Notes under the pieces: generated by a model
What the model saw: only the letters and a program-made list of their open reading frames with translations
What the model was told of the DNA's origin: nothing
Databases searched by the model: none
Position numbers and translations under genes: made by a program
Shown here: positions 1 to 64,000 of the stretch, piece after piece
Layout: the number at the start of each line of letters is the position of its first letter
How positions within the stretch are numbered: the stretch's first letter is position 1
Assembly (NCBI GenBank): GCA_963825525.1
Contig: CAWGTN010000002.1
Location: 608,001-672,000, forward strand
DNA: 64,000 nt
Origin: an uncultured Chloroflexia bacterium
GTDB taxonomy: Bacteria > Chloroflexota > Limnocylindria > QHBO01
Direction: 5' to 3'

Positions 1-197
1 CGCGCCTGGTTCGCGTTAGCCGTCCGAGTGGCACACAGCCGGGCCCGCCCACGCTCGCGGACTCGCGATCCACGACGCCACAACCCGCTAATGCGAACCA
101 CACAAGCGGTTGTCAAGACGGTGCGGCTCGCATCGCGAGGGCAGACCGCCACGTCCAGGGAAGGGTGTCGCCACGGAACCGCCTCCGCGGCTACCAT

Positions 198-2900
198 ATG
201 ACCAACATGCAGCAGCCAATTCACGAGATCTTCGACCAGTTCAAGCAGCAACTCCCGGACATCGATCCGGTCGAGACGCAGGAGTGGCTCGAGTCGCTCG
301 ACGCGCTGGTCGAGGCCGCCGGCCCGGAGCGCGCGCGATTCGTCGTCTTCAAGCTGCTCAAGCGCGCGCGACAGCTGCAGGTCGGGCTGCCGACGCTGAC
401 CCAGACGCGCTACATCAACACGATCAGTCCCGAGCAGGAGCCGTACTTCCCCGGCGACGAGGCGATGGAGCTCAAGATCCGCCGCCTGATCCGGTGGAAC
501 GCCCTGGCCATGGTCCTGCGCGCGAACACGAAGTTCGAGGGCATCGGCGGCCACCTGTCGACGTACGCATCGGCGGCCAGCCTGTACGAGATCGGCTTCA
601 ACCACTTCTTCCGGGGCTCCGATACCGGTACCGGCGACCAGATCTACTTCCAGGGACATGCCGCACCCGGCATCTACGCGCGAGCCTTCCTCGAGGGCCG
701 GCTCACCGAGGAGAACCTCGACCATTTCCGGCGCGAGGCGCTCACCCCCGATGTCGGGCTATCGAGCTATCCGCATCCGCGGCTCATGCCCGACTTCTGG
801 CAGTTCCCGACCGTGAGCATGGGGCTCGGGCCCATGGCCGCCGTCTACCAGGCCCGGTTCAACCGGTACCTTGCCGCGCGCAACATCGCCGACACATCGG
901 CCGCTCGCGTCTGGGCCTTCCTGGGTGACGGGGAGATGGACGAGCCCGAGTCTGTCGGGGCGCTCTCCCTGGCCGGACGCGAGGGGCTCGACAACCTGAC
1001 GTTCGTCGTCAACTGCAACCTCCAGCGCCTCGACGGCCCGGTCCGCGGCAACGGCAAGATCATTCAGGAGCTGGAGGCCGTCTTCCGCGGTGCCGGCTGG
1101 AACGTGATCAAGGTCATCTGGGCACGCGAGTGGGATGACCTCCTGGCCCGCGACACCGACGGGGTCCTGCTCAACCGCATGAACGAGACCCTGGATGGCG
1201 ACTATCAGCACATGGCCGTGAGCGATGGCGCCACCATCCGGGAGAAGTTCTTCGGTGGCGATCCGCGACTCCGGGCGCTCGTCGAGCACCTGGGCGACGA
1301 CGATCTCGCGCGCCTCCGACGCGGCGGCCACGACTATCGCAAGGTCTACGCCGCGTACGCATCGGCCGTGCAGCACAAGGGTTCGCCGACGGTGATCCTG
1401 GCCAAGACGGTGAAGGGCTGGACTCTTGGCCCGGGCATCGAGGGTCGCAACGTCACCCATCAGGCCAAGAAGCTCACGGCCGATGAGCTGAAGGTCTTCC
1501 GCGACCGGCTGGAGCTGCCGATCCCCGACGACCAGCTCAAGGAGGCTCCCTACTACCATCCCGGACCCGATGCGCCCGAGATCAAGTACATGAACGAGCG
1601 ACGGGCCCAGCTCGGCGGTGCAACACCGCGGCGGCACTTCACCCCGAAGCCGCTTCCGGCGCCAAAGGACACGGCATTCAGCGAGTTCGACGCCGGCTCC
1701 GATCGCCCGGCCAGCACCACCATGGCGTTCAGCAGGCTGATCCGAAACCTGGTGCGCGACCCGCAGATCGGCTCACGCATCGTTCCGATCATCCCGGACG
1801 AGGCGCGGACGTTCGGCATGGATCCGCTCTTCAAGGAAGTCGGCATCTACAACCCGCTGGGCCAGAACTACACCCCGGTCGACAAGGAGCTGCTCCTCAG
1901 CTACATCGAGAAGACCGACGGGCAGCTGCTCGAGGAGGGCATCACGGAGGCGGGCTCCATGGCCAGCTTCCAGGCCGCCGGCACCGCCTACGCGACGTGG
2001 AGCGAGCCGGTCATCCCGTTCTACACGTTCTACTCGATGTTCGGCATGCAGCGAACCGGTGACCAGGTCTGGGCCTTCGGCGATGCCCGCGGCCGCGGCT
2101 TCATGATGGGCGCCACCGCCGGCCGCACCACGCTGACCGGCGAAGGCCTCCAGCACGACGACGGTCACTCGCACGTGCTGGCCAGCACCATCCCGAACAT
2201 CCTGGCCTACGACCCGGCCTTTGCCTACGAACTCGCGACGATCGTGCGCGAGGGCATCGACCGCATGTACGGCGAACGGGCCGATGACGTCTTCTACTAC
2301 ATCACGCTCTACAACGAGAACTGGCCGCAGCCCCCCAAGCCGGAGGGCGCCGAGGATGGCGTCCTGCGTGGCCTCTACCGGTTCAGCACCGCCGAGGCCG
2401 GGGAACGCCGAGTGCAGATCCTGGCATCCGGCCCGATCCTGCTCCAGGCGCTGCGCGCGCGCGACATGCTCCGCGAACGGTTCGACGTCGCGGCCGATGT
2501 CTGGAGCGCGACGAGCTTCCAGCAGCTGCGCAACGAGGCACTGGACGTCGAGCGCTGGAATCGCCTCCACCCCGACGCCGAGCAGCGGATTCCGTATGTC
2601 CGCCGTTGCCTGGACCCGACCGAGGGCCCGATCGTGGCGGCCACCGACTACATGAAGGCCGTCCCGGACATGATCACCCGCTGGGTGGATCGGCCCTATA
2701 CCGTGCTCGGCACCGATGGCTTTGGCCGATCCGACACGCGCGAGGCGCTGCGTGCCCACTTCGAGGTCAACGCCGAGCACATCACGTACGCCGCGCTCTA
2801 CGGTCTGTGCCTGGACGGCAAGTCGACCCCGGAGGAGCTGAAGCGCGCGATGGCGGAGCTGGAGATCGATCCGGAACGGGGCAACCCGCTCCACGCGTAG
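198..2900 (+). CDS. aceE: Pyruvate dehydrogenase E1 component (homodimeric, AceE type)
   Basis: ~900 aa ORF with DIDPVETQEW, GGHLSTYAS, SSYPHPRLMP, GDGEMDEPES (TPP), NCNLQRLDGPV, EGLQHDDG and LGTDGFGRSD. Start placed at ATG 198 (the ORF is open from GTG 165). Confidence 0.96.
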   Translation: MTNMQQPIHEIFDQFKQQLPDIDPVETQEWLESLDALVEAAGPERARFVVFKLLKRARQLQVGLPTLTQTRYINTISPEQEPYFPGDEAMELKIRRLIRWNALAMVLRANTKFEGIGGHLSTYASAASLYEIGFNHFFRGSDTGTGDQIYFQGHAAPGIYARAFLEGRLTEENLDHFRREALTPDVGLSSYPHPRLMPDFWQFPTVSMGLGPMAAVYQARFNRYLAARNIADTSAARVWAFLGDGEMDEPESVGALSLAGREGLDNLTFVVNCNLQRLDGPVRGNGKIIQELEAVFRGAGWNVIKVIWAREWDDLLARDTDGVLLNRMNETLDGDYQHMAVSDGATIREKFFGGDPRLRALVEHLGDDDLARLRRGGHDYRKVYAAYASAVQHKGSPTVILAKTVKGWTLGPGIEGRNVTHQAKKLTADELKVFRDRLELPIPDDQLKEAPYYHPGPDAPEIKYMNERRAQLGGATPRRHFTPKPLPAPKDTAFSEFDAGSDRPASTTMAFSRLIRNLVRDPQIGSRIVPIIPDEARTFGMDPLFKEVGIYNPLGQNYTPVDKELLLSYIEKTDGQLLEEGITEAGSMASFQAAGTAYATWSEPVIPFYTFYSMFGMQRTGDQVWAFGDARGRGFMMGATAGRTTLTGEGLQHDDGHSHVLASTIPNILAYDPAFAYELATIVREGIDRMYGERADDVFYYITLYNENWPQPPKPEGAEDGVLRGLYRFSTAEAGERRVQILASGPILLQALRARDMLRERFDVAADVWSATSFQQLRNEALDVERWNRLHPDAEQRIPYVRRCLDPTEGPIVAATDYMKAVPDMITRWVDRPYTVLGTDGFGRSDTREALRAHFEVNAEHITYAALYGLCLDGKSTPEELKRAMAELEIDPERGNPLHA

Positions 2901-2915
2901 CGCGGCGCGAGGCGG

Positions 2916-3386
2916 CTAGCCGCCTCCGAGCAGCGGCGTACCGCAGGTCACGCAATACGCGTCGCCGTTGGGAACCACGGCGCGGCAGCCGCGACATCGC
3001 GGCGGCGCAAGGCTGAGAAGCGCCGCGCCCACCCCGATGACCGCCGCGCGCAGATAGCGCGTCACGGGCCTCGGCCCGGATCGACGAACGTCGAGCGGCG
3101 GCCATGAATGGATCATCCCCTCGGTCGGGCGAGACATCGCCGCGTGGAATCGATGGCGTTCGCGGTCATAGATGGCACGCCATTCCGGGTCGCTCAGCAC
3201 CTGCCGCACCGTGTTGACGACCTGCATCTCCTCGGTCGCCCGACCGGACCGATTGAGATCGGGGTGGAACGTGCGCGCCAGGCGCCGGCAGGCAACCGTG
3301 ATCTCGTCGACCGAGGCGGTGGAGGGGACGCCGAGCAGGCGATAGACGTCGCGTTCGGGGGTGTATGGGAGGAGGCGCAGGGTCAT
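2916..3386 (-). CDS. J-domain (DnaJ-like) protein with C-terminal zinc ribbon
   Basis: DVYRLLGV...RRLARTFHPDLN...MQVVNTVRQVLSDPEWRAIYD J-domain with the HPD motif, followed by a hydrophobic stretch and CRGC..CVTCG. Confidence 0.8.
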   Translation of the reverse strand: MTLRLLPYTPERDVYRLLGVPSTASVDEITVACRRLARTFHPDLNRSGRATEEMQVVNTVRQVLSDPEWRAIYDRERHRFHAAMSRPTEGMIHSWPPLDVRRSGPRPVTRYLRAAVIGVGAALLSLAPPRCRGCRAVVPNGDAYCVTCGTPLLGGG

Positions 3387-3502
3387 GTCCGGACCACATG
3401 CTAGCGAATCGGGAGCGCCACTGCTGGGCCGGCAGGTGCGCCCTGTCACCATGCGGCGCAATGCCAGAATGTGTAGCGATGTTGCTATTTTGGTATGTGG
3501 GG

Positions 3503-3531
3503 TTGACATATTGTGCGCCCCAAGCTAGATT
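3503..3531 (+). promoter_or_regulatory. Sigma70-type promoter for the DUF2089 operon
   Basis: TTGACA (3503-3508), 17-nt spacer, TAGATT (3526-3531), in an AT-richer intergenic region. Confidence 0.75.
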
Positions 3532-3591
3532 GGCGTCATTCGAGTTCAATTCGACAGCCAAACAGCCGTATCTGGTAGGAGCCAGTCCGAG

Positions 3592-3735
3592 ATGTTCGAC
3601 TACCGCCTCTTCTTCGCCGGCTCGACCCTGGACGAGGGTCACGCCACCCGCCGCCCGCAAGTGGGCCACCACGACAAGCGCGTGTATCGACTCCCCGTCG
3701 AGAAGCGCGAGCAGCGCGACCGGGCGCGCCGCTAG
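3592..3735 (+). CDS. Small hypothetical protein (47 aa), not in the ORF track
   Basis: AGGAG RBS upstream. ATG3592 MFDYRLFFAGSTLDEGHATRRPQVGHHDKRVYRLPVEKREQRDRARR* with GC3-rich codons. The stop is 2 nt before the next ATG. Confidence 0.6.
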   Translation: MFDYRLFFAGSTLDEGHATRRPQVGHHDKRVYRLPVEKREQRDRARR

Positions 3736-3737
3736 CC

Positions 3738-4199
3738 ATGGGTCACGACGTCATTGCCACCTGTCCGGTCTGCAGCGGCGAGCTGTCGGTCGCGCGACTC
3801 CACTGCCGGAGCTGCGGCACCGCGCTCGAGGGCGAGTTCAGTGTCGGGCGCTTCGGCCGCCTTGACCGTGAGCAGATGAGCCTGCTGGAGTCGTTCCTCC
3901 GCTCCCGGGGCAACCTGAAGGAGATGGAGCGCGAGCTGGGCATCAGCTATCCGACGGTCCGCGGCCGGGTCGATGCCCTCATCCGCTCGCTGGGTCTGTC
4001 GGACGGGCCGGACGACGGCACGGACGTCGCCGATGGATTCGCGAAGGGTTTCGCCGACGGCTTCGCCGACGGCTTCGACGCCCAGCCCGCCGCCGATGCC
4101 GCGGCTGAGCGTCGGATGATCCTGGAGCAGCTGGCCCGCCGCGAGATCGACGCCGATGAGGCGGCTACCCGACTTCGCGAGCTCGGTGGTGCCTCCTGA
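3738..4199 (+). CDS. DUF2089 family protein (Zn ribbon + HTH + SHOCT-like C-terminus)
   Basis: CPVC..CRSC, RGNLKEMERELGISYPTVRGR and C-terminal ILEQLARREIDADEA. Confidence 0.88.
   Translation: MGHDVIATCPVCSGELSVARLHCRSCGTALEGEFSVGRFGRLDREQMSLLESFLRSRGNLKEMERELGISYPTVRGRVDALIRSLGLSDGPDDGTDVADGFAKGFADGFADGFDAQPAADAAAERRMILEQLARREIDADEAATRLRELGGAS
4029..4076 (+). repeat. In-frame 12-nt tandem repeat (ADGF/AKGF x4) in the DUF2089 linker
   Basis: gccgatggattc gcgaagggtttc gccgacggcttc gccgacggcttc. Confidence 0.75.
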
Positions 4200-5221
4200 T
4201 GGCGACCTTCGTCCGAACCCAGGAGATCGAGCACGACATCGGCTCGCACGGCCGGCTGGCCCTGCGGGTGACCGAGCCGGACGTCCAGATTCGAGCGACC
4301 GATGGCACCACGGCACGCGTCCTCGTCACCTTCGAGATCGACGCCGGATCGGACAGCGCGGCCGACGACATCTTCGAGCGGATCAAGTACCAGGTCGTCC
4401 AGGGCAACGGGTCACTCGAGGTGACGGAGCCGAAGAACTGGACGTCGGGTGGCATCGGATCGCTGGCGCGGATATTCGCGGGCGGAGCCGGTCGCGCGGA
4501 GGCACGGGTCGATGCATCGGCGCCGTCCACCTGCGACCTTCGCTATGACGGGGTCAGCGCCGACCTGACGGTCACCGGCTTCGGCGCGACGCAGGAGTAT
4601 CGGACGGTCTCGGGCGACATCGTCCTCGAGGGAATCAGCGGCGACGTGCAACTCAAGGGCGTGTCGGGTGGCGTCAGCCTGCGCGCCAACGGAACCCTCT
4701 CCAGCGTCGAGCTCAACACGGTGAGCGGCGACGTGTCGCTGGTGGCGCCGCGCATCGGCCAGCTTCGAGCGGCCACCATCAGCGGCGACCTCGACATCGA
4801 GGGCATCCTGGACGACGGGCCCGAGCACCGGGTGGAGACCGTCAGCGGCGACCTCGCTCTCGGGGTGGCCGGCGGCCTGACCCTCGAGGTGCGCGGACTC
4901 TCGACCGACGTGGCCATCCGGCTCCCCCATCGCAGCGAAGGCTCGCGGGATCGACGTCGCTACGTCCTTGGCGATGGCGGTCCGCAGCTGCGTTTCAGCT
5001 CGATGTCAGGCGATGTGGAGGTCCGCGCCCCTCGACGGGCTGACGTCCACGCCCCGCCGCCCGCGCCTCCGGCACCGACGAACCCCGACCTTCCGAACCC
5101 GCCCACCCCGCCAGAGCCAGCTGATCAGCTGGCCGTGCTCAAGGCGCTCGAACGCGGCGAGATCGACGTGGACGAGGCAACGCGTCGCCTTGCCGGCGGA
5201 GCGGGTACGCGCGATGTCTGA
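4199..5221 (+). CDS. DUF4097 (Toastrack/adhesin-like) beta-repeat protein with SHOCT-like C-terminus
   Basis: Repeated TVSGD/ISGD beta motifs, a Pro-rich linker and C-terminal LKALERGEIDVDEA. TGATG coupling with the upstream gene. Confidence 0.85.
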   Translation: MATFVRTQEIEHDIGSHGRLALRVTEPDVQIRATDGTTARVLVTFEIDAGSDSAADDIFERIKYQVVQGNGSLEVTEPKNWTSGGIGSLARIFAGGAGRAEARVDASAPSTCDLRYDGVSADLTVTGFGATQEYRTVSGDIVLEGISGDVQLKGVSGGVSLRANGTLSSVELNTVSGDVSLVAPRIGQLRAATISGDLDIEGILDDGPEHRVETVSGDLALGVAGGLTLEVRGLSTDVAIRLPHRSEGSRDRRRYVLGDGGPQLRFSSMSGDVEVRAPRRADVHAPPPAPPAPTNPDLPNPPTPPEPADQLAVLKALERGEIDVDEATRRLAGGAGTRDV

Positions 5222-5645
5222 GGAACTCGAGTCCGTCCTGCGCCTCGTCGCCGACGGCACGCTGAGCCCGGAACAGGCGGCGCCGATCATCGATGCGCTG
5301 ACCCGGGCCGAGCGCAGCGAGCGAGACGGCGGACTCTCCGACCGTATCGGCCGCAGCGTCGAAGGAGCGCATCGACGGGTCGAGGAAGCGCGCAACAGGG
5401 TCGAGGACCTCGCGGCCCGCACGAGCTCGGGTCGACAGCTTCGCATCCGTGTCACCGAGCACGGACGCCAGGTCGTGAACCTGCGGATCCCGATCGGCTT
5501 CGTGGACACTGCGCTGAGCTTCGTTCCCGGGATCGGCGGCGACCAGAGCGAGCGAATCCGCCAGGCCGTCTCGTCCGGGGTCATCGGCCCGATCATCGAC
5601 GTCGAGGATCCCGACGGCGACGGCGTCCTCATCAGCGTCGAATAC
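5214..5645 (+). CDS. SHOCT-like/YvlB-N domain protein; expected stop appears lost (ORF reads on to 5882)
   Basis: MSEELESVLRLVADGTLSPEQA...LRIRVTE..VNLRIP...DGDGVLISVE, followed by TAC at 5643-5645 where such proteins usually end. The extension overlaps the next gene. Confidence 0.65.
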
Positions 5646-5685
5646 CGAGCACATGAGCGGAGACTGATCCCTAGAATCGGGAAGC

Positions 5686-7281
5686 GTGACTCCCTCGCGC
5701 GATCCCTGGTGGAGTGGCGCTGCCATCTACCAGGTCTATCCCCGCAGCTTCGCCGATGCGAACGGCGACGGCATCGGCGACCTTGCCGGCATCCGGGAAC
5801 GGCTCGACCACCTTGCGGGCACCGAGTCGTCACTGGGCGTCGACGCCATCTGGCTGTCCCCCATCTATCCGTCACCGCTTGACGACTTCGGCTACGACAT
5901 CAGCGACTACACGGATGTCGCGCCCGAATACGGAACGCTGGCCGACCTGGATGCGCTGGTCGCCGCCTGCCACGAACGCGGGCTCCGGTTCCTGATGGAT
6001 CTGGTTCCCTGCCACACCTCGATCGAGCACCCATGGTTCATCGAGGCTCGGGCGTCACGAGAGAGCCCGAAGCGGGATTGGTACATCTGGGCCGATGCGG
6101 CGGCGGACGGTGGCGCGCCGACGAACTGGACTGCCGCTTTCGGGGGCAGCTCCTGGGAGTGGGACGAGGCCACGGACCAGTACTACCTCCACTCGTTCTA
6201 CCCGGAGCAGCCGGACCTCAACTGGCGCAATCCGGAAGTGGCCGATGCCATGGCCGACGTCATGCGCTTCTGGTTCGAACGTGGGGTGGACGGCTTCCGG
6301 GTCGACGCCATCTTCGCGGCGATCAAGGACGACCTGCTGCGCGACAACCCGCCGGACCGGCGTCCGCACGCCATCCCCGGCTTTGGCCGTGACGCCGGCC
6401 AGGACCCACTGTGGAGCATGAACCGCCCCGAGGTGCACGACGTCATCCGTCACCTGCGGCGGGTGGCCGACGAGTACCCCGGACGGGTGCTCGTCGGCGA
6501 GGCCTACGTGCCGGTCGAGGAGCTGGCCGGCTACCTGGGCCACGGCGCGGACGACGAGTTCCACCTGGCCTTCAACTTCGAGCTGCTCCTCTCGCCCTGG
6601 GAGCACCAGCACCTGACGCTGGCCATCGAACGTTCCGAAGCGCTGCATCCGCCCGACACGATGCCGACGTACGCCATCAGCAACCATGACCAATCGCGCC
6701 ACGCCACGCGCTGGGGTCCGGAGCGGGCCCGCGCCGCCGCGTTTCTCACCCTGATGCTGCGAGGCGTGGCTGTCCTGTATGCCGGCGAGGAGATCGGGAT
6801 GGTGGATGCCGACCCGGGGATCCTCCCTCGTCCGCCGTTCGATCGCGCCGGACGGGATGGTGTCCGGACGCCGATGCAGTGGGACGGCTCCCCGGGCGGC
6901 GGCTTCAGCACGGCGACTCCGTGGCTTCCGCTCATCGATCCCGAAACGCGCAACGTCGCCAACCAGGCGCAGGATCCGAAGTCGCTGCTCTCGCTGTATC
7001 GGCGGCTCATCTCGGTGCGGCAGGGCGAGCCGGCCCTGGCGCGAGGCACGCACCGCTCGATCTTCGCGGTCGGGGCCGGGGTCCTTGCCTGGCTGCGCGA
7101 GGCGGACGGCGATCGGGTACTCGTCCTGCTCAACACCGCCGCGGAACCCGCCGCCTGTTCGCTCCCCGACCTCGGTGCCGATGCCGGGGCCGTGGTGGTT
7201 GCCACGTCGGATCGATCGGGGGCCGTCACGCTGGGTGGACTGGTGCTCCAGCCACACGAGGGAATCGCACTGCGACTCTGA
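5686..7281 (+). CDS. GH13 alpha-glucosidase / oligo-1,6-glucosidase
   Basis: IYQVYPRSFADANGDGIGDL, DFGYDISDY, QPDLNWRN, GVDGFRVDA, VGEAY, SNHDQ and RDGVRTPMQW. Confidence 0.92.
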   Translation: MTPSRDPWWSGAAIYQVYPRSFADANGDGIGDLAGIRERLDHLAGTESSLGVDAIWLSPIYPSPLDDFGYDISDYTDVAPEYGTLADLDALVAACHERGLRFLMDLVPCHTSIEHPWFIEARASRESPKRDWYIWADAAADGGAPTNWTAAFGGSSWEWDEATDQYYLHSFYPEQPDLNWRNPEVADAMADVMRFWFERGVDGFRVDAIFAAIKDDLLRDNPPDRRPHAIPGFGRDAGQDPLWSMNRPEVHDVIRHLRRVADEYPGRVLVGEAYVPVEELAGYLGHGADDEFHLAFNFELLLSPWEHQHLTLAIERSEALHPPDTMPTYAISNHDQSRHATRWGPERARAAAFLTLMLRGVAVLYAGEEIGMVDADPGILPRPPFDRAGRDGVRTPMQWDGSPGGGFSTATPWLPLIDPETRNVANQAQDPKSLLSLYRRLISVRQGEPALARGTHRSIFAVGAGVLAWLREADGDRVLVLLNTAAEPAACSLPDLGADAGAVVVATSDRSGAVTLGGLVLQPHEGIALRL

Positions 7282-7306
7282 TCGCGCGGTGCTACCGTAG
7301 CGCGCC

Positions 7307-9379
7307 GTGACTCGCAATCCTCGACCCCCAGATCCCGACTGGGTCGACCCACTCCTCGAGGTACGGGAGAAGAAGCGCGGAAAGCGCCCCGGTGATGCCT
7401 ACGTCCGCATCTTCCGGCCGTTCGAGGGAGAGTTCCACCGGGGTGGCGAGGCGGGCGAGCTCATCGCCACCGAGCGCACGATCCTGGAGCGGCGCGGCTG
7501 GAAATCCGGCCTGCGGCGCATCCGGACCGGACTCATCGGCCGACCGATCAGCAGCGATCACGAGGAGCACGAGCGCCTGACCAAGGTCAAGGGGCTGGCC
7601 ATCTTCTCGAGCGACAACATCAGCTCCTCGGCGTACGGGCCCGAGGAGATCATGCGGGTGCTGGCGCTGGCGGGCACCGGCGTCCTGAGCCTGACGCTGC
7701 CGTTGGCGGGGCTGATCACGGTCATGCTGGCCATCGTCACCCTGTCATATCGGCAGACCATCAAGGCCTATCCGAAGGGCGCCAGCAGCTATCTCGTTGC
7801 CAGCGACAACCTCGGCAGCACGGCGGGCATCCTGGCCGCGGCGGCGCTGCTCATCGGCTACATGGTGACGGTCGCGGTGTCGGTGTCGGCCGGGGTGGCG
7901 GCAATGACCTCAATCGTGCCGGAGATCTACCCCGAACGCATGCTGCTGGGCGTCGGCATGGTGGCGTGCTCATGTTCGGCAACCTGCGCGGCATCCGCGA
8001 GTCCGGAACGATCTTCATGGTGCCGACCTACCGCTACATCGTGATCGATCGGCTGATGCATCTGGCCACGGCGTGCGCGCGATCGCTGTTCGGCGACATT
8101 CCCGGAGTTACACGGCGCCCGGCGGAGTGGACTGGCGCGAGCGAGGGCGGCCGGGACGCGAGGCCTCGGTATCCTGCTGATCCTGCGCGCGTTCAGCCGG
8201 GCGCCGTCGCGCTGACCGGGGTCGAGGCGATCTCCGACGGCGTGCCCGCCTTCAAGTCGCCCGAGTGGCGGAACGCGCGGATCACGCTCGATCTGGGGAC
8301 CGCGATCATCTTCGGGACCTGTTCCTGGGGATCGCGTACCTCGTCACGTCGACGGAGATCGTGCCGGACCCGTCCGAGCAGCAGACGGTCCTCAGCCAGC
8401 CTCGCGAGGCACGTCACCGGGACGGGCGCGTTCTTGTCATCGTCCAGGTCTCCACCGCACTGCTGCTGGTCCTGGCCGCGAACACGAGCTTCGCGGACTT
8501 CCCACGCTTCTCGTCGCTTCCTGGCGCGCGACGCGTTCATTCCCCGGCAGTTCGCATTCCGTGGCGAGCGCCTGGCCTTTACCACGGGCATCGTGGCGCT
8601 GTCGCTCATGGCCATCGGGCTGCTCGTGGGATTCAACGCCAGCGTCAGCGGGCTCATCCCGCTCTACACGCTGGGCGTCTTCATCGCCTTCACGCTCTCG
8701 CAGTCTGGCATGCTGGTCCGATGGTGGCGCCGCCGCGAGCCCGGCTGGCGACCCGGGCTGGCGATCAACGGCCTCGGCGCGCTGACCACGGCCGTTGTCG
8801 CGCTGGTCGTGGTCGAACGAGCAACTTCTTCCAGGGCTGGTGGCTGGTCATCGTCAATCGTGCCGCTGCTCATGATCCTGCTGCGTGCGATCAACCGGCC
8901 ACTACCGGGACATGGACGCGGCGTTGGCGCTGGACCGTATCCCGGACAATGGCGAGACCGCGGCGCGCCCGATCATCATCGTCCCCATCGCCCGACTCGA
9001 CCGGCCAGCACGCCAGGCGATCGCCTTCGCCAACTCGATCGGCCCCGAGGCGGTTGCCGTGCATGTCACGAACGATCCCGCCCAGGCCGATGCCATGCGT
9101 GAGGCCTGGCCAGCGTGGGCCGGCACCACCGAGCTGGTGGTGGTCGAGTCGCCGTATCGGGCGCTCATCGGTCCCCTGCTGGCCTACATGGATGCGCTGC
9201 AGCGTCAGGCGCCCAACCGGCCGATCCTGGTGGTGCTGGCCGAGTTCGTGCCGAATCATTGGTGGGAGAACCTGCTCCACAACCAGACGGCGCTGCGTCT
9301 CAAGCTGCGCCTGTTCGCGCGTCCCAACACCATCGTCGCCGACGTCCCGTACCACCCGCGTCGCGACGACCCGGCGTAG
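7307..9379 (+). pseudogene. APC-family permease, KimA/YdaO-like, with multiple frameshifts (probably sequencing errors)
   Basis: SSDNISSSAYGPEE, SYRQTIKAYPKG, NLRGIRESG, ALTGVEAISDGVPAFK, LAANTSFADFPR, LIPLYTLGVFIAFTLSQ and WWENLLHNQTALRLK are spread over different frames between ~7965 and ~8900. Confidence 0.85.
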
Positions 9380-9485
9380 CCAGGCGAGTGGGTAACCCGG
9401 CGTAACCGAGGTCGAATGAACCTCCAGGCGCGGACCGATTGCCGGTCGTCGGCCATCGGCTGCAGCACCAGGAGGAGAAATCCGC

Positions 9486-10067
9486 ATGCGCATTCGATCG
9501 TGGACGCCGTTGTCATTGGCAGTCGGGTTGGGGATGCTTGCGTCCCTTGCCCTGACCGGCGTGGTGGCGGCAGCCGAAACGACCCTGACCGCGACGCTCG
9601 CCCCGGTCACCGAGGGTGAGAATCCCGGCAACCCCGACGGTTCCGGAACGGCATCGATCGTCATCGATCCGGCAGCCGGCACCGCGTGCTGGGAGCTGAG
9701 CGTCGACGGCATCGGCCCCGTGCTCCAGTCCCACATTCACGTGGGCGCGGAAGGCGAGTCCGGCGACGTTGTCGTTCCCCTGGACGTTGACGGCTTCGAC
9801 GGGACCAGCGAGGGGTGCATCGAGCCGATGGAGGACGCTGCTGTGCTCCAGCAGATCCTCGACGACCCGGCGGGCTACTACGTCAACGTCCACACCGAGG
9901 ACTTCCCGGCCGGCGCGATCCGCGGCCAGCTAGCCGGCGGCGATGACTCACCGGACACGGCCGTGCCCGTGACCGATGGCTCAACGACCCTGTTCGGGGG
10001 GATCCTGCTGGCCCTGGCGGCGGCCATTGCGCTGCGAGTGTGGCGTCCGCTGGCGACGCGCGACTGA
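9486..10067 (+). CDS. Secreted CHRD-domain protein with sortase-like C-terminal anchor
   Basis: Signal peptide. SHIHVG..GDVVVPL and YYVNVHTEDFPAGAIRGQL (CHRD). C-terminal SPDTA + hydrophobic helix + RVWR. AGGAGG RBS. Confidence 0.85.
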   Translation: MRIRSWTPLSLAVGLGMLASLALTGVVAAAETTLTATLAPVTEGENPGNPDGSGTASIVIDPAAGTACWELSVDGIGPVLQSHIHVGAEGESGDVVVPLDVDGFDGTSEGCIEPMEDAAVLQQILDDPAGYYVNVHTEDFPAGAIRGQLAGGDDSPDTAVPVTDGSTTLFGGILLALAAAIALRVWRPLATRD

Positions 10068-10090
10068 GGGGTCGTTCGGCGTCGTGTTGC

Positions 10091-10335
10091 GTCGATATAT
10101 CGGCGCGGGGGCACTCCGGGGTGGCACGGTTTGGCCACCCCGGGGCCGGGGGGAGTAGCTGATATTTCGGCCATGCGGTGGCCCGCGGGTCGCGTGGGCG
10201 CCCTGGTGCCGATATTTCGGCGCCCCGGGAACGTGAGGGGCGCATCGAGGCGCCGTCTGAGCGCGGGATGAGCTGAAATATCGGCACCGCGGCGCCCCAG
10301 ACGGTCTCCGGCCACGGATCAGCGGAAATATCGGC
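10091..10335. repeat. Intergenic array of five 14-bp imperfect palindromes (GCYGAWATWTCGGC-like), REP/BIME-like
   Basis: Copies at 10091 (gtcgatatatcggc), 10158 (gctgatatttcggc), 10208 (gccgatatttcggc), 10272 (gctgaaatatcggc) and 10322 (gcggaaatatcggc). Spacing is 67/50/64/50. Confidence 0.85.
10116..10143. terminator. GC-rich hairpin between convergent genes
   Basis: ccggggtggc / gccaccccgg forms a 10-bp perfect stem with an 8-nt loop. No clear U-tract. Confidence 0.45.
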
Positions 10336-10347
10336 GCGCCACGAGGG

Positions 10348-10794
10348 TCAGCGCAAGGTGAGGCGGAAGTAGCGACCCTCGCTCAGGATGTGGCGTCGTG
10401 CGCCGCGGTACAGGAGATTGGCCGGGAACGGCTGTTGCTCGGCGGTGGCCATGATCACCTCGTCACGCTCCGCGCCGAGCGGGAGCGGCACGGCGCTCAC
10501 CTCGATCGGCGCCTCGGGGCGGGGCGCCACGACGGCCTGACCGGCACTGCGCAGGTTGGCCGTCCACGCGACCTCGCCGTTCGGATGGCCGATGTACCAG
10601 GTCCGGTTCACCCGAATGAGCCCGACGAGCACGTTTCGCTGCCGCCCCGTCCGGCGGCCGATAATCGTGACGCGCGAGGTGATGCCCAGCCCCACGCTGA
10701 ACCAGGCCCAGCGCAGAAGCGGATCGAGCACGCGGATGGCGGCGTAGGCGGCCCGGAACACCAGGTTCCAGGCTCGCGACGGACGAGCGTTCAT
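10348..10794 (-). CDS. Deazaflavin (F420)-dependent nitroreductase family (DDN-like) protein
   Basis: TIIGRRTGRQR...WTANLRSAG motifs typical of the split-barrel DDN family. Confidence 0.7.
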   Translation of the reverse strand: MNARPSRAWNLVFRAAYAAIRVLDPLLRWAWFSVGLGITSRVTIIGRRTGRQRNVLVGLIRVNRTWYIGHPNGEVAWTANLRSAGQAVVAPRPEAPIEVSAVPLPLGAERDEVIMATAEQQPFPANLLYRGARRHILSEGRYFRLTLR

Positions 10795-10833
10795 CAGACG
10801 GGATACGTGGCACGCGGCGATCCATACGCCTCG

Positions 10834-11746
10834 TCAGCGGTGCGATCGACGGCGCCGAAGCGTCAGCTGCCGGCCGAGCACGGCGGCACCGGCCAGCGAC
10901 ATGCCGCCACCCAGCACGACCCATGGCAGCGCACCGGACCCGCCGCCCGCGAAGAGGCGTTCCCGAGAGCACGTCCTCGCGCACGCTGGCCGATGGCTCT
11001 GCCCCCTCCGTTGACCCGCTCGTGGCCGCAGGGCTCGGGCCATCCGTCGCCGCACCCGATGGCGGGATGGCCGAACCCGAACTCAGCGGTGACGGAACGA
11101 GAATGGGCGACGCGCGCGGCGCCGATGTTGGACTGGCCGTCGGAGGAGCCGATGGTGGCCGGGCGGTGGACGGCGGCGTTACGACCGGGGTTGCCGTCGG
11201 CCGGTTCGTGGCCGTCGAGGTCGGCATCGGCGTCGCGGTCGGCGTGGGTGGAGGAACCGAGGCGATTGGCGAGGGCGAGGGCGACGGCGAGGGCACGGGA
11301 GTCGCGGTCGACTGGGGCGCGATGACCACGACGGTCGGGCCGGCCAGCGGGACCGGCTTTGGACCCTGCGACACCGTGGCACTGAACGTGACGGGCCAGG
11401 TGCCCTCGGGGAGGGTGGTCGTAGCCTGGTACGTACCGTCATCGGCCTGTCCGCTCACAAGCGCGAGGGCGAGCGACGTGTCGGCGACCTGGGCGCTGAC
11501 CGAGCTGGCTGCGAATCCCTGGTCGCTCAGGTATCGGACGCTGAAGAGGAAGCTTGTCTGCGTCGTACCGGAGCCGGGCGAGACACTGCCTGCGCCGAGG
11601 GTTGCTGCGGCGGCGACGCGCGGCGCGGATCCCAGCCAGATGGACCCGACCGCCAGGATGACGGCGGCCCCGATGAGAACGGACCGATGGGCTGGCCCCA
11701 GCGGTGAGATGGCGCAGGACACTGGGTGATCCACTGTGTGGACCAT
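10834..11746 (-). CDS. Secreted Pro/Thr/Ser-rich surface protein with C-terminal membrane anchor (frameshift ~10960)
   Basis: Signal peptide (LIGAAVILAVGSIWLGSAPRVAAA), a beta-rich domain and a PSPSPS/PTAT linker. The TM + RRRR tail lies in another frame (ORF 10834..11055). Confidence 0.6.
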
Positions 11747-12035
11747 CGATCTTGCCACCGATGCCAACCGGCGTCCGCGGCGCGCCGTCAGACGTTGACC
11801 GATGTCACCGCGGTGGCTGGCGGGGAGGCGAATGAACAGCGCCGAAGCGATGTGCAATCCATCGCCCCGGCGCCTGGCTCGCATCCTCCGTAGCACCGGA
11901 GAAGGCGAGATGAGCCTCATGGTACGCCGATGGTCTGGGGGACGGTATACGACAATGGAGTCGCATCCAACGGCTGACGCCACATGGGTGGGGCGCGCCG
12001 AAGGAGTGCCGAGCGAATTCAACTGGACGAGGACG

Positions 12036-12392
12036 ATGGCCATGCCCAAGCATCGGATTTACGCGATGAGTGTCGCGAGCGTCTACCCGCTGTACGTGGC
12101 GAAGGCGGAGAAGAAGGGCCGGACCAGGCGAGAGGTCGATGAGGTCATCTGCTGGCTCACCGGGTACGACGCCGCGGGGCTCGAGGGCCAGCTTGAGAAG
12201 CAAGTGGACTTCGAGACGTTCTTCGCTGAAGCGCCTCAGCCGAACCCGTCGAGGGGGTCGATCACCGGGATGATCTGTGGGGTCCGAGTCGAGGAGATCC
12301 AGGAGCCGACCATGCGAGAGATTCGCTACCTGGACAAGCTGGTCGATGAGCTCGCGAAAGGCAGGCCGATGGAGAGAGTCCTGCGCGCCTAG
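12036..12392 (+). CDS. DUF2200 family protein
   Basis: [25 protein letters not shown]...WLTGY...[38 protein letters not shown]. Confidence 0.92.
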
Positions 12393-12606
12393 GGCACGTC
12401 GAACGTGGCCGTCGGATGGCCACTCGACGCGGCGGCCAAGGCTGGATCGTCCACCGCGCCATCCGGTCATACGCTTCGCCCTACAAGACGCACGACCTCG
12501 GGGACCCGGACACTGGGACCCTGGCGTGTAGCGACTCATACTGCTGGTATGACTGGCCAGGGGTAGCTGGCGGCCGAGCAGCGGAAGCGTCAGACCGATA
12601 TTGGGT

Positions 12607-13122
12607 TCAAGCTCGTTGCGCTGCGCCCTCTGGCGCCCGGCGTATCCCTGCCGAATCGGGCTGACGAGTCAGCTTGACGTAGATCCCATCCAGCTCGGCC
12701 TTGCGCGCCGCCATGCGATCGCCGAGCGCTACGAGCTCATCGGCATCGAAGACGGAGCGCGCCTGCTTGAACATCTCGCCCTCCTCTTCCTCGATGTGGT
12801 GCTCGATATTCTCCTTCATGACCGTGAACTTGGCTGCCCACCGCTCGTCGGTCACGTCGGTGGCCTCGAGTTCGGCCATCACGGTGTCGACGACGTTGTG
12901 CTCTTCATAGGCCTCCAGGACGATCTCCTTGGCCTTGGGATGCTCCTTGAGCGCCGGGTAGAAGATCGACTCCTCGATCTCCTCGTGAACGGTGAGTTCC
13001 CGCTTGATGGTAGCGAGGAGATCCGCGCGCGTTTTCTCCGCGCGCTCGGTGGTCGCGTCCGCCTGGTTGAGCAGCTTCTTGACCTTGTCGTGATCGTCCT
13101 TGAGCAATCGAATCGCGTCCAT
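12607..13122 (-). CDS. Hemerythrin/HHE cation-binding domain protein
   Basis: MDAIRLLKDDH..ELTVHEEIEESIFYPA..EAYEEHNVV..ENIEHHIEEEEGEMF. GGAG RBS. Confidence 0.9.
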   Translation of the reverse strand: MDAIRLLKDDHDKVKKLLNQADATTERAEKTRADLLATIKRELTVHEEIEESIFYPALKEHPKAKEIVLEAYEEHNVVDTVMAELEATDVTDERWAAKFTVMKENIEHHIEEEEGEMFKQARSVFDADELVALGDRMAARKAELDGIYVKLTRQPDSAGIRRAPEGAAQRA

Positions 13123-13220
13123 GTAGGTATCTCCAAAAAGAGGTGCATGAAACGGGGGCCTTCCCCATTCGGCCAAGGCCATGCTCCCCTGGCTTCGTGG
13201 TTATGGTCACTGCGCCCAGA

Positions 13221-13236
13221 TGCAGAACGCGTGCCG
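13221..13236 (-). promoter_or_regulatory. Putative sigma54 -24/-12 promoter (hemerythrin gene)
   Basis: Minus strand CGGCACGCGTTCTGCA (GG-N10-GC). Confidence 0.6.
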
Positions 13237-13429
13237 TCAGAGACGGCATGCCGAGGTGCGGGATCGACGGCGGAAAGGACGGACACAGCCGATCAGGCTA
13301 AAAATCATGTCAGCTGCCCGGATCACAGAGTGCTTGCGGCACAATGGGGGCCACTTGGGGATTGCGCTCGTGGCTAGGCAATCCATCGCGCCCCGCTGTC
13401 GGTCGAATCATGTAGCGAGATTGAGCCGG

Positions 13430-13816
13430 ATGACGTCAGACCAAGAGCCAGGCGCCGACCTGGACGTCGAAGAGGGCGGCGGGCCGCCAATCGGCACGGC
13501 ATGGACGCTGGAGGTTGGGGGCGATGAGAGGTGGTCCGCCGACCTGGAACACGCTGCCCCACTTCCCCGAGTCGGCGAGACGATCGAGTTGATCCTCGTG
13601 GACGGAGCTCGGCAACGCCTCCAGGTTCGCGAGGTCATCCACGTCCTTCAGCCTTCGGCGACTGACCGGCCGGCCGTGCGAGAGGAGACTTCGGGGCCGA
13701 ACTCCATCGTCGTTGACGGGGGCCCTGGCGCGACGCCGCGATTCCTGCGAGCGGGCCTGCCGCGGGTCGTGGCAGATCCGGGTGGCCCCGAGGGGGGTTC
13801 TGGCCAGGAGGAGTGA
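13430..13816 (+). CDS. Hypothetical protein
   Basis: Protein-like ORF MTSDQEPG...PLPRVGETIEL..LQVREVIHVLQPSA. No recognised family. Confidence 0.55.
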   Translation: MTSDQEPGADLDVEEGGGPPIGTAWTLEVGGDERWSADLEHAAPLPRVGETIELILVDGARQRLQVREVIHVLQPSATDRPAVREETSGPNSIVVDGGPGATPRFLRAGLPRVVADPGGPEGGSGQEE

Positions 13817-13845
13817 ATCGGGCCGCTGCAGCCGGTCGCAACGCT

Positions 13846-14117
13846 TCAACCGAGGAAGGAGTCCTCCAACCGCCACTGGTGATCTTGCCCGCACTCGATG
13901 CAATCGACGAGCATTTGGAGCCGCCCGAAGCGAGCGGCACGCCTGACAACTCGAACCCTGTGTCCGTCGCTCGTCCCGTCGCCGGACACACGACCATCAG
14001 CCGACGCAGCAGCCCCGCGAGTTCACTTTGGTCGTGGTGTTCATCGGCTGACGCCGGGTATCCCGCACGGGGTCGCCCAGGATGAATGGGGGCTTGATCC
14101 TCCCCATAAGCGTCCAT
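13846..14117 (-). CDS. Small Cys/His (Zn-finger-like) protein with one frameshift (~13920)
   Basis: MDAYGED..LMVVCPATGRATDTGFEL, then after a frame change QMLVDCIECGQDHQWRLEDSFLG*. GGAGG RBS. Confidence 0.6.
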
Positions 14118-14157
14118 CCAACCTCCCCCACAATTCACGATGACGAGGGATTGGAGA

Positions 14158-14173
14158 TGCACCCGCTGTGCCA
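14158..14173 (-). promoter_or_regulatory. Putative sigma54 -24/-12 promoter (small Cys protein)
   Basis: Minus strand TGGCACAGCGGGTGCA, ~40 nt upstream of ATG 14117. Confidence 0.62.
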
Positions 14174-14486
14174 AGAACGCCGTCTACGTCAGTCCCCACC
14201 GACGCGCATGTTTCACGCTCGGCAGCACGGCCGAACGTCCAGCCGTTGCAGCAGTGGTCGGGCCGGGCGGATCGACGCGAATCATGACTTCGAGCCAGAA
14301 CTCATGAGCAGATCTAGCCCTTCGGCCTCCTGGTAGCTAATCAGAAACGTGTTGGGCGCCCTGTCGAAGGAGCCCTGTCGTATCGGGAATGCCGAGCGAG
14401 CAACCCCATGCACGCCATCGCTCGCGCAGAAGAGATCCGCCCTCGTCGTCCCAGACCGTCTTCCGCACCTCGGCTACCCGGGAGTC

Positions 14487-14921
14487 TCAGAGCGGGGTCC
14501 GACGGAATGCCGCCGCTGCTGGTGTCGAGCGAAACGCCTGACCGTCGACTCGGTGGATATCGAACTCCCTGACGAATCCGTCAGCGATCTGAATGATCGC
14601 ATTGATGGCGGTTCCGTCAGCATCCTCTGCCACTCCCATGACCGGCAACGCTCCGGACGTAGGGCCCCACGTCAGGTCCTCGAGGGGCGGCGCGCCATCC
14701 GCGACGCGTACCCACATGGTCGGACAGTGATCAACGCACTCAGCCTCGACCACCGCGTCGATCATCTGCCGTTCGGCCATACGAGATTCGAGGGTCTCGT
14801 CCAAAAGGGCCCGGAAAGATCCCGCTCCCATTGCGAGAGCGGCCGTGGCGGATTCAGGTCTCGAGCCTTGTGCGATAGGGGTCCCAGCGTTATCCGCATC
14901 AGCTTCATTCCGCTCGTTCAC
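14487..14921 (-). CDS. Hypothetical protein (DUF6984-like)
   Basis: ECVDHCPTM...AEDADGTAINAIIQIADGFVREFDIHRVDG pattern. Less biased codon usage than the flanks. Confidence 0.5.
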   Translation of the reverse strand: MNERNEADADNAGTPIAQGSRPESATAALAMGAGSFRALLDETLESRMAERQMIDAVVEAECVDHCPTMWVRVADGAPPLEDLTWGPTSGALPVMGVAEDADGTAINAIIQIADGFVREFDIHRVDGQAFRSTPAAAAFRRTPL

Positions 14922-14981
14922 GCTCAGTCTCTGCCGCCGGAAGGCCCAGGTGCGTGGGGTGCCACCATGTTAGGAACGATC

Positions 14982-15413
14982 CTAGCCCCGGGGACGCGGC
15001 CACTCACCGCGTTCCAGCGCATCGAGCCGCTCCTCTGCGAACTGGTTAAACAACTCGACAGTCTCTCCTGCCTGCGAACCCGTCATGCGCTCGCTGATGG
15101 CTTGGGAGTGGACCTGAACCAATGAGGCTCCCTCCTCAAGTCCGACTGACCCTGGGCTGGCGGGCGCCATCTTCATCACCGCCGCGATGACCCACTCCAA
15201 GGGATACCATTCCTCGGGCCGGTCGCGGCCTGCTAGCTCAATGGCAACTAGGCCGCGATCGCGAGTTGCCCGGAGCCGGAATGCCGCCGTGCTAAGGACT
15301 ATCGAGGCATCATCGAAGTACGGGCCTGTAAGGCGCGACTCCATGGTCGCGCCGCTTTGCACCAACCGACGGAACGCGCGCGTTACGTCGTCTTCAAAGC
15401 TGGTTGTGGCCAT
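14982..15413 (-). CDS. Hypothetical protein
   Basis: ORF MATTSFEDD...FRLRATRDRG..EEWYPLEWV. Lower-GC region next to the tRNA 3' end. Confidence 0.55.
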   Translation of the reverse strand: MATTSFEDDVTRAFRRLVQSGATMESRLTGPYFDDASIVLSTAAFRLRATRDRGLVAIELAGRDRPEEWYPLEWVIAAVMKMAPASPGSVGLEEGASLVQVHSQAISERMTGSQAGETVELFNQFAEERLDALERGEWPRPRG

Positions 15414-15596
15414 GGCCTCACACCATCCGCCGCTGTCCGTTGACGTATCGCGCCACATGCCGAGGCTGCGAAGGACAAGAGAGTTCCACCGCGAAGTATC
15501 CGCTCGCCTGATAAGGAGAATTCGAGAGTACTAAAGAGTCGCCGCTCCGCATTCTATGGGCAGCACATGGCCGAATTGAGCGTGGAACGAGGGAGA

Positions 15597-15672
15597 TGGC
15601 GCGCCCGGAGGGATTCGAACCCCCGACCTGCTGATCCGAAGTCAGCTGCTCTATCCACTGAGCTACGGGCGC
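15597..15672 (-). tRNA. tRNA-Arg (anticodon TCG)
   Basis: Reverse complement GCGCCCGTAGCTCAGTGGATAGAGCAGCTGACTTCGGATCAGCAGGTCGGGGGTTCGAATCCCTCCGGGCGCGCCA. Anticodon arm GCTGA-CTTCGGA-TCAGC. CCA is encoded. Confidence 0.96.
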
Positions 15673-15789
15673 ACGGAGGAATCGTACCCGATGGCGTCCG
15701 AGGACAGCTGTCGAGGTCCCGGTGCGATGAGTCGTGCGAAGCGCGGGCGTCTAAGGTCACACACACCGCACTTCCTCGGATGGAGATCC

Positions 15790-16623
15790 ATGACAGTTCT
15801 GATGGAGGGGATCTCGTTCGGCGAGTCCCCGCGCTGGCACGACGGACGGCTCTGGTTCTCCGACTGGGGCGCGGGCCAGGTCATCGCACTCGATCGTGAG
15901 GGCAGCCACGAGGTCATCGTCAGCGTTCCGTCGTTCCCGATGTGCATCGACTTCCTGCCCGATGGACGCCTGCTGGTGGTGGATTCGACCCACGGGCGGC
16001 TTCTCCGTCGCGAGGCCGACGGAGCGCTCCTCACCCATGCCGACCTGGCGCCGATCTCTGACAAGCCATGGAACGACATCGCGGTCGACGGGCGTGGCAA
16101 TGCCTACGTCAACAATATCGGCTTCGACTTTCCGGACGGCGAGCCGGGACCGGGCTTCATCGTGCTCGTGACGCCCGATGGTGACGTGCGGCGCGTTGCC
16201 GATGACCTTGCCTTCCCGAATGGGATGGCGATCACGGCCGACGGCCGGGTCCTGCTGGTGGCGGAGTCCTACGCCAACCGCCTCACGGCCTACGACATCG
16301 GCCCCGACGGCGGGCTCATTGGTCGGCGCGTCTGGGCCGACACCCCTGACGATCATCCGGACGGCATCTGCATCGATGCCGAAGGCGCCGTCTGGTACGC
16401 CGATGTGGGCAACCAGCGCTGCGTCCGCGTGCGCGAGGGCGGCGAGGTGCTGGGGACCGTCGAGCTGGATCGCGGCGCGTTCGCCTGCGCCCTCAGCGAG
16501 GGTGATCACCCGGAGCTGTATGTCGTCGGTCAGCGGTGGGGCGGCCCGGAATCGGCGGAGCCCACCGGGCAGGTCGTGTCGTTCCCGGCACCGGCTCCTG
16601 GCGCCCGGAGGCCCGGCGCCTGA
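15790..16623 (+). CDS. SMP-30/gluconolactonase/LRE family protein
   Basis: FGESPRWHDGRLWFSDW, WNDIAVDGRGNAYV, LAFPNGMAIT and PDGICIDAEGAVW. GGAG RBS. Confidence 0.92.
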   Translation: MTVLMEGISFGESPRWHDGRLWFSDWGAGQVIALDREGSHEVIVSVPSFPMCIDFLPDGRLLVVDSTHGRLLRREADGALLTHADLAPISDKPWNDIAVDGRGNAYVNNIGFDFPDGEPGPGFIVLVTPDGDVRRVADDLAFPNGMAITADGRVLLVAESYANRLTAYDIGPDGGLIGRRVWADTPDDHPDGICIDAEGAVWYADVGNQRCVRVREGGEVLGTVELDRGAFACALSEGDHPELYVVGQRWGGPESAEPTGQVVSFPAPAPGARRPGA

Positions 16624-16630
16624 GCGATCG

Positions 16631-17059
16631 TCACCACAGGGCCAGGCCGGTCTCCTCGTCGGGCACACGGACCAGTGACACGCCGGTGAACTCGCGGATC
16701 ATGATCTCCGCCGCGAAGACCTCGCAGCCGCGGAGCAGGTGGCCGCCCACGGTGGCGCCATCGGCATCGGCGAAGGTGGCGTGCGCGTGGAGGAACGGGC
16801 GGTCGTCGCGCAGCGAGATATTGCCCAGGAATCCCACGATCTCGTGGTGCGTTCGGGACTCGAGCTCGCGGTAGCGGCGGTCGTGCTGCTCGTAGTAGGC
16901 GTAGGCCGCCCGTCGCACCGCGCCGATGACGGTCACCTGGGCCGCCACGACGCCATGCTCGGTGCAGAACCGCTCGATCTCCTCGACGAGGTCGCTCCCC
17001 GTCTCCAGACGGCCGACGAATCCTCGCCCGCTGCTGACCTCGGTCAATCCGGCTGGCAA
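16631..17059 (-). CDS. PPC domain (DUF296) protein
   Basis: FVGRLETGSDL..IGAV..EIVGFLGNIS..PFLHAHATF..GGHL. TTG start after AGGAGG. Confidence 0.85.
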   Translation of the reverse strand: MPAGLTEVSSGRGFVGRLETGSDLVEEIERFCTEHGVVAAQVTVIGAVRRAAYAYYEQHDRRYRELESRTHHEIVGFLGNISLRDDRPFLHAHATFADADGATVGGHLLRGCEVFAAEIMIREFTGVSLVRVPDEETGLALW

Positions 17060-17072
17060 CGTCCAGGTCCTC

Positions 17073-19610
17073 CTATTCGAACTGCTTGAGGTGGCGAACG
17101 ATCGGCAGCGAGGCGGCCACGCGCGCCGGATAGAGCCCCGCCAGTGCCGCCACGCCGGTTCCCACCAGGACCACGGCCACGAGCAGGCCCCACGGGAGCC
17201 GGATGCCAGCCGCCAGATCAGCCGATCCCCCACCGCTGACCAGCGCGACCGCCACCACCACCCCGGTGATGATGGCAAGGAATCCGGCGATGGCCCCCAT
17301 GATCGCCGCCTCGGCCACGACCATGGCCTGCACCTGCCCCACGGTCATGCCGTGAGCGCGCAGGACGGCGATCTCCCGGACCCGTTCGCTGATGCCGATC
17401 CCGAGCGTGTTGACGATCCCCAATGCGCCGATGACAACGGCGATGAGCGCAAGCACGTCGAACAGGCCAACCAGCCGATCCAGCGACTGCGCAAGGTCAC
17501 CGGCCAGGTCCCGCGCGGTGAGTGGCTGTGCGGCAAGCTGGGTCGCGGTATCGCGCACCGATGTCGCGAAGGCGGAGGGTGGGATATCGGGCTGGGCAAT
17601 CATCACCCACAGGGATGCGGCGTCGACCCCGAACAGGTCGCGGGCATCGGCGCTGTTGATGAGCAGCGCGCCGTCCGGGGTGCGAGCCGGAAGGGTGTAT
17701 TCGACGATGCCGGCCACGGTGAACGGATGCGGCTCGACGCCGGGCTGCCCGAGGGCGATCGAGTCGCCCACCTCGATCCCTTCGCGCGCGGCCAGGGATG
17801 CCGGGACCAGGACTGCACCGCCGTCGCGGAGATCGGCGTAGGCGTCCGCGCGTGCCGCCCCGGACACGATGAGCGCACCGGCATCCTGGAAGATGTTCGG
17901 GTCGATGCCCGCCAGGCTGACCTCCTCCTGGCCCGCGTCGGTGGCACGGACGGCGGGCAGCTCCAGGATGGGGCTGGCCACCTGGAGGCCGGGCGTGGCG
18001 ACGAACGTCGGGCGGAACAGCTCGATGTCCAGCGGCACGCTGCTGCGAATCGCGTTGCCGGCGGGAAGGATGGACGCCACCCAGCGCTCGGCACCGGCCC
18101 GCGCGGATTCGGCCACCGTGCCGAGCGCGACCACGGCCGCCAGCGCGATCATCATGGCTCCCACCGTCAGGCCCGTCCGAACCCGATCTCGCGACAGGTT
18201 TGCCCGTCCCAGCATGCCCTGCGCCCCGAAGAACCACTCGAACGGCCGCCCCACGATGCGGCCGAGCGGCTCGAGAATGTATGCCGTCGCCACAGCGCCG
18301 CCGAGCAGCAGGGCCAGGGAAAGGACGAGTGGCAGCACCGGCGTCTCGGCGCGCTCGATGGGGAACAGCAGGATGCCGGCGGTGACCACCAGGAGCTCGG
18401 CAACCAGGAGGGTCCGGAGACGTTCACCGAGTCCGTGCCGCGATCCGCGCGCTGACCGGAGTGCAGCCACGGGCGACAGTCGCGCCGCGCGCAATGCGGG
18501 AGCCACCGACCCAGCCAGCGTGACGCCGAGACCCAGGACGAAGGCCAGGATCAGGCCGCCGATGGGCAACGGCAGCCCAACGACCAATGCGGCGCGGGTC
18601 GAGGACAGGAAGCCGATCATGCCCGCCGCCAGGGCGATCCCCAGCACGATCCCCAGTCCGCTGCCCGCGATCCCGAGCGCGGCGCCCTGCCGCAGCACGA
18701 GCCCGAGCACCTGGCGCGACGTGGTGCCGGCCGCCCGCAGCAGGCCGTACTCGCGCGTCCGCTCCCCCACCGTCATGGCCAGTGTGTTGCCGACCAGGAA
18801 CGCGCCGACGACCATCGCCACCAGCCCGAACAGGAAGGCCACCGCCCCGAAGCTGACCTGGGCCGATGCGAGACGCTGCGCCGAATCGGCCGCCGTCTCC
18901 ACGATGTATGGCTCGTCCATTGCCTGGGTCACCTTGGCCAGCGGTCCGCTGACGTCGCCTTCGCCCAGGTCGAGATCCAGGTAGCGGATGGGCGCCGGAA
19001 CCTCGAACGAGTCGTCCACGGTCGATCGAGACACGACCATCACGTCGCCCCGCTCGAGGGCGGCGAAGCCCGTATCTGCCATGAGGCCGATGATCCGCAG
19101 CGGAGGCATCCCCTCCCGCCGGCCGTCCAGCCGCAGCTCGTCGCCGAGGCCCAGGTCGTGGCGCGCGGCCCACGACGCCGGCACGAGCGCATCGGTCGGG
19201 CTGTCCGGGCTGATGGCCACTCCCGCGGTCAGGGACGGCTGCCGAATCTGGCTGTCGACGTCGGGATCGATGCCGATGACCTGGAGCGTGAAGACCTGCT
19301 CGTTGTCGCCTGGCGCGGTGTGGACCACCAGCCGTCGCTCCGACACCGGTGCCGCGGTGCGGACCTCGGGGAGGGCGCGCAGTGCCTGGACCGTTCGCGG
19401 CGTGAACCCGGCCTCGTCGAAGGCCCGCAGCCTGACGTCGGCCGCGCCAAGGAGATCGGCGGTTGCGCTGCGGAGGGCGGCATCCGCGGACGCGCCGGTG
19501 ATCACGGTCGCGACGACCACGGCAACGCCGAGCGCCACGCCAACCACCGCCAGAGAGGTGCGCAGCGGGCGCGCGAGCAGCCCACGCCAGGCGAGACTCG
19601 CCAGACGCAT
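17073..19610 (-). CDS. FtsX-like ABC transporter permease (duplicated MacB/FtsX domains)
   Basis: LAWRGLLARPLRT, NTLAMTVGERTREYGLLRAAG, ERVREIAVLRAHG and LYPARVAA. Confidence 0.92.
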   Translation of the reverse strand: MRLASLAWRGLLARPLRTSLAVVGVALGVAVVVATVITGASADAALRSATADLLGAADVRLRAFDEAGFTPRTVQALRALPEVRTAAPVSERRLVVHTAPGDNEQVFTLQVIGIDPDVDSQIRQPSLTAGVAISPDSPTDALVPASWAARHDLGLGDELRLDGRREGMPPLRIIGLMADTGFAALERGDVMVVSRSTVDDSFEVPAPIRYLDLDLGEGDVSGPLAKVTQAMDEPYIVETAADSAQRLASAQVSFGAVAFLFGLVAMVVGAFLVGNTLAMTVGERTREYGLLRAAGTTSRQVLGLVLRQGAALGIAGSGLGIVLGIALAAGMIGFLSSTRAALVVGLPLPIGGLILAFVLGLGVTLAGSVAPALRAARLSPVAALRSARGSRHGLGERLRTLLVAELLVVTAGILLFPIERAETPVLPLVLSLALLLGGAVATAYILEPLGRIVGRPFEWFFGAQGMLGRANLSRDRVRTGLTVGAMMIALAAVVALGTVAESARAGAERWVASILPAGNAIRSSVPLDIELFRPTFVATPGLQVASPILELPAVRATDAGQEEVSLAGIDPNIFQDAGALIVSGAARADAYADLRDGGAVLVPASLAAREGIEVGDSIALGQPGVEPHPFTVAGIVEYTLPARTPDGALLINSADARDLFGVDAASLWVMIAQPDIPPSAFATSVRDTATQLAAQPLTARDLAGDLAQSLDRLVGLFDVLALIAVVIGALGIVNTLGIGISERVREIAVLRAHGMTVGQVQAMVVAEAAIMGAIAGFLAIITGVVVAVALVSGGGSADLAAGIRLPWGLLVAVVLVGTGVAALAGLYPARVAASLPIVRHLKQFE

Positions 19611-19616
19611 CGGCGG

Positions 19617-20363
19617 CTAGAGCCCCAGCTCGGCCAGGCGAGCGATCAGGGGGCGCGCCTGGTGGTCGGCCCGTCGACCGAGCGTGATCTGGTCGCGGAT
19701 CTCACCATCACGAACCACCAGGACGCGATCGGCGTAGGCGGCCGCGCGCGCGTCGTGGGTGACGAGCACCACGGTCTGGCCAAGGCGATCGGCCGAGTCC
19801 CAGAGGAGGTCCAGGATCTCGGCGCCGGTCGTGTAGTCGAGATTGCCGGTCGGCTCGTCCGCCAGCAGGATGGCCGGCTTTGTGGCGAGGGCCCGGGCCA
19901 GCGCGACCCGCTGCTGCTCGCCGGCCGAGAGCTGGTCGGGTCGGTGGTCGGCTTTGTCGCTCAGACCCACCATGGCGAGCAGCTCGCTGATCCGCTCGCG
20001 GTGGCGATTCGCACTGTCACCGGCGATGAGGAACGGGAGCGCCACGTTCTCGGCCACGCTGAGCAGCGGGATGAGGTTGAAGAACTGGAAGACGAAGCCG
20101 GTCTTCTCGCGACGGGTGAGCGTTCGCCGCTCGTCGTCGAGTCCGGAGATGCCGATGCCGTCGATGACCACCTCTCCCGACGTCGGCAGGTCGAGGCCGC
20201 CCAGCAAGTGGAGCATCGTCGACTTGCCCGATCCCGAGCTGCCCATGATGGCCACGAACTCGCCGGCGCTGACCTGGAGGGAGACGCCTCGGAGCGCCTC
20301 GACCTCGCCCTCGCCCAGGGCATAGCGCTTGACGAGGTCACGAGCCTCGAGGATGACGGGCAT
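19617..20363 (-). CDS. ABC transporter ATP-binding protein (LolD/MacB-like)
   Basis: GSSGSGKST, GFVFQFFNL, LSAGEQQRV and ILLADEPTGNLD. Confidence 0.95.
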   Translation of the reverse strand: MPVILEARDLVKRYALGEGEVEALRGVSLQVSAGEFVAIMGSSGSGKSTMLHLLGGLDLPTSGEVVIDGIGISGLDDERRTLTRREKTGFVFQFFNLIPLLSVAENVALPFLIAGDSANRHRERISELLAMVGLSDKADHRPDQLSAGEQQRVALARALATKPAILLADEPTGNLDYTTGAEILDLLWDSADRLGQTVVLVTHDARAAAYADRVLVVRDGEIRDQITLGRRADHQARPLIARLAELGL

Positions 20364-20401
20364 GGGGGCAGTCTACCGACGCGACAGGTCCGGGGGACCG
20401 G

Positions 20402-21376
20402 TCAGCCGAACAGGAAGCCCAGAAGCGATCCGACGATGCTGTCGAACAGCCCCGCCTCGACCGGTGCCGCGGCCGCGACCTCCATGTCATGCGCCGGCGC
20501 GGCTTCGCCCTCAGCGGTCTGAGCTGACGGTGTCGAACGGGGAACGCCAAGGGCGTCATCGGCCGCGAGCCGTGCGGCAACGTCGACCCGGTGCGGCTCG
20601 AGGACCAGCGTCGCGAGGCCGTCGATCCCTGCAGACGACGTCGGACGGGTCGGTGTCGCGACCTTGAGCTCTTTCGGCTTCGGCGCGGCCGATGCGGCGA
20701 CCGGGGCAGGTTGCGCCACGGACCCGCCACCGCCACCACCGCCACCACCCGAGCCACCGCCACCACCACCACCGCCACCACCACCACCGCTCGGCGGAGG
20801 TGCGGTACTGCCGGCCGCCTGGAGGAAGAGCTCGGTGTACATGCGGGTGTTCTGGACGTACCCCTGGAACATCTTGTTATCGGCCGCCGCGGCACCCACG
20901 CCACCGTGCGTGAAGCGCCGATCGAGCACGTTCGCGCGGTGCCCCGGCGACTCCATGAACTTCTCGTGGACACGGACCGGCGAATACGAGTCATCCAGCC
21001 CGGAGTTCCAGCCGATGTTCTCGCCCGCCCACTGGTAGGCAAGGCCATTCGAGTCGTAGTAGACGTAGACCAGGCAACCGCAGCCCGCGATGGTGTGGCT
21101 GAAGTAGTTCTTGTTCAGCATGTCCTGGCTGCGCCATCGGGCCAGGCTGACGAGCGTTCCGTGCTGCTGCACCGGCGCCATCCCGTTGTTCGAGCGCGCC
21201 CCGTTCATGAGCTGCCACAGGGTTGCCTCGGCCGAGCCCTGGTTCCAGCCGGTGGTTGAACCGGGGCTCCAGGCAAGCAGGCCGGCGGCCAGCAGGGCGC
21301 TGAACCCGAACCCGAGCGTCCGAGCGATGACCCGTCGCGGGCGACGGAATGTCGCGGGGGCGGAGTCGAGGGGCAT
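20402..21376 (-). CDS. Secreted CAP/SCP-domain protein with Gly-rich linker
   Basis: Signal/TM helix. LMNGAR..LARWRSQDM..YFSH..AGENIG..MESPGHRANVL (CAP). Poly-Gly run. Confidence 0.85.
   Translation of the reverse strand: MPLDSAPATFRRPRRVIARTLGFGFSALLAAGLLAWSPGSTTGWNQGSAEATLWQLMNGARSNNGMAPVQQHGTLVSLARWRSQDMLNKNYFSHTIAGCGCLVYVYYDSNGLAYQWAGENIGWNSGLDDSYSPVRVHEKFMESPGHRANVLDRRFTHGGVGAAAADNKMFQGYVQNTRMYTELFLQAAGSTAPPPSGGGGGGGGGGGGSGGGGGGGGGSVAQPAPVAASAAPKPKELKVATPTRPTSSAGIDGLATLVLEPHRVDVAARLAADDALGVPRSTPSAQTAEGEAAPAHDMEVAAAAPVEAGLFDSIVGSLLGFLFG
20723..20790 (-). repeat. GGC/GGT trinucleotide run (poly-Gly linker)
   Basis: ccgccaccgccaccaccg... on the plus strand, encoding SGGGGGGGGGGGGSGGGGGGGGGS. 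Confidence 0.85.
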
Positions 21377-21537
21377 GAAAACCTCGTGTGTGGGTGCGTG
21401 GACGGGCGGCTCGAACGCCCACACCAACCCTATGGCGACCGGCCCGGCGGGTCAGTAGCCGACTGGTCCGGGTGCGGCCCATGACCCAAGCCCGTCCAGG
21501 TACTGGTCATGCCCCGTACCATTCGGTCACCTGACGT

Positions 21538-21553
21538 GGGCACGCAGCGTGCT
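21538..21553 (+). promoter_or_regulatory. Putative sigma54 -24/-12 promoter (receiver gene)
   Basis: GGGCACGCAGCGTGCT (GG-N10-GC), 12 nt before the in-frame GTG 21566. Confidence 0.5.
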
Positions 21554-21565
21554 GTGGAGGAGCGG

Positions 21566-21961
21566 GTGAAGCAGAGAGGCGCCGAGGCGCGCCACCACAC
21601 GGTCCTGGTCGTCGACGACGACGACAGCGTCCGGTCGTTCTTCGTCGAGGCCCTGACCGACGCCGGGCACTCGGTGGCCACCGCGGTGGACGGTGCCGAT
21701 GCGCTCGATCGACTCCAGGCCGGCAACGCCCCGTGTGTGGTCCTGACCGATCTCCGCATGCCACGCATGGATGGCTGGGAGCTGTCCCGCGCGGTCGCCA
21801 AGGATCCTCAGCTGGCGAGCATCCCGGTCGTCGTGGTCACCGGCGACAAGCTGCTCTCATTCACCTCACCGGCCCGGGACAAGCCGTGGTCCCCGGCCGA
21901 GCTGGATGCCATGGTCCAGCGCTCGTGCTCCCTGCACCGAACGGGCGGCGGCCGCCGCTGA
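21566..21961 (+). CDS. Single-domain response regulator (receiver)
   Basis: VLVVDDD..VLTDLRMPRMDGWEL..IPVVVVTG..KPW. The start may be 21509 or 21566. Confidence 0.85.
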   Translation: MKQRGAEARHHTVLVVDDDDSVRSFFVEALTDAGHSVATAVDGADALDRLQAGNAPCVVLTDLRMPRMDGWELSRAVAKDPQLASIPVVVVTGDKLLSFTSPARDKPWSPAELDAMVQRSCSLHRTGGGRR

Positions 21962-21968
21962 CCGTTCT

Positions 21969-23204
21969 CTAGGCCTCGCCCGTTGGCTCGGTCTCACGCG
22001 GGTCGGCGGCGTGCTCGGGGTCGTCCTCGATGCGCTCGGCAGCCACCGCCACCACCTCCTCGTGGGTGAGCTCGGGCCGCTCGCGGCGGACCTCATCGAG
22101 CACCTCGTCGACCTCCATCGCAGGCGTCTCGTCGATGGCACGCAGGTTCACGAAGTAGGTGAAGAACACGTTGAGCACGGCCAGCACCGGGATCCCAAAC
22201 AGCGCGCCCCACAGCCCCGCGATCTGTGAACCGACCAGGAGGCCCACCAGGACGAGGATGGGATGCATGCCCAACGCCTCACGCATGAGCTTCGGCTGGA
22301 GATAGTTGACCAGCACGGTCTGCACGATCAGGAGCAGCGGCGCCACGAAGATCAGGAGCCCTGGACTGAAGATGGCGGTCGCCAGGATCGGCGGCACGAG
22401 TGCCAGCGGCGGACCGAAGAACGGGATGAGCATGGCAATGGCCGAGATCGCAACCAGAAGGAATCCGTATGGCAGATCGGCCACCACGACCACGACGATC
22501 GTCAGCGCGGTCTGGACCGCGGCCAGGATGACCTGCGCCCGCAGGAACCCGCCGAAGGCATTCGACACGGTTCGCTGGAGGATCTCGTACTCGTCCGCGT
22601 AGCGCGATGGAATCACACGACCCAGCCGCGTGAGGATGCCGGCGCTGTCGGCAAGCATGTACAGGCTCAGGATGATGACGAGGACCAACGCCCCGAGAAC
22701 CGCGATCGTGACCGATGGCACATCGCCAAGGATCTCTAGGCCGATGCGTCCGACGGTCGACTCGACATCCCGGTACAGCCCCACGAGATCGGGGTTGAAG
22801 CGACCGAATGCAATGGCTCCCTCCCAGTCATTGAGGACGCCCTCGATACGAGCCCTCGTCAACGGGAAGTCCGCGGCCATCTCCCCCATCGACGCACCGA
22901 TCGAGCTTGCGGCGTAGAAGAGTACGAAGCCGCTGCCGAGGAGGGTGGCCGCGTAGACGACGCCGATGGCGGCGCCCCGCGAGAGCCAGCGGCGGTCGAC
23001 CACCCATCCGACGACCGGCGCCAGGATGAAGGCCAGCAGCCAGGCGACGAACAGGATGAGAAGGATCTGGAAGAACCCGTCCAGGATGCGAAGCAGCAGC
23101 CCGACGAGCAGAAGGGTCACGTAGATCGTGGCAACGACAAGGAACGCGGAGCGCCACCAGCGCTCGCGCTTTCCACGCGTCAGCTCGTCATCGGTTCCGT
23201 TCAC
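21969..23204 (-). CDS. AI-2E family transporter
   Basis: LLAFILAPVV, GFLRAQ, LIPFFGP, NYLQPKLM..LGMHP..GLWGALFGIP. Confidence 0.9.
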   Translation of the reverse strand: MNGTDDELTRGKRERWWRSAFLVVATIYVTLLLVGLLLRILDGFFQILLILFVAWLLAFILAPVVGWVVDRRWLSRGAAIGVVYAATLLGSGFVLFYAASSIGASMGEMAADFPLTRARIEGVLNDWEGAIAFGRFNPDLVGLYRDVESTVGRIGLEILGDVPSVTIAVLGALVLVIILSLYMLADSAGILTRLGRVIPSRYADEYEILQRTVSNAFGGFLRAQVILAAVQTALTIVVVVVADLPYGFLLVAISAIAMLIPFFGPPLALVPPILATAIFSPGLLIFVAPLLLIVQTVLVNYLQPKLMREALGMHPILVLVGLLVGSQIAGLWGALFGIPVLAVLNVFFTYFVNLRAIDETPAMEVDEVLDEVRRERPELTHEEVVAVAAERIEDDPEHAADPRETEPTGEA

Positions 23205-23238
23205 CCTGCCTCCGTTCGGTCGCCCGCCAGGCGGTCAA

Positions 23239-23254
23239 TGCACGGCCCGTGCCG
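23239..23254 (-). promoter_or_regulatory. Putative sigma54 -24/-12 promoter (AI-2E gene)
   Basis: Minus strand CGGCACGGGCCGTGCA, ~35 nt upstream of the start. Confidence 0.58.
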
Positions 23255-23263
23255 AACCGGACG

Positions 23264-23590
23264 TCAGGCAGGGAGCACCTCGACACGAGTAACCGGGGTG
23301 GACCGCAGATCACCGATGAGGAGTCGCTCACCCGGCACGATGCGTGGGACGGTCGTGGCCCAGCCGCTGGCGCGCCACGCGGTCCCCGGCACGCCGCCCC
23401 GCGGAAGGCGGCGCCACTGCACGCCGTCGTCACCGATCGAGAGCACATACGTCGAACCGGAGGCCGTCTTCGCGAGCACCACGGAGTTCATGACATCCCT
23501 CCCGCGCGCATCTTCCGATGTGCCGTCCACCGCGTCAATGATCCCGTCCAGGTCGGTGTCTCGGATGGCATCCTTGCGGCTTCGCAGCAC
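23264..23590 (-). CDS. Hypothetical protein
   Basis: Protein-like segment VVLAKTASGSTYVL...IVPGERLLIGDLRSTPVTRVEVL. Start uncertain. Confidence 0.5.
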   Translation of the reverse strand: MLRSRKDAIRDTDLDGIIDAVDGTSEDARGRDVMNSVVLAKTASGSTYVLSIGDDGVQWRRLPRGGVPGTAWRASGWATTVPRIVPGERLLIGDLRSTPVTRVEVLPA

Positions 23591-23604
23591 AGAGAGACCG
23601 CGCG

Positions 23605-24057
23605 GTGGAATTCTATCCATGGATCAAGACGCTCCACATCTTCTTCGCCATCGTGGCGGTCGGCACGAACATCACATACGCGGTGTGGCAGGCGCGCGCC
23701 GCGCGCGAGCCGGAGCACACGGGCTACGCCCTGCGCGGGATCAAGTTCCTGGATGATCGCGTCGCCAACCCGGCGTACGGTGGGCTGCTGGTGGTGGGCA
23801 TCCTCCTGGTGCTCGGCGGTCCGTGGGAGTTCAGCGAGGTGTGGATTGCCGTCTCCATCGGCCTCTACCTGCTCATGGGCGCCGTCGCCCTCCTCCTCTA
23901 CTCGCCCACCCTGCGACGACAGATCGCGAGCTACGAGGCGAATGGCGCCGACACCGCGGAGTTCGCCGCGCTCAGCTCTCGGAGCCGCATCCTCGGCATC
24001 ATGCTGGCGGTCATCGTGGTCGCCATCATCGTGCTGATGGTGGTGAAGCCCGGCTGA
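23605..24057 (+). CDS. DUF2269 family membrane protein
   Basis: IKTLHIFFAIVAVG, four TM helices and C-terminal LMVVKPG. Confidence 0.85.
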   Translation: MEFYPWIKTLHIFFAIVAVGTNITYAVWQARAAREPEHTGYALRGIKFLDDRVANPAYGGLLVVGILLVLGGPWEFSEVWIAVSIGLYLLMGAVALLLYSPTLRRQIASYEANGADTAEFAALSSRSRILGIMLAVIVVAIIVLMVVKPG

Positions 24058-24068
24058 CGGGCGTTGAC

Positions 24069-25205
24069 ATGACCGAGCGCTTCGACGCCATCATCATCGG
24101 CCTGGGCGGTATGGGGTCGGCCACGGCGCATCACCTTGCCATGCGGGGCAAGCGGGTACTGGGGCTCGAGCAGTACGACCTCCTCCATGAGCTGGGGTCG
24201 TCCCACGGGCTGACGCGGATCATCCGGCTCGCGTATCACGAGCATCCGTCCTACGTCCCGCTCCTGCGCCGCAGCTACCAGCTGTGGCATGAGCTGGAGA
24301 CACTCGCCGGAGAGCAGCTGCTCGTCACCACCGGCAGCCTCGAGGGCGGAGACGAGAACGGGGCAACATTCCGCGGCGCGCTTGAGGCCGCAGAGCTCCA
24401 CGACATCCCGCACGAGGTGCTGGATGGCGCCGAGCTGCGTCGACGCCACCCCGCCTACGCCGGGTTCGGCGACGAGACGCGCGTGGTCTGGCAGCCTGAC
24501 GGCGGGTTCCTGCTCGCCGAGCGAAGCGTGCTGGCCCACACCCGGGCAGCCGAGGCGAACGGGGCCGATCTCCACTTCCGGGAGCCGGCACTCGCGTGGG
24601 AGCCAACGGGCGGCGGCGGCGTCCGCGTCACCACCGCCGTCCGCACCTACCAGGCTGAACGGCTCGTGATCACCGCCGGGCCGTGGGCGAGCCGTCTGGT
24701 GCCCCGCCTGCAGGAGCTCGCCATTCCCGAACGACAGGTCATGGGCTGGCTGGAACCGCGACGTCCGGAGCTCTTCAGCCCTGACGCGTTCCCCGTATTC
24801 CTGCTCGACGTGGAGGGCGGCAGCTGGTACGGATTCCCCGTCCACGACGTCCCCGGCTTCAAATTCGCTCGCTATCACCATCGCGCGGAGCCAATCGATC
24901 CCGACAACCCCGACCGCTCCGCCAATGCGCAGGACGAGGCGCTTCTCCACGAGTTCGCGAGTCGCTACTTCCCCGATGGTGCAGGGCGAACCCTCATGCT
25001 CAAGGCCTGCATCTTCACCAACTCACCGGACGAGCACTTCATCGTCGATCGGCTGCCCGATGCGCCCCAGGTGAGCATTGCCGCCGGTTTCAGCGGCCAT
25101 GGGTACAAGTTCTGCAGCGTGATCGGCGAGATCATGGCGGACCTGGCCATCGAGGGAGGAACGGGCCACGACATCGGCCTGTTCAGGCTCGATCGGTTCG
25201 GCTGA
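24069..25205 (+). CDS. solA: N-methyl-L-tryptophan oxidase / monomeric sarcosine oxidase family
   Basis: IIGLGGMGSA (FAD), GSSHGLTRIIRLAY, CIFTNSPDEHFI and GFSGHGYKF. Confidence 0.9.
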   Translation: MTERFDAIIIGLGGMGSATAHHLAMRGKRVLGLEQYDLLHELGSSHGLTRIIRLAYHEHPSYVPLLRRSYQLWHELETLAGEQLLVTTGSLEGGDENGATFRGALEAAELHDIPHEVLDGAELRRRHPAYAGFGDETRVVWQPDGGFLLAERSVLAHTRAAEANGADLHFREPALAWEPTGGGGVRVTTAVRTYQAERLVITAGPWASRLVPRLQELAIPERQVMGWLEPRRPELFSPDAFPVFLLDVEGGSWYGFPVHDVPGFKFARYHHRAEPIDPDNPDRSANAQDEALLHEFASRYFPDGAGRTLMLKACIFTNSPDEHFIVDRLPDAPQVSIAAGFSGHGYKFCSVIGEIMADLAIEGGTGHDIGLFRLDRFG

Positions 25206-25208
25206 GCG

Positions 25209-25964
25209 CTACTTCCCGGCGCTGCCGATGTCGTAACGCTCAACGCTGCCGCGCAAACGCGCCTCCTCGGCCAGGATGATCGGGAGGCAGCCGCAGGCTC
25301 GATTCATGAGTCCGCGTCGATCGGAGATGGAGATCCGTCCGCGGGTGTAGCTGATGAAGCCGTCGTCTTTGAACTGGCGCACGATCACGGAGAGTGATGG
25401 GCGCTGAACGCCGATCATCTCCGCCAGGAACTCCTGGGTGACATCGAATGGCGACTCGTTGACGCGCTCGTCGACCTGGAGCAGCCAGCGCGCGGCGCGC
25501 TCGTCCAGGCGATGTCGACGATTGCACAGGATGAGCTGAGCCATGCTGACCATGACGACCTGCGTGTAACGCTGCAGCAGGTTGACGAGCAGGCCCCCGC
25601 GCTCGAGCTCGGCCCGCAAGGCCCGCGCGCTGAGGCGATGCCCGACCATCGCGACCTGGACCATGGTCTGCACGGGCATCCGGCCCGTGCCGAGGAAGAC
25701 GGGCAGGCCGGTCATCCCCTCGCGCCCGACCATCGTGGTATCCACCGATTCGCCATCGGCGCCGATGGCCACGATCGATGCGATACCGGTCACGGGGAAG
25801 TAGACGTGCTCGATCTCCGAGTCCGGCCCGTCGAGAATGGTCCGGCGCGGCAGTGCCACGGGCTCGAGGTCGGGGCGCAGGCGCTCGAATTCAGCCGAGG
25901 GCAGCGCGCCGAGCAGGACGTTGCGTCGAGGATTGTTCGGGGCATCCACGTCGCGATCAATCAC
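25209..25964 (-). CDS. Crp/Fnr family transcriptional regulator
   Basis: NVLLGALP..HVYFPVTGIAS..VGREGMTG..CNRRHRLDERAARWLL..TQEFLAEMIGVQRPSLS (HTH)..ACGC. Confidence 0.9.
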   Translation of the reverse strand: MIDRDVDAPNNPRRNVLLGALPSAEFERLRPDLEPVALPRRTILDGPDSEIEHVYFPVTGIASIVAIGADGESVDTTMVGREGMTGLPVFLGTGRMPVQTMVQVAMVGHRLSARALRAELERGGLLVNLLQRYTQVVMVSMAQLILCNRRHRLDERAARWLLQVDERVNESPFDVTQEFLAEMIGVQRPSLSVIVRQFKDDGFISYTRGRISISDRRGLMNRACGCLPIILAEEARLRGSVERYDIGSAGK

Positions 25965-26066
25965 GCCGCCAAGTGTATCCGCCTCCTTCTGTCAGAAACA
26001 ATACAGACGACATATGGTGCTCGCTCTATCGTCGCCGAACATCGTCCATGGCGCCGGAGGGAAACC

Positions 26067-26468
26067 ATGCCCGAAGATGGTATTCGCGTCACGGTCGTCA
26101 ATGACACCGAGGCGATCGCCGACCTCATCTCGGATCTGCTGACCGGTGACGCCCGGTTTGAGCACCGGCGACTGCTCGACGAGCCATCGATCGACGAGAT
26201 AGCGGCGACGGAGCCGGACTTGATCTTCCTCGGGCTGCGCACCAACGGGCGGGTACACGGGTGGAACGTTCTCGAAGCCATCCGGGGCGACACGCGACTG
26301 TCCTCGGTGTCGGTCATTCTCTGCACCGGCGACCTCCTGGCGTTGCGCGAGCGCATGGACGGAGCGGATCCGGATGCGCTGACGTACGTGCTCGAGAAGC
26401 CGTTCGATCTCGAGACGTTCGAGGCTGCAGTGAACGGAGCTCTGGGGACGGGTCGCATCGGCGCCTGA
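26067..26468 (+). CDS. Atypical receiver-domain protein (phosphoacceptor Asp replaced by Gly)
   Basis: VTVVNDT..PDLIFLGLR..GWNVLE..VILCTG..LEKPFDL. GGAGG RBS. Confidence 0.78.
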   Translation: MPEDGIRVTVVNDTEAIADLISDLLTGDARFEHRRLLDEPSIDEIAATEPDLIFLGLRTNGRVHGWNVLEAIRGDTRLSSVSVILCTGDLLALRERMDGADPDALTYVLEKPFDLETFEAAVNGALGTGRIGA

Positions 26469-26698
26469 TACCCCGATGGTCCTGTTTGACAGGATCGGCC
26501 CCTCCGCGGACACTGGGCTCACCGCTGCACACCTGAACGGGAGCGCGGGCAATTACATTCGTTCTACCGCGGCCGCAGAACGCCCGGCTCGACTGACTCT
26601 CCGGTCAGCGTCATTGGTTTCGCCGGGCTGCCGCACTCATCGTATTCACTGCGCCTGACCGGGCCCGCTGCGGCGGGCGCGTGGACGTCAGGAGACAC

Positions 26699-28012
26699 AT
26701 GTCCTTTTCCGAGCTCGGGCTGCGGCCCGAACTGCTGCGTGCCATCGCCGATTCCGGCTACGACACGCCCACCCCCGTCCAGACCGAGGCGATCCCGATC
26801 GTCCTCGCCGGACGCGACCTCATGGCCGGCGCCCAGACCGGCACCGGCAAGACGGCGGCCTTCGTGCTGCCGATCCTCCAGCGCCTGCATGCCTCGCCCG
26901 TCGAGCTCGACCGCCGAGCCGTCCGCGCACTCATCCTGGTCCCGACCCGCGAGCTGGCGATCCAGGTCGAGGAGAGCGTCCAGACCTACGGGAAGTACGC
27001 TCCACTGCGCTCGGTCGCCGTCTACGGCGGCGCGAGCCTGCCCGATCAGCTCCGCGAGCTCGATGCCGGTGCCGAGATCGTCGTCGCCACCCCGGGCCGC
27101 CTGCTAGATCTCGTGTGGCGCGGCTCGATCGACTTCGGCGCCGTGGAGTTCCTGGTCCTCGACGAGGCCGATCGGATGCTCGATATGGGCTTCATCGACG
27201 ACATCAGCACGATCATCGGCCTCCTGCCGGCCGAGCGTCAGAGCCTGCTCTTCTCGGCGACGTTCCCCGAGGCCATCCGACGACTGACCAAGAAGCTGCT
27301 GAACGACCCCGCCACCGTGCAGGTGACCCCACCGAACTCGACCACGACCCTGGTCGAGCACGTCGTCCTGCGGGTCGAGGACTCACGCAAGCGCGAGACG
27401 CTCAGCCACCTGATCTCGAGCGGGCACATCACCTCGGCCCTTGTCTTCGTGCGAACCAAGCATGGAGCTGATCGGCTGACCAACCAGCTCGCACGCGATG
27501 GCGTGCGAGTGGCCGCCATTCACGGCGACCGAGCACAGTCCCAGCGCATCGCCGCGCTCGAGGACTTCAAGGCGGGGCGCGTCCATGTGCTGGTGGCCAC
27601 CGAGGTGGCTGCGCGTGGCATCGACATCGATGCCCTCCCCTACGTCGTGAATTACGACCTGCCGCGGTCCGCGGAGGATTACGTCCATCGCATCGGTCGG
27701 ACCGGGCGTGCGGGCGTCGACGGCGTGGCCATCTCGCTGGTTTCGGAGCTTGAGCTTCCGTACCTCCACGACATCGAGAAACTCATCGGGCGACCGATCC
27801 AGGTCGAGACCGTGCCCGGCGTCGTGCGCCATGCCGGCACGCGTGACGAGCGGCCGGTCACCCGGAGCCCGCGCCACACCAACCGCGACACATCCCGTCC
27901 CGGGGGATACCGTTCTCGTCAGACGGAGCCGCGACATGCGAGTCGGTCATCATCCGGCGCGCGTCGTGGCGCATGGACGCCGCTGCCCGGGGAGCGCGCC
28001 TCCAACGGCTAA
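26699..28012 (+). CDS. rhlE: DEAD-box RNA helicase (RhlE-like)
   Basis: AQTGTGKT, PTRELA, TPGRL, DEAD, SAT and HRIGRTGRAG, with a basic C-terminal tail. AGGAG RBS. Confidence 0.9.
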   Translation: MSFSELGLRPELLRAIADSGYDTPTPVQTEAIPIVLAGRDLMAGAQTGTGKTAAFVLPILQRLHASPVELDRRAVRALILVPTRELAIQVEESVQTYGKYAPLRSVAVYGGASLPDQLRELDAGAEIVVATPGRLLDLVWRGSIDFGAVEFLVLDEADRMLDMGFIDDISTIIGLLPAERQSLLFSATFPEAIRRLTKKLLNDPATVQVTPPNSTTTLVEHVVLRVEDSRKRETLSHLISSGHITSALVFVRTKHGADRLTNQLARDGVRVAAIHGDRAQSQRIAALEDFKAGRVHVLVATEVAARGIDIDALPYVVNYDLPRSAEDYVHRIGRTGRAGVDGVAISLVSELELPYLHDIEKLIGRPIQVETVPGVVRHAGTRDERPVTRSPRHTNRDTSRPGGYRSRQTEPRHASRSSSGARRGAWTPLPGERASNG

Positions 28013-28419
28013 CCCTCGCCTCTCGCCTTGCCCCGGTGCAGGTGTCTGCGGAGGCCGTCGCTGCGTGCCTCATCGGCGCGGCGAACCAGGCCGAGCAGGA
28101 TGTATCCGTAGATCACGAGCAGGACGATTCCGAGTGGCTGGAGCGTCGCGATGAGCACGACGCCGGCCGCCATCCCGGCGATCGCCACGACGTGCGCGAT
28201 CGGCCTGGTGAAGGACGTCTCGCTCAGCGCGGCCCACAGGTGGATGGCCGATGCGAGGACGAGACCGCCGGCCATTGGCGCCACGTCGCCAAGGGACACC
28301 ACCCACACCCGTCGGCCGTCCATGGGCGGATTCATCCCCACGATGATGCCGGCCGCGTACACCAGCATGGCGATGCCCAGCAGCGCCATGGCGGTCGTTC
28401 GACCCTCGGTCATCTGCAT
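28009..28419 (-). CDS. Small membrane protein
   Basis: Four hydrophobic segments. GAGGG RBS before MQMTEG. Confidence 0.55.
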   Translation of the reverse strand: MQMTEGRTTAMALLGIAMLVYAAGIIVGMNPPMDGRRVWVVSLGDVAPMAGGLVLASAIHLWAALSETSFTRPIAHVVAIAGMAAGVVLIATLQPLGIVLLVIYGYILLGLVRRADEARSDGLRRHLHRGKARGEG

Positions 28420-28520
28420 CCCTCCCTCATCGCCGCGGTCGCGTCGATCGTGCGCCAATGCTCCATCGCCGGTCAAGGATCGCTGACCCGCTGGCGCTGG
28501 CCCGATGCGACAATCTCGAG

Positions 28521-29027
28521 ATGAGCAGCGCCCTTCCGCGAACCGTGTCGGCAATCATCCGCGACGGCTCGCGGCTGCTCCTGGTCCAGGAGCAGGGCAT
28601 CGACAACCGCAAGCCGACCTGGATGCTTCCCGGCGGTCGAGTGGCGTACGGTGAGCGCTCCGAGGCGGCGCTGCGCCGCGAGGTCCTCGAGGAGACCGGC
28701 CTGACGGTCACCGGTGCCCCGAACCTCGCGTTCAGCGTCGAGATCGATTCGCAGCTGGCGGACCTGGTCGGCCGGTGGCAGGCGCTGACGTATGTCTGCG
28801 AGGCGGATGGGGCGATCGAGCCCGCCGATCCCGAGGGCCTGATCCGGACCGCCGAATGGGTCGAGGTCGCCGAAGCCCTTGAGCACCTCGCCGCCGTCGA
28901 GTGGTACGACGCCGAGCCGCTCCGATCCTTCCTTGAGGGCGATGCGCCCGATGGCTCCGCTTGGCGCTACCGGCTCACCGGCCGCCGCGGTGCCGCGCTC
29001 CGAACCGTGGCTGAGCGGACCGGCTAG
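28521..29027 (+). CDS. NUDIX hydrolase
   Basis: Nudix box LPGGRVAYGERSEAALRREVLEETGL. Confidence 0.88.
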   Translation: MSSALPRTVSAIIRDGSRLLLVQEQGIDNRKPTWMLPGGRVAYGERSEAALRREVLEETGLTVTGAPNLAFSVEIDSQLADLVGRWQALTYVCEADGAIEPADPEGLIRTAEWVEVAEALEHLAAVEWYDAEPLRSFLEGDAPDGSAWRYRLTGRRGAALRTVAERTG

Positions 29028-31049
29028 CCGGCCTCAGCGGCCATGGTCGGCCTTGACCGCAGCTTCAGCCCCCGCAACAGCTGGGCGTTCGCTGCCACCA
29101 CGATGGTCGAGATGCTCATGGCGAGCGCGCCCACGCTCATCGGCAGGATGAATCCCCAGGGCGCGAACAGCCCCGCCGCGACCGGGATGGCCAGGGCGTT
29201 GTAGCCGGTGGCCCAGACGAGGTTCTGGACCATTTTCCGGTAGCTGGCGCGGGACAGCTCGATGGCACCCACGACGTCGCGCGGGTCATCGCTGACCAGC
29301 ACGATCCCCGCCGATTCGACCGCCACGTCCGTTCCGGCGCCGATGGCGATCCCGACATCGGCCTGGGCCAGGGCGGGCGCATCGTTGACGCCATCACCGA
29401 CCATGGCCACCGTCTCTCCGCCCGCCTGGAATCGTCTGACTGCCGCGGCCTTGTCGGCCGGCAGGACCTGCGCGGCAACCTCGTCGATCCCGATCCGGGA
29501 CGCCACCGAATCGGCGACGGCCTGCGAGTCGCCGGTGATCATCGCCACGCGCACGCCGATGCTGTGCAGCCGCTTCACGGCTTCGATCGACTCCGGCCGA
29601 ATCTCGTCCTCGACGGATATGGCACCGAGCACCTTGCCGCCCCGGATCACGGTCATCACCGTCCGGCCGGCTGCGGCCCAGCCCGCGGTCACGCCGTCGA
29701 GGGTCGACGGATGCTCCAGCCCAAGCTCCTCGAGGAGCCGGGGGCCGCCCACGTGGACGACGTCACCGCCGATGGTCGCCTTCGCGCCGCGGCCGGCAAG
29801 GTTCTCGAATCCTGTGGCGGGATGCGGTTCCACACCTCGGGTCTCGGCCCCGGCAACGATCGCTCGGGCCAGCGGATGCTCGCTGTCCAGCTCGACGCCG
29901 GCCGCCAGGGCCAGGACCTCGCGCTCATCCACGCTCGGTGCGGATGCCACCGCGGACAGCACCGGCTCGCCGCGCGTCAGTGTGCCCGTCTTGTCGAAGA
30001 TCACGGTCCGGATGTCCTTGGCGCGCTCCAGGGCCAGCCGATCCTTCACGAGCAGTCCATTCCGCGCCCCGAGCGTGGTGCTGATGGCGATGACCAGCGG
30101 GATCGCCAGCCCCAGGGCATGCGGGCAGGCGATCACGAGGACGGTGGCGGTCCGGATGAGTGCCTGCTCCGGGCTGCCGAGCAGCGTCCAGATCCCGAGC
30201 GTGAGCACGCCCGCAACCAGGGCCACGTAGAAGAGGATGGCGGCCGCACGATCGGCCAATGCCTGCGCCCGGCTGTTCGATGCCTGCGCCTCGGCGACGA
30301 GACGCATGATGCCCGACAGCGCCGTGCCCTCGCCGACGGCCGTGATCCGGATTCGCAGGCTGCCGCCCGCCGCCACGGTCCCCGCCACCACCGGGTCGCC
30401 CGGCTCCCTGGTGACGGTGCGCGACTCGCCGGTGATCATCGACTCGTCGACATCGGCGACACCCTCGACAACCTCGCCATCGGCAGGCACGCGCGCTCCC
30501 GGTCGGACGAGGACCACGTCGCCGATGCCGAGGGCGGCGGTCTTGACGGTCTCGAGTCCCCCATCGGTCACGCGCTCGGCCTCATCGGGAAGGAGCTCCG
30601 CCAGGGCGCTGAGCGCGCCGCGCGCCTGCATGATCGAGCGCATCTCGATCCAGTGGCCCAGGCTCATGACCGAGATCAGGGTGGCGAGCTCCCACCACAC
30701 ATCGATCTCGAAGACGCCGATGGTCGCCGCCCAGCTGGTGACGAAGGCGACGAGGATCGCCATGCTGATGAGCGTCATCATTCCCGGCTGCCGATCGCCG
30801 AGCTCCGTGCGGGCGCCGTCGAGGAAGACCTTGCCGCCGTAGAGGAAGACGATGGTGCCGAGGATCGGGTGGGATCCAGTCGGATCCGGCGAACGCCGGC
30901 GCGGTGTAGCCGAGCCACATCTGGACCTCGTGGCTCCAGATCACTACCGGGATTGTCAGCAGAGCGACGATCCAGAACTGGCGGCGAAAGACGTCCGGGT
31001 CATGACCGGCATGCTTGTCGTGGCCGCCGTGCTGCGCGTGGTCGTTCAC
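29024..31049 (-). CDS. copB: Heavy-metal P1B-3 (CopB-like) copper ATPase; frameshift ~30870
   Basis: His-rich N-terminus (DHAQHGGHDKHAGH) in an upstream frame. TGES, CPHALGL, DKTGT, SEHP, GDGVND, YN and MSIST. Confidence 0.85.
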
Positions 31050-31121
31050 GACACCCGATTGTAGAGAGCCGGCGGCGTCCGCGACCAATCCGGCGTCGGC
31101 TGCTGGGTAGACTGCGGCATC

Positions 31122-31976
31122 GTGCTGACCGTAGTTCTGGCCCTGGGCGCCGCACTCATGTATGGGCTGTCCGACTTCATCGGCGGCCTGCTCTCACGAC
31201 GGACGTCGGCGTGGGCGGTTGCGATCGTCACGCAGGTCACGGCCGTGGTCGCCGTCGGCCTTGCCGCGGTTGTCCTGGGCGGCTCGCCGACGGGTACCGA
31301 CCTGCTCTGGGGTGCGTTCGCCGGCATCGGCACCGGGGGTGGGACGGCGTTTCTGTATCGCGGCCTTGCGAGCGGACGCATGGGGGTGGTGGCTCCCCTC
31401 TCGGCCGTGGGCGCGGCGCTTCTGCCGGTGGCGGTCGGTGTGGTCACCGGCGAACGGCCGTCGGTCATGGTGTGGGTGGGCATCGCCCTCGCCTTCCCGG
31501 CCATCTGGCTCATCAGTACCTCGGGTGATGGTTCGAGCGACGAGGCGACCTCCGCGCCAAGGCGGTTGCCCGCCGGCGTCGTGGACGGCCTGCTGGCCGG
31601 CCTCGGCTTCGGCCTCATGTTCGCGGCACTCGGACAGGTGCCCGACAGCGCCGGCCTGGCGCCACTTGCCGCGGCCGAGGGAGTGTCGATCCTGGTCATC
31701 ATCGGCCTGGCCCTGGCGTTCGGTCAGTCGTGGGTGCCGAGAGATCGGGTGAGCCTCGGCGGGATCGTGGTCGGGGCCACGGCCGCGGTGGCGGCCGTGC
31801 TCTTCCTGTTCGCGAGCCAGGCGGGACTCCTGGCGGTTGCCTCGGTCCTGTCCTCGCTGTATCCCGCCTTCACCGTCCTGCTCGCCGCGGTCGTGCTCCA
31901 TGAGCGAGTGCACCGCTCGCAGGGCATCGGCCTCGTGCTCGCGCTGGCGGCCGTGGCGATGGTGGCGGCCGGATGA
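31122..31976 (+). CDS. EamA/DMT family transporter
   Basis: Ten TM helices. SDFIGG, GRMGVVAPLSA and SLYPAFTVLLA..ER. Confidence 0.88.
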   Translation: MLTVVLALGAALMYGLSDFIGGLLSRRTSAWAVAIVTQVTAVVAVGLAAVVLGGSPTGTDLLWGAFAGIGTGGGTAFLYRGLASGRMGVVAPLSAVGAALLPVAVGVVTGERPSVMVWVGIALAFPAIWLISTSGDGSSDEATSAPRRLPAGVVDGLLAGLGFGLMFAALGQVPDSAGLAPLAAAEGVSILVIIGLALAFGQSWVPRDRVSLGGIVVGATAAVAAVLFLFASQAGLLAVASVLSSLYPAFTVLLAAVVLHERVHRSQGIGLVLALAAVAMVAAG

Positions 31977-32362
31977 CGCGGCAGACGATCCGTGCGGTGA
32001 CGGTCGGCGACCGGATTGCGGACCGGGTCGTGGGTGAGCGGCGGACGCGGCGCCTCGAGGCGTCCGCCATCGTCGTCCCCGGGCACGGGGGCCTGTCGGG
32101 ATACCTCGGGACGCTGAAAGCCCACACAGATGACTTCATGGCGTGGGACGGTCGCGTGGTCGCGTTCGAGTCGGACGGCGAGCCGGAACATCGGGTCGTG
32201 GTGATCGATCGTTACGGCCAGGTCTACGAGGCCGTCACGTCCGGCGACGCCTCGGATCTCCCATCGGCACATGCACTCGAAGAGTGGTTCCGGTTCCTGG
32301 CCACGGCCTGCCCGGAATGTGGGGTGCTCGACGACCCGCGCAGCCGGGACTGGACGCCGTAG
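31973..32362 (+). CDS. Hypothetical protein, redoxin-like fold with C-terminal CPEC
   Basis: VVVIDRYGQVY..LPSAHALEEWFRFLATACPECGV. ATGA overlap with EamA. Confidence 0.6.
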   Translation: MTRQTIRAVTVGDRIADRVVGERRTRRLEASAIVVPGHGGLSGYLGTLKAHTDDFMAWDGRVVAFESDGEPEHRVVVIDRYGQVYEAVTSGDASDLPSAHALEEWFRFLATACPECGVLDDPRSRDWTP

Positions 32363-32445
32363 AGGCTCGCTTCGCTGTTCATGGCGCGACGACGGTTACC
32401 CGATGGCCGACACGCCGGCCAAGGATGGCCGCGCCGACCGGAGAG

Positions 32446-32718
32446 TCAGCGGAGTCGAGTGCCGTGGGCTCTGCGCGCCACGCGCCCGAGAAGGGACATG
32501 GCTTCGGCAAGATCGACACCGAGTGGCTCGAGTGCCCTCCACGCCGCCAGGTACGGTGAGCGGTCCGCGCCCAGGGTCGGGCCCGACTCGATGTCGACCG
32601 ATGCGAGCCAGCCGCGGTCGAAGGCCACGAGCCGCATCACGCGCTCCTGGCCTCCAACCATGATCGTTCGGTGCTGTGAGCGCCAGGTGGGCTGTTGAAC
32701 GGTCAGGTTGCCGGTCAT
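32446..32718 (-). CDS. Hypothetical protein (90 aa)
   Basis: ATGA overlap with the gdhA stop. WLASVD..GPTLG.DRSPYLAAWRALEP. Confidence 0.55.
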   Translation of the reverse strand: MTGNLTVQQPTWRSQHRTIMVGGQERVMRLVAFDRGWLASVDIESGPTLGADRSPYLAAWRALEPLGVDLAEAMSLLGRVARRAHGTRLR

Positions 32719-33995
32719 GGGTAGCGTCCCCGGATCTGGCTTGCCTCGGCGACCCGGGCCACGGCGATGGAGTGAGCGGCCAGTCGGGCGTCGATTCCCT
32801 GTCGACGCTGAAGGTCCGCCACCTCGTCGTAGGCGTGGCCGATGACGCGCTCCAGCTGCTCGGCGACCCGTTCCGCGGGCCACGCGAAGGACTGGAGATT
32901 CTGCACCCACTCGAAGTAGCTGACGATGACGCCACCCGAGTTGCACAGCACGTCCGGCACGACGATCACGTTCCGCTGGTTGAGGATCGGATCGGCGTCA
33001 GGCGTCACGGGGCCGTTCGCGCCTTCGGCGATCACGCGGGCACGAACCTCGTGCGCGTTGTCGCCGGTGATCTGTCCCTCGAGAGCGGCGAGCACAAGCA
33101 GGTCGACGTCGAGTGCCAGCAGCGCCTCGTTGTCGATCGGCGTCGTGCCGGGAGCCCCGGCAATCGAACCGGTCGAGGCCAGGTGCTGCTTGAGCGCCGC
33201 GTGGTCGATCCCCTGGGGGTTGGCCACGCCGCCACCGATGTCCGTCACGGCCACCAGGCGGCCTCCCCGGGCCTGGATCAGTCGCGCCGCTGCCTCGCCG
33301 ACGTTGCCGAATCCCTGCACCGCGAAGGTGGCACCGCGCATGTCGATGCCGGCCTCTCGCAGGGCTCGTTCCGACGTGAACATGACGCCCATGCCCGTCG
33401 CATCGGCGCGCCCCTCGGAGCCGCCAAGGCCGACCGGCTTGCCGGTCACGACGCCGGGAACCGTGTATCCGGCATGCATGCTGACCGTGTCCATGATCCA
33501 GGCCATGGTCTGCGCGTTGGTCCCCACGTCAGGCGCCGGGATGTCGATCTCGGGGCCGATCACTCCCTGCAGCTCGGTCGCGAAGCGTCGGGTCACGCGC
33601 TCAAGCTCGTGGATGGACAGCTCACGCGGGTCAACCGTCACGCCGCCCTTGGCACCGCCGAACGGAACGTTGACGAGTGCGCACTTCCACGTCATCCACA
33701 TGGCAAGAGCCCGGACTTCATCGATGTCGGTGGCCGGGTGGAATCGGATGCCGCCCTTGGCCGGCCCTCGCGCCATGTTGTGCTGGACGCGATAGCCGGT
33801 GAAGACGCGCGCGGTGCCATCGTCCATGGTCACGGGGAAGTTGACGGTCCACTCGCGCTTCGGCACGCGGAGGAGCGCCCGCGTCTCGTGTGAGAGCTCA
33901 AGGTGATTGGCCGCGCGATCGAACTGGGCCAGGGCCGACTCAATCGCGTTCGGCGTGTGTCCCGTGGTGGCGCGCGGCGCTTCGCTGATTGCCAT
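32715..33995 (-). CDS. gdhA: Glu/Leu/Phe/Val dehydrogenase (glutamate dehydrogenase)
   Basis: RGPAKGGIRFHP, MTWKC, GGAKGG, DIPAPDVGT, QGFGNVG, EGANGP and NSGGVIVSYFEWVQN. Confidence 0.93.
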   Translation of the reverse strand: MAISEAPRATTGHTPNAIESALAQFDRAANHLELSHETRALLRVPKREWTVNFPVTMDDGTARVFTGYRVQHNMARGPAKGGIRFHPATDIDEVRALAMWMTWKCALVNVPFGGAKGGVTVDPRELSIHELERVTRRFATELQGVIGPEIDIPAPDVGTNAQTMAWIMDTVSMHAGYTVPGVVTGKPVGLGGSEGRADATGMGVMFTSERALREAGIDMRGATFAVQGFGNVGEAAARLIQARGGRLVAVTDIGGGVANPQGIDHAALKQHLASTGSIAGAPGTTPIDNEALLALDVDLLVLAALEGQITGDNAHEVRARVIAEGANGPVTPDADPILNQRNVIVVPDVLCNSGGVIVSYFEWVQNLQSFAWPAERVAEQLERVIGHAYDEVADLQRRQGIDARLAAHSIAVARVAEASQIRGRYP

Positions 33996-34131
33996 GAATT
34001 ACGGACGTCTCCAAGTTTCGTGGTGTCGTGACCGGCCCGGTGGACCGGCAACCACACGCACGATGCACCCCGTCCGTGACAGAACGGGTTGTGCTCCATG
34101 AACGGGACGTAAACGCCGCTATGCTCCAGCC

Positions 34132-35118
34132 ATGTCGCGACCCGAATCCATCGACGACCTGCTGATCCTCCCGATCGTGGCGCTGCTCACCGATGCATCG
34201 GATGCCGCTGAGCTGGCCGCCTCACTCGACAGGCAGGGGCTTCAGATCTCGCCCTCCCGCGTTGAGGACCTGATGGATCGGGCGACGCGTCTGGGCCTGG
34301 CGAACGTCGTCGGATACGAGCGAGGGGCGGCTCGGTACGTGACCACGGCCCTTGGCGAACGCTCGGTTCGCGCATTGCTTGCGAACGACCCCGAGGTGCG
34401 CGTCGGGCTCGAGGAACTGGAGCGGCTCCGGACGGAACTCCTGGCAACGGTCGGCCACGAGCTGCGCACGCCGCTGACAGCCATCCGGACCAGCGCCGGT
34501 CTGCTGCTCGACCCAGGGCTCTCGCCATCCGACGAGCAGCGGCAATCTCTCCTCGCCACCATCGGACGAAGCGCGGATCGGATGCAGCGCCTTCTCTCGG
34601 AGCTGCTCGACCTGGCGCGTCTGCGGTCCGGCAAGGTCGAACTGAAGCGACGGCGCTTCGATGCACGTGAGGTCACGCGCGAGGTCGCATCGGCACTGGA
34701 ACCGATGGCGCATGCGCGCGACCAGCGCGTGACGGTCGACATTCCACTCACCCCGCTGCCGATCCGTGCGGATCGCGCCCGCATCGAGCAGGCCGTCCTC
34801 AACCTCGCCGCCAACGCCCAGAAGTTCTCTCCCGCCGCGGCGGAGATCCTCCTCCGAACGGCGATTGACGCCGATGACCGCGTGCGCTGGACGGTCACCG
34901 ATCACGGTCCCGGGATCGCGAAGGTGGAGCAGGAACGGCTGTTCGAGCGCTTCTTCGTCGGCACCTCGGACCGGCATGGCGCCGGTGACGGTTCGGGCAT
35001 CGGCCTCCCGACCGCGCTGGCGATTGCCCAGGCGCATGGCGGAACGATCGAGGTCGAGAGCACGGTGGGCGAGGGCAGCACCTTCCACCTGGTCGTCCCC
35101 ACGGGCATGAACCAATGA
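34132..35118 (+). CDS. Cytoplasmic sensor histidine kinase
   Basis: H-box VGHELRTPL, N-box NLAANAQKF, DHGPG, F-box LFERF and G2 GSGIGL. No TM helix. Confidence 0.92.
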   Translation: MSRPESIDDLLILPIVALLTDASDAAELAASLDRQGLQISPSRVEDLMDRATRLGLANVVGYERGAARYVTTALGERSVRALLANDPEVRVGLEELERLRTELLATVGHELRTPLTAIRTSAGLLLDPGLSPSDEQRQSLLATIGRSADRMQRLLSELLDLARLRSGKVELKRRRFDAREVTREVASALEPMAHARDQRVTVDIPLTPLPIRADRARIEQAVLNLAANAQKFSPAAAEILLRTAIDADDRVRWTVTDHGPGIAKVEQERLFERFFVGTSDRHGAGDGSGIGLPTALAIAQAHGGTIEVESTVGEGSTFHLVVPTGMNQ

Positions 35119-35825
35119 AGCTTCTGCTGGTCGACGACGATCCGGAGATCCGTGCCTCGTTGCGCGTGGGTTTCGAGCTGCAATGGCGAGATGTGCACCT
35201 CCTCGAAGCCGCCAACGGTGCCGATGCCCTTCACGCCATCGAATTCGAGCGGCCTGACATCGTGTTGCTTGATGTGGGCCTGCCGGACATCGATGGCTAT
35301 GCGGTGCTCCGCGAGATTCGCGCCTTCTCCGAGGTGCCGGTGATCATGCTGACGGCACGAGACGAGCCGATCGACAAGGTGCGGGGCCTCGAGGCCGGAG
35401 CCGATGACTACGTCGGCAAGCCGTTCGACCACCTCGAGCTCATGGCCCGCGTGCGGGCGGTCCTGCGGCGCATGGATGTGAAGGCGCCGCTGTCCGGGGT
35501 TGCCACGTACCGGCGAGGGGAGCTCGAGATCCACTCCGATGCACGCGAGGCTCGCGTCGGCGGCGCTCGCATTGCCCTCACCTCGACCGAGTGGCGCATC
35601 GTCGAGATTCTCGTCGCCAACGCCGGCTGGATCGTTCCGTACGATCGGATCGCGAACCGGGTCTGGGGGAGGGATGAGCCCTCCGACCTCGACTCACTGC
35701 GGGTGTTCATCCGTCGCCTCCGATCGAAGTTCGGTGATGACGCATCGGCCCCCCGCTACATCGAAACAGCCCGCGGGGTCGGGTATCGGCTTCTCAGCGG
35801 CGACCAGGACCAGCCCGATGGATGA
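35115..35825 (+). CDS. OmpR/KdpE-family response regulator
   Basis: LLVDDD, LLDVGLP, GADDYVGKPF and a wHTH (LRVFIRRLRSK..ETARGVGY). ATGA overlap. Confidence 0.94.
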   Translation: MKLLLVDDDPEIRASLRVGFELQWRDVHLLEAANGADALHAIEFERPDIVLLDVGLPDIDGYAVLREIRAFSEVPVIMLTARDEPIDKVRGLEAGADDYVGKPFDHLELMARVRAVLRRMDVKAPLSGVATYRRGELEIHSDAREARVGGARIALTSTEWRIVEILVANAGWIVPYDRIANRVWGRDEPSDLDSLRVFIRRLRSKFGDDASAPRYIETARGVGYRLLSGDQDQPDG

Positions 35826-35849
35826 CCAGGCGGAAGTTCACGTTAGCCA

Positions 35850-36407
35850 TCAGGGCGCACCGAGATCCAGGTCAACACCCACAATGAGCCCTCCTTCGGT
35901 CACGAAGATGTCGACCGCCCACCATTGCATGCACGTCGTCACCTCGCCCCGATCGGGTTGGATACTCACGACGTGGAGGTCGACCAGCTCGCGAGGCGGG
36001 GGCAACGGCTCATCGGGCGCGGCGCAGCCGCCGTGCCGACCTGCGATGGCCGTGACCGCGCCGGCGTCAGCGACCACGTCGAGAGCGGAGAATGGGCCAA
36101 CCCGTTCCCGAAACCCCTCCGCCCCAGCGTGGATGCGCCAGGCATTCGGGTCCAGCAGCTCAGCGGCCGCCTTGCTCCGGCGCACGTCGCCACCGAGCGC
36201 CAGAGTGATGTCGGGTGCGAGGGGCAGATCAGCGAACGACACCTCGTCACGCGCGACGGCGAACACCATGAAGGCCGATGCGATCGCTTCCGCATCAGGA
36301 GGAGTGACATCGTCCGACGGGCTCGAGTCTGAAGGGCCGCACGCGACAATGACCCCGGCGAGCGCACCGCTGGTGATGATCGTACGGACCTGCCGCATCA
36401 ACGTCAT
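35850..36407 (-). CDS. Putative lipoprotein
   Basis: Lipobox-like GVIVAC. C-terminal GPFSAL..C..SIQP..TCMQWWAVDIF. Confidence 0.6.
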   Translation of the reverse strand: MTLMRQVRTIITSGALAGVIVACGPSDSSPSDDVTPPDAEAIASAFMVFAVARDEVSFADLPLAPDITLALGGDVRRSKAAAELLDPNAWRIHAGAEGFRERVGPFSALDVVADAGAVTAIAGRHGGCAAPDEPLPPPRELVDLHVVSIQPDRGEVTTCMQWWAVDIFVTEGGLIVGVDLDLGAP

Positions 36408-36448
36408 TGTTGCATGGGAACGGGGCGGCGACTCATTGCCAGCTGCCG

Positions 36449-36913
36449 CTATGGGACGATCCCGATCCCGTCCAGCCCTCCAGTCCACGGGTCGAGGCCA
36501 ACGAAGATCATCGCATTGCCGCATGGCAACGGGTCATCGAACACGATGATTCCGTCAAGCGCCTTCCCGTCGGACGAACGCAAGAACTCGGGCGTGGCGT
36601 CCGGATCGGCCAGCTCGAGGCACACCCTGCACGCGTACCCTTCGTCACACCGAATGGTCTCAGTGGCGGCAACATCGAATCCATCCAGTTGAGCCGAGAC
36701 GGACCTTACTGCCTTCTCATACGCGTCGTAGTCAGTCCAGCCCCCGGTCCGATCGATGAGAGACCAGCCGTAGTCGCCCTCGTCCGATGCGAGCGCCTCG
36801 AAGTAGCGCCGAGCCCCATCAAGTGCCATGGCACGGCGCTCCGACGTATCGGCTCCGCCGCATGCCGCGAGCGTTGCGGCGATCGCGAGTGCGGTGGCCG
36901 TTCGGATCAACAA
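36449..36913 (-). CDS. Putative lipoprotein
   Basis: Lipobox TLAAC after a hydrophobic stretch and four further Cys. Start uncertain (TTG). Confidence 0.58.
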   Translation of the reverse strand: MLIRTATALAIAATLAACGGADTSERRAMALDGARRYFEALASDEGDYGWSLIDRTGGWTDYDAYEKAVRSVSAQLDGFDVAATETIRCDEGYACRVCLELADPDATPEFLRSSDGKALDGIIVFDDPLPCGNAMIFVGLDPWTGGLDGIGIVP

Positions 36914-37038
36914 CGGGCGGTCGTTTGGAGCACTGTGCGCAGATCGTACTGGGCAACCACGACTCAAGCCTCTGGAACATCGCGACTTCGTCGACGGGCC
37001 ATGAGGACCGGCGTCATCGGCGACCGGCGAGCGTGAGG

Positions 37039-37115
37039 TGGGGTGGCCTACGGGGCTTGAACCCGTAACCTTCGGAGCCACAATCCGATGCTCTACCGAT
37101 TGAGCTAAGGCCACC
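37039..37115 (-). tRNA. tRNA-His (anticodon GTG), with encoded G-1 and C73
   Basis: Reverse complement GGTGGCCTTAGCTCAATCGGTAGAGCATCGGATTGTGGCTCCGAAGGTTACGGGTTCAAGCCCCGTAGGCCACCCCA. Confidence 0.96.
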
Positions 37116-37206
37116 ACGAAGGCCGCGCGTGGTCACAGCGCGGCGGGCGCTATCGTCGCCGAAACCGATGCGCGGCGCAACCGGACGCACGATCGCCCGC
37201 TGGCCG

Positions 37207-37467
37207 TCAGTCGCGGCGCATCGAACGCAGGACGAACAGGACGAGGATCGAGCCGATCGTCGCGAGGACCAACGCGCCGAGCCACCCCGACGCCTCGTTC
37301 TGGTTGAGCACGTTGACCCACAGGAAGCCGCCGATAAAGCCGCCGACGATGCCCACCAGCATGGTGCCGATGCATCCCATTCGCTCCCGCCCCGGGACGA
37401 AGAAGCCCGCCAGCGCGCCGGCGAGCAGGCCGATGATGATCCAGCCAAAGATCCCGAGATCAGGCAT
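37207..37467 (-). CDS. GlsB/YeaQ/YmgE family stress-response membrane protein
   Basis: GIFGWIIIGLLAGALA..PG..GCIGTMLVGIVGGFIGG..ATIGSILVL. AAGGAG RBS. Confidence 0.9.
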   Translation of the reverse strand: MPDLGIFGWIIIGLLAGALAGFFVPGRERMGCIGTMLVGIVGGFIGGFLWVNVLNQNEASGWLGALVLATIGSILVLFVLRSMRRD

Positions 37468-37516
37468 ATGTCTCTCCTTCAGATGCTGTGCCTCGATGGA
37501 GGCCTGCGCGCAGGAT

Positions 37517-37532
37517 TGCACGGCGTGTGCCG
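37517..37532 (-). promoter_or_regulatory. Putative sigma54 -24/-12 promoter (YeaQ/YmgE gene)
   Basis: Minus strand CGGCACACGCCGTGCA, ~50 nt upstream of the ATG. Confidence 0.6.
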
Positions 37533-37560
37533 TTGCGGCGCCGCGTTCCGCCGCGATGAG

Positions 37561-38046
37561 CTACGGAGCCGGCGCAGGACCGGTCATGTCGAGGACGATG
37601 CTCCCGGACACCACGTCGGTGGCGATGCGCTCGAGCGCAGGATCGCTGGGGTCGAGCGGGAATCCGCTGAAGTCCCAGGCGCGGCCGTCGCAGTCCAGGA
37701 GGCGATCCGCGCCGATCTCGACGGGGCAGCCTTCACGTCCAGGGCTCGCGGCATTCACCGCGCTGAACGCGCCGGTCGCCGAGGGCGCGACGATGACCGA
37801 CACCTGGACCCGTCCCGACCCGGCCTCGCGCTCGCCGGACCATCCCCCGGACCGGCTCAGGACGAGGTCGCGACGAATCGGTCCGCCGGCGAGCTGGGTC
37901 ACGGATGCCACCGTGACGACGGCGTCGTCACGGGGCGGGGCAACGCTGAAGATCGCTGGCCGCACGAGGAGCGCCACGGCGACGACGGCCAGGGCCACGA
38001 ACAGGCAGCCGACGGCCGCTCGGCGAAACGGAGGCGGATCATCCAT
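37561..38046 (-). CDS. Membrane-anchored degenerate Rieske-like protein
   Basis: N-terminal TM, then FSAVNAASPGREGCPV..RLLDCDGRAWDFSG..PALERIAT..GSIVLD. This resembles Rieske C-terminal spacing but lacks CxH/CxxH. Confidence 0.55.
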   Translation of the reverse strand: MDDPPPFRRAAVGCLFVALAVVAVALLVRPAIFSVAPPRDDAVVTVASVTQLAGGPIRRDLVLSRSGGWSGEREAGSGRVQVSVIVAPSATGAFSAVNAASPGREGCPVEIGADRLLDCDGRAWDFSGFPLDPSDPALERIATDVVSGSIVLDMTGPAPAP

Positions 38047-38725
38047 CGACGTCGGCAGGCACGAGCTCGATGAGGGTCGACCCGGTGCAGTTGTAGAACA
38101 GCGTGCCGTTGAGCCGAGCCGTCCGGTCGTCGATCCCGCGACGAACGAGGGCGGTGTGGCCGTGCAGCCAGAGCGGTGGCGAGAGCCGATCCGCCAGCCA
38201 GCGGAAGGCGGTGAATCCACGATGTGCCCGGTCGTGGTCGTCGTTGACGTCGCGCGGCGGCGCGTGGGTGACCAGGATTACCGGCCGTGCCCGTTGCGCG
38301 GCGCTCCATGCGCCGATGACGCCGGCCCACATGCCGAGCGCCGACACCTGCATGCCGCGACGGTTGTAGATCGGCGAGCCGGAGAACCCGAGAAGGCGCA
38401 GGCCGGCCTCCTCGACCAGGCGGCCATCGGGCATCGGCTCCGGCAGCAGGGCGCGGCCGCTGGCGGTCCACGCCGGCCCATGGTCGTGGTTGCCGCGGAT
38501 GAATCGCAGCGGGGCATGGAACGCATCGGCCACGAACGAGAGGTAGTCCGGCTCGAGGTCACCGGCCCCGATGACGAGGTCCACCTTCCCGATTCCTTCC
38601 CGAGTGGCCGCCGAGTCGAGCGTCGGGTCCGGCTCGTCCGAGATGGCAAGGATGCGAATCGAGCTCCGCGCGGGATCAGTGAACGCCAGCGGGTCCGGCC
38701 ATGGGACCGTGAGCCGATCCGTCAT
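38039..38725 (-). CDS. Calcineurin-like metallophosphoesterase
   Basis: ILAISD, GAGD, RGNHD, THAPP and LHGH. ATGA overlap with the upstream gene. Confidence 0.88.
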   Translation of the reverse strand: MTDRLTVPWPDPLAFTDPARSSIRILAISDEPDPTLDSAATREGIGKVDLVIGAGDLEPDYLSFVADAFHAPLRFIRGNHDHGPAWTASGRALLPEPMPDGRLVEEAGLRLLGFSGSPIYNRRGMQVSALGMWAGVIGAWSAAQRARPVILVTHAPPRDVNDDHDRAHRGFTAFRWLADRLSPPLWLHGHTALVRRGIDDRTARLNGTLFYNCTGSTLIELVPADVDG

Positions 38726-39342
38726 CGGTCGGGGTCCGTCGCCGCGGGGATGTCGCGCCTCGGAACGTCCTCGGTCGCGCTGCGCTGCTCGACGGTGCGC
38801 GACCGGCGGCCCTGGCCCGCCTGGCGGACCTCGTCCGTGCCGATCAGCGACCCCGCGTCGAGCATGGCGCGACCCGGCTGCGTGCCGGGCAGCAGGAGCT
38901 GGGTCACATCGGCGTCGATCTCGATGCCGCCGTTGACGAGCGCAGCGGCGACCCGGTTGTGGCCGTCGACGACGTAGTAGTCCTCGCCCGCCTGGATGAG
39001 CTCGATCGGCGGCAGCACGTCGAGACGGTCGGTGGCCCTGATGATCCGCTGCCATCGGCCGCGCCAGTTCGCGCCTCGCAGCCGAGGCAGCGGGCGAAAG
39101 TCACGCGTGTTCTGCGATGGATGGCGCACCGTCCCGACGATCCGATCCAGCGGAACGATCTGGAGGCCCAGGCGCCGGCGGGGTGCGCTGCGAGCCGCCG
39201 GATGCACGTCGCCGAGCGACGGCAGAGTGCCGCTCGGCTTGGCGTCACGGCGCCGGCGGAACGAATTCCGCGCACGATCGAAGACCGCTGCCGCCACTAC
39301 GAGGACGGTCAGGCGACTGACGAGGCGACGGAACATCGGCAT
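38722..39342 (-). CDS. ParB/Srx N-terminal-like domain protein (DUF4032-type)
   Basis: GLQIVPLDRIVGTV..DFRP..RWQRI..LPPIELIQAGEDYYVVDGHNRVAAA. Confidence 0.75.
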   Translation of the reverse strand: MPMFRRLVSRLTVLVVAAAVFDRARNSFRRRRDAKPSGTLPSLGDVHPAARSAPRRRLGLQIVPLDRIVGTVRHPSQNTRDFRPLPRLRGANWRGRWQRIIRATDRLDVLPPIELIQAGEDYYVVDGHNRVAAALVNGGIEIDADVTQLLLPGTQPGRAMLDAGSLIGTDEVRQAGQGRRSRTVEQRSATEDVPRRDIPAATDPDR

Positions 39343-39467
39343 GACGTGGATTTCCAGCGGGTCCGATACGGAGCAGCGCGGGTTGCGCACCGTACTATGA
39401 TGCCTTCCCGAGCTTGGGCCATCAGGCCGCCTCTGGCCTGCCGTTGATTCAGGGAGCGTGCTATTCG

Positions 39468-40559
39468 ATGGCAACCGTCACGTTCGACCATATGTACAAG
39501 CGGTACGGCGACGACGTGATCGCCGTCAACGACTTGAACCTCGAGATCGCCGACGGCGAGTTCCTGGTCCTTGTGGGTCCGTCGGGTTGCGGGAAGACGA
39601 CCGCACTTCGCTGCGTGGCCGGCCTCGAGGACATCAGCGACGGTCGGCTCCTCATCGGCGACCGGGTGGTCAACAACGTCGCCCCCAAGGACCGCGACAT
39701 CGCCATGGTCTTCCAGAGCTACGCGCTGTATCCGCACATGACGGTGTACGACAACCTCGCCTTCGGGCTCAAGCTGCGCAAGATGTCGAAGAGCGATATC
39801 GACGCGCGAGTGAAGCAGGGTGCCGGCATCCTGGGCCTGGAGCGCTTCCTGGATCGCAAGCCGAAGGCACTCTCGGGCGGCCAGCGACAGCGCGTGGCGC
39901 TCGGTCGCGCCATCGTCCGCGAGCCGTCGGTGTTCCTCATGGACGAGCCTCTCTCGAACCTGGACGCCAAGCTCCGCGTCCAGACGCGCGCCGAGATTGC
40001 TCGACTCCATCAGAAGCTGGGCACCACCACCGTCTACGTCACGCACGACCAGGTCGAGGCCATGACCATGGGCGACCGGATCTGCGTCATGCGCGACGGC
40101 CTGCTCCAGCAGGTCGGGTCACCGCAGGATCTTTACGACAACCCGGTGAACATCTTCGTGGCCGGCTTCATCGGCTCGCCGTCCATGAACTTCGCCGCCA
40201 CCAAGGCGGAGGGCAAGGACCTCATGTTCGGCGGCGCCAAGCTGGAGCTCAGTGGAGCCCAGGCTCAGGCCGCGGAGTCCCGCCCGGCCGGCGCCGAGGT
40301 TCTCATCGGCTTCCGGCCCGAGCACGTCGAGTTGGCCAACGGCCAGGTCGGTGGCTCCGTTCGATTCCCGGCCAAGGTCGACGTGGTCGAGTACCTCGGG
40401 AATGAGGAGCTTATCCACGCCCAGGCGGAGGGCAGCGAGATCGTCGCGCTGCTCCCGTCCGACCGAAAGGTGCAGGTGGGGGACACGGTGGACCTCGCGG
40501 TTCCCATGGAAAAGCTCCACCTCTTTGATCCCGAGTCGGAGAAGACGCTGGTCGCCTAG
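39468..40559 (+). CDS. Sugar ABC transporter ATP-binding protein (MalK/UgpC/MsmK family)
   Basis: GPSGCGKT, FQSYALYPHM, LSGGQRQRVALGR, DEPLSNLDAKLR and a TOBE C-terminus. Confidence 0.95.
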   Translation: MATVTFDHMYKRYGDDVIAVNDLNLEIADGEFLVLVGPSGCGKTTALRCVAGLEDISDGRLLIGDRVVNNVAPKDRDIAMVFQSYALYPHMTVYDNLAFGLKLRKMSKSDIDARVKQGAGILGLERFLDRKPKALSGGQRQRVALGRAIVREPSVFLMDEPLSNLDAKLRVQTRAEIARLHQKLGTTTVYVTHDQVEAMTMGDRICVMRDGLLQQVGSPQDLYDNPVNIFVAGFIGSPSMNFAATKAEGKDLMFGGAKLELSGAQAQAAESRPAGAEVLIGFRPEHVELANGQVGGSVRFPAKVDVVEYLGNEELIHAQAEGSEIVALLPSDRKVQVGDTVDLAVPMEKLHLFDPESEKTLVA

Positions 40560-40722
40560 GCGTCCATGTCCCGGCTCGACTGAAACATCAACCGTACGGA
40601 GTACAGGGAGCGGAATCTCGCCCGCAGCGCAGATCGGTGCCAATAAGGCCCCGGCGCTGAGATGCAGACATCAGACCCGTGGCATCGGCCACGCAATTTG
40701 GCAGTTCACGTGGAGGAAACGG

Positions 40723-42045
40723 ATGATCAAGTTCCGAATGGCAGCCCCATTCATGGTGGCGGTGCTGGCGCTGAGCGCGTGCACCGGAGACAGCGGCAGC
40801 AGCGGCAGCAGTGGTGGCGACGGCAGCGACGCCGATGTGCCCGAGGGCAATGGCAGCATCGTCGTGACGTCGCTGTGGGGCGGCGCCGAAGAGGCGGCCT
40901 TCCAGGCCGTGCTCGACGCGTTCGAGGCCAAGACCGGCATCGTCGCGGAATACGAGGCAAACCGAACCGACTACGCGACCGTGCTCCGCACGCGCATCAC
41001 CGGTGGCGAGCCGCCGGACGTCGCGATCATCCCGGGTATCGGGACGCTGCGTAGCCTGGCACGCGACGGGTCGCTGATCTCGATCGCCGAGCTCGGCCTC
41101 GACCAGTCCTCGTTCGAAGGCAATTACGCCCCGGGCATCCTGGACGTCGGCGTCGTCGACGACGAGCTGTACGGGATCATGGTCAAGCTGAATTCCAAGG
41201 CGACCATCTGGTACAGCCCTGAGCGGTTCACCGAGATGGGCGTCGAGCCGGCCACGGACTTCGAGGGCCTGCTCCAGCTGACCGAGGACATCAAGGCAAC
41301 CGGCGCGACCCCGTGGTCACTGGGTGCCGGCGACAGCTGGACGCTGACCGACTTCTTCGAGGTTGCCTACCTCAAGATGCACGGGCCCGAGGCGTACGAC
41401 ACGCTGTTCAGCCCTGATGGCGACTGGACCGACGCGACGGTGCAGGCCACCATCGACAAGATGACCGAGCTGTACACCGACGACAACGTCGAGGGCGGCA
41501 TCGATGGTGCCATCGCCACGCTCTTCGTGGACGGCATCAGCAAGGTCTTCAGCACGAGCCCGTCGGCCGAGCTGTACTACGAGGGCGGATTCGTCGGCGG
41601 CATCGCCACCGGCGCTGACGTCAACCCCGACCTGGCGGGCCAGGAAGGCGATGCCATCAACTGGTTCGACTTCCCGACCATCGACGGCAACGGCGAAGGT
41701 CTCGTGACCTACGGCGGCGACGTCATGGCGGCCCTGGTGGCGGACACCGACGTCGCGGCGTTCATGGAGTACCTCACCACGGCTGAGGCCGGACAGGTCT
41801 GGGCCGAGGGCGGCACGATCATCTCGCCGATCGTCGACGTCGACACCAGCGTGTACCCGACCGTGCTGATCCAGGCCGAGGCCGAGCAGGTCACGTCCGC
41901 CGAGGCCGTGCGCTTCGACGGTTCCGACCTCCTTCCCGGCACCGACCTGGGAGCGGTGCTGCAGTCCGCGATCCGTGGAGACGACATGGGACCGATCCTG
42001 GAAGAGTTCCAGACCCTGACCGCCGCCGCGTGGGCAAGCGAGTAG
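40723..42045 (+). CDS. Sugar ABC substrate-binding lipoprotein (AglE-like)
   Basis: Lipobox LSAC. PPDVAIIPGIG, KATIWY, SWTLTDFFE and VRFDGSDLLP. GGAGG RBS. Confidence 0.88.
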   Translation: MIKFRMAAPFMVAVLALSACTGDSGSSGSSGGDGSDADVPEGNGSIVVTSLWGGAEEAAFQAVLDAFEAKTGIVAEYEANRTDYATVLRTRITGGEPPDVAIIPGIGTLRSLARDGSLISIAELGLDQSSFEGNYAPGILDVGVVDDELYGIMVKLNSKATIWYSPERFTEMGVEPATDFEGLLQLTEDIKATGATPWSLGAGDSWTLTDFFEVAYLKMHGPEAYDTLFSPDGDWTDATVQATIDKMTELYTDDNVEGGIDGAIATLFVDGISKVFSTSPSAELYYEGGFVGGIATGADVNPDLAGQEGDAINWFDFPTIDGNGEGLVTYGGDVMAALVADTDVAAFMEYLTTAEAGQVWAEGGTIISPIVDVDTSVYPTVLIQAEAEQVTSAEAVRFDGSDLLPGTDLGAVLQSAIRGDDMGPILEEFQTLTAAAWASE

Positions 42046-42054
42046 CGACCTGAC

Positions 42055-42086
42055 CGAAGGGGAGCGGCGCGTGCCGCTCCCCTTCG
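42055..42086 (+). terminator. Intra-operon stem-loop after the SBP gene (mRNA stabiliser or attenuator)
   Basis: cgaaggggagcggc-gcgt-gccgctccccttcg, a 14-bp perfect stem. Confidence 0.7.
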
Positions 42087-42117
42087 ACTCTCTTCCATCG
42101 GCAGCACGAAAGGAGCG

Positions 42118-43074
42118 GTGTCCATGACGGCGGCCAACCCGCCGGCGACGGGATCGGGAACCGACGACGCGAAGAGGCCCGGGGGCGGATTTCCCTGGGC
42201 AGCGTTGATCTTTCTCGGCCCTGCCGGACTGCTGCTCTTGGCGTTCCTCGCGTTCCCGACCGTCTACACGGTCTTCCTGAGCTTCAACCGCGGACGCGGT
42301 GGTGAGTTCAGCAACTGGGTCGGGTTCGACAACTGGGTGCGACTGTTCACCCAGGATCCGAACTTCCTGCGCCTCGGCTTCCCGCCGTCGGGCGCCCTCA
42401 TCAACAACGTCCTGTGGATCGTCTTCTACGTCTCGATCACGGTCCTGCTGGGCCTGATCCTGGCCGTCATGGCGACCCGCGTCCGATACGAGGCGCTGAT
42501 CAAGGGCATCGTCTTCCTCCCGCAGGCCATCGCGGCAACCTCGCTTGCCATCATCTGGCGCTTCGTCTACTCCCCCGACCCGAACACTGGCCTCATGAAC
42601 GCCATCCTCGGGATCGGCAACGTCGGGCCTGTCTCGCTTCTCGGAAACCCCGATACCGTCAACTGGGCGCTGATCGCGGTGGGCATCTGGGGATCCGTTG
42701 GTTTCGCAACCGTGATCCTGTCGGCGGCGATCAAGGGCATCTCCTCGGAGGTCCTCGAGGCGGCGCGCGTCGACGGCGCGAAGGAGACCCAGATCTTCTG
42801 GCGCATCATCGTGCCAATGGTGAGCCTCCCGATCTCGGTCGTGGCCGTGACGCTCATCGTCAACGTCATCAAGCTCTTCGACATCATCTTTGTCATGACC
42901 GCCGGTGGCCCCGGTGCGTCGAGCCGCGTGATTGCGTTCTCGATGTACCAGGAGGCCTTCCCGCAGGGCCAGTTCGGCTATGGCGCGGCCATCGCCGTCG
43001 TCATGCTCCTGCTGCTGGTGCCGGTCATGATCTTCAACATTCGGCGATTCCGAGCTGAGGCGGTGCAGTCATGA
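42118..43074 (+). CDS. Carbohydrate ABC transporter permease
   Basis: VGFDNW, EAA motif LEAARVDGA and FDIIFVMTAGGP. Confidence 0.92.
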   Translation: MSMTAANPPATGSGTDDAKRPGGGFPWAALIFLGPAGLLLLAFLAFPTVYTVFLSFNRGRGGEFSNWVGFDNWVRLFTQDPNFLRLGFPPSGALINNVLWIVFYVSITVLLGLILAVMATRVRYEALIKGIVFLPQAIAATSLAIIWRFVYSPDPNTGLMNAILGIGNVGPVSLLGNPDTVNWALIAVGIWGSVGFATVILSAAIKGISSEVLEAARVDGAKETQIFWRIIVPMVSLPISVVAVTLIVNVIKLFDIIFVMTAGGPGASSRVIAFSMYQEAFPQGQFGYGAAIAVVMLLLLVPVMIFNIRRFRAEAVQS

Positions 43075-43964
43075 CGGCGCTCGAGGACACCACGGTCCGA
43101 TCAGAGCCACGCACCATGAGCGAGCGGCTCGCTCGCCTGGCCGGCAGCAGTCCGACGCACATCATCCTGGGGATCATCGGCCTCATCTGGCTGGTGCCGA
43201 CGATCGGGATCCTCATCACCTCCTTCCGACCCGGCGCGGACATGCGAGCGACGGGCTGGTGGACCATCCTGTTCGAGCCACGCTTCACCCTTGCCAACTA
43301 CGAGCGTGTGCTGTCCGCGGAGGGCATGGGCGGCGCGTTCCTCAACAGCCTGTTCATCGTGATCCCGTCGACGATTCTGCCGCTCGTCATTGCCTCGATG
43401 GCCGCGTACGCCTTGGCGTGGGTGAAGTTCCCGTTCCGGGACACCACGTTCCTCATCATCGTGGCGATGCTCATGGTCCCGGTCCAGGTCGGGTTCATCC
43501 CGCTCGTGACCGCGTTCCGCGAGAGCGGCACCGGGCTGCTGACGAACTACGGGGCGGTCTGGCTCGCGCACACCGCGTACGCGCTGCCGTTCGGGATCTT
43601 TCTGCTGCGGAACTTCTTCATCACCCTGCCGAAGGACCTCATCGAGGCGGCCCGCATCGACGGCGCGTCGAACGTGGCCATCTTCCGGACCATCGTGGTG
43701 CCGTTGTCCGTGCCGGCCATCGCGGCCTACGGCATCTTCCAGTTCCTGTGGACATGGAACGACCTGCTGATGTCGCTGGTGTATGCCCAGCGCAATTCGA
43801 TTCAGCCGATGACCGTGAAGATCACACAGCTGCTCGGAACGTACGCAACAGACTGGAGCCTGCTGGCAGCCGCATCCTTCCTGGTGATGATCGTGCCGCT
43901 CGTCGTCTTCATCAGCCTCCAGCGGTACTTCGTGCAGGGCTTGCTGGCGGGCTCCGTCAAGTAG
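43071..43964 (+). CDS. Carbohydrate ABC transporter permease
   Basis: LPKDLIEAARIDGA, FLWTWNDLL and LQRYFVQGL. ATGA overlap. Confidence 0.93.
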   Translation: MTALEDTTVRSEPRTMSERLARLAGSSPTHIILGIIGLIWLVPTIGILITSFRPGADMRATGWWTILFEPRFTLANYERVLSAEGMGGAFLNSLFIVIPSTILPLVIASMAAYALAWVKFPFRDTTFLIIVAMLMVPVQVGFIPLVTAFRESGTGLLTNYGAVWLAHTAYALPFGIFLLRNFFITLPKDLIEAARIDGASNVAIFRTIVVPLSVPAIAAYGIFQFLWTWNDLLMSLVYAQRNSIQPMTVKITQLLGTYATDWSLLAAASFLVMIVPLVVFISLQRYFVQGLLAGSVK

Positions 43965-44782
43965 TGGAGGCGACGCTGCGCGTCGTCAGCTGGAACATTC
44001 GCGCCGCCATCGGCCCGGGACCATTCCCGGACCGGTGGTGGTCCCACATCGACGCCGATCGTCTTCGGGCAATCGGCGCGTTCATTGCCTCGCTGGACCC
44101 GGACATCGTGGCGCTCCAGGAAGTTGCGTCGTTGTCGCGTGACGGCGACCTCGTGGATCAACCGGGCGACCTGGCACGCCAGCTGGACATGGATGTCCGA
44201 TTCGGGGCGGTGCGCTCCTTCTCGGTCATCGACGCGGGCGCAACGAACGGTGCCGGCATCTTCGGCAACGCACTGCTGTCGCGCGCTCCGATCGGTCACG
44301 CGAAGGTCGTGGCCCTCCCGGCGGCCCCGACGGACGATCTCATCGAACCGATCGGCGCGGATCACGCTGCGGCCGGCGTGCGCTGGGCCGATGCGTCACC
44401 CACCATCCGCGAACCAAGGTGCATCGTCCTTGCCGATGTCGCCTGGCTGCGCGTCGGGAGCGCGCACCTCAGCCACGTCGGGTCCGGGGAACGGCGCCTC
44501 CAGGCACAGGCCATCGACGCCGCGTTCGACGGAGCAGCTCCGGCGCTGCTTCTCGCCGATCTGAACGCGCGAATCGATGCGCCGGAGCTCGCCCCGCTCG
44601 CCGGCTGGGACGACGGGTTTCCCGCCGCGGCCGGCGACCCCGCACGCGTCTCCACTGATGACGGGATGTCGATCGACCAGCTCCTGACCCGCAGTGCGTC
44701 CGTGGGCGGGTGTCGGGTCGACCGGCGATCGGGCGAGCTCAGCGACCACTACCCCATCGTCGCCGATATCACGCTCGGCTGA
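43964..44782 (+). CDS. Endonuclease/exonuclease/phosphatase (EEP) family protein
   Basis: LRVVSWNI, DIVALQEV, GNALLSR, AHLS, ADLN, IDQL and SDHYPI. Confidence 0.85.
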   Translation: MEATLRVVSWNIRAAIGPGPFPDRWWSHIDADRLRAIGAFIASLDPDIVALQEVASLSRDGDLVDQPGDLARQLDMDVRFGAVRSFSVIDAGATNGAGIFGNALLSRAPIGHAKVVALPAAPTDDLIEPIGADHAAAGVRWADASPTIREPRCIVLADVAWLRVGSAHLSHVGSGERRLQAQAIDAAFDGAAPALLLADLNARIDAPELAPLAGWDDGFPAAAGDPARVSTDDGMSIDQLLTRSASVGGCRVDRRSGELSDHYPIVADITLG

Positions 44783-44844
44783 GCATTCGCACCTACGTCA
44801 ATCGGCGTAGGCGGAGGCCGGCCCGAGCCGCTAGGCTCGGCACG

Positions 44845-47688
44845 ATGACGACCGACGCCGCGCCCCGCGGCCCCGCCACCATCCATCTCGTCCCCCACAC
44901 CCACTGGGATCGCGAGTGGTACCGCCCCTTTCAGAGCTTCCGGATGCAGCTGGTCGACATGGTCGACCGCGTGCTCGACATGCTCGAGGCGGAGCCGAAC
45001 TTCGCCTTCACCCTGGACGGCCAGCTCGCGACCGTCGACGACTACCTGGAGATCCGCCCTGAGCAGACTGAACGGCTGAAGGGACATGTTGCCAGCGGCC
45101 GGCTGGCCATCGGCCCGTGGCTGATCCTCATGGACGAGTTCCTGGTGAGCGGCGAGACGCTGGTCCGCAACCTGGAGATGGGATGGGCGCGCGCCCGAGA
45201 CTTCGGCGAGCCGATGCACGTCGGCTATCTGCCGGACATGTTCGGCCACGTGGCGCAGATGCCCCAGATCCTGCGCCGCGCCGGACTGGCCGATGCCGTG
45301 GTCTGGCGAGGCGTCCCCGCCTCGATTGACAGTCACGCGTTTCGATGGGAGAGCCCCGACGGGTCGTCGGTTCGCGCCGAGTACCTGCCGGTCGGCTACG
45401 GCAACGCGGCCGGCATGTTCGCGGTGCCCGACCGACTCGACGCCGCCGTGGAGCGCTTCATCGCCTGGGGCCGGCCATGGTTCGCCGATGACCCGATGCT
45501 GGCCATGTACGGGGCGGATCACACCGCACCGGTCCCCGAGCTCGCCGCGTTCGTCAGCCGCCTGAACGAGGTCCAGGACGCCAGCCGCATGCAGGTCTCC
45601 ACGCTCGCCGGCTACCTCGACGCTGCTCCAGCGCTATCTCCGGATGCACCGGTCTGGCGCGGCGAGATGCGCTCCGGGGCACGCGCCAACGTTCTCATGG
45701 GCGTGGCCAGCGCACGAATCGACATCAAGCAGGCGGCCGGCCGCGCCGAGACGGCGCTCGAACGGTACGCGGAGCCGATGAGCGCGCTCCACCTGTCGGC
45801 CGAAGGGTGGCCGGCGTCATTCCTGCGACTCGCCTGGCGCCGGGTGGTCGAGAACAGCGCCCACGACTCCATCTGCGGATGCAGCGTGGACCCGGTGGTG
45901 AGCCAGGTGCTCGTTCGCTTCGCCGAGGCCCACCAGGTGGCCGACAATCTCGCTCGCCGGGCAGCGGCGGCGTGCGCGGTGGCCGCCCCAGTCGGCTCCA
46001 TCGTGGCGCTCAACCCCTCACCGGCTCCCCGACGTGACCTCGTGACCGCCGAGCTGCTGGTCCCCGAGGCATGGACCGATGTCGCGCTCGAGCTGGCCGA
46101 CGGCACGCGGGTCGCCACCCAGGAGCTGGACCGCAAGGTTCCGCTGCTGTTCGACGCCGAGATTCGTGGCGACCAAGCGGACGACCTGTTCCGGCGCTTC
46201 CACGGCCGCGAAATCTTCGACCACGCCTGGAACGGGTACCGAATTGACGAGCGCACGATCACGCTCGAGGTGGACGCCGATCCCGATCCCGCGTGGCTGG
46301 ATGTCGACGAGCTGCGCGCCGAGGTCACCGCGGCGATGCGCGCCGCTCCTGACGATGCGTGGCGCGTCCGCATCGTGGCGAGCCCTCGCCGCACGCTCGC
46401 GGCTTCGGTCCCGGCACCCGCCCTCGGCTGGACGGCGGCGCGCGCGGTCCAAGGCTATGGGGACCTCGCGGATGGCGTCCGAACCACGCCGGATGAACGG
46501 ACGCTGGCCAACGGCCTGCTGGAGGTCTCGATCGCGGAAGATGGAACCGTCCGATTGACGACCGCGGACGGCGTGACCGCCGACGGGATCGGCCGCATCG
46601 TGGACGGTGGTGACTTCGGCGACTCGTACAACTACGGTCCGCCACGGGCCGACTCGCTGATCGACACGCCGACCTCCGTTGCGGTGCGGGCTGACCTGCT
46701 CGGACCGGTCCGTGGCCGTCTCGTGGTCACGCGGACCTACGGGTGGCCCTCCGGTCTCGCGCCGGATGGCGGGTCGCGCACCTCCGACAGCCACCTCACC
46801 GAGGTGGTGACCGAGGTGGAGCTGCGCGTCGGCGAGCCGTTCGTGCGCATCGGCATCCGATTCGACAACCAGTCGGACGATCATCGGGTCCGCTTCCACG
46901 TGCCACTGCCACGTTCAGCCGATACGTCCCGGGCGGAAGGCCAGTTCGCCGTCGTCGAGCGTGGAATGACCGGCGAGGGAGGCTACCGAGAGGAGCCACT
47001 GGCCACCTATCCGGCCCACGGCTGGGTCGATGCGGGCGGCATGGCGCTGCTCCTGGGGCACCTATCCGAATACGAGCTGCTCGAGAGCTCGACAGGCTCA
47101 TCGGGTCGCGAGCTGGCCGTCACCCTGCTGCGCTCGACGGGCCTGATCAGCCGCAACGACAATCCGTATCGGCAGGACCCGGCCGGGCCCGAGATGGCCA
47201 TCCCGGCCGCACAGATGCGCGGCCGATGGAGCTTCGAGCTCGCGCTCATGCCACACGGCGGCGACTGGATCGAGGGCGGCGTGGCCGCCGCGGCCGAGCG
47301 CTACCGCCATCCGTTCGTCGTCGCACCCGGGACCTCGGGAGCGGGCGCTGACTGGCCACCCTCGGCGGCCGGGGCCGATGCGCTTCTCCTGACGGGTGAC
47401 CAGGTTGTCCTCAGCTCACTGCGGCGCCGCCCCGATGGCTGGGTCGAGGCGCGGGTGGTGAACCTGGCGTCAGAGCCGCGAGACATCGAGATGGGCCCTG
47501 GTATCCGCGAGGCCCGGGAGGCCGATCTGCACGGGACCGCCGGCGCGACCATCCCGATTTCATCGGGCGCCGCGCTCCGTCTGACACTCGGCGCGGCCGA
47601 GATTCGGACGGTCCAGCTGCGCCGTACCGAGACGGCGCCCTCCAGCGCGGATCTGCTCGACGCGTCCGGACCTCGCCACAGGCCATGA
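44845..47688 (+). CDS. GH38 alpha-mannosidase / mannosylglycerate hydrolase-like
   Basis: VPHTHWDREWY, FTLDGQ, DEFLVSGE, GYLPDMFGH, AHDSICGCS, DFGDSYNY and VTLLRSTG. Confidence 0.92.
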   Translation: MTTDAAPRGPATIHLVPHTHWDREWYRPFQSFRMQLVDMVDRVLDMLEAEPNFAFTLDGQLATVDDYLEIRPEQTERLKGHVASGRLAIGPWLILMDEFLVSGETLVRNLEMGWARARDFGEPMHVGYLPDMFGHVAQMPQILRRAGLADAVVWRGVPASIDSHAFRWESPDGSSVRAEYLPVGYGNAAGMFAVPDRLDAAVERFIAWGRPWFADDPMLAMYGADHTAPVPELAAFVSRLNEVQDASRMQVSTLAGYLDAAPALSPDAPVWRGEMRSGARANVLMGVASARIDIKQAAGRAETALERYAEPMSALHLSAEGWPASFLRLAWRRVVENSAHDSICGCSVDPVVSQVLVRFAEAHQVADNLARRAAAACAVAAPVGSIVALNPSPAPRRDLVTAELLVPEAWTDVALELADGTRVATQELDRKVPLLFDAEIRGDQADDLFRRFHGREIFDHAWNGYRIDERTITLEVDADPDPAWLDVDELRAEVTAAMRAAPDDAWRVRIVASPRRTLAASVPAPALGWTAARAVQGYGDLADGVRTTPDERTLANGLLEVSIAEDGTVRLTTADGVTADGIGRIVDGGDFGDSYNYGPPRADSLIDTPTSVAVRADLLGPVRGRLVVTRTYGWPSGLAPDGGSRTSDSHLTEVVTEVELRVGEPFVRIGIRFDNQSDDHRVRFHVPLPRSADTSRAEGQFAVVERGMTGEGGYREEPLATYPAHGWVDAGGMALLLGHLSEYELLESSTGSSGRELAVTLLRSTGLISRNDNPYRQDPAGPEMAIPAAQMRGRWSFELALMPHGGDWIEGGVAAAAERYRHPFVVAPGTSGAGADWPPSAAGADALLLTGDQVVLSSLRRRPDGWVEARVVNLASEPRDIEMGPGIREAREADLHGTAGATIPISSGAALRLTLGAAEIRTVQLRRTETAPSSADLLDASGPRHRP

Positions 47689-47702
47689 TCGCGCGGTAGG
47701 AT

Positions 47703-48161
47703 GTGCCTTCTCAGGCCCAAATGAACGCAAGCGCACGGAGGATCACGTCGGTGGAGCTGGAGCAGCAGCTGGCATCCGTTCCGCTCCTGGCGGGACTCAA
47801 CAACCGCATTCGCCGTCGCCTGGCCGAGACCGGCAAGCGACGCACCTACGCCGCGGGCGACGAGATCGTTCGCGAGGGCTCGAGCGGCACGGCGCTCTAC
47901 ATCGTCCTCAGCGGTGAGGGGCGCGTCGAGCGCGGCGGCGAACGGCTCGGAAGCGTCAGGTCCGGGGACTTCTTCGGCGAGCTGGCGCTCATCGAGGAGC
48001 ATCCGCGATCCGCATCGGTGATTGCCGAGAGCGAGACCGAGTGCCTCCTCTTCCCGGCATGGGAGTTCACCGCGCTCCTCGACGAGCATCCGGAGATCGC
48101 GGTACCCATCATGCGAGCTCTCATCACACGGCTCCACAAGCGCGAGCACCACGGGGCCTGA
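47703..48161 (+). CDS. Stand-alone cyclic nucleotide-binding domain protein
   Basis: IVREG..LYIVLSG..GDFFGELALI..PRSASV. The start may be 47703 or 47721. Confidence 0.88.
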   Translation: MPSQAQMNASARRITSVELEQQLASVPLLAGLNNRIRRRLAETGKRRTYAAGDEIVREGSSGTALYIVLSGEGRVERGGERLGSVRSGDFFGELALIEEHPRSASVIAESETECLLFPAWEFTALLDEHPEIAVPIMRALITRLHKREHHGA

Positions 48162-48174
48162 TCCGGCCGGACCG

Positions 48175-48879
48175 TTGAGCGAGCGCGTCGTCGTCGAGGT
48201 CGCTGCGAAGCGATCGTTCGCCAGCGCGCTGGATTGGCCCGGCTGGGCCCGCAGCGGTGCATCCGAGGCCGCTGCCATCGAGGCGCTGCTCGGCCACGCG
48301 TCACGCTACGCGCGCGTCGTCGGCCGCACCGACCTCCCGTTCCGGTCGCCTGCCGATGCCACGGCGCTCGAGATCGTCGAGCGGGTCGATGGCGGCAGCA
48401 CCACGGAGTTCGGTGCACCCGGTGCCGTGGCGCTGGCCGACGCGGATGAGCTCAGCAGCGCGGACCTCGAGCGACTCGTCGTCCTGATCCGCGCAGCGTG
48501 GGACGCCTTCGACGCTGCGGCGCAGGCGGCGAGCGGCATCGAGCTGACCACCGGACCGCGTGGCGGGGGCCGCGAGCTCGACAAGATCCTCACGCACGTC
48601 CGCGAGGCGGAGGCCGGCTACCTGGGCATGCTCGGCTCTCGCCCACCCGCCACGAATGACGATCCATCCGAGGCCATGGCCGCAATCCGCGGCGCGTTCA
48701 TCGAGACGCTGACGGCAGTTGCCACCGGCGCCGAGATTCCCAACCCCCGGCGCACCAAGCGTCCGTGGCCCCCGCGCTATGCCGTGCGGCGCGCTGCGTG
48801 GCACGCGCTTGACCACGCCTGGGAGATCGAGGATCGGGCTGGCCTGGCTGCCGACGGCTCTGGGCCACCATCCGACTGA
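48175..48879 (+). CDS. Conserved hypothetical protein (DinB-like C-terminus)
   Basis: FASALDWPGWARSG, GPRGGGR..ILTHVREAE and RRAAWHALDHAWEIEDR. Confidence 0.75.
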   Translation: MSERVVVEVAAKRSFASALDWPGWARSGASEAAAIEALLGHASRYARVVGRTDLPFRSPADATALEIVERVDGGSTTEFGAPGAVALADADELSSADLERLVVLIRAAWDAFDAAAQAASGIELTTGPRGGGRELDKILTHVREAEAGYLGMLGSRPPATNDDPSEAMAAIRGAFIETLTAVATGAEIPNPRRTKRPWPPRYAVRRAAWHALDHAWEIEDRAGLAADGSGPPSD

Positions 48880-48891
48880 ACTATCGGATTC

Positions 48892-49684
48892 TCAGGCCAG
48901 CCGGGTGAGGATCGCCTCCCGATCGAAGATCCAGCTGCCGACGGCCAGCACGAGCCCGATGAGCAGCGCGACCACGAGGTCGCCGATGATCACCTGCTGC
49001 ATGGTGAATGACGCCTGCCCGCTGAAGAATCCGGCGATCGCCACCCCGATCACCGGCAGCACGATGAAGCCGCCGATCTGCTGCGCCGTCCGAGCGTCGT
49101 TCACGCGCGACGACACCACGATCCCCAGCAGCACGCTCAGCAGGCAGATGAGTGGCACCAGGGTCAGCATGGCGACCTTCCAGACGTCGTTGAAGATGAG
49201 CTTCGTCAATGCCGGATCCGCGATCGCGCCGTTGACCAGGCCGTACAGGAGGAAGACGATCCAGGTGGCCAGCACGGCCGGCGCCGCGGCGCTGATCGCT
49301 TTGCCCGCGAGGAGCTCACTGACCTCCATCGGCGTCGCCAGCTGCGGCTCGAGAGACCGAGCCGTCTTCTCGCCGATGACCGACTGGGTGGCGATCGCCA
49401 TCGGCACCATGGCCGGGATGAGGAGGAAATAGGCCATGAAGTTCAGTACGATGAAACCCTGGGCCGCCAGCTTGGGCGAGAGGTCCGGGAACTGGCTGAT
49501 GTACTGCTGAATCTGGCCCATCTGCTGTCGGATCGAGCTCGTTGATCTGGATGAATGCCACGATGCCGGTCGGGATCGAGGCGAAGATGAGGGCCGGAAA
49601 GACCACCGCGCCCAGCAGCAGCCGATTGGCGAGGAGGTCGCGAACCTCCTTGCCGAGCACGGCCGCGATCATCCACGGACGCAT
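48892..49684 (-). CDS. ABC-2 type permease; frameshift ~49525
   Basis: MRPWMIAAVLGKE N-terminus in one frame and SVIGEKTARSLEPQLATP..FDREAILTRL in another. Confidence 0.8.
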
Positions 49685-50631
49685 CAGGCACCTCCCGTCC
49701 CGCGGCGCCGGCCTCGCCGACCAGGTCCAGGTACACCTGCTCGAGGGTGGCCGCCTCCTCGTTGACCGCCACGATCCGCGCCCCTGCCGCCGACAAGCGC
49801 GCGAACGAGCTCCGGATTGTCGCCGCGCGGGTCACGAACCTCGACCCGCAGCGTTCCGTCCACCGCCTGAGCCGCTTCCACGAACGGCAGCTCGGCCAGC
49901 ATGTCCAGGAACGAGGCGGGCCGGCGCGCCCCGACCAGCTCGACGCGGACCTGTGCCGAACGGCCCTGCCGGCGCAGACGGGCCGGCGTGTCCACCAGGA
50001 GCAGCGTGCTGCGCATGATCCCGATGCGGTCGCACAGGCGCTCCGCCTCGTCGAGGTTGTGGGTGCAGACCACGATCGAGCGGCCGGCGTCGCGCAGGGT
50101 GGCCACGAAGTCGCGGACCATCTTGGCCGCCGACGGGTCGAGTGCGCTGGTCGGCTCGTCGAGGTAGACGACCTCCGGCTCGTGGAGCAGGGCGCGGGCG
50201 ATTGCCACCTTCTGCCGCATCCCCTTGCTGAACCCGCCGACCCGGCGGTCGCCGGCATCCGGCAAGCCGACAATCGCCAGGTAGCGATCGACGGCACGAC
50301 GCAGGTTGGCGCCGCGCAGGCCGTAGAGGCGGCCGTAGTACCCGAGGTTCTGGCGCGCCGTCAGCTTGTCGTGCAGGCCGGGGGCCTCGGTGAGGATGCC
50401 GGTCGTCGCCCGGATCCGCTGGGAGTCCGTCGCCGAGCGTCATGCCGTTGATGCGGGCCGGCCCGTCGGACGGCCCGATCAGACCGGCCAGCATGCGCAC
50501 CGAGGTGGTCTTGCCGGCGCCGTTCGGCCCCAGGATGCCGAAGATCTCGCCGTCGCCGACCGTGAAGCTGAGGTCACGCACGGCGGTCGAGCGTCGCGAA
50601 AGCGCTTCGTGAGCCCGATCGACTCGATCAT
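49684..50631 (-). CDS. ABC transporter ATP-binding protein; several frameshifts
   Basis: MIESIGLTKRF, LGPNGAGKTT, FSKGMRQKV..LDEPTSALD..THNLDEAE and EAATLEQVYL lie in successive different frames. Confidence 0.8.
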
Positions 50632-51419
50632 CGGACCAGCGCTCGATCCAGGATCCCGCCGAGGCGAGCCCACACGCGTTCGCCGGCGCCGGGCCGCCCG
50701 TCGCCGGTGAGCGCCCGGTCGAAGGCCCGCGTCCCGCGACGTTCGTCCGCCGCCACCACGCCGTCCGAGAGGCGGACCACGCGGTCCGTCGCTCCGGCGA
50801 TGCCGGCGTCGTGGGTCACGATGATGATCGTCACCCCGCGCTCGCGGTTCAGGCCGCGCAGCGTGCTCATGATGCTCTCCGAGGTGGCCGAGTCGAGCTC
50901 GCCGGTCGGCTCATCGGCCAGGACCACCGCCGGGTCGTTCACCAGGGCGCGCGCGATTGCCACGCGCTGCTGCTCTCCGCCGGACAGCTCGGTCGGGCGA
51001 TGGCCGGCCCGGTCGGCGAGCCCGACCAGCTCGAGCAGCGCCACGGCCTCGCGGCGCGCCCCGCGGCGTCGCGGACCGTAGCGCAGCGGCAGCATGACGT
51101 TCTCGATGGCGGTGAGCGTCGGGATGAGGTTGAACTCCTGGAACACGAAGCCGATGCGCTCTCGGCGAATCGTGGCCAACTCGCCATCGGACGCGCCGAT
51201 GACGGTGCGGCCATCGATCGCCAGCTCCCCGTCGGTCGGTCGCAGGAGGCATCCCAGCAGATCCAGCAGCGTCGTCTTGCCCGAGCCGGATCGGCCCATG
51301 ATCGCCATGAACTCCCCCGCCTCGCACCCGAAGCAGATGCCGTCCACCGCGCGGACCTCGCTCGCGCCGCGCCGGTAGACCTTCCTCAGGTCGGCCGCTT
51401 CCAGGATGACGTCGGTCAT
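50628..51419 (-). CDS. ABC transporter ATP-binding protein (LolD-like)
   Basis: GRSGSGKTT, GFVFQEFNL, LSGGEQQRV and LADEPTGELD. Confidence 0.93.
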   Translation of the reverse strand: MTDVILEAADLRKVYRRGASEVRAVDGICFGCEAGEFMAIMGRSGSGKTTLLDLLGCLLRPTDGELAIDGRTVIGASDGELATIRRERIGFVFQEFNLIPTLTAIENVMLPLRYGPRRRGARREAVALLELVGLADRAGHRPTELSGGEQQRVAIARALVNDPAVVLADEPTGELDSATSESIMSTLRGLNRERGVTIIIVTHDAGIAGATDRVVRLSDGVVAADERRGTRAFDRALTGDGRPGAGERVWARLGGILDRALVR

Positions 51420-51438
51420 CAGGCTGATCGTCCTGCGG

Positions 51439-51616
51439 CTCGATAGATGGAGGGATACGCACGGGAGACGTTCGGGACGTGCGGATCCCGCGATAGATCG
51501 AGTACGTGCTCGCAGGAGCGACCCGCCGGCGCGGCGTCCACGCGTGGCTGCATCCCATATATCGCGGGATTCGCACCCGGGCGCACCGTCACGTGAAATT
51601 CCCGCGATCCGTCGAA
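51439..51616. repeat. Intergenic array of four ~24-bp repeats in alternating orientation (two hairpin doublets), REPIN/BIME-like
   Basis: Cores cgatagatgg 51441, cgatagatcg 51491, ccatatatcg 51555 and cgatccgtcg 51605, spaced 50/64/50. Arms gggatNcgcac / gtgcgNatccc. Confidence 0.8.
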
Positions 51617-51633
51617 GCGAGTCAGGGGGCTCA

Positions 51634-52798
51634 TCACGTGCTCCGCAGCGCGGTCACGGGGTCGAGCCGCGCGGCGCGCAGCGCCGGATAGATGCCGGCC
51701 AGTGCACCCAGGATCGTGGCGAACAGGAAGCTCCGCAGCAGGAGCCAGGGGGTGAGGAGGAACACGCTCGTCCCCGATCCGGCCGTCTGCGCGTTGAGGA
51801 TCAGCACGAGCAGCGCCCCGAGCCCCAGCCCGAGGAGCCCGCCGATGGCCCCGAGCAGCGTCGCCTCGATGAGGAACTCGCGCAGGATGGCCCGTGTCGG
51901 AGCGCCGACCGCCTTCTTGATGCCGATCTCGCGCACGCGCTCGCTGACCGTCATCACCATCGTGTTGATGACCGAGAGCCCGCCGACGATGACCGCGATG
52001 ACGCTGGCCCCCACGATGATGAGGTTGAAGACGATGCTGGCCTGGCCGATCTGGTCGGCGACCTCCTCCGGGGTGACGGCACGCACGCCATCGACGGCGT
52101 CGGTGATCGCGGCGGCGATCGCATCGGCCTCGCCAAGGTCCTCGGGGAATACCTCGATCTGGGTCGCCAGGGCATCGGTCCGTTCCTGGAAGGCGTCCGG
52201 CACGGACGCCACGTAGATCTGCTGCGCATCGGCCAGTGGCACGTAGGCGATCTTGTCGGGGAAGGTCAGCGTCCGCTCGAGCACCCCGACGACGTCGAAC
52301 GACTCGTCGCGCATCGTGAACGTGTCGCCGACTCGCAGATCGTAGCGCTCCGCCAGGTCAGCGCCGATCACGGTGACGCCGTGCTCATCGGCCCCCAGCA
52401 GCCGGCCGGCGTCCAGCCGAAGCTCGACCGCCTCGTCGTACCACGTCTCGGGCTCGATGCCGGTGAGGAGCTCAGGGATGTCGAACCCGCCGACCTCGTC
52501 CGGGTTCAGCGAGCGTCTGGAGCACCGGCGTGGCGCGATCGACGCCGGGCAGCTCCTCGATCTTCTCGACCAGGTCGCGCGTGACCGGCCGCGAGCTGGC
52601 CTGGAACCCTGACGCGGCGCCCTCGTCGAACACGAAGATGCGCGTTCGGAAGTACTCGTCGCCACCGTCCACCAGGACGTTGAGCTTCTCGGCCAGCGCC
52701 CCCATCACCGTCAGCGCGAACACGCCGATCACGATCCCGAGAATCGTGAGGGCGGTGCGCAGCGGACGCCGCCAGATATTGCTGATGGCTTCGTTCAT
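51634..52798 (-). CDS. MacB/FtsX-like ABC permease; frameshift ~52515
   Basis: NIWRRPLRTALTILGIVIGV N-terminus, then NTMVMTVSERVREIGIKKAVGA and YPALRAARLDPVTALR in a second frame. Confidence 0.85.
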
Positions 52799-52886
52799 GG
52801 GCTACGCGGATGCTAGCCGGGATCGGCGCTCGCCGCCCGAGGACCACCGGCGCGATCGATGCGGCCATTCGGATACGCTGGCGGGC

Positions 52887-53415
52887 ATGGAAGAGCACAC
52901 GATCTCAAGCACGCGTCCGTGGAGCGGGCGAACGGGTGCGCGTCCGGGTCGACGCCGTCGAGCGTTCGGACGGGCATCGCACCACCCGCGAGGTGATCGA
53001 ACATCCCGGCGCGGTGGCCATCCTCGCCTGGGACGGCGCGCGGCTGGCGATGGTCCGGCAGTGGCGTCACGCGACCGGTCAGGAGCTGCTCGAGATCCCC
53101 GCCGGCACGCTGGAGCCTGGCGAGCCTCCTGGGGAGACGGCCCGGCGTGAGCTGGCCGAGGAGATGGGCCTGGCCGCCGAGACGTGGGTCAGGGGGCCGT
53201 CCTTCTACACGGCCCCGGGGTTCTGCACCGAGCTCATGCACCTGTTCCTGGCCACGGATCTCCGCGATGCACCCGGCGAAGCCGACGCCGATGAGCGCCT
53301 CGACCCCTCCTGGATGGACCTGGCCGATGCCCTGGCGGCGGTCGACGATGGCCGAATCATCGATGCCAAGACCATGGCCGCGGTCGGCTGGCTGGAGCGA
53401 CGCCTCCGAGACTGA
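52887..53415 (+). CDS. nudF: ADP-ribose pyrophosphatase-like NUDIX hydrolase; frameshift ~52930
   Basis: MEEHTISS..WSGR, then frame change to VRVD..REVIEHPGAV..VRQWR..LEIPAG..ARRELAEEMG..PGFCTE..DAKT. Confidence 0.8.
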
Positions 53416-53425
53416 ACCCGCGGGG

Positions 53426-53441
53426 TGGCACGCCGGTTGCC
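53426..53441 (+). promoter_or_regulatory. Sigma54 -24/-12 promoter (topoisomerase IB gene), consensus match
   Basis: TGGCACGCCGGTTGCC = TGGCAC-N5-TTGC. Predicted +1 is ~53452, next to ATG 53454. Confidence 0.72.
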
Positions 53442-53453
53442 ATGCAGCGTCAC

Positions 53454-54539
53454 ATGACACTCGAGCTCGACGATCCACAGGCGGCCGCGGAAGACGCGGG
53501 GCTTCGCTACGTGTCCGACCTGATGCCGGGCGTTCGCCGTCGACGCGCCGGGAAGGGCTTCACGTACATCGGGCCGGACGGCAGCAGGATCACCGACGAC
53601 GCTCGGATCGCCTGGTTCCGTCGCCTCGCCATCCCCCCGGCCTGGACGGACGTGTGGATCTCTCCGGTCAAGAACGGGCACATCCAGGCCATCGGACGCG
53701 ACGCGCGGGGACGAAAGCAATACCGCTATCACCCGCGATGGCGCGAGGTGCGCGACCAGGCGAAGTACGGCCGGTTGATCGAGTTCGCGCGGGCACTACC
53801 CCGGATCCGGCGTCGGACCGAGCGCGACCTTCGACGCCGGGGCCTTCCGCGCGAGAAGGTGCTGGCACTCGTGATCCGGCTGCTCGAGGCCTCGCTCATC
53901 CGGGTCGGCAACGACGAGTACGCGCGAGAGAACCGCAGCTACGGCCTGTCGACGATGCGCGACCGCCACGTCGAGGTTCGTGGCGCGCGGATCCGGTTCC
54001 GGTTCCGCGGCAAGTCGGGGAAGGAGCACGAGGTCGAAGTGCTCGACCGCCGGCTGGCCCGCCTCGTCAAGCAATGCCAGGAGCTGCCCGGCCAGGAGCT
54101 CTTCCAGTACCTGGACTCCGACGGGGCTCGGCAGGATGTGACGTCGGGCGACGTCAACGACTATCTGCGCGAGGCCAGCGGTGACGACTTCACTGCCAAG
54201 GACTTCAGGACGTGGGCGGGCACCGTCGCCGCATCCATGGCACTCCAGGAGTTCGTCGAGATCGACGACGAGGCCGGACGAAAGAAGGCGATCGTGCGGG
54301 CAATCGAGGACGTGGCCGAACAGCTCGGCAACACGCCGACCGTGTGTCGGGCCTGCTACGTCCATCCGGACGTGCTCGACTCCTATCTGGACGGGACGTT
54401 GATCGAAGCACTGTCCGAGCGTGCCCGTGGGATCGGGCGCGGGGCCCACGCCCTCCGGCGCGAGGAAGCCGCCGTGCTGGGGCTCCTCCAGGCACGTCTG
54501 GCACGCGAACGCCGAGCGGGACGCCGCGAAGCCGCCTGA
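53454..54539 (+). CDS. DNA topoisomerase IB (bacterial, poxvirus-like)
   Basis: LAIPPAWTDVWI, GRKQYRYH, IRVGNDEY (Arg), FRGKSGK (Lys), AKDFRTW and LGNTPTVCRACYVHP (Tyr). Confidence 0.93.
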   Translation: MTLELDDPQAAAEDAGLRYVSDLMPGVRRRRAGKGFTYIGPDGSRITDDARIAWFRRLAIPPAWTDVWISPVKNGHIQAIGRDARGRKQYRYHPRWREVRDQAKYGRLIEFARALPRIRRRTERDLRRRGLPREKVLALVIRLLEASLIRVGNDEYARENRSYGLSTMRDRHVEVRGARIRFRFRGKSGKEHEVEVLDRRLARLVKQCQELPGQELFQYLDSDGARQDVTSGDVNDYLREASGDDFTAKDFRTWAGTVAASMALQEFVEIDDEAGRKKAIVRAIEDVAEQLGNTPTVCRACYVHPDVLDSYLDGTLIEALSERARGIGRGAHALRREEAAVLGLLQARLARERRAGRREAA

Positions 54540-54545
54540 CGTCGA

Positions 54546-54926
54546 TCAGGCGGCGCGGATGACGCGCTCCAGGGCCCGCCGATACGTCTCGTTCTCCGGA
54601 TCGAGCAGGACGGCCATCCGCAGGTGGCGCCGGGCGGCCATGGCGTCCCCCAGCCGCGCGCTCGACAGACCGAGGCCGAAATGCGCGTAGTGGGCAACCG
54701 GGTCGGCGTCCACGATGGCGGCGAACCGCCGGGCGGCGGACGCGTGGTCACCCTGGTTGAAGTACGCCTGGCCGAGAGCTTCCAGGATCGACGCCTTCCC
54801 CGGCTCGAGGGCAAGAGCTCGTTCGAGCAGCACGGCCGCAGCCCCGGGATGGCGCTCGGCGAGCATCCGTGTCCCGCGCTGGAACAGCTCGTAGGCAGAT
54901 TCGCGAGATTCGGGACTGGGTTCCAT
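54546..54926 (-). CDS. Tetratricopeptide repeat protein
   Basis: LERALALEP..LEALGQAYF..DP..YAHFGLGL..AVLLDP. Confidence 0.82.
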   Translation of the reverse strand: MEPSPESRESAYELFQRGTRMLAERHPGAAAVLLERALALEPGKASILEALGQAYFNQGDHASAARRFAAIVDADPVAHYAHFGLGLSSARLGDAMAARRHLRMAVLLDPENETYRRALERVIRAA

Positions 54927-54935
54927 GCGTTCAGC

Positions 54936-55967
54936 CTAGCGCCGCAGGTCGATGCGCTCCAGCCGCGGATTCTCGGTGCGGCCGGGGATCCGCCCGCGCT
55001 TCGCGACCGGGCGACCATCGATCTCCTTGAGATCGCCGGTGAAGTCGATGGGGCTGGCCTTGCTGATGTAGCTGCCGACGGCGTACGAGTCCACCGGCGC
55101 GCCCGCGTCCCTGAAGACGCCGATGCGGTCCACGTCGATCCCACCCGAGACGACGATCTTGACGTTGGGGTGGCCTGCCTGGTCGAGCCGCGCGCGGACC
55201 TCCTTGACGAGCTCGGGCGTGACCCGCCCGCGCTCGCTGGGCGTGTCCAGGCGAACCCCCCACAGCCGATCTCCCAGGGCCTCGGCAACGCGCAGCGACT
55301 CCTCCGCCTCGTCCTTGAACGTGTCGACCAGCACGATGCGCGGCACGTCCGGATCGATGTGGCGATCGAATGCCTCGGCGGCGCGCACGGTGTCACCGAA
55401 GATGAGGACGAGCGCGTGCGGCATCGTCCCGGTCGGCGAGAGCCCCGCCAGTCGCGCCCCGGCCGGCGTCGAGGCGCCGATGCAGCCGCCCACCACGCTG
55501 GCATAGTCCATCTGGTCGGCGACGCTGGGGTGGACGTGGCGCGCCCCGAATCCGATGACCGGAACGGGCGCCGCGGCGTCCACGATGCGCCGAGCGGCGG
55601 TGGCCCAGCCTGATCCCGAGGCCAGGATGCCGAGGATCGCAGTCTCGTACAGCCCGAATGCCGAGTAGCGCGCCTGGATGCGGAGAACGACCTCCTTCGA
55701 ACCGAACCCGTCCCCGTCATGGAGGGACTCGACGATCGGCTCCGTGGCGCCGTTGGACTCCGCGAAGATCTCGCGCAGGTACGCGAGTGCCTCTTCCGCG
55801 CCGCACAGCACGCCCTCGCCGCGCGAGAAGATCTCCATGGTCACGAGCGGATCAAGGTTCTCGGCGGCCAGGATCGTCCGCGCTCGCTCGAAGTAGACGT
55901 CAGCGGTCTCGCCCGACAGCACGTCGGCGGCCGGCAGGAAGTGGGGCGATGGTCGCTCGGCGGTCAT
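54936..55967 (-). CDS. pncB: Nicotinate phosphoribosyltransferase
   Basis: TADVYF, YETAILG, FGARHVHP, GTMPHAL, LVDTF, GVRLDTP, VSGG and AVGS. Confidence 0.88.
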   Translation of the reverse strand: MTAERPSPHFLPAADVLSGETADVYFERARTILAAENLDPLVTMEIFSRGEGVLCGAEEALAYLREIFAESNGATEPIVESLHDGDGFGSKEVVLRIQARYSAFGLYETAILGILASGSGWATAARRIVDAAAPVPVIGFGARHVHPSVADQMDYASVVGGCIGASTPAGARLAGLSPTGTMPHALVLIFGDTVRAAEAFDRHIDPDVPRIVLVDTFKDEAEESLRVAEALGDRLWGVRLDTPSERGRVTPELVKEVRARLDQAGHPNVKIVVSGGIDVDRIGVFRDAGAPVDSYAVGSYISKASPIDFTGDLKEIDGRPVAKRGRIPGRTENPRLERIDLRR

Positions 55968-57898
55968 GGGGCAGTGTAGGCCGCGCGTCGCCGGAAGAGA
56001 ACCACGGCCAGCGCCGCCAGGACGACGACCACCAGGCCGGCACTGATCGCCCGCGCCCATCCACCGGCCTCGGCCGAGTCGATGATGCGCTGCGCCTCGC
56101 CGATGGCCTCGACCGAGCCCCGCAGGTCGCCATCGGCGAACCGGCCATTGGCCAGCGCGAGCTGCTGCGCCGGATCCTGCCCACCGATCAGACCCAGGCG
56201 CTCCAACAGCGAGCGTGGGGCGTTCACGGCGCCTCCCGTCGCAACGTAGGTCCGCACGACGGCGCGCTCGGCCTCGAGCTCGTCCTGCGCCTCCGGGCCG
56301 CCGCCGAACGATCGATAGGCCTGCTGCAGCCGCTCGGGCGCCGAGAGCCCGGCGGCTCGCATCTCTTCGAGCAGCGCATCGCGATCATCGAGCCAGGCGG
56401 CCGCATCGGCGATCCGGCCGCTCGCCTCGTCGAACTCCCACGCAACCATGACCGCGCGGATCGGGTCCGGCGCCCCCCATCCACCGGCGTGCTCGACCAG
56501 CGCGTCGAACTCGTCGCGCGCCTCGCGGCGTGCCGGGAGCAGGGCACGATCAGCGTCGGTGAACACGGACTGTGCAAATCGGTCCGAGACGTCAACGCCA
56601 CTCACGGTCTCGAGCTGGTCGAGGAAGGATCGACTCGTGAGCGGCGTCACGGGCTGAGTTCCCTCGGCCGGAGTATCGGTGCCGATGTCCCGCACTGCAT
56701 ATGGCCCGACCGACGCGGCGACGCGCGCGAGGGTGGCACGCAGCGCATCCGGCCCGACGGCCTCGCCCAGGTCCGCCATGAGCGCCCAGGCGGCGGCGTG
56801 CGCATAGCTCTCGGCGTCCGCCGTCTCGGCCGCGGACCAGGAGTCGAGCGGCAGCGCAGCATCGGCGCGGTCCCTCGCCTCGACCGCGGGATCGTACGGA
56901 AGATCGATCTCCAGGTCCGCGCTGATGCGCGCCGCCGCCTCGCTGGCCATGCCCTCCCGGATCCAGCGGCTCTCGATGAGACTCGGGGACAACCAGACGT
57001 GCGCCGCCTGGTGGACGGCAGTGAACGGCGGCTGGTCGAACGCCACGAGGATCTCGGAGCCGGCGGTCGCGCGCTCGGCGAAGCCGCTCGCGTCGGATGC
57101 CACGGTCTCGGTCACCACCAGGCCACCGACTCGGGAGTACGGCAGGCCGATCTCCGCTTCCAGGAGCGGCAGCGCGCGCTCGAGGAGCGCCAGCGTCCGC
57201 TCGCCCCACGGCTCGTCATCGGCGAATGACCGCACCTGGAGGTCGGCCGTACCCCCGTCGAGCGGGACGTTGGCGTCGAAGGTGGAGTACTCGCCGGGGC
57301 GGATGGCCGTGATCTGGGCGAGCCAGCGCGACGGGTCGTCGATGGGACCGCTGACCAGCCGATCGCCGGACGGGGTCAGCGAGTCTCCGTCCACCCGGAC
57401 CTCGTAGCCGTCCGGAATCGTGACGCTCACCTCGCTCGCCGTCCCGAAGCTCCAGGCCGGGAACACGACGACGGACGGTCGAATCCTCAGGTCGGGATCC
57501 GACCCGTCAGTGAGGAGGTAGTCCAGCTGAATCTCGACGCTCTCCTCGTATCGGAGGTCCTCGCGCAGATCGATGGTGGCGATGCTCACGCCGTCATTGA
57601 CAGCGACCGTGGCGTCCAGCTCACCCTCGGGGTCGCTGGCCGTGACCTCGGTAACCCCATCGTGAACAGCGACCGTGATCGCGCTGAACGTGCTGAATTG
57701 GCCCGCCGGGTCGGGCGTGGTATTCGTGAAGGCGAAGGCAACCGAGACGCCGATCTCCCCGTCGTCGGGCCGCACGTCATAGGCCGCAGTCGACTCGAGG
57801 GTGTACGGCGCCGCGGCGACCGGCGCGGGCGCCACGTTGAGGGCGCCGACGATCACGATGGCCGCGACGAGCGACCTGACGCTGCGACGGACGATCAC
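55964..57898 (-). CDS. Secreted, membrane-anchored gluzincin (M1-like) homolog with HQxxH instead of HExxH
   Basis: Signal peptide, AVHQAAHVW followed 13 residues later by WIREGMA, a helical region, and a C-terminal TM + RRR. Confidence 0.7.
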   Translation of the reverse strand: MIVRRSVRSLVAAIVIVGALNVAPAPVAAAPYTLESTAAYDVRPDDGEIGVSVAFAFTNTTPDPAGQFSTFSAITVAVHDGVTEVTASDPEGELDATVAVNDGVSIATIDLREDLRYEESVEIQLDYLLTDGSDPDLRIRPSVVVFPAWSFGTASEVSVTIPDGYEVRVDGDSLTPSGDRLVSGPIDDPSRWLAQITAIRPGEYSTFDANVPLDGGTADLQVRSFADDEPWGERTLALLERALPLLEAEIGLPYSRVGGLVVTETVASDASGFAERATAGSEILVAFDQPPFTAVHQAAHVWLSPSLIESRWIREGMASEAAARISADLEIDLPYDPAVEARDRADAALPLDSWSAAETADAESYAHAAAWALMADLGEAVGPDALRATLARVAASVGPYAVRDIGTDTPAEGTQPVTPLTSRSFLDQLETVSGVDVSDRFAQSVFTDADRALLPARREARDEFDALVEHAGGWGAPDPIRAVMVAWEFDEASGRIADAAAWLDDRDALLEEMRAAGLSAPERLQQAYRSFGGGPEAQDELEAERAVVRTYVATGGAVNAPRSLLERLGLIGGQDPAQQLALANGRFADGDLRGSVEAIGEAQRIIDSAEAGGWARAISAGLVVVVLAALAVVLFRRRAAYTAP

Positions 57899-58464
57899 AG
57901 GCGCGCCAGCAACCGAGTGAGAATGCCCCGCCGCGGCGTGCGAGGCCTTGGTGCCTCCCATGCCGGCATGGCCGACGTGACCTCGGCCCGATATCGCTCC
58001 AGCAGCGCTCGATTTCGGGACGCGCGCCCACCCCAATCCGGCAGGACGCCGCGATCGGCGACGGCCGTGGCGGTCTCCTCGAGAAGACGATCGGCAACGA
58101 TCGCGAGGCGAGCAACACCGCGTCCGAGCTCGTCCCGATTGACGGCCGCGGCCGGGAGCTCGGTCATGAGCATCGGTCGGTCGTCATCGGTCATCGCGAA
58201 CTTCACGAACGGGTAATCAAAATTGGCGCGCAGCATTCGGGCATAGATGCGTTTGGGGATCTCCATCGCCTCGAGCCCATAGTATGCCCACAGTGAGCAG
58301 CCGACCCCGTCGACCCACGCCACGGTCAGCCGCAGGTCAAAGCGCCGATCACCATCGACCATCAGATCCCGGCTGAATGCCGGATCGGCGGGGGCGCCGG
58401 CGCTGGCGATGATTTCGAGGCCGAGCTCGCTGAGCCAGCCGTCGATCGACGCTCCGTTGCTCAC
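57895..58464 (-). CDS. YbjN-like domain protein
   Basis: DGDRRFDLRLT..YARMLRANFDYPFVKF..LMTELP. GTGA overlaps on both sides. Confidence 0.65.
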   Translation of the reverse strand: MSNGASIDGWLSELGLEIIASAGAPADPAFSRDLMVDGDRRFDLRLTVAWVDGVGCSLWAYYGLEAMEIPKRIYARMLRANFDYPFVKFAMTDDDRPMLMTELPAAAVNRDELGRGVARLAIVADRLLEETATAVADRGVLPDWGGRASRNRALLERYRAEVTSAMPAWEAPRPRTPRRGILTRLLARL

Positions 58465-59729
58465 CGGGGCGCGGTACCGGCCGTGATCGTCTCGCCCGAA
58501 CGGATGCGCCGGCGGCGCGCGAAGTCATCCTCGTTGGCGCCCGGGTCGATGCGACAGTTGCGACCAATCTCGACGCCGCGCGGCACGCGCGCGCGCTTGC
58601 CGACCAGCGTGATCCCCGCGTACAGGCGTTCGGGCTCGTCTCGGTTCGGGCGCATGTCCTCCCCCACCCCGACCTGTGCGCCGGCGCCGATCACGCACTC
58701 CTTGTCGAGGATCGCGCGATCCAGCACCGCATCGGCCTCGATGACGGCGTCGAACATGACGATCGAGTCGCGCACCACCGCGCCCGCCGCCACCCGCACG
58801 CCGGGTGACAGGATGCTGTGCTCCACCGTTCCATCGATCTCGCACCCGTGGCTGATCATCGAGCGGCTGATACGCGCGTTCGGGCCGATCCGCGCGGGCG
58901 GACGTTCCTCGCTCCGCGTGTAGATCAGCCAGCCGAGGTCGTTGAGCTGGATGTCCGGCTTGTCGCTCAGGAGGTCGAGGCTCGCCTGCCAGTAGCTCTC
59001 GACCGTCCCGACGTCCTGCCAGTAGCCAGCGAACTCGTAGGCGAAGACCTTGCGACCTTCCTTCACCATGGCGGGGAGGATGTCGCGACCGAAGTCGATG
59101 AGGTCGGTGCTCAAGAGATCTCGCAACAACGGCCAGCTGAAGACGTAGACGCCCATGCTGACGAGGTTCGACGGCGGATTCGGCGGCTTCTCGATGAACG
59201 CGGTCACCCGGCCGTCGTCGGCCACGTCCAGGATGCCGAACCGATGGGCCTCCTCGATGGGCACCGTGCGGACGGCGCACGTGACATCGGCGCCGGTCGT
59301 GCGATGCATCTCGATGAATGGCCGGTAATCCATCTTGTAGACGTGATCGCCCGCCAGCACCAGGACGAGCTCGGGATCGCGATCGGCGATGAAGTCGAGG
59401 TTCTGGAGGACCGCATCGGCCGTTCCGCGATACCAGTCACGGGCACGGCCGCGGCCGATGAACGGCTGCAGCAGGGCCGCGCCGCCCCGGCTGCGGTCCA
59501 GGTCCCACGGCCGGCCGACCCCGATGTGGTCGATGAGCGAGCGTGGGGCGTACTGCGTCAGGATCCCGACATCGGTCAGGCCGGAGTTCACCGCATTGCT
59601 CAACGCAAAGTCAATGATCCGGTACTTCCCGCCGAACGGCACGCCCGGCTTGGCGCGTACCTGCGAGAGGATGCTGAGACGCTCTCCCTCTCCGCCCGCG
59701 AGGATCAGCGTCAGGACCGAGCTCGACAC
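58461..59729 (-). CDS. glgC: Glucose-1-phosphate adenylyltransferase
   Basis: ILAGGEGERL..RAKPGVPFGGKYRIIDF, WYRGTADA, LAGDHVYKMDY, FIEKP, DFGRD and YWQDVGT. Confidence 0.94.
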   Translation of the reverse strand: MSSSVLTLILAGGEGERLSILSQVRAKPGVPFGGKYRIIDFALSNAVNSGLTDVGILTQYAPRSLIDHIGVGRPWDLDRSRGGAALLQPFIGRGRARDWYRGTADAVLQNLDFIADRDPELVLVLAGDHVYKMDYRPFIEMHRTTGADVTCAVRTVPIEEAHRFGILDVADDGRVTAFIEKPPNPPSNLVSMGVYVFSWPLLRDLLSTDLIDFGRDILPAMVKEGRKVFAYEFAGYWQDVGTVESYWQASLDLLSDKPDIQLNDLGWLIYTRSEERPPARIGPNARISRSMISHGCEIDGTVEHSILSPGVRVAAGAVVRDSIVMFDAVIEADAVLDRAILDKECVIGAGAQVGVGEDMRPNRDEPERLYAGITLVGKRARVPRGVEIGRNCRIDPGANEDDFARRRRIRSGETITAGTAPR

Positions 59730-59750
59730 ACCGTGAATTCTACGGCCACG

Positions 59751-62514
59751 TCAGCCATCCGACGTCACTAGGGTGCGGGAGCGCGTCGGTACCGGGACGC
59801 CTCCGCCGCCGCCGCCTCCGCCGCCTCCGCCTCCGCCGCCGCCTCCGCCGCCTCCGCCGCCACCGCTCGGCTTGGGGGTCGGCTCGGCGCTCGGCTCGGC
59901 CGATGACGATGGGCTGGGCCGCGGGGTGGCCACGCGCTCACCGCACACCGAGGGGAAGCCTGACTCGCCGTAGATGGGTGCGATCTGGAACAGGACGCGC
60001 TCGTCATCGGCGTACGTGGACGGGTCACCTCGGGCTCCGGTCTGTCCGTTGACGACGCGATCTGCCCAGGTGTCTGCCCCTTCGATCCAGTTCTGCGGAC
60101 GGTCCGGCGTGGCCTGGCCCAAGTACTGCTCGAGGTCCAGGCAGCCCTTGGTGTGCAGGTTGTCGAGGCCAGGCACCGTTCCTTCGAGGAACGGAAGGGT
60201 GATGATCTTCCCGCACGAGTTCGTGGCCGCCAAGCCGGTCCAGCGACAGACGGGCGCCGTGACGATGCCATCCGGCTGCGGGAAGCTGGTCTGCGGGACG
60301 GGAGCCTGGCCGTTCCAGTCCCACGGGTTGTTGAGCGCAAGGTCCATGAACTCGTGCCACAGGAAGAGCGGTCCATCGGCGCTGAAGAGGCCGCCGGAGA
60401 ACTCGTTCGAAAGCGACTCCTGGTTGTTATTGCCCATCCAGACGCCCGACAGCGAGGCTGCCGGGAATGTATCCGAAGCCGGAGACGTCTCGGAAGTCGT
60501 TCGTGGTCCCGGTCTTGAAGCCGGCCGGGCGGCGCTGGCCGTCCGGCGTGATGAGCTGCGCGCGCTCGCCCCACAGCAGGTTCCGGGCGGGGTCGGTATT
60601 GCCCTCGAGGATGTAATGCGGCAGATATGCCTCGGCCGGGGTCATCGGATTCGTGACTGTTGGACCGTTGTCCTCGCGGGTGTAGATCACGCGATTGTCG
60701 CGGTCGCGAATCTCGATGATCGTCGTGGCCGGGTTGAGCTGGCCCTCCTGCGCGAAGGTCGTGTATGCCTGCGTCATGTTCGTCAGGTTGACCGGCACGG
60801 AGCCCAGCGCCAGGGAGAGGCCGGGATCCTGGTCCATGATGTACTCGGCGCTGGCGATGCCCAGCTACTCGCTGAACTCGGCCGTGGTCTGCGACCCGAC
60901 CAGGTACTGCATCATCACTGACGGGATGTTGAGGGAGTAGCGCAGGGCGTCCAGCGCGAGCACCGGACCGTGCTCCTTGATGTCGGCGTTCGTCGGCCGG
61001 TAGGACGTCTCCTCGGTCAGCCCGAACTGGGTCATGGAGTCGACGAACATCGTGGCCACGGTGGCGTCACGTGACTGGAATGCCGAGGCGTACGTGATCG
61101 GCTTGAAGGCTGATCCCGGCTGGCGTCGGCCGAGCCCGGCCACGTCGAACTGGCCCTGGACCCGCGGATCCTCGCGATTTCGATAGTCGACGCTGCCCAC
61201 GTACGAGACGATCTCGCCGGTGGCCGAATCGATGGCAACCAGCGCCGAGTTGTTCACGTTGAAGCCGGCCAAGGTCTCCACCCACTTCGCCACCAGCCGC
61301 TTCGCCTCCTGCTGGAGCGGCAGGTCGAGGGTCGTCTTGATTCGATACCCGCCGGTGAGAACCTCGAGCGCAGGATCCGTCACACCGGGCAGGGTGCCAA
61401 TGATGCGCTCGGCCTCCTTGCGCACCCGGAAGCTGAAATGCGGCTCGCGCAGGAGGCTCGTGAGACGGCTCGGGTTCATCTCGACCCACGAGGTGTTGCG
61501 CGCGACGCGCGCCTCGGCCGCCGTGATGTAGCCCTCCTCGACCATCGCTCCAAGGACGAGGTTGCGCTCGCGGAGCGCATCGGCTGCCCCCGCCTCGGGG
61601 TCATCAAGGGTGGAGTTCGGGTTCTGGTAGGGGTCGAGGAATGACGGCGCCTGCGGCAGAGCGGCGAGGAAGGCGGCCTGAGCGACCGTCATCTGCTCGA
61701 GGTCCTGGAGCCCGAAGTAGTTCGCGGCGGCGGCCTTGATGCCGTACGAGCCATTCCCGTAGTAGATGAGGTTCAGGTATGTCTCGAGGATCTTCTCCTT
61801 GCCCTCACGGCCCGGATACGCCGCGGTGACCTGCATCGCCAAGATGTTCTCGCGAATCTTGTCCTCGATGGCGGTCGAGTTATTGGGCTCGGGCGGCTGG
61901 CAGACATCGGTCTCCTCCTCGGCCGGATCCTCCTCGGTCACCGGAGCATCGGGATCGATCTCGCCGACGCTGGCCTCAGGTGTCGCGCTGGGGTCGACCT
62001 GGTTGACACCCTCCTCCTTCAGGACGCGGGCGTAGTCGATGACCTGCTGGGTGATGGTCGATGCGCCCTGCACGATCCGTCCCTCCTCGAGGTTGCGGAG
62101 CGCGGCGCGGACAATGCCCTGGAAGTCGACCCCGTTGTTGTCCCAGAACGTTCGGTCCTCGCTGGCGACGGTCGCCTGCCAGATGTGGTCGGGCAGGGTG
62201 GCGAACGTGACGGCCTCTCGGTTCTGGCACTCGAAGCGTGCCAGCAGCTCGTTGCCGGTGCGGTCGTAGACGTAGGTCGACTGCTGGGGCTCGATGCCAT
62301 CCAGGACATTCGGGGCGGGGAGGTCCGACGCGAAGTAGTTGTAGGCGGCCAGCATGCCACCCGCCGTGCCGAGGATCGATCCGGTGAACATCAGCCCGAA
62401 CACGCCGAGCGTGACGAGCATGAAGGTTGCAAGCCCACGGCGCTGCCCGCCGCGTCGCGTGGTGCGGCGCGTCATCATCAGATGACGTCGGCGCCGCTGG
62501 AGAGCCGGATGCAT
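59751..62514 (-). CDS. Class A penicillin-binding protein (transglycosylase/transpeptidase); frameshifts ~60870 and ~60450
   Basis: SEDRTF, QGASTITQQ, LETYLNLIYYGN, RQPGSAFKP, YSLN and FKTGTTN across three frames. Poly-Gly tail. Confidence 0.88.
59801..59865 (-). repeat. GGC/GGA trinucleotide run (poly-Gly tail of the PBP)
   Basis: ctccgccgccgccgcctccg... on the plus strand, encoding about 22 consecutive Gly. Confidence 0.85.
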
Positions 62515-62561
62515 CGGGCGAAGGGTACCAGTCGTGCGGGGCGCGGTCGAATGCGCGCCGC

Positions 62562-63200
62562 TCAGCGGATGACGCGAAGGACTCGTTCGTCGAGCAGCAT
62601 GATCAGGACGGCGCCACCGACCAGGAATGGCCCGAACGGGATGTACGTGCGCAGCCCCACCCGACGGGTGGCCAGCAGCACCAGGCTGGTTCCTGCCGAC
62701 AGAAATGCGGCGGCGAACAGGGCGCTGAAGATCGACGGCCAGCCGAGCATGAGCCCGATGGGCGCCACCAGGTACAGGTCACCGAGCGCAAGCCCCCCGC
62801 GGACGATGAGCGCCAACGCCCCGAGGAACCCCACGGCGGCCGCCGCACCGACCAGCGCCATCACGGGGTCGACCGCCGGATTGAACGGCACGAAGGCGAA
62901 GCCCAACAGGATGAGCGGATCCAGGACGAGATGCGGGAGGCGCCGCTGCTCGAGATCCGTGGCCGTCAGGACGAGCAGCAGGCCGAGGAGGACGAGGTAG
63001 GCTGCGGTGGCCCACCACGGCAGCGCGGAACGTCCCGCGATTCCGGCCGCCACCAGTCCACTCACCAGCGCCAGCACGACGGTGCGCCAGCCAGGCGACC
63101 GCCGCCGCGCTTCGTCACTCGGCCACACGCTGGCGAGGCGTTCGGCCAGCGCACCGGCAACCGCAAAGGCCGCCCCGATGCCGATGATCGCCGGATTCAC
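62562..63200 (-). CDS. A24 family prepilin peptidase (peptidase domain only)
   Basis: ATDLEQRRLP (Asp1), GLALGDLYL (Asp2) and IPFGPFL. No N-terminal CxxC methylase domain. Confidence 0.82.
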   Translation of the reverse strand: MNPAIIGIGAAFAVAGALAERLASVWPSDEARRRSPGWRTVVLALVSGLVAAGIAGRSALPWWATAAYLVLLGLLLVLTATDLEQRRLPHLVLDPLILLGFAFVPFNPAVDPVMALVGAAAAVGFLGALALIVRGGLALGDLYLVAPIGLMLGWPSIFSALFAAAFLSAGTSLVLLATRRVGLRTYIPFGPFLVGGAVLIMLLDERVLRVIR

Positions 63201-63321
63201 GCTCGTCTTCGCCCTCGCTGCGTTCGGTGGCCACGCGCCCGGTGCGTCGCGGCACCGCCCATCGTACGAGCCATGCGGGGGGCGGCCATAGCCCGATCGT
63301 CCACCTCGCACAGCGCGAATC

Positions 63322-63337
63322 TGGCACGCCGGATGCG
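63322..63337 (+). promoter_or_regulatory. Putative sigma54 -24/-12 promoter (csbD)
   Basis: TGGCACGCCGGATGCG, nearly identical to the TopoIB motif. Confidence 0.68.
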
Positions 63338-63389
63338 ATGCGTTGCTGCGCCGGCACAGGCCGGCTCACCGCATGGGAGGAACACCATC

Positions 63390-63575
63390 GTGGACAGTGA
63401 CCGCGTCGAGGGCCCCCTCAAGGAGGCCGGAGGCAAGATCAAGGAAGAGTTCGGCGACCTCACCGACAATGCCGACACCGAGGCCGAGGGCAAGGCCGAC
63501 CAGGTCGAAGGCAAGGTCCAGAACGAGTGGGGCGAAGCCAAGGACGACGTGCGCGACGCGACCGACGATCGCTGA
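63390..63575 (+). CDS. csbD: CsbD family general stress protein
   Basis: MDSDRVEG..GKIKEEFGDLTDN..AEGKADQVEGKVQNEWGEAKD. GGAGG RBS, GTG start. Confidence 0.9.
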   Translation: MDSDRVEGPLKEAGGKIKEEFGDLTDNADTEAEGKADQVEGKVQNEWGEAKDDVRDATDDR

Positions 63576-63585
63576 GCAGCCGATG

Positions 63586-63617
63586 ACGAAGCCCCGGCCG
63601 CGCGGCCGGGGCTTCGT
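63586..63617. terminator. Bidirectional terminator-like hairpin between convergent csbD and pepA
   Basis: Perfect palindrome acgaagccccggccgcgcggccggggcttcgt. Confidence 0.75.
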
Positions 63618-63635
63618 GCTCTCGTCATCCGGAGC

Positions 63636-64000
63636 TCAGCCCCCTTCGAAGGCGAGAGCCAGCGCAACGAGCGCGGCGACCCCCGAGCCGGTTGCTCCCT
63701 TCGGCCCGTAGGGCTTCTCCGTGCTCAGGTAGGCGGTCGACGCGATGTCGACGTGCACCCACGGGACGGTGACGAACTCGGAGAGGAAGACGGCGCTCTT
63801 GATGAGCGACCCGTCGCGACCGCCGGAGTTGACGATGTCGGCGTGGGGAGTGTCGTAGGCCGCCCGATACTCCGCGGCGAGCGGCATCTCCCAGAACCAC
63901 TCCCCCGCTCGCTCCGCCGCCGCCCCGATCCGCTCGCCCCATTCGCGGGGTCGGGCGAAGTAGGCACTGATGTGCTCTCCGAAAGCGATGGCCTGAGCGC
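63636..64000 (-). CDS. pepA: Leucyl aminopeptidase (M17), C-terminal part truncated by the window edge
   Basis: GEWFWEMPL..ADIVNSGGR.GSLI..FLSEF..PWVHVDIAST..GATGSGV. Confidence 0.85.
   Translation of the reverse strand, partial: AQAIAFGEHISAYFARPREWGERIGAAAERAGEWFWEMPLAAEYRAAYDTPHADIVNSGGRDGSLIKSAVFLSEFVTVPWVHVDIASTAYLSTEKPYGPKGATGSGVAALVALALAFEGG

What the first reader, a model, noticed from the sequence alone, without database searches (positions are those of the whole stretch)
13221..63337. Dispersed sigma54-type regulon of general-stress genes (seven -24/-12 promoters)
Seen: seven intergenic motifs GGCAC-N6-TGC with exact GG-N10-GC spacing. Each is on the sense strand 12-100 nt upstream of a gene: hemerythrin (13221-36, -), small Cys protein (14158-73, -), receiver (21538-53, +), AI-2E (23239-54, -), YeaQ/YmgE (37517-32, -), TopoIB (53426-41, +) and CsbD (63322-37, +). 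Weaker candidates lie at 13337 (+) and 40680 (+). A rough estimate at 70% GC gives well under one such hit by chance in ~5-6 kb of correctly oriented intergenic DNA. Established: this is the RpoN consensus (TGGCAC-N5-TTGC), and CsbD, YeaQ/YmgE and HHE proteins are classic members of SigB/RpoS/EcfG general-stress regulons. Inference: this lineage may run its general stress or dormancy programme through sigma54 instead of an alternative sigma70. No rpoN or enhancer-binding protein gene is in the window.
Basis: partly seen in the sequence, partly recalled or inferred. Interest (0 to 1): 0.88.

Follow-up and report, generated by a model that had tools for sequence, protein, structure and literature searches.

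The report
Conserved sigma-54-type promoters before stress genes
Seven genes in this stretch of an uncultured soil Chloroflexota genome, several of them typical stress or dormancy genes, are each preceded by the same short DNA signal that looks like a sigma-54 promoter and is conserved in related genomes, but the sigma-54 gene itself could not be looked for.

Summary
GGCAC-N6-TGC occurs 9 times in the window. Seven hits lie in about 9.9 kb of intergenic DNA, where shuffles give 0.63-0.68. Each is sense-oriented, 13-53 nt before a start codon. Only the N6 spacing is enriched.

The window comes from Chloroflexota, class Ca. Limnocylindria. In 26 related MAG loci the motif is a phylogenetic footprint:
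- Receiver gene: exact in 19 loci, GGCAT in 3.
- YeaQ orthologues: 4 of 4.

Positions not imposed by the search fit the recalled sigma-54 consensus: G after GGCAC in 29 of 35 sites, A/T after TGC in 32 of 35. The motif is asymmetric, which argues against a dimer operator. TopoIB's conserved start codon lies 13 nt after the motif with no ribosome-binding site. That fits a sigma-54-type start site and a near-leaderless mRNA.

Not shown: rpoN or an activator. Neither is in the window or the loci, and whole genomes were out of reach. No shared upstream activator site was found. The "general stress via sigma-54" reading is therefore plausible and partly supported, not proven.

The parts
13222..13235 (-). 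Motif GGCACGCGTTCTGC before the hemerythrin / PA2171-like gene. Predicted start site near 13210.
   Evidence: flanks.
12607..13182 (-). Hemerythrin HHE-domain protein. The start is ATG 13182 or, more likely, ATG 13122. It is related to the PA2171 ribosome-binding persister family.
   Evidence: Pfam PF01814, 1.3e-18. NCBIfam NF053874 scores 141 bits, below its 190-bit cutoff, and model position 1 aligns with residue 21.
14159..14172 (-). Motif GGCACAGCGGGTGC before a short, uncertain ORF.
13997..14107 (-). Candidate 36-aa ORF ending in GCCVG, with no family match. Whether it is a real gene is unproven.
   Evidence: No Pfam or NCBIfam match. No tblastn hit in the loci.
21539..21552 (+). Motif GGCACGCAGCGTGC before the single-domain receiver. 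This is the most conserved site.
   Evidence: Exact in 19 loci plus the window, GGCAT in 3 loci, and one locus with TGG in place of TGC.
21566..21961 (+). Single-domain response-regulator receiver. The conserved start codon is GTG 21566.
   Evidence: PF00072. The start codon is conserved in L001, L002, L006 and L019.
21450..21471 (+). Near-invariant 22-nt block, 67-88 nt upstream of the receiver motif. It could be an activator-binding site or an operator. It occurs only at this locus.
   Evidence: Alignment A1 has 10 invariant columns here. The block is unique in the window. Its 9-nt core occurs once each in 18 of the 27 loci; in L020 it lies outside the receiver context.
23240..23253 (-). Motif GGCACGGGCCGTGC before the AI-2E transporter. 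It begins 10 nt after the stop codon of the upstream gene.
   Evidence: Conserved only in the closest relatives: L001 and L008 exact; L002, L006 and L019 GGCAT.
21969..23204 (-). AI-2E (PerM/YtvI-like) family transporter.
   Evidence: PF01594, 8e-49.
37518..37531 (-). Motif GGCACACGCCGTGC before the YeaQ/YmgE gene.
   Evidence: All 4 YeaQ orthologues in the loci carry the motif 31-52 nt upstream.
37207..37467 (-). Transglycosylase-associated (YeaQ/YmgE/GlsB) small membrane protein.
   Evidence: PF04226; NF007771.
53427..53440 (+). Motif GGCACGCCGGTTGC inside the 38-nt spacer between the NUDIX gene and TopoIB.
53454..54539 (+). Bacterial DNA topoisomerase IB. Its conserved start, ATG 53454, lies 13 nt after the motif, with no ribosome-binding site.
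   Evidence: PF01028 and PF21338. 10 of the 12 orthologues I fetched begin M-[TA]-[LIM]-E-x-[DK]D(P), aligned to this ATG.
63323..63336 (+). Motif GGCACGCCGGATGC before csbD.
63390..63575 (+). CsbD-like small stress protein.
   Evidence: PF05532, 2.9e-18.

Best explanation
The seven sites are sigma-54-type (-24/-12) promoters of a dispersed regulon in a member of Chloroflexota, class Ca. Limnocylindria.

Proposed mechanism (inferred, not shown):
- RNA polymerase carrying a sigma-54 (RpoN) homologue binds the GG and GC doublets, which lie one helical turn apart, and forms a closed complex.
- An AAA+ activator opens the complex in response to a signal. It may act without a shared upstream binding site.
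- Transcription starts about 12-14 nt after the GC.
- The resulting mRNAs either carry a 25-90-nt leader (hemerythrin, AI-2E, YeaQ, CsbD) or are near-leaderless (TopoIB, receiver).

The targets are small membrane and cytoplasmic stress or dormancy-type proteins plus a single-domain receiver. The receiver is the most conserved target and may feed back on the pathway.

Shown here: the motif, its statistics, its conservation and its geometry. Inferred: the sigma factor, the activator, the start sites and the inducing signal.
For: - Enrichment: 7 intergenic hits against 0.63-0.68 in shuffles. 0 of 3000 shuffles reached 7 in each; 1 of 2000 did.
- Spacing: only N6 is enriched, in the window (7 intergenic, 2 coding) and in the loci (35 intergenic, 14 coding). 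Other spacings give 0-6 intergenic hits.
- Unimposed positions, 35 distinct sites: G after GGCAC in 29, A/T after TGC in 32, in DNA of about 68-70% G+C. These match the recalled consensus TGGCACG-N4-TTGCW.
- Asymmetry: the first G is required. Only 4 sense-oriented sites within 120 nt of a start lack it, against 36 exact ones. Its mirror position is C in just 2 of 35 sites.
- Footprint: in the 22-sequence alignment of the receiver upstream region, mean column identity is 52%, yet GGCA and TGC are invariant.
- Regulon conservation at non-syntenic places: 4 of 4 YeaQ orthologues carry the motif, as do 5 of 14 orthologues of a 120-aa unknown family, there about 13 nt before the start.
- TopoIB geometry: the 38-nt spacer holds the motif 13 nt before the orthologue-supported start codon. 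There is no ribosome-binding site and no -10 hexamer.
- Lineage: sigma-54 and its activators were reported in some Chloroflexi (PMC3162934, passages).
Against: - No rpoN or activator domain or signature was found in the window or in the six-frame scan of the window plus 27 loci. That is only about 0.44 Mb of largely syntenic DNA.
- Two consensus positions are not kept. T before GG occurs in 4 of 35 sites (C in 21). T at -15 occurs in 7 of 35 (G in 17).
- About half of the sites have extra dyad symmetry, GCACG-N3-CGTGC (C at position 10 in 24 of 35, G at position 11 in 17 of 35). A dimeric regulator could use that.
- In four cases with the start codon 13 nt after the motif, a GGAG-like ribosome-binding sequence lies between motif and start: the window, L001 and L019 receivers, and the L008 unknown-family gene (scripts 31 and 33). 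That sequence would be useless if transcription started there.
- No shared upstream dyad was found among the seven sites (observed maximum 4 of 7, the same as the null).
- The sense-orientation count is inflated by divergent intergenic regions. Only 3 window sites sit between same-strand genes.
- Gene calls are my own and contain at least one error: 13436-13642(-) is spurious.
Confidence: 0.7

Rival explanations
1. The motif is the operator of a dimeric transcription factor (a repressor or activator) that binds a partly palindromic site, GCACG-N3-CGTGC, in the promoter or 5' leader of a stress regulon. Transcription itself would come from ordinary sigma-70-family promoters nearby.
For: - The core GCA-N7-TGC is a perfect 3-bp inverted repeat. 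The inner positions extend it in about half of the sites (C at position 10 in 24 of 35, G at position 11 in 17 of 35).
- GGAG-like sequences lie between the motif and the start codon in four close-spaced cases.
- A conserved (G/T)ACCAT lies 15-18 nt upstream of the receiver motif in most loci and could be a -10 element.
- A Crp-type HTH protein (25209-25964) is encoded in the window.
- No rpoN or activator was seen.
Against: - The element is asymmetric. The outer G is required and is never mirrored: C at the mirror position in 2 of 35 sites, A/T in 32 of 35.
- Ten positions and the spacing coincide with the sigma-54 consensus, which would be a remarkable accident.
- TopoIB has no room for another promoter that would give a translatable mRNA. 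The spacer is 38 nt, with no ribosome-binding site and no -10 hexamer.
- No sigma-70-type promoter was found near the four sites in 12500-24500 (1 found, 1.0 expected, and not at a site).
Confidence: 0.14
2. The motif is a promoter read by some other, possibly lineage-specific, sigma factor or RNA polymerase-associated factor in a lineage without rpoN. It would resemble the sigma-54 element only by convergence.
For: - rpoN is not shown here, and sigma-54 is patchy in Chloroflexi.
- Two consensus positions, T at -26 and T at -15, are not kept.
- In distant relatives the AI-2E gene uses a different element, TGC(C/G)ATGAT, 12-16 nt before the start. In L008 the two elements overlap on the same TGC, so promoter types interconvert easily here.
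Against: - No known sigma-70-family factor uses two blocks only 6 nt apart.
- The match to the sigma-54 consensus is close at the positions that matter most: GG, GC, G after CAC and W after GC.
Confidence: 0.08
3. Chance clustering of a G+C-rich word in G+C-rich intergenic DNA.
For: - The whole-window count (9 against 4.1 expected) is only marginal: 2 of 100 shuffles reached 9.
- One of 2000 intergenic shuffles reached 7.
Against: - 0 of 6000 further shuffles reached 7.
- The enrichment is specific to one spacing.
- The core is invariant across 22 diverged orthologous upstream regions, and the motif recurs before YeaQ orthologues at other genomic places.
Confidence: 0.01

Closest known systems
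Sigma-54 (RpoN) -24/-12 promoters. Consensus TGGCACG-N4-TTGCW, recalled from Barrios et al. 1999 and not seen here. The motif is discussed in PMC3162934 (passages).
   Same: GG and GC lie exactly 10 nt apart. GGCAC(G) and TGC(W) blocks are present. The spacing is rigid. The element is oriented and close to the start of the gene. A/T enrichment follows directly after the GC.
   Different: T before GG and T at -15 are not conserved, and C/G and G are preferred there. Neither rpoN, an activator nor start sites are shown. Some targets would be near-leaderless.
Sigma-54 programmes with a single activator that needs no DNA site: Chlamydia CtcC and Helicobacter FlgR, both lacking a DNA-binding domain. 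Borrelia and Chlamydia each have one activator (PMC3162934, passages).
   Same: A dispersed set of promoters without a detectable shared upstream activator site. That would suit one global, site-independent activator driving one programme.
   Different: Here the activator is unknown. The receiver promoter does have a strongly conserved upstream block. The extrapolated regulon size is much larger.
General stress regulons of sigma-70-family factors (SigB, RpoS, EcfG). Membership of csbD and yeaQ-type genes is recalled, not checked here.
   Same: The gene content is similar: CsbD, YeaQ/YmgE, and a hemerythrin-domain protein of the PA2171 type. [quoted passage not shown]
   Different: The promoter architecture is -24/-12, not -35/-10. 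Induction by stress is not shown.

Membership tests
Sigma-54-dependent promoter | Invariant GG and GC doublets exactly 10 nt apart | tested here: met
   All seven sites have them. Only the N6 spacing is enriched. GG and GC mismatches are rare among the sense-oriented intergenic sites.
Sigma-54-dependent promoter | Extended consensus around the doublets (TGGCACG ... TTGCW; recalled) | tested here: inconclusive
   G after CAC in 29 of 35 sites and W after GC in 32 of 35 fit the consensus. T before GG in 4 of 35 and T at -15 in 7 of 35 do not.
Sigma-54-dependent promoter | Transcription start about 12 nt after the GC | not testable with these tools
   No transcript data are available. Indirect evidence: the conserved start codons of TopoIB and the receiver lie 13 nt after the motif, and TopoIB has no ribosome-binding site.
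Sigma-54-dependent promoter | rpoN present in the genome | not testable with these tools
   Not in the 70 window ORFs. No RpoN-box in the six frames of the window plus 27 loci. Some Chloroflexi have sigma-54.
Sigma-54-dependent promoter | AAA+ enhancer-binding activator (GAFTGA type) present | not testable with these tools
   No PF00158 match in the window. No GAFTGA, ESELFGH or activator-type Walker A signature in the window or loci.
Sigma-54-dependent promoter | Upstream activator sites about 80-150 bp upstream | tested here: inconclusive
   The receiver site has a near-invariant block 67-88 nt upstream. No dyad is shared by the seven sites.
General stress / dormancy regulon | Members are hallmark stress proteins | tested here: met
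   CsbD, Transgly_assoc (YeaQ) and hemerythrin. The hemerythrin is PA2171-family-like at 141 bits, below the 190-bit cutoff. TopoIB, the AI-2E transporter and the receiver are not hallmark members.
General stress / dormancy regulon | Co-induction under stress or starvation | not testable with these tools
   No expression data are available.
Palindromic operator of a dimeric regulator | Two-fold symmetric conservation | tested here: not met
   The outer G is required but its mirror position is C in only 2 of 35 sites. The inner symmetry is only partial.

The most novel reading that the evidence does not exclude
In a whole class of uncultured soil Chloroflexota, sigma-54 rather than a sigma-70-family factor is the master sigma of a large stress or dormancy programme. 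The programme would comprise on the order of 100 or more promoters, extrapolated from 7 per 64 kb here and about 1 per 30 kb outside the receiver/AI-2E locus in relatives. An activator that needs no shared DNA site would switch it on. Part of its output would be leaderless mRNAs, a combination not described for sigma-54.
Probability: 0.3. Interest if true: 0.72.

Novelty: new variant of a known kind. Interest (0 to 1): 0.52.

Why it matters
Sigma-54 is usually linked to nitrogen use, flagella and the cell envelope, and only 'some Chloroflexi' were known to have it (PMC3162934, passages). A conserved sigma-54-type regulon in front of CsbD, YeaQ, a persister-type hemerythrin, TopoIB and a receiver would have three consequences:
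- It would give a first regulatory handle on how abundant, uncultured soil Limnocylindria enter or survive stress.
- It would add an ATP-gated, all-or-none switch to the known ways of wiring a general stress response.
- It would provide a simple sequence marker for finding the rest of the programme in MAGs and for reading metatranscriptomes.

My literature searches found no paper on sigma-54 in Limnocylindria or on a sigma-54 regulon containing csbD. They covered only the held library.

Tried and rejected
- Extended -10 reading. I tested whether the TGC is the TGn of a sigma-70 promoter. Distant relatives do have TGC(C/G)ATGAT 12-16 nt before the AI-2E start. The window's seven sites lack a hexamer with A at position 2 and T at position 6, so this reading is rejected for them.
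- RNA element. There is no Rfam match at gathering score in the window apart from two tRNAs. Only sub-threshold noise appears around the receiver site. RNAalifold finds just the trivial 3-bp GCA/TGC pairing with no covariation.
- Shared upstream activator site. A dyad search of the 220 nt upstream of the seven sites gave a maximum of 4 of 7, the same as in shuffles. CTGACGT lies upstream of three sites, but one copy is a stop-codon context and the word occurs 17 times in the window, so this is left open.
- Sigma-70 consensus scan of 12500-24500. One hit against 1.0 expected, and not at a site.
- rpoN or activator in the readable DNA. None found.
- Literature on sigma-54 in Limnocylindria or Chloroflexota. 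Nothing specific.
- Finding a Limnocylindria RpoN through the protein search. Considered and not attempted. Only the best 120 hits are listed, so a query from another phylum would not reach them.
They do not match the core.
- Technical. One search timed out and was rerun. One search was rejected for a malformed search term and was rerun.


Full report
**1. The observation**

The pattern GGCAC-N6-TGC occurs nine times in the window. Seven hits are at the reported places. The other two, at 36024(-) and 41498(-), lie inside coding sequence.

For the window as a whole this is only marginal: 4.12 expected, and 2 of 100 shuffles reached 9. The signal lies in where the hits are.

Using my own codon-usage gene calls, checked against Pfam, 9,894 nt in 57 segments are intergenic. 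Those segments hold 7 hits. The 54,163 nt of coding DNA hold 2.

Shuffling the intergenic segments gave:
- mean 0.63, with 1 of 2000 dinucleotide shuffles reaching 7;
- mean 0.68, with 0 of 3000 mononucleotide shuffles reaching 7 and a maximum of 5;
- mean 0.63, with 0 of 3000 dinucleotide shuffles reaching 7 and a maximum of 5.

The gene calls are imperfect. The call at 13436-13642(-) is spurious, because a real gene, 13430-13816(+), lies on the other strand. No motif hit changes class because of this.

Among spacings N2 to N11, only N6 is enriched in intergenic DNA. The window gives 7 intergenic and 2 coding hits at N6, and 0-2 intergenic hits at each other spacing.

**2. The genes behind the sites**

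Pfam and NCBIfam identify the downstream genes as follows:
- A hemerythrin HHE protein. It resembles the PA2171 ribosome-binding persister family at 141 bits, below the 190-bit cutoff.
- A single-domain receiver.
- An AI-2E transporter.
- A YeaQ/YmgE (Transgly_assoc) protein.
- A bacterial topoisomerase IB.
- A CsbD protein.

The ORF after site 2 is uncertain. It is a 36-aa ORF with high third-position G+C and no family match.

The distance from the motif to the start codon is 13-53 nt. For the hemerythrin it is 99 nt if the internal ATG 13122 is the start, as the family model suggests.

**3. The organism and its relatives**

One scan of genome contigs with the AI-2E protein returned 27 loci. 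Of these, 26 are Chloroflexota, mostly labelled Candidatus Limnocylindria, at 45-83% protein identity. The last, L027, is unrelated. The window therefore comes from an uncultured member of that class (taxonomy).

**4. Conservation**

In the 26 loci (355,798 nt) the exact motif occurs 35 times in intergenic DNA and 14 times in coding DNA. Again only N6 stands out.

*Receiver gene.* This gene lies convergent with AI-2E.
- The exact motif is upstream in 19 loci and in the window.
- GGCAT-N6-TGC is present in L003, L008 and L023.
- GGCAC-N6-TGG is present in L015.
- In a 22-sequence alignment of this upstream region, mean column identity is 52%, yet GGCA and TGC are invariant.

*Other genes.*
- All four YeaQ orthologues found in the loci carry the motif 31-52 nt upstream. 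They sit at genomic places different from the window's copy.
- A 120-aa family of unknown function has a window copy at 13430-13816(+). Its orthologues carry the motif about 13 nt before the start in 5 of 14 loci, but the window copy does not.
- A 44-aa membrane peptide carries it in L022 and L023.
- AI-2E itself carries it only in the closest relatives: L001 and L008 exact, and L002, L006 and L019 with GGCAT. More distant relatives have TGC(C/G)ATGAT 12-16 nt before the start, which looks like an extended -10 element of a leaderless sigma-70-type promoter.
- No orthologues of the hemerythrin, CsbD or TopoIB genes lay within the fetched loci. Conservation of those three sites is therefore untested.

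**5. What kind of signal it is**

The 36 sense-oriented sites within 130 nt of a called start give 35 distinct sequences. Their composition at positions the search did not impose is:
- After GGCAC: G in 29 of 35.
- After TGC: A or T in 32 of 35, in DNA of about 68-70% G+C.
- The next two bases are also A/T-enriched.

These match the sigma-54 consensus TGGCACG-N4-TTGCW, which I recall from the literature and did not see here.

Two consensus positions are not kept:
- The base before GG is C in 21 sites, G in 10 and T in 4.
- The base before TGC is G in 17, T in 7, A in 6 and C in 5.

A one-mismatch scan shows that only C to T at the fifth position (GGCAT) is tolerated among sense-oriented intergenic sites: 15 of 18 such hits are sense-oriented. 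Changes in GG or GC are rare there.

The element is asymmetric. The outer G is required, with only 4 sense-oriented sites lacking it against 36 exact ones. Its mirror position is C in just 2 of 35. This argues against a symmetric dimer operator. About half of the sites do show extra inner symmetry, GCACG-N3-CGTGC.

**6. Geometry**

The clearest case is TopoIB.
- The spacer between the NUDIX stop codon (53415) and the TopoIB start is 38 nt.
- It contains the 14-nt motif 11 nt after the stop and 13 nt before ATG 53454.
- That ATG is the conserved N-terminus. 10 of the 12 orthologues I fetched begin M-[TA]-[LIM]-E-x-[DK]D(P) at this point, and most of the 120 listed hits are 359-361 aa long.
- No ribosome-binding sequence and no -10 hexamer lie between the motif and the start.

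A translatable mRNA must therefore begin at or just before the ATG. That places GG and GC at about -25/-24 and -13/-12, which is the sigma-54 geometry.

The same 13-nt distance recurs at:
- the receiver in the window's own clade, where the start codon is conserved in the window, L001, L002, L006 and L019;
- the unknown 120-aa family.

One point counts against this. In four of these cases a GGAG-like sequence lies between the motif and the start codon. It would be pointless in a transcript that starts after it.

**7. What is missing**

- No Sigma54 or activator domain was found in the 70 window ORFs.
- A six-frame scan of the window and all 27 loci found no RpoN-box, GAFTGA, ESELFGH or activator-type Walker A signature.
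- This covers only about 0.44 Mb of largely syntenic DNA, so it says little about the genomes.
- Whole genomes could not be read.
- Francke et al. 2011 (PMC3162934, passages read) found sigma-54 and its activators in 'some Chloroflexi' and in no Actinobacteria or Cyanobacteria. Presence in this class is therefore plausible but not given.
- Searches of the held literature found nothing on sigma-54 in Limnocylindria and no sigma-54 regulon containing csbD in this sense.
- No upstream dyad is shared by the seven sites.
- The receiver promoter alone has a near-invariant 22-nt block 67-88 nt upstream, followed by covarying GGTCC/GGACC or GGTAC/GTACC repeats.
- Activators without a DNA-binding domain are known, such as CtcC and FlgR (same paper, passage). 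One of these would fit a regulon with no common upstream site.

**8. Verdict**

The motif is real, non-random and conserved across a bacterial class. It behaves like a directional promoter element with sigma-54 architecture.

I rate sigma-54-type promoters as the best explanation at about 0.7. The rivals are:
- an asymmetric operator, 0.14;
- a different, convergent promoter type, 0.08;
- chance, 0.01.

The functional label rests on gene content only: CsbD, YeaQ, and a PA2171-like hemerythrin. PA2171 promotes persister formation by blocking translation and division in P. aeruginosa (PMC13041383, abstract). The claim that sigma-54 stands in for a sigma-70-family stress sigma is untested.

As a find it is a new variant of a known kind. 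The promoter class is familiar, while the regulon content, the lineage and the possible leaderless outputs are not.

Noticed in passing
window 21450-21471 (+); the same block occurs once in each related locus: A 22-nt block, GGTCAGTAGCCGASTSGTCCGG, is more conserved than the flanking genes. It lies between the divergent CAP-domain/ABC operon and the receiver gene. Covarying GGTCC/GGACC or GGTAC/GTACC repeats follow it. There is no Rfam match and no consensus RNA fold. It could be an activator site or an operator.
   Followed up: partly
Upstream of the AI-2E orthologues in L003, L010-L013, L015-L018 and L021-L024; L008 5959-5980: Promoter turnover. Distant relatives have TGC(C/G)ATGAT 12-16 nt before the AI-2E start, which looks like an extended -10 element of a leaderless promoter, instead of the -24/-12 motif. 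In L008 the two elements overlap on the same TGC.
   Followed up: partly
window 13430-13816 (+): A gene of an unannotated ~120-aa family, with conserved GGGPP...WTLEV...LRAGLPRVV and no Pfam or NCBIfam match. It has homologues in 14 loci, usually divergent from AI-2E. Five of them carry the motif about 13 nt upstream, but the window's copy does not.
   Followed up: partly
window 49684-50581 (-) and 51634-52798 (-): Two neighbouring transporter genes look frameshifted. The ABC ATPase matches profile positions 2-51 in one frame and 98-137 in another. The MacB-like permease has its first 78 profile positions in a different frame from the rest. These are either pseudogenes or assembly errors.
   Followed up: partly
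window about 13200-15600, next to tRNA-Arg at 15597-15672: A stretch of lower G+C (0.636 against 0.67-0.71 elsewhere). It has weak coding signal and ORFs with no family match, including a possible split zinc-ribbon-like small ORF at 13846-13996. It may be an island or a hypervariable region. Two of the seven motif sites lie in it.
   Followed up: no
window 14186, 21531 and 23261 (upstream of sites 2, 3 and 4): The heptamer CTGACGT lies 1-16 nt upstream of three of the seven motifs. One copy overlaps a stop codon, and the word occurs 17 times in the window. Its significance is unclear.
   Followed up: partly
window 55964-57898 (-): A 644-aa ORF with strong coding signal but no Pfam or NCBIfam match. 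It lies in an operon-like row with YbjN-like, nucleotidyl-transferase and QRPTase-like genes.
   Followed up: no
L008 and L026 (record titles): Two MAG contigs are labelled 'uncultured Steroidobacteraceae' (a proteobacterial family). L008 carries a Limnocylindria-like locus, with 72% identity to the AI-2E protein and the same neighbours and motifs. This is probably a binning or labelling error for that contig. L026 (45% identity) shows no such context and was not checked.
   Followed up: no

Follow-up and report, generated by a model that had tools for sequence, protein, structure and literature searches.

Small palindromic repeats of bacteria are known mostly from Proteobacteria and cyanobacteria and are usually recognised by their sequence identity. 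The REP palindrome is usually 20-40 bp in size and ends in a conserved tetranucleotide tag (GTAG or CGTC). REPs number in the tens to hundreds within a genome, and in BIME clusters they alternate in orientation and are joined by conserved linker motifs. REPINs go together with a cognate RAYT, an IS200-like Y1 transposase, and REPIN and MITE populations within one genome usually include near-identical copies. Excerpts of Di Nocera et al. (2013; PMC3733652) describe REP dimers with stems of 5-13 bp and partners 20-100 bp apart; the spacers are alike in length and differ in sequence, the pairs fold separately or as one large stem-loop, and the repeats favour convergent and same-direction intergenic regions. 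REPINs, as portrayed in parts of Bertels and Rainey (2011; PMC3116915), are non-autonomous inverted pairs of REPs that form hairpins and reportedly persist by vertical inheritance over long periods. MIRUs, according to extracts from PMC12548453, insert at start codons and carry an internal ORF that is coupled to the downstream gene through an overlap at −4 nt. In the literature on Limnocylindria repeats and on REPIN/RAYT systems of Chloroflexi, we found no description of the family reported here.

The locus lies in a genome of the Limnocylindria, an uncultured Chloroflexota class of soil and freshwater. We analysed a stretch of 64,000 nt (the window; 68% G+C) from an uncultured Chloroflexia bacterium (Limnocylindria; QHBO01; assembly GCA_963825525.1, contig CAWGTN010000002.1, positions 608,001-672,000 of the forward strand). 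On the minus strand of the window, an operon encodes an FtsX/MacB-type permease (C-terminal frame at 51634..52665, with its TGA stop at 51636-51634) and, downstream, an ABC transporter ATPase of 263 amino acids (50628..51419, with its ATG at 51419-51417), leaving a gap of 214 nt (51420-51633) between the permease stop and the ATPase ATG. The initial annotation described the other genes of the operon as overlapping. This is roughly so in the orthologous operons; in the window, however, the permease and a second ATPase are each split by a frameshift, the N-terminal part of the permease being found in a different frame (52472-52801).

The gap is filled by array B (51420..51633, unstranded), a non-coding element with four boxes, predicted to form a long imperfect hairpin of about 190 nt. 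Box B1 is CGATAGATGG (51441..51450). Box B2, CGATAGATCG (51491..51500), is an exact CGATNNATCG, and box B3, CCATATATCG (51555..51564), is followed by the extension CGGGATTCGCAC, which also follows a box at locus L011 of a related genome. Box B4, CGATCCGTCG (51605..51614), is the weakest. Pooled over the four boxes, 29 of 32 specified positions match CGATNNATCG. Two local inverted repeats are present, one at 51439..51502 (arms 51439-51463 and 51478-51502, 25 nt, 80% complementary, 14-nt loop) and one at 51561..51608 (arms 51561-51576 and 51593-51608, 16 nt, 81% complementary, 16-nt loop), while a direct self-match of array B at 114 nt covers only 53 of 114 positions. The gap gave no Pfam match and, in consensus scans, no promoter or terminator. 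At the gathering threshold, Rfam 15 matched only two tRNAs in the whole window; in permissive Rfam scans of arrays B and A (described below) the best score was 18.3 bits against a cut-off of 268 bits, and blastn of both arrays against a plasmid collection returned no match.

Array A (10158..10335, unstranded) has four boxes of the GCCGATATTTCGGC type starting at 10160, 10210, 10274 and 10324, that is, at spacings of 50/64/50, and a fifth, A0 (GTCGATATATCGGC, 10091..10104), placed at 10093, 67 nt before A1. Its boxes match CGATNNATCG at 25 of 32 positions, its 64-nt arms are 70% complementary and its fold has a z of −4.76. It lies between the convergent 3′ ends of a gene with a CHRD domain (9420-10067, plus strand) and a gene at 10348-10833 (minus strand). 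The initial annotation had claimed that both arrays share the 50/64/50 spacing and differ in their flanks. The coordinates bear this out, and outside the boxes the similarity is at the level of shuffled sequence: local alignments in the two orientations scored 16 and 21, while 200 shuffles averaged 18.6 and reached at most 29, and the in-register identity of 37% equals that at other offsets. What arrays A and B have in common is thus the box and its spacing only.

A permease search of genome contigs yielded 65 loci, the window's own genome not being among them. Loci L001-L044 are close relatives (72-91% identity), nearly all labelled as Limnocylindria or Chloroflexota MAGs, and the comparison material comprised about 20 kb of the same region for each of these 44 together with the 64-kb window. 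In the 690 kb of the window plus L001-L044, we counted sets of four boxes that fit CGATNNATCG (at least 26 of 32 matches) for every combination of box distances in a grid (d1 30-80, d2 30-100; 3621 cells). The cell (50,64) contained 10 four-box sets, the next, (64,50), contained 4, and the mean over all cells was 0.013. With a slack of 1-2 nt and at least 25 of 32 matches, we found 15 sets in the Limnocylindria loci (626 kb), some of which are overlapping registers within the L011 and L023 arrays, 2 sets in the window (64 kb) and none in other taxa (L045-L065, 355 kb). Local shuffling of the Limnocylindria loci and the window gave no set in 19 of 20 shuffles and one set in the remaining one. 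The box alone is not enriched, since the window contains 4 exact matches where 4.24 would be expected, so that the signal resides in the arrangement.

The spacing of 50 / 62-64 / 50 recurs at four independent sites in the window and nine related genomes: array A, the permease-ATPase junction, the end of an ABC-2 permease gene and L011. At the junction, copies occur in the window, L002, L007, L010 and L017. At the ABC-2 gene end, which faces a convergent gene, copies are found in L009 (50/62/50), L014 (50/64/50), L027 (two sets of 50/63/50) and L023 (six boxes, 50/64/50/50/64). L011 has two tandem sets (51/63/51 and 50/63/51) between two genes of the same direction. Array A and the ABC-2 site thus lie between convergent genes, and array B and the L011 array between same-direction genes. 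A profile built from the five junction copies detected the arrays of L023 (E = 1.5e-5) and L011 (E = 1.4e-4); the L011 match spans profile positions 3-184, the whole length, and is therefore in register. Two other signals were set aside. Repeated box distances of 146 and 58 nt arise from the conserved coding sequence of the second ATPase, and a profile match at 46819-46864 inside a GH38 gene was dismissed as a chance palindrome.

Taken together, the spacing geometry defines a real element family across the Limnocylindria. The unit of the family is the four-box set of about 175-200 nt, sometimes tandemly duplicated (L011, L027, L023), and not the 114-nt unit proposed initially. The boxes are 10-nt palindromes, CGAT-NN-ATCG, with a stem of about 5 bp, and are often extended to 14 nt by complementary flanks (GCCGAT..ATCGGC, CTCGAT..ATCGAG); their orientation is inconsistent between arrays. 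Some sequence recurs next to them: ATCGCGGGATTC follows a box in both window B3 and L011, which are non-orthologous copies, and GTGGCC occurs a few bases 3′ of boxes in array A, L009 and L027. GTAG precedes only box A1, and CGTC occurs after some last boxes at one syntenic site; no consistent GTAG or CGTC tag was present across the element copies compared. The proposal of an intergenic family whose geometry is more conserved than its sequence thus stands: the same spacing is kept at the four sites, rather than varying at random in copies elsewhere, while spacer identity between orthologous copies falls to 42-54%.

The initial annotation had proposed testing the permease-ATPase junction for presence/absence polymorphism; the orthologous junctions of the relatives do differ in whether they carry the element. 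Judged from gap lengths extrapolated from tblastn alignments, the junction gap is at most 43 nt in 37 of the 44 relatives, where the genes usually overlap as ACG-TGA-TG, and 184-250 nt in the other 7. Four of the seven long gaps (L002, L007, L010 and L017) contain a homologue of array B with a spacing of 50/64/50 or 49/64/50. In L033, a 43-nt gap retains one box and both ends of an L010-type element, that is, an internal deletion. The other three long gaps, those of L013, L022 and L038, lack clear boxes, and their folding shows no excess (z = −0.64, +1.05 and −1.01, respectively); we leave them unclassified, as decayed copies or unrelated sequence. At the ABC-2 site, gap lengths fall into distinct classes. 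The gap is 12-33 nt in L001, L017, L020, L021, L025 and, nominally, the window; 56-84 nt in L033 and L011; about 200-290 nt in L007, L009, L014, L019 and L026; 447 nt in L027; and longer in L016, L018 and L041. In the window this short gap is in fact a remnant (48836..48891, unstranded) where the ABC-2 permease gene ends: of the four-box set, one box-like palindrome and TGGTGGCC are left, followed by the conserved right end. Relatives have intact sets at the same site.

We mapped the junction element on a gene tree of permease and ATPase DNA from 33 loci and the window; the 11 loci with incomplete genes (L006, L015, L019, L023, L031, L034, L035, L036, L039, L042 and L043) were dropped. L002, L007, L017, L022, L010, L033 and L044 fall into one starred clade. 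Its sister clade, likewise starred, contains the window and the five empty loci L003, L004, L008, L009 and L027, and mapping the element needs at least three gains or losses. A tree forced to group the five empty sisters loses 2.6 log-likelihood units (p-AU 0.43), so that a single loss among them, and with it one gain followed by a few losses, is not rejected; constraining the window into the other clade is borderline (p-AU 0.0505). Both of these constrained groups were picked after seeing the tree.

The copies at the junction are strongly diverged. Element identity is 76-82% among L007, L010 and L017, and 46-56% between these, L002 and the window; in diverged orthologous copies the boxes are 62-72% identical and the spacers 42-54%. 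The sole length change among the junction copies is 1 nt, in L002. Within the group of L007, L010 and L017, 18-26% of the sites of the element differ, compared with 29-42% of third codon positions in the flanking genes, which implies that the copies are old and have changed more slowly than synonymous sites, with their length kept. From these comparisons, the copies look old and largely vertically inherited, without recent amplification. The window copy is bordered by TGATGA and the other copies by shorter GATG-like repeats; TGATGA is, however, not diagnostic of a target-site duplication, because the motif is the ancestral stop/start itself, and no clean target-site duplication was found at the junction copies.

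In the minimum-energy fold, as in the consensus across species, box 1 is paired with box 4 and box 2 with box 3, so that a single long hairpin results. Across the five junction copies, 83.1% of the cells of its 59 pairs are paired, with 18 compensatory pairs, a level reached by none of 500 shuffles; sliding the partners by 1-3 columns reduces the paired cells to 30-46% and the compensatory pairs to 3-10. The two local hairpins of the initial annotation (50 pairs) give 69.2% of cells and 11 compensatory pairs, reached by 31 of 500 shuffles, and a self-hairpin for each box (20 pairs) gives 74% and 3, reached by 11 of 500. All three structures exceed their own slid controls. The long nested hairpin is thus the better supported model, although the comparison is uneven, because the nested fold was predicted from the same alignment, with bulges allowed, and so derives from the sequences on which it is scored. 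Of the two doublets of about 64 nt in alternating orientation that were described initially, the inverted arms are therefore confirmed, but the nested hairpin fits better (83% versus 69% of cells). Folding energy did not point to RNA. On the sense strand, z was −0.96 to −1.3 for the window, −1.5 for L017, −3.5 for L007, −3.6 for L002 and −4.0 for L010, and the other strand of the window copy gave −2.67; the better-folding strand varies from copy to copy, with no strand preference. This symmetry fits a palindrome acting at the DNA level at least as well as a strand-specific RNA.

The explanation we favour, and consider slightly more probable than not, is that array B is a copy of an old family of non-coding palindromic elements, Limnocylindria-wide and resembling REP, BIME and MITE elements. 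The spacers differ in sequence between copies and keep their length and mutual complementarity, which allows some 190 nt to form a single long, imperfect hairpin. The distribution among relatives suggests that the element inserted long ago exactly at the overlapping stop/start (TGATG) of permease and ATPase, and that it was then inherited in some lineages and removed or cut to a single box in others, probably by deletion between the repeated boxes. The boxes would serve as recognition sites for a sequence-specific, probably dimeric DNA-binding protein or enzyme acting on duplex or hairpin DNA, and the architecture of this putative protein would set the spacing; such recognition would make the family analogous to REP/BIME/REPIN or MITE systems. 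By analogy with REP elements, the transcribed hairpin may also alter the stability of the upstream mRNA. Against this explanation, the window copy folds weakly on the sense strand and the tree needs at least three gains or losses. No recent mobility is visible, arrays A and B of the window are alike only in the box, a clean target-site duplication and a conserved GTAG or CGTC tag are missing, and no transposase, RAYT or other candidate partner was found among the 55 window ORFs scanned against Pfam. The preservation of the spacing through about 50% divergence of the spacers suggests selection, which suits a host function no less than a selfish element.

The strict spacing may, as a real possibility, reflect a dedicated protein partner. 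In its strongest form, to which we give distinctly less credence than to the preferred explanation, the four-box sets would be the substrate or platform of a dedicated Limnocylindria protein or complex that reads four boxes at fixed distances on DNA that is folded or looped. Purifying selection would in that case act on the spacing directly, and the sequence between the boxes would drift provided that it stayed complementary. The partner could be a recombinase or HUH-type enzyme whose substrate is a hairpin with four sites, or else an architectural system that has been domesticated. If so, this would be a new partnership of repeat and protein, and not merely another REP family.

A related alternative is that the sets are non-mobile host platforms for a chromosomal protein that binds double-stranded DNA (a nucleoid, gyrase-type or bridging protein), with the spacing under purifying selection. 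The palindromic half-sites CGAT and ATCG with a free central dinucleotide, and an orientation that is not conserved, are expected of a dimeric protein site rather than of pairing alone. The boxes are also better conserved than the spacers (62-72% versus 42-54%), the spacing is held within 1-2 nt at four sites, and the folding energy is without strand preference. In addition, BIMEs bind IHF, gyrase and DNA polymerase I, as noted in sections of PMC3184786. A duplex site, however, needs no complementary spacers, yet compensatory changes keep the hairpin. Moreover, the sets are absent from most orthologous sites and decay to single-box remnants, and spacings of 50 and 64 bp leave the four boxes not all on one face of the helix by our own arithmetic. 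We consider a host platform of this kind unlikely, if short of negligible.

Array B might instead be a cis-acting RNA of the operon, whose hairpin would set the ratio of permease to ATPase by acting on the stability or processing of the mRNA, or by occluding the ribosome-binding site of the ATPase, as REPs do in the his and mal operons according to references cited in PMC3184786. Array B is transcribed within the operon, and its long hairpin shows compensatory changes. A hand count on the sense-strand consensus gave about 31 G-U versus about 14 A-C cells, a count biased by the prediction of the structure on that strand, and a GAGG-like stretch 8-11 nt before the ATPase start comes from the 3′ half of the last box in three copies (window, L007 and L017). 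The element is, however, absent from 37 of 44 orthologous operons, and array A and the ABC-2 site show the same architecture between genes that converge. Of the five copies, only three fold better on the sense strand, with sense z values spanning −1.3 to −4.0, and the gap has no Rfam family and no terminator- or promoter-like site. A regulatory role in this operon as the reason for the element is doubtful.

An ORF of 72 codons (51419..51637, minus strand) spans the gap exactly. It starts at a GTG/ATG within the overlap with the permease stop and ends at a TGA shared with the ATPase ATG, which speaks for a small transporter protein of 72 amino acids encoded in the gap. The equivalent frame, overlapping the ATPase start through ATGA, GTGA or TGATG, is open across the gap in all five element-bearing junctions; its start is an ATG overlapping the permease stop in four copies and an ATG about 14 nt further on in L002. 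The frame is open but not protein-like. GC3 in the gap is 0.59-0.70 in every frame (0.69 in that of the ORF), in contrast to 0.84-0.89 in the flanking genes and 0.80-0.92 in the genes of the window. Among L007, L010 and L017, the differences in the gap fall on the three codon positions as 14/17/15, 10/17/10 and 14/17/21, in contrast to, for example, 25/15/84 in the ATPase and 8/8/59 in the permease, and this even spread means that no peptide is being conserved. The window peptide shows no conservation with those of L007, L010 or L017, there is no Pfam match, and the short gaps of 37 of the 44 orthologous operons leave no room for such a gene. A conserved protein-coding ORF, which the initial annotation had named as the finding that would speak against a repeat family, is thus contradicted by the short junctions and the lack of third-position bias, and a small protein gene is very improbable.

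The open frame bears on how the palindromic element that we favour could be tolerated at this junction. A shuffled gap is open in the bridging frame with P = 0.17-0.21 per copy; our own multiplication over approximately three independent lineages gives a joint P of about 0.007, which is suggestive but not proof. The frame runs from the old start codon at the permease stop to the ATPase start, so that ribosomes could still be handed on to the ATPase despite the insertion. Such a hand-on would parallel the proposal made for mycobacterial MIRUs.

Finally, the shared spacing of arrays A and B could be a coincidence of picking boxes post hoc in unrelated GC-rich palindromic regions, in keeping with the lack of enrichment of the box in the window, the poor match of box B4 and the absence of other common sequence, but we regard this as extremely improbable, since it is contradicted by the 10 sets at (50,64) against a grid mean of 0.013, by counts of 0 in other taxa and 0-1 in shuffles, and by the same spacing in nine further genomes.

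The family is defined by a ruler of four boxes at 50/64/50, which varies by no more than 1-2 nt between species even where spacer identity drops to about 45-55%. Being defined by spacing, such a family would be missed by similarity searches and, thus, may be under-reported in GC-rich uncultured lineages. The strict geometry also provides a possible handle for finding the protein that recognises it. The junction copy, in which a repeat split an overlapping gene pair and an open, coupled frame was kept, offers a natural test of translational coupling and would add an independent second case to the one proposed for MIRUs. For the annotation of Limnocylindria MAGs, the elements yield spurious small ORFs and apparent 'gaps' in operons.

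Several described systems share features with the four-box sets. Like CRISPR arrays, the sets combine short, partly palindromic repeats with variable spacers of fixed length. In contrast to CRISPR, the spacings alternate between 50 and 64, the spacers are complementary to one another, there are 4-8 boxes and these are only 10-14 nt long; in addition, a scan of 55 window ORFs gave no match to a Cas family. With MIRUs, as described in the extracts of PMC12548453, array B shares insertion at a start codon within an operon and a coupled ORF, found in five of five junction copies. MIRUs, however, are direct tandem units of 40-100 bp in another phylum and array B is a four-box hairpin, so no sequence relation is expected. 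MITE, ERIC, Correia and RPE elements, as listed in a table in PMC3184786, resemble the sets in their length of 100-200 nt, in having inverted-repeat arms (64 nt long in array A), in being present or absent at orthologous sites and in being tolerated beside or inside transcription units. In the four-box family, in contrast, we found no clear combination of terminal inverted repeat and target duplication, sequence is not conserved outside the boxes across the family, and no parent insertion sequence is known.

Further likenesses are to REPINs and to REP/BIME elements. REPINs, too, are inverted palindromes that form a hairpin and reportedly persist vertically for a long time, but the sets have four boxes, not two, and arrays A and B share only the box within one 64-kb window. 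REPs and BIMEs are, like the sets, short extragenic palindromes with GC flanks that occur as singles, pairs and clusters, some of them intercistronic in operons. The four independent sites of the family all share the REP preference for convergent or same-direction neighbours, and the partner distances, the length-matched spacers of differing sequence and the single large stem-loop described for REP dimers also resemble the sets. The four-box family has no GTAG/CGTC tag and no RAYT was seen among the 55 window ORFs; a box measures only 10-14 nt and has a stem of some 5 bp, which corresponds to the lower limit of the 5-13 bp range given for REPs in the excerpts of PMC3733652. Unlike the linkers of BIMEs, those of the sets keep their length and not conserved motifs. 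In addition, the sets differ from REPs and BIMEs in being a fixed four-box unit with two alternating spacer lengths, held to 1-2 nt across species. The best reading of these comparisons is that the family is of the REP/BIME/MITE kind, comes from an uncultured class of Chloroflexota and is new in its four-box ruler.

Two of the four-box sets, in which copies of a 10-nt palindrome (CGAT-NN-ATCG) are spaced at intervals of ~50, 64 and 50 nt, have been shortened to a single box. Only one box is left where the ABC-2 permease gene ends, facing a convergent gene (window 48836-48891). Since the convergent ORF (48022-48879) has its stop codon within this remnant, the annotated C-terminus of that ORF is probably repeat-derived. 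In a close relative (locus L033), the permease-ATPase gap is 43 nt long (10877-10919) and keeps a single box, CTCGACACATCGAG, together with both L010-type element ends. This state is the product of an internal deletion of ~155 nt, which apparently took place between repeated boxes.

The start of the ATPase gene was compared between junctions with and without the element (window 51417-51408 and the orthologous starts). The N-terminus reads M-x-D-V-I-L in the element-bearing genomes, as well as in the element-less L044, and M-P/A/T-I-L in the empty sister genomes of the window. Two ATPase codons, GACGTn, thus travel with the filled state of the junction, and may mark either an imprecise deletion or recombination at this position.

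Other repeats and palindromes were seen outside the junction. In L011, a G-rich run of the GGGTGGGTGGGT type (11130-11162) lies directly upstream of two tandem four-box sets, and short degenerate direct repeats at the start of the locus (120-240; GGATCGCGG, GAATCGCGG and GGGTCGCG) match the junction-element profile weakly (E = 0.003). The palindrome CCCGATTTCATCGGG (window 47556-47570), within the 3' portion of the gene for the GH38 alpha-mannosidase, resembles the box except for its 3-nt centre and is unlikely to be related to it. Between the first box of array A, the second four-box set of the window, and the extra box upstream of it, a perfect 10-bp GC-rich hairpin with an 8-nt loop (CCGGGGTGGC / GCCACCCCGG; 10116-10143) comes shortly after the CHRD-domain gene, for which it could serve as terminator; no T-run follows it. 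About 2 kb from array B, the element in the permease-ATPase gap, is a plus-strand gene for a bacterial type IB topoisomerase (53442-54539; Topoisom_I and Top1B_N_bact domains).

The permease gene itself is split between two reading frames on the minus strand (52472-52801 and 51634-52665), with the break near 52500-52512. Comparison with the L027 orthologue revealed one additional base in the window (CTCGCTGAAC versus CTGCTCAAC), at a site with no homopolymer run; the gene is either a true pseudogene or misassembled here. The gene for this operon's second ABC ATPase is likewise broken across frames (49684-50581, minus strand): positions 2-51 of the ABC_tran profile are matched in one frame (49832-50581) and positions 53-137 in another (49684-50439). 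Given that two frameshifts fall inside 3 kb, whereas the long genes in the rest of the window are unbroken, decay of this operon may be under way in this genome.
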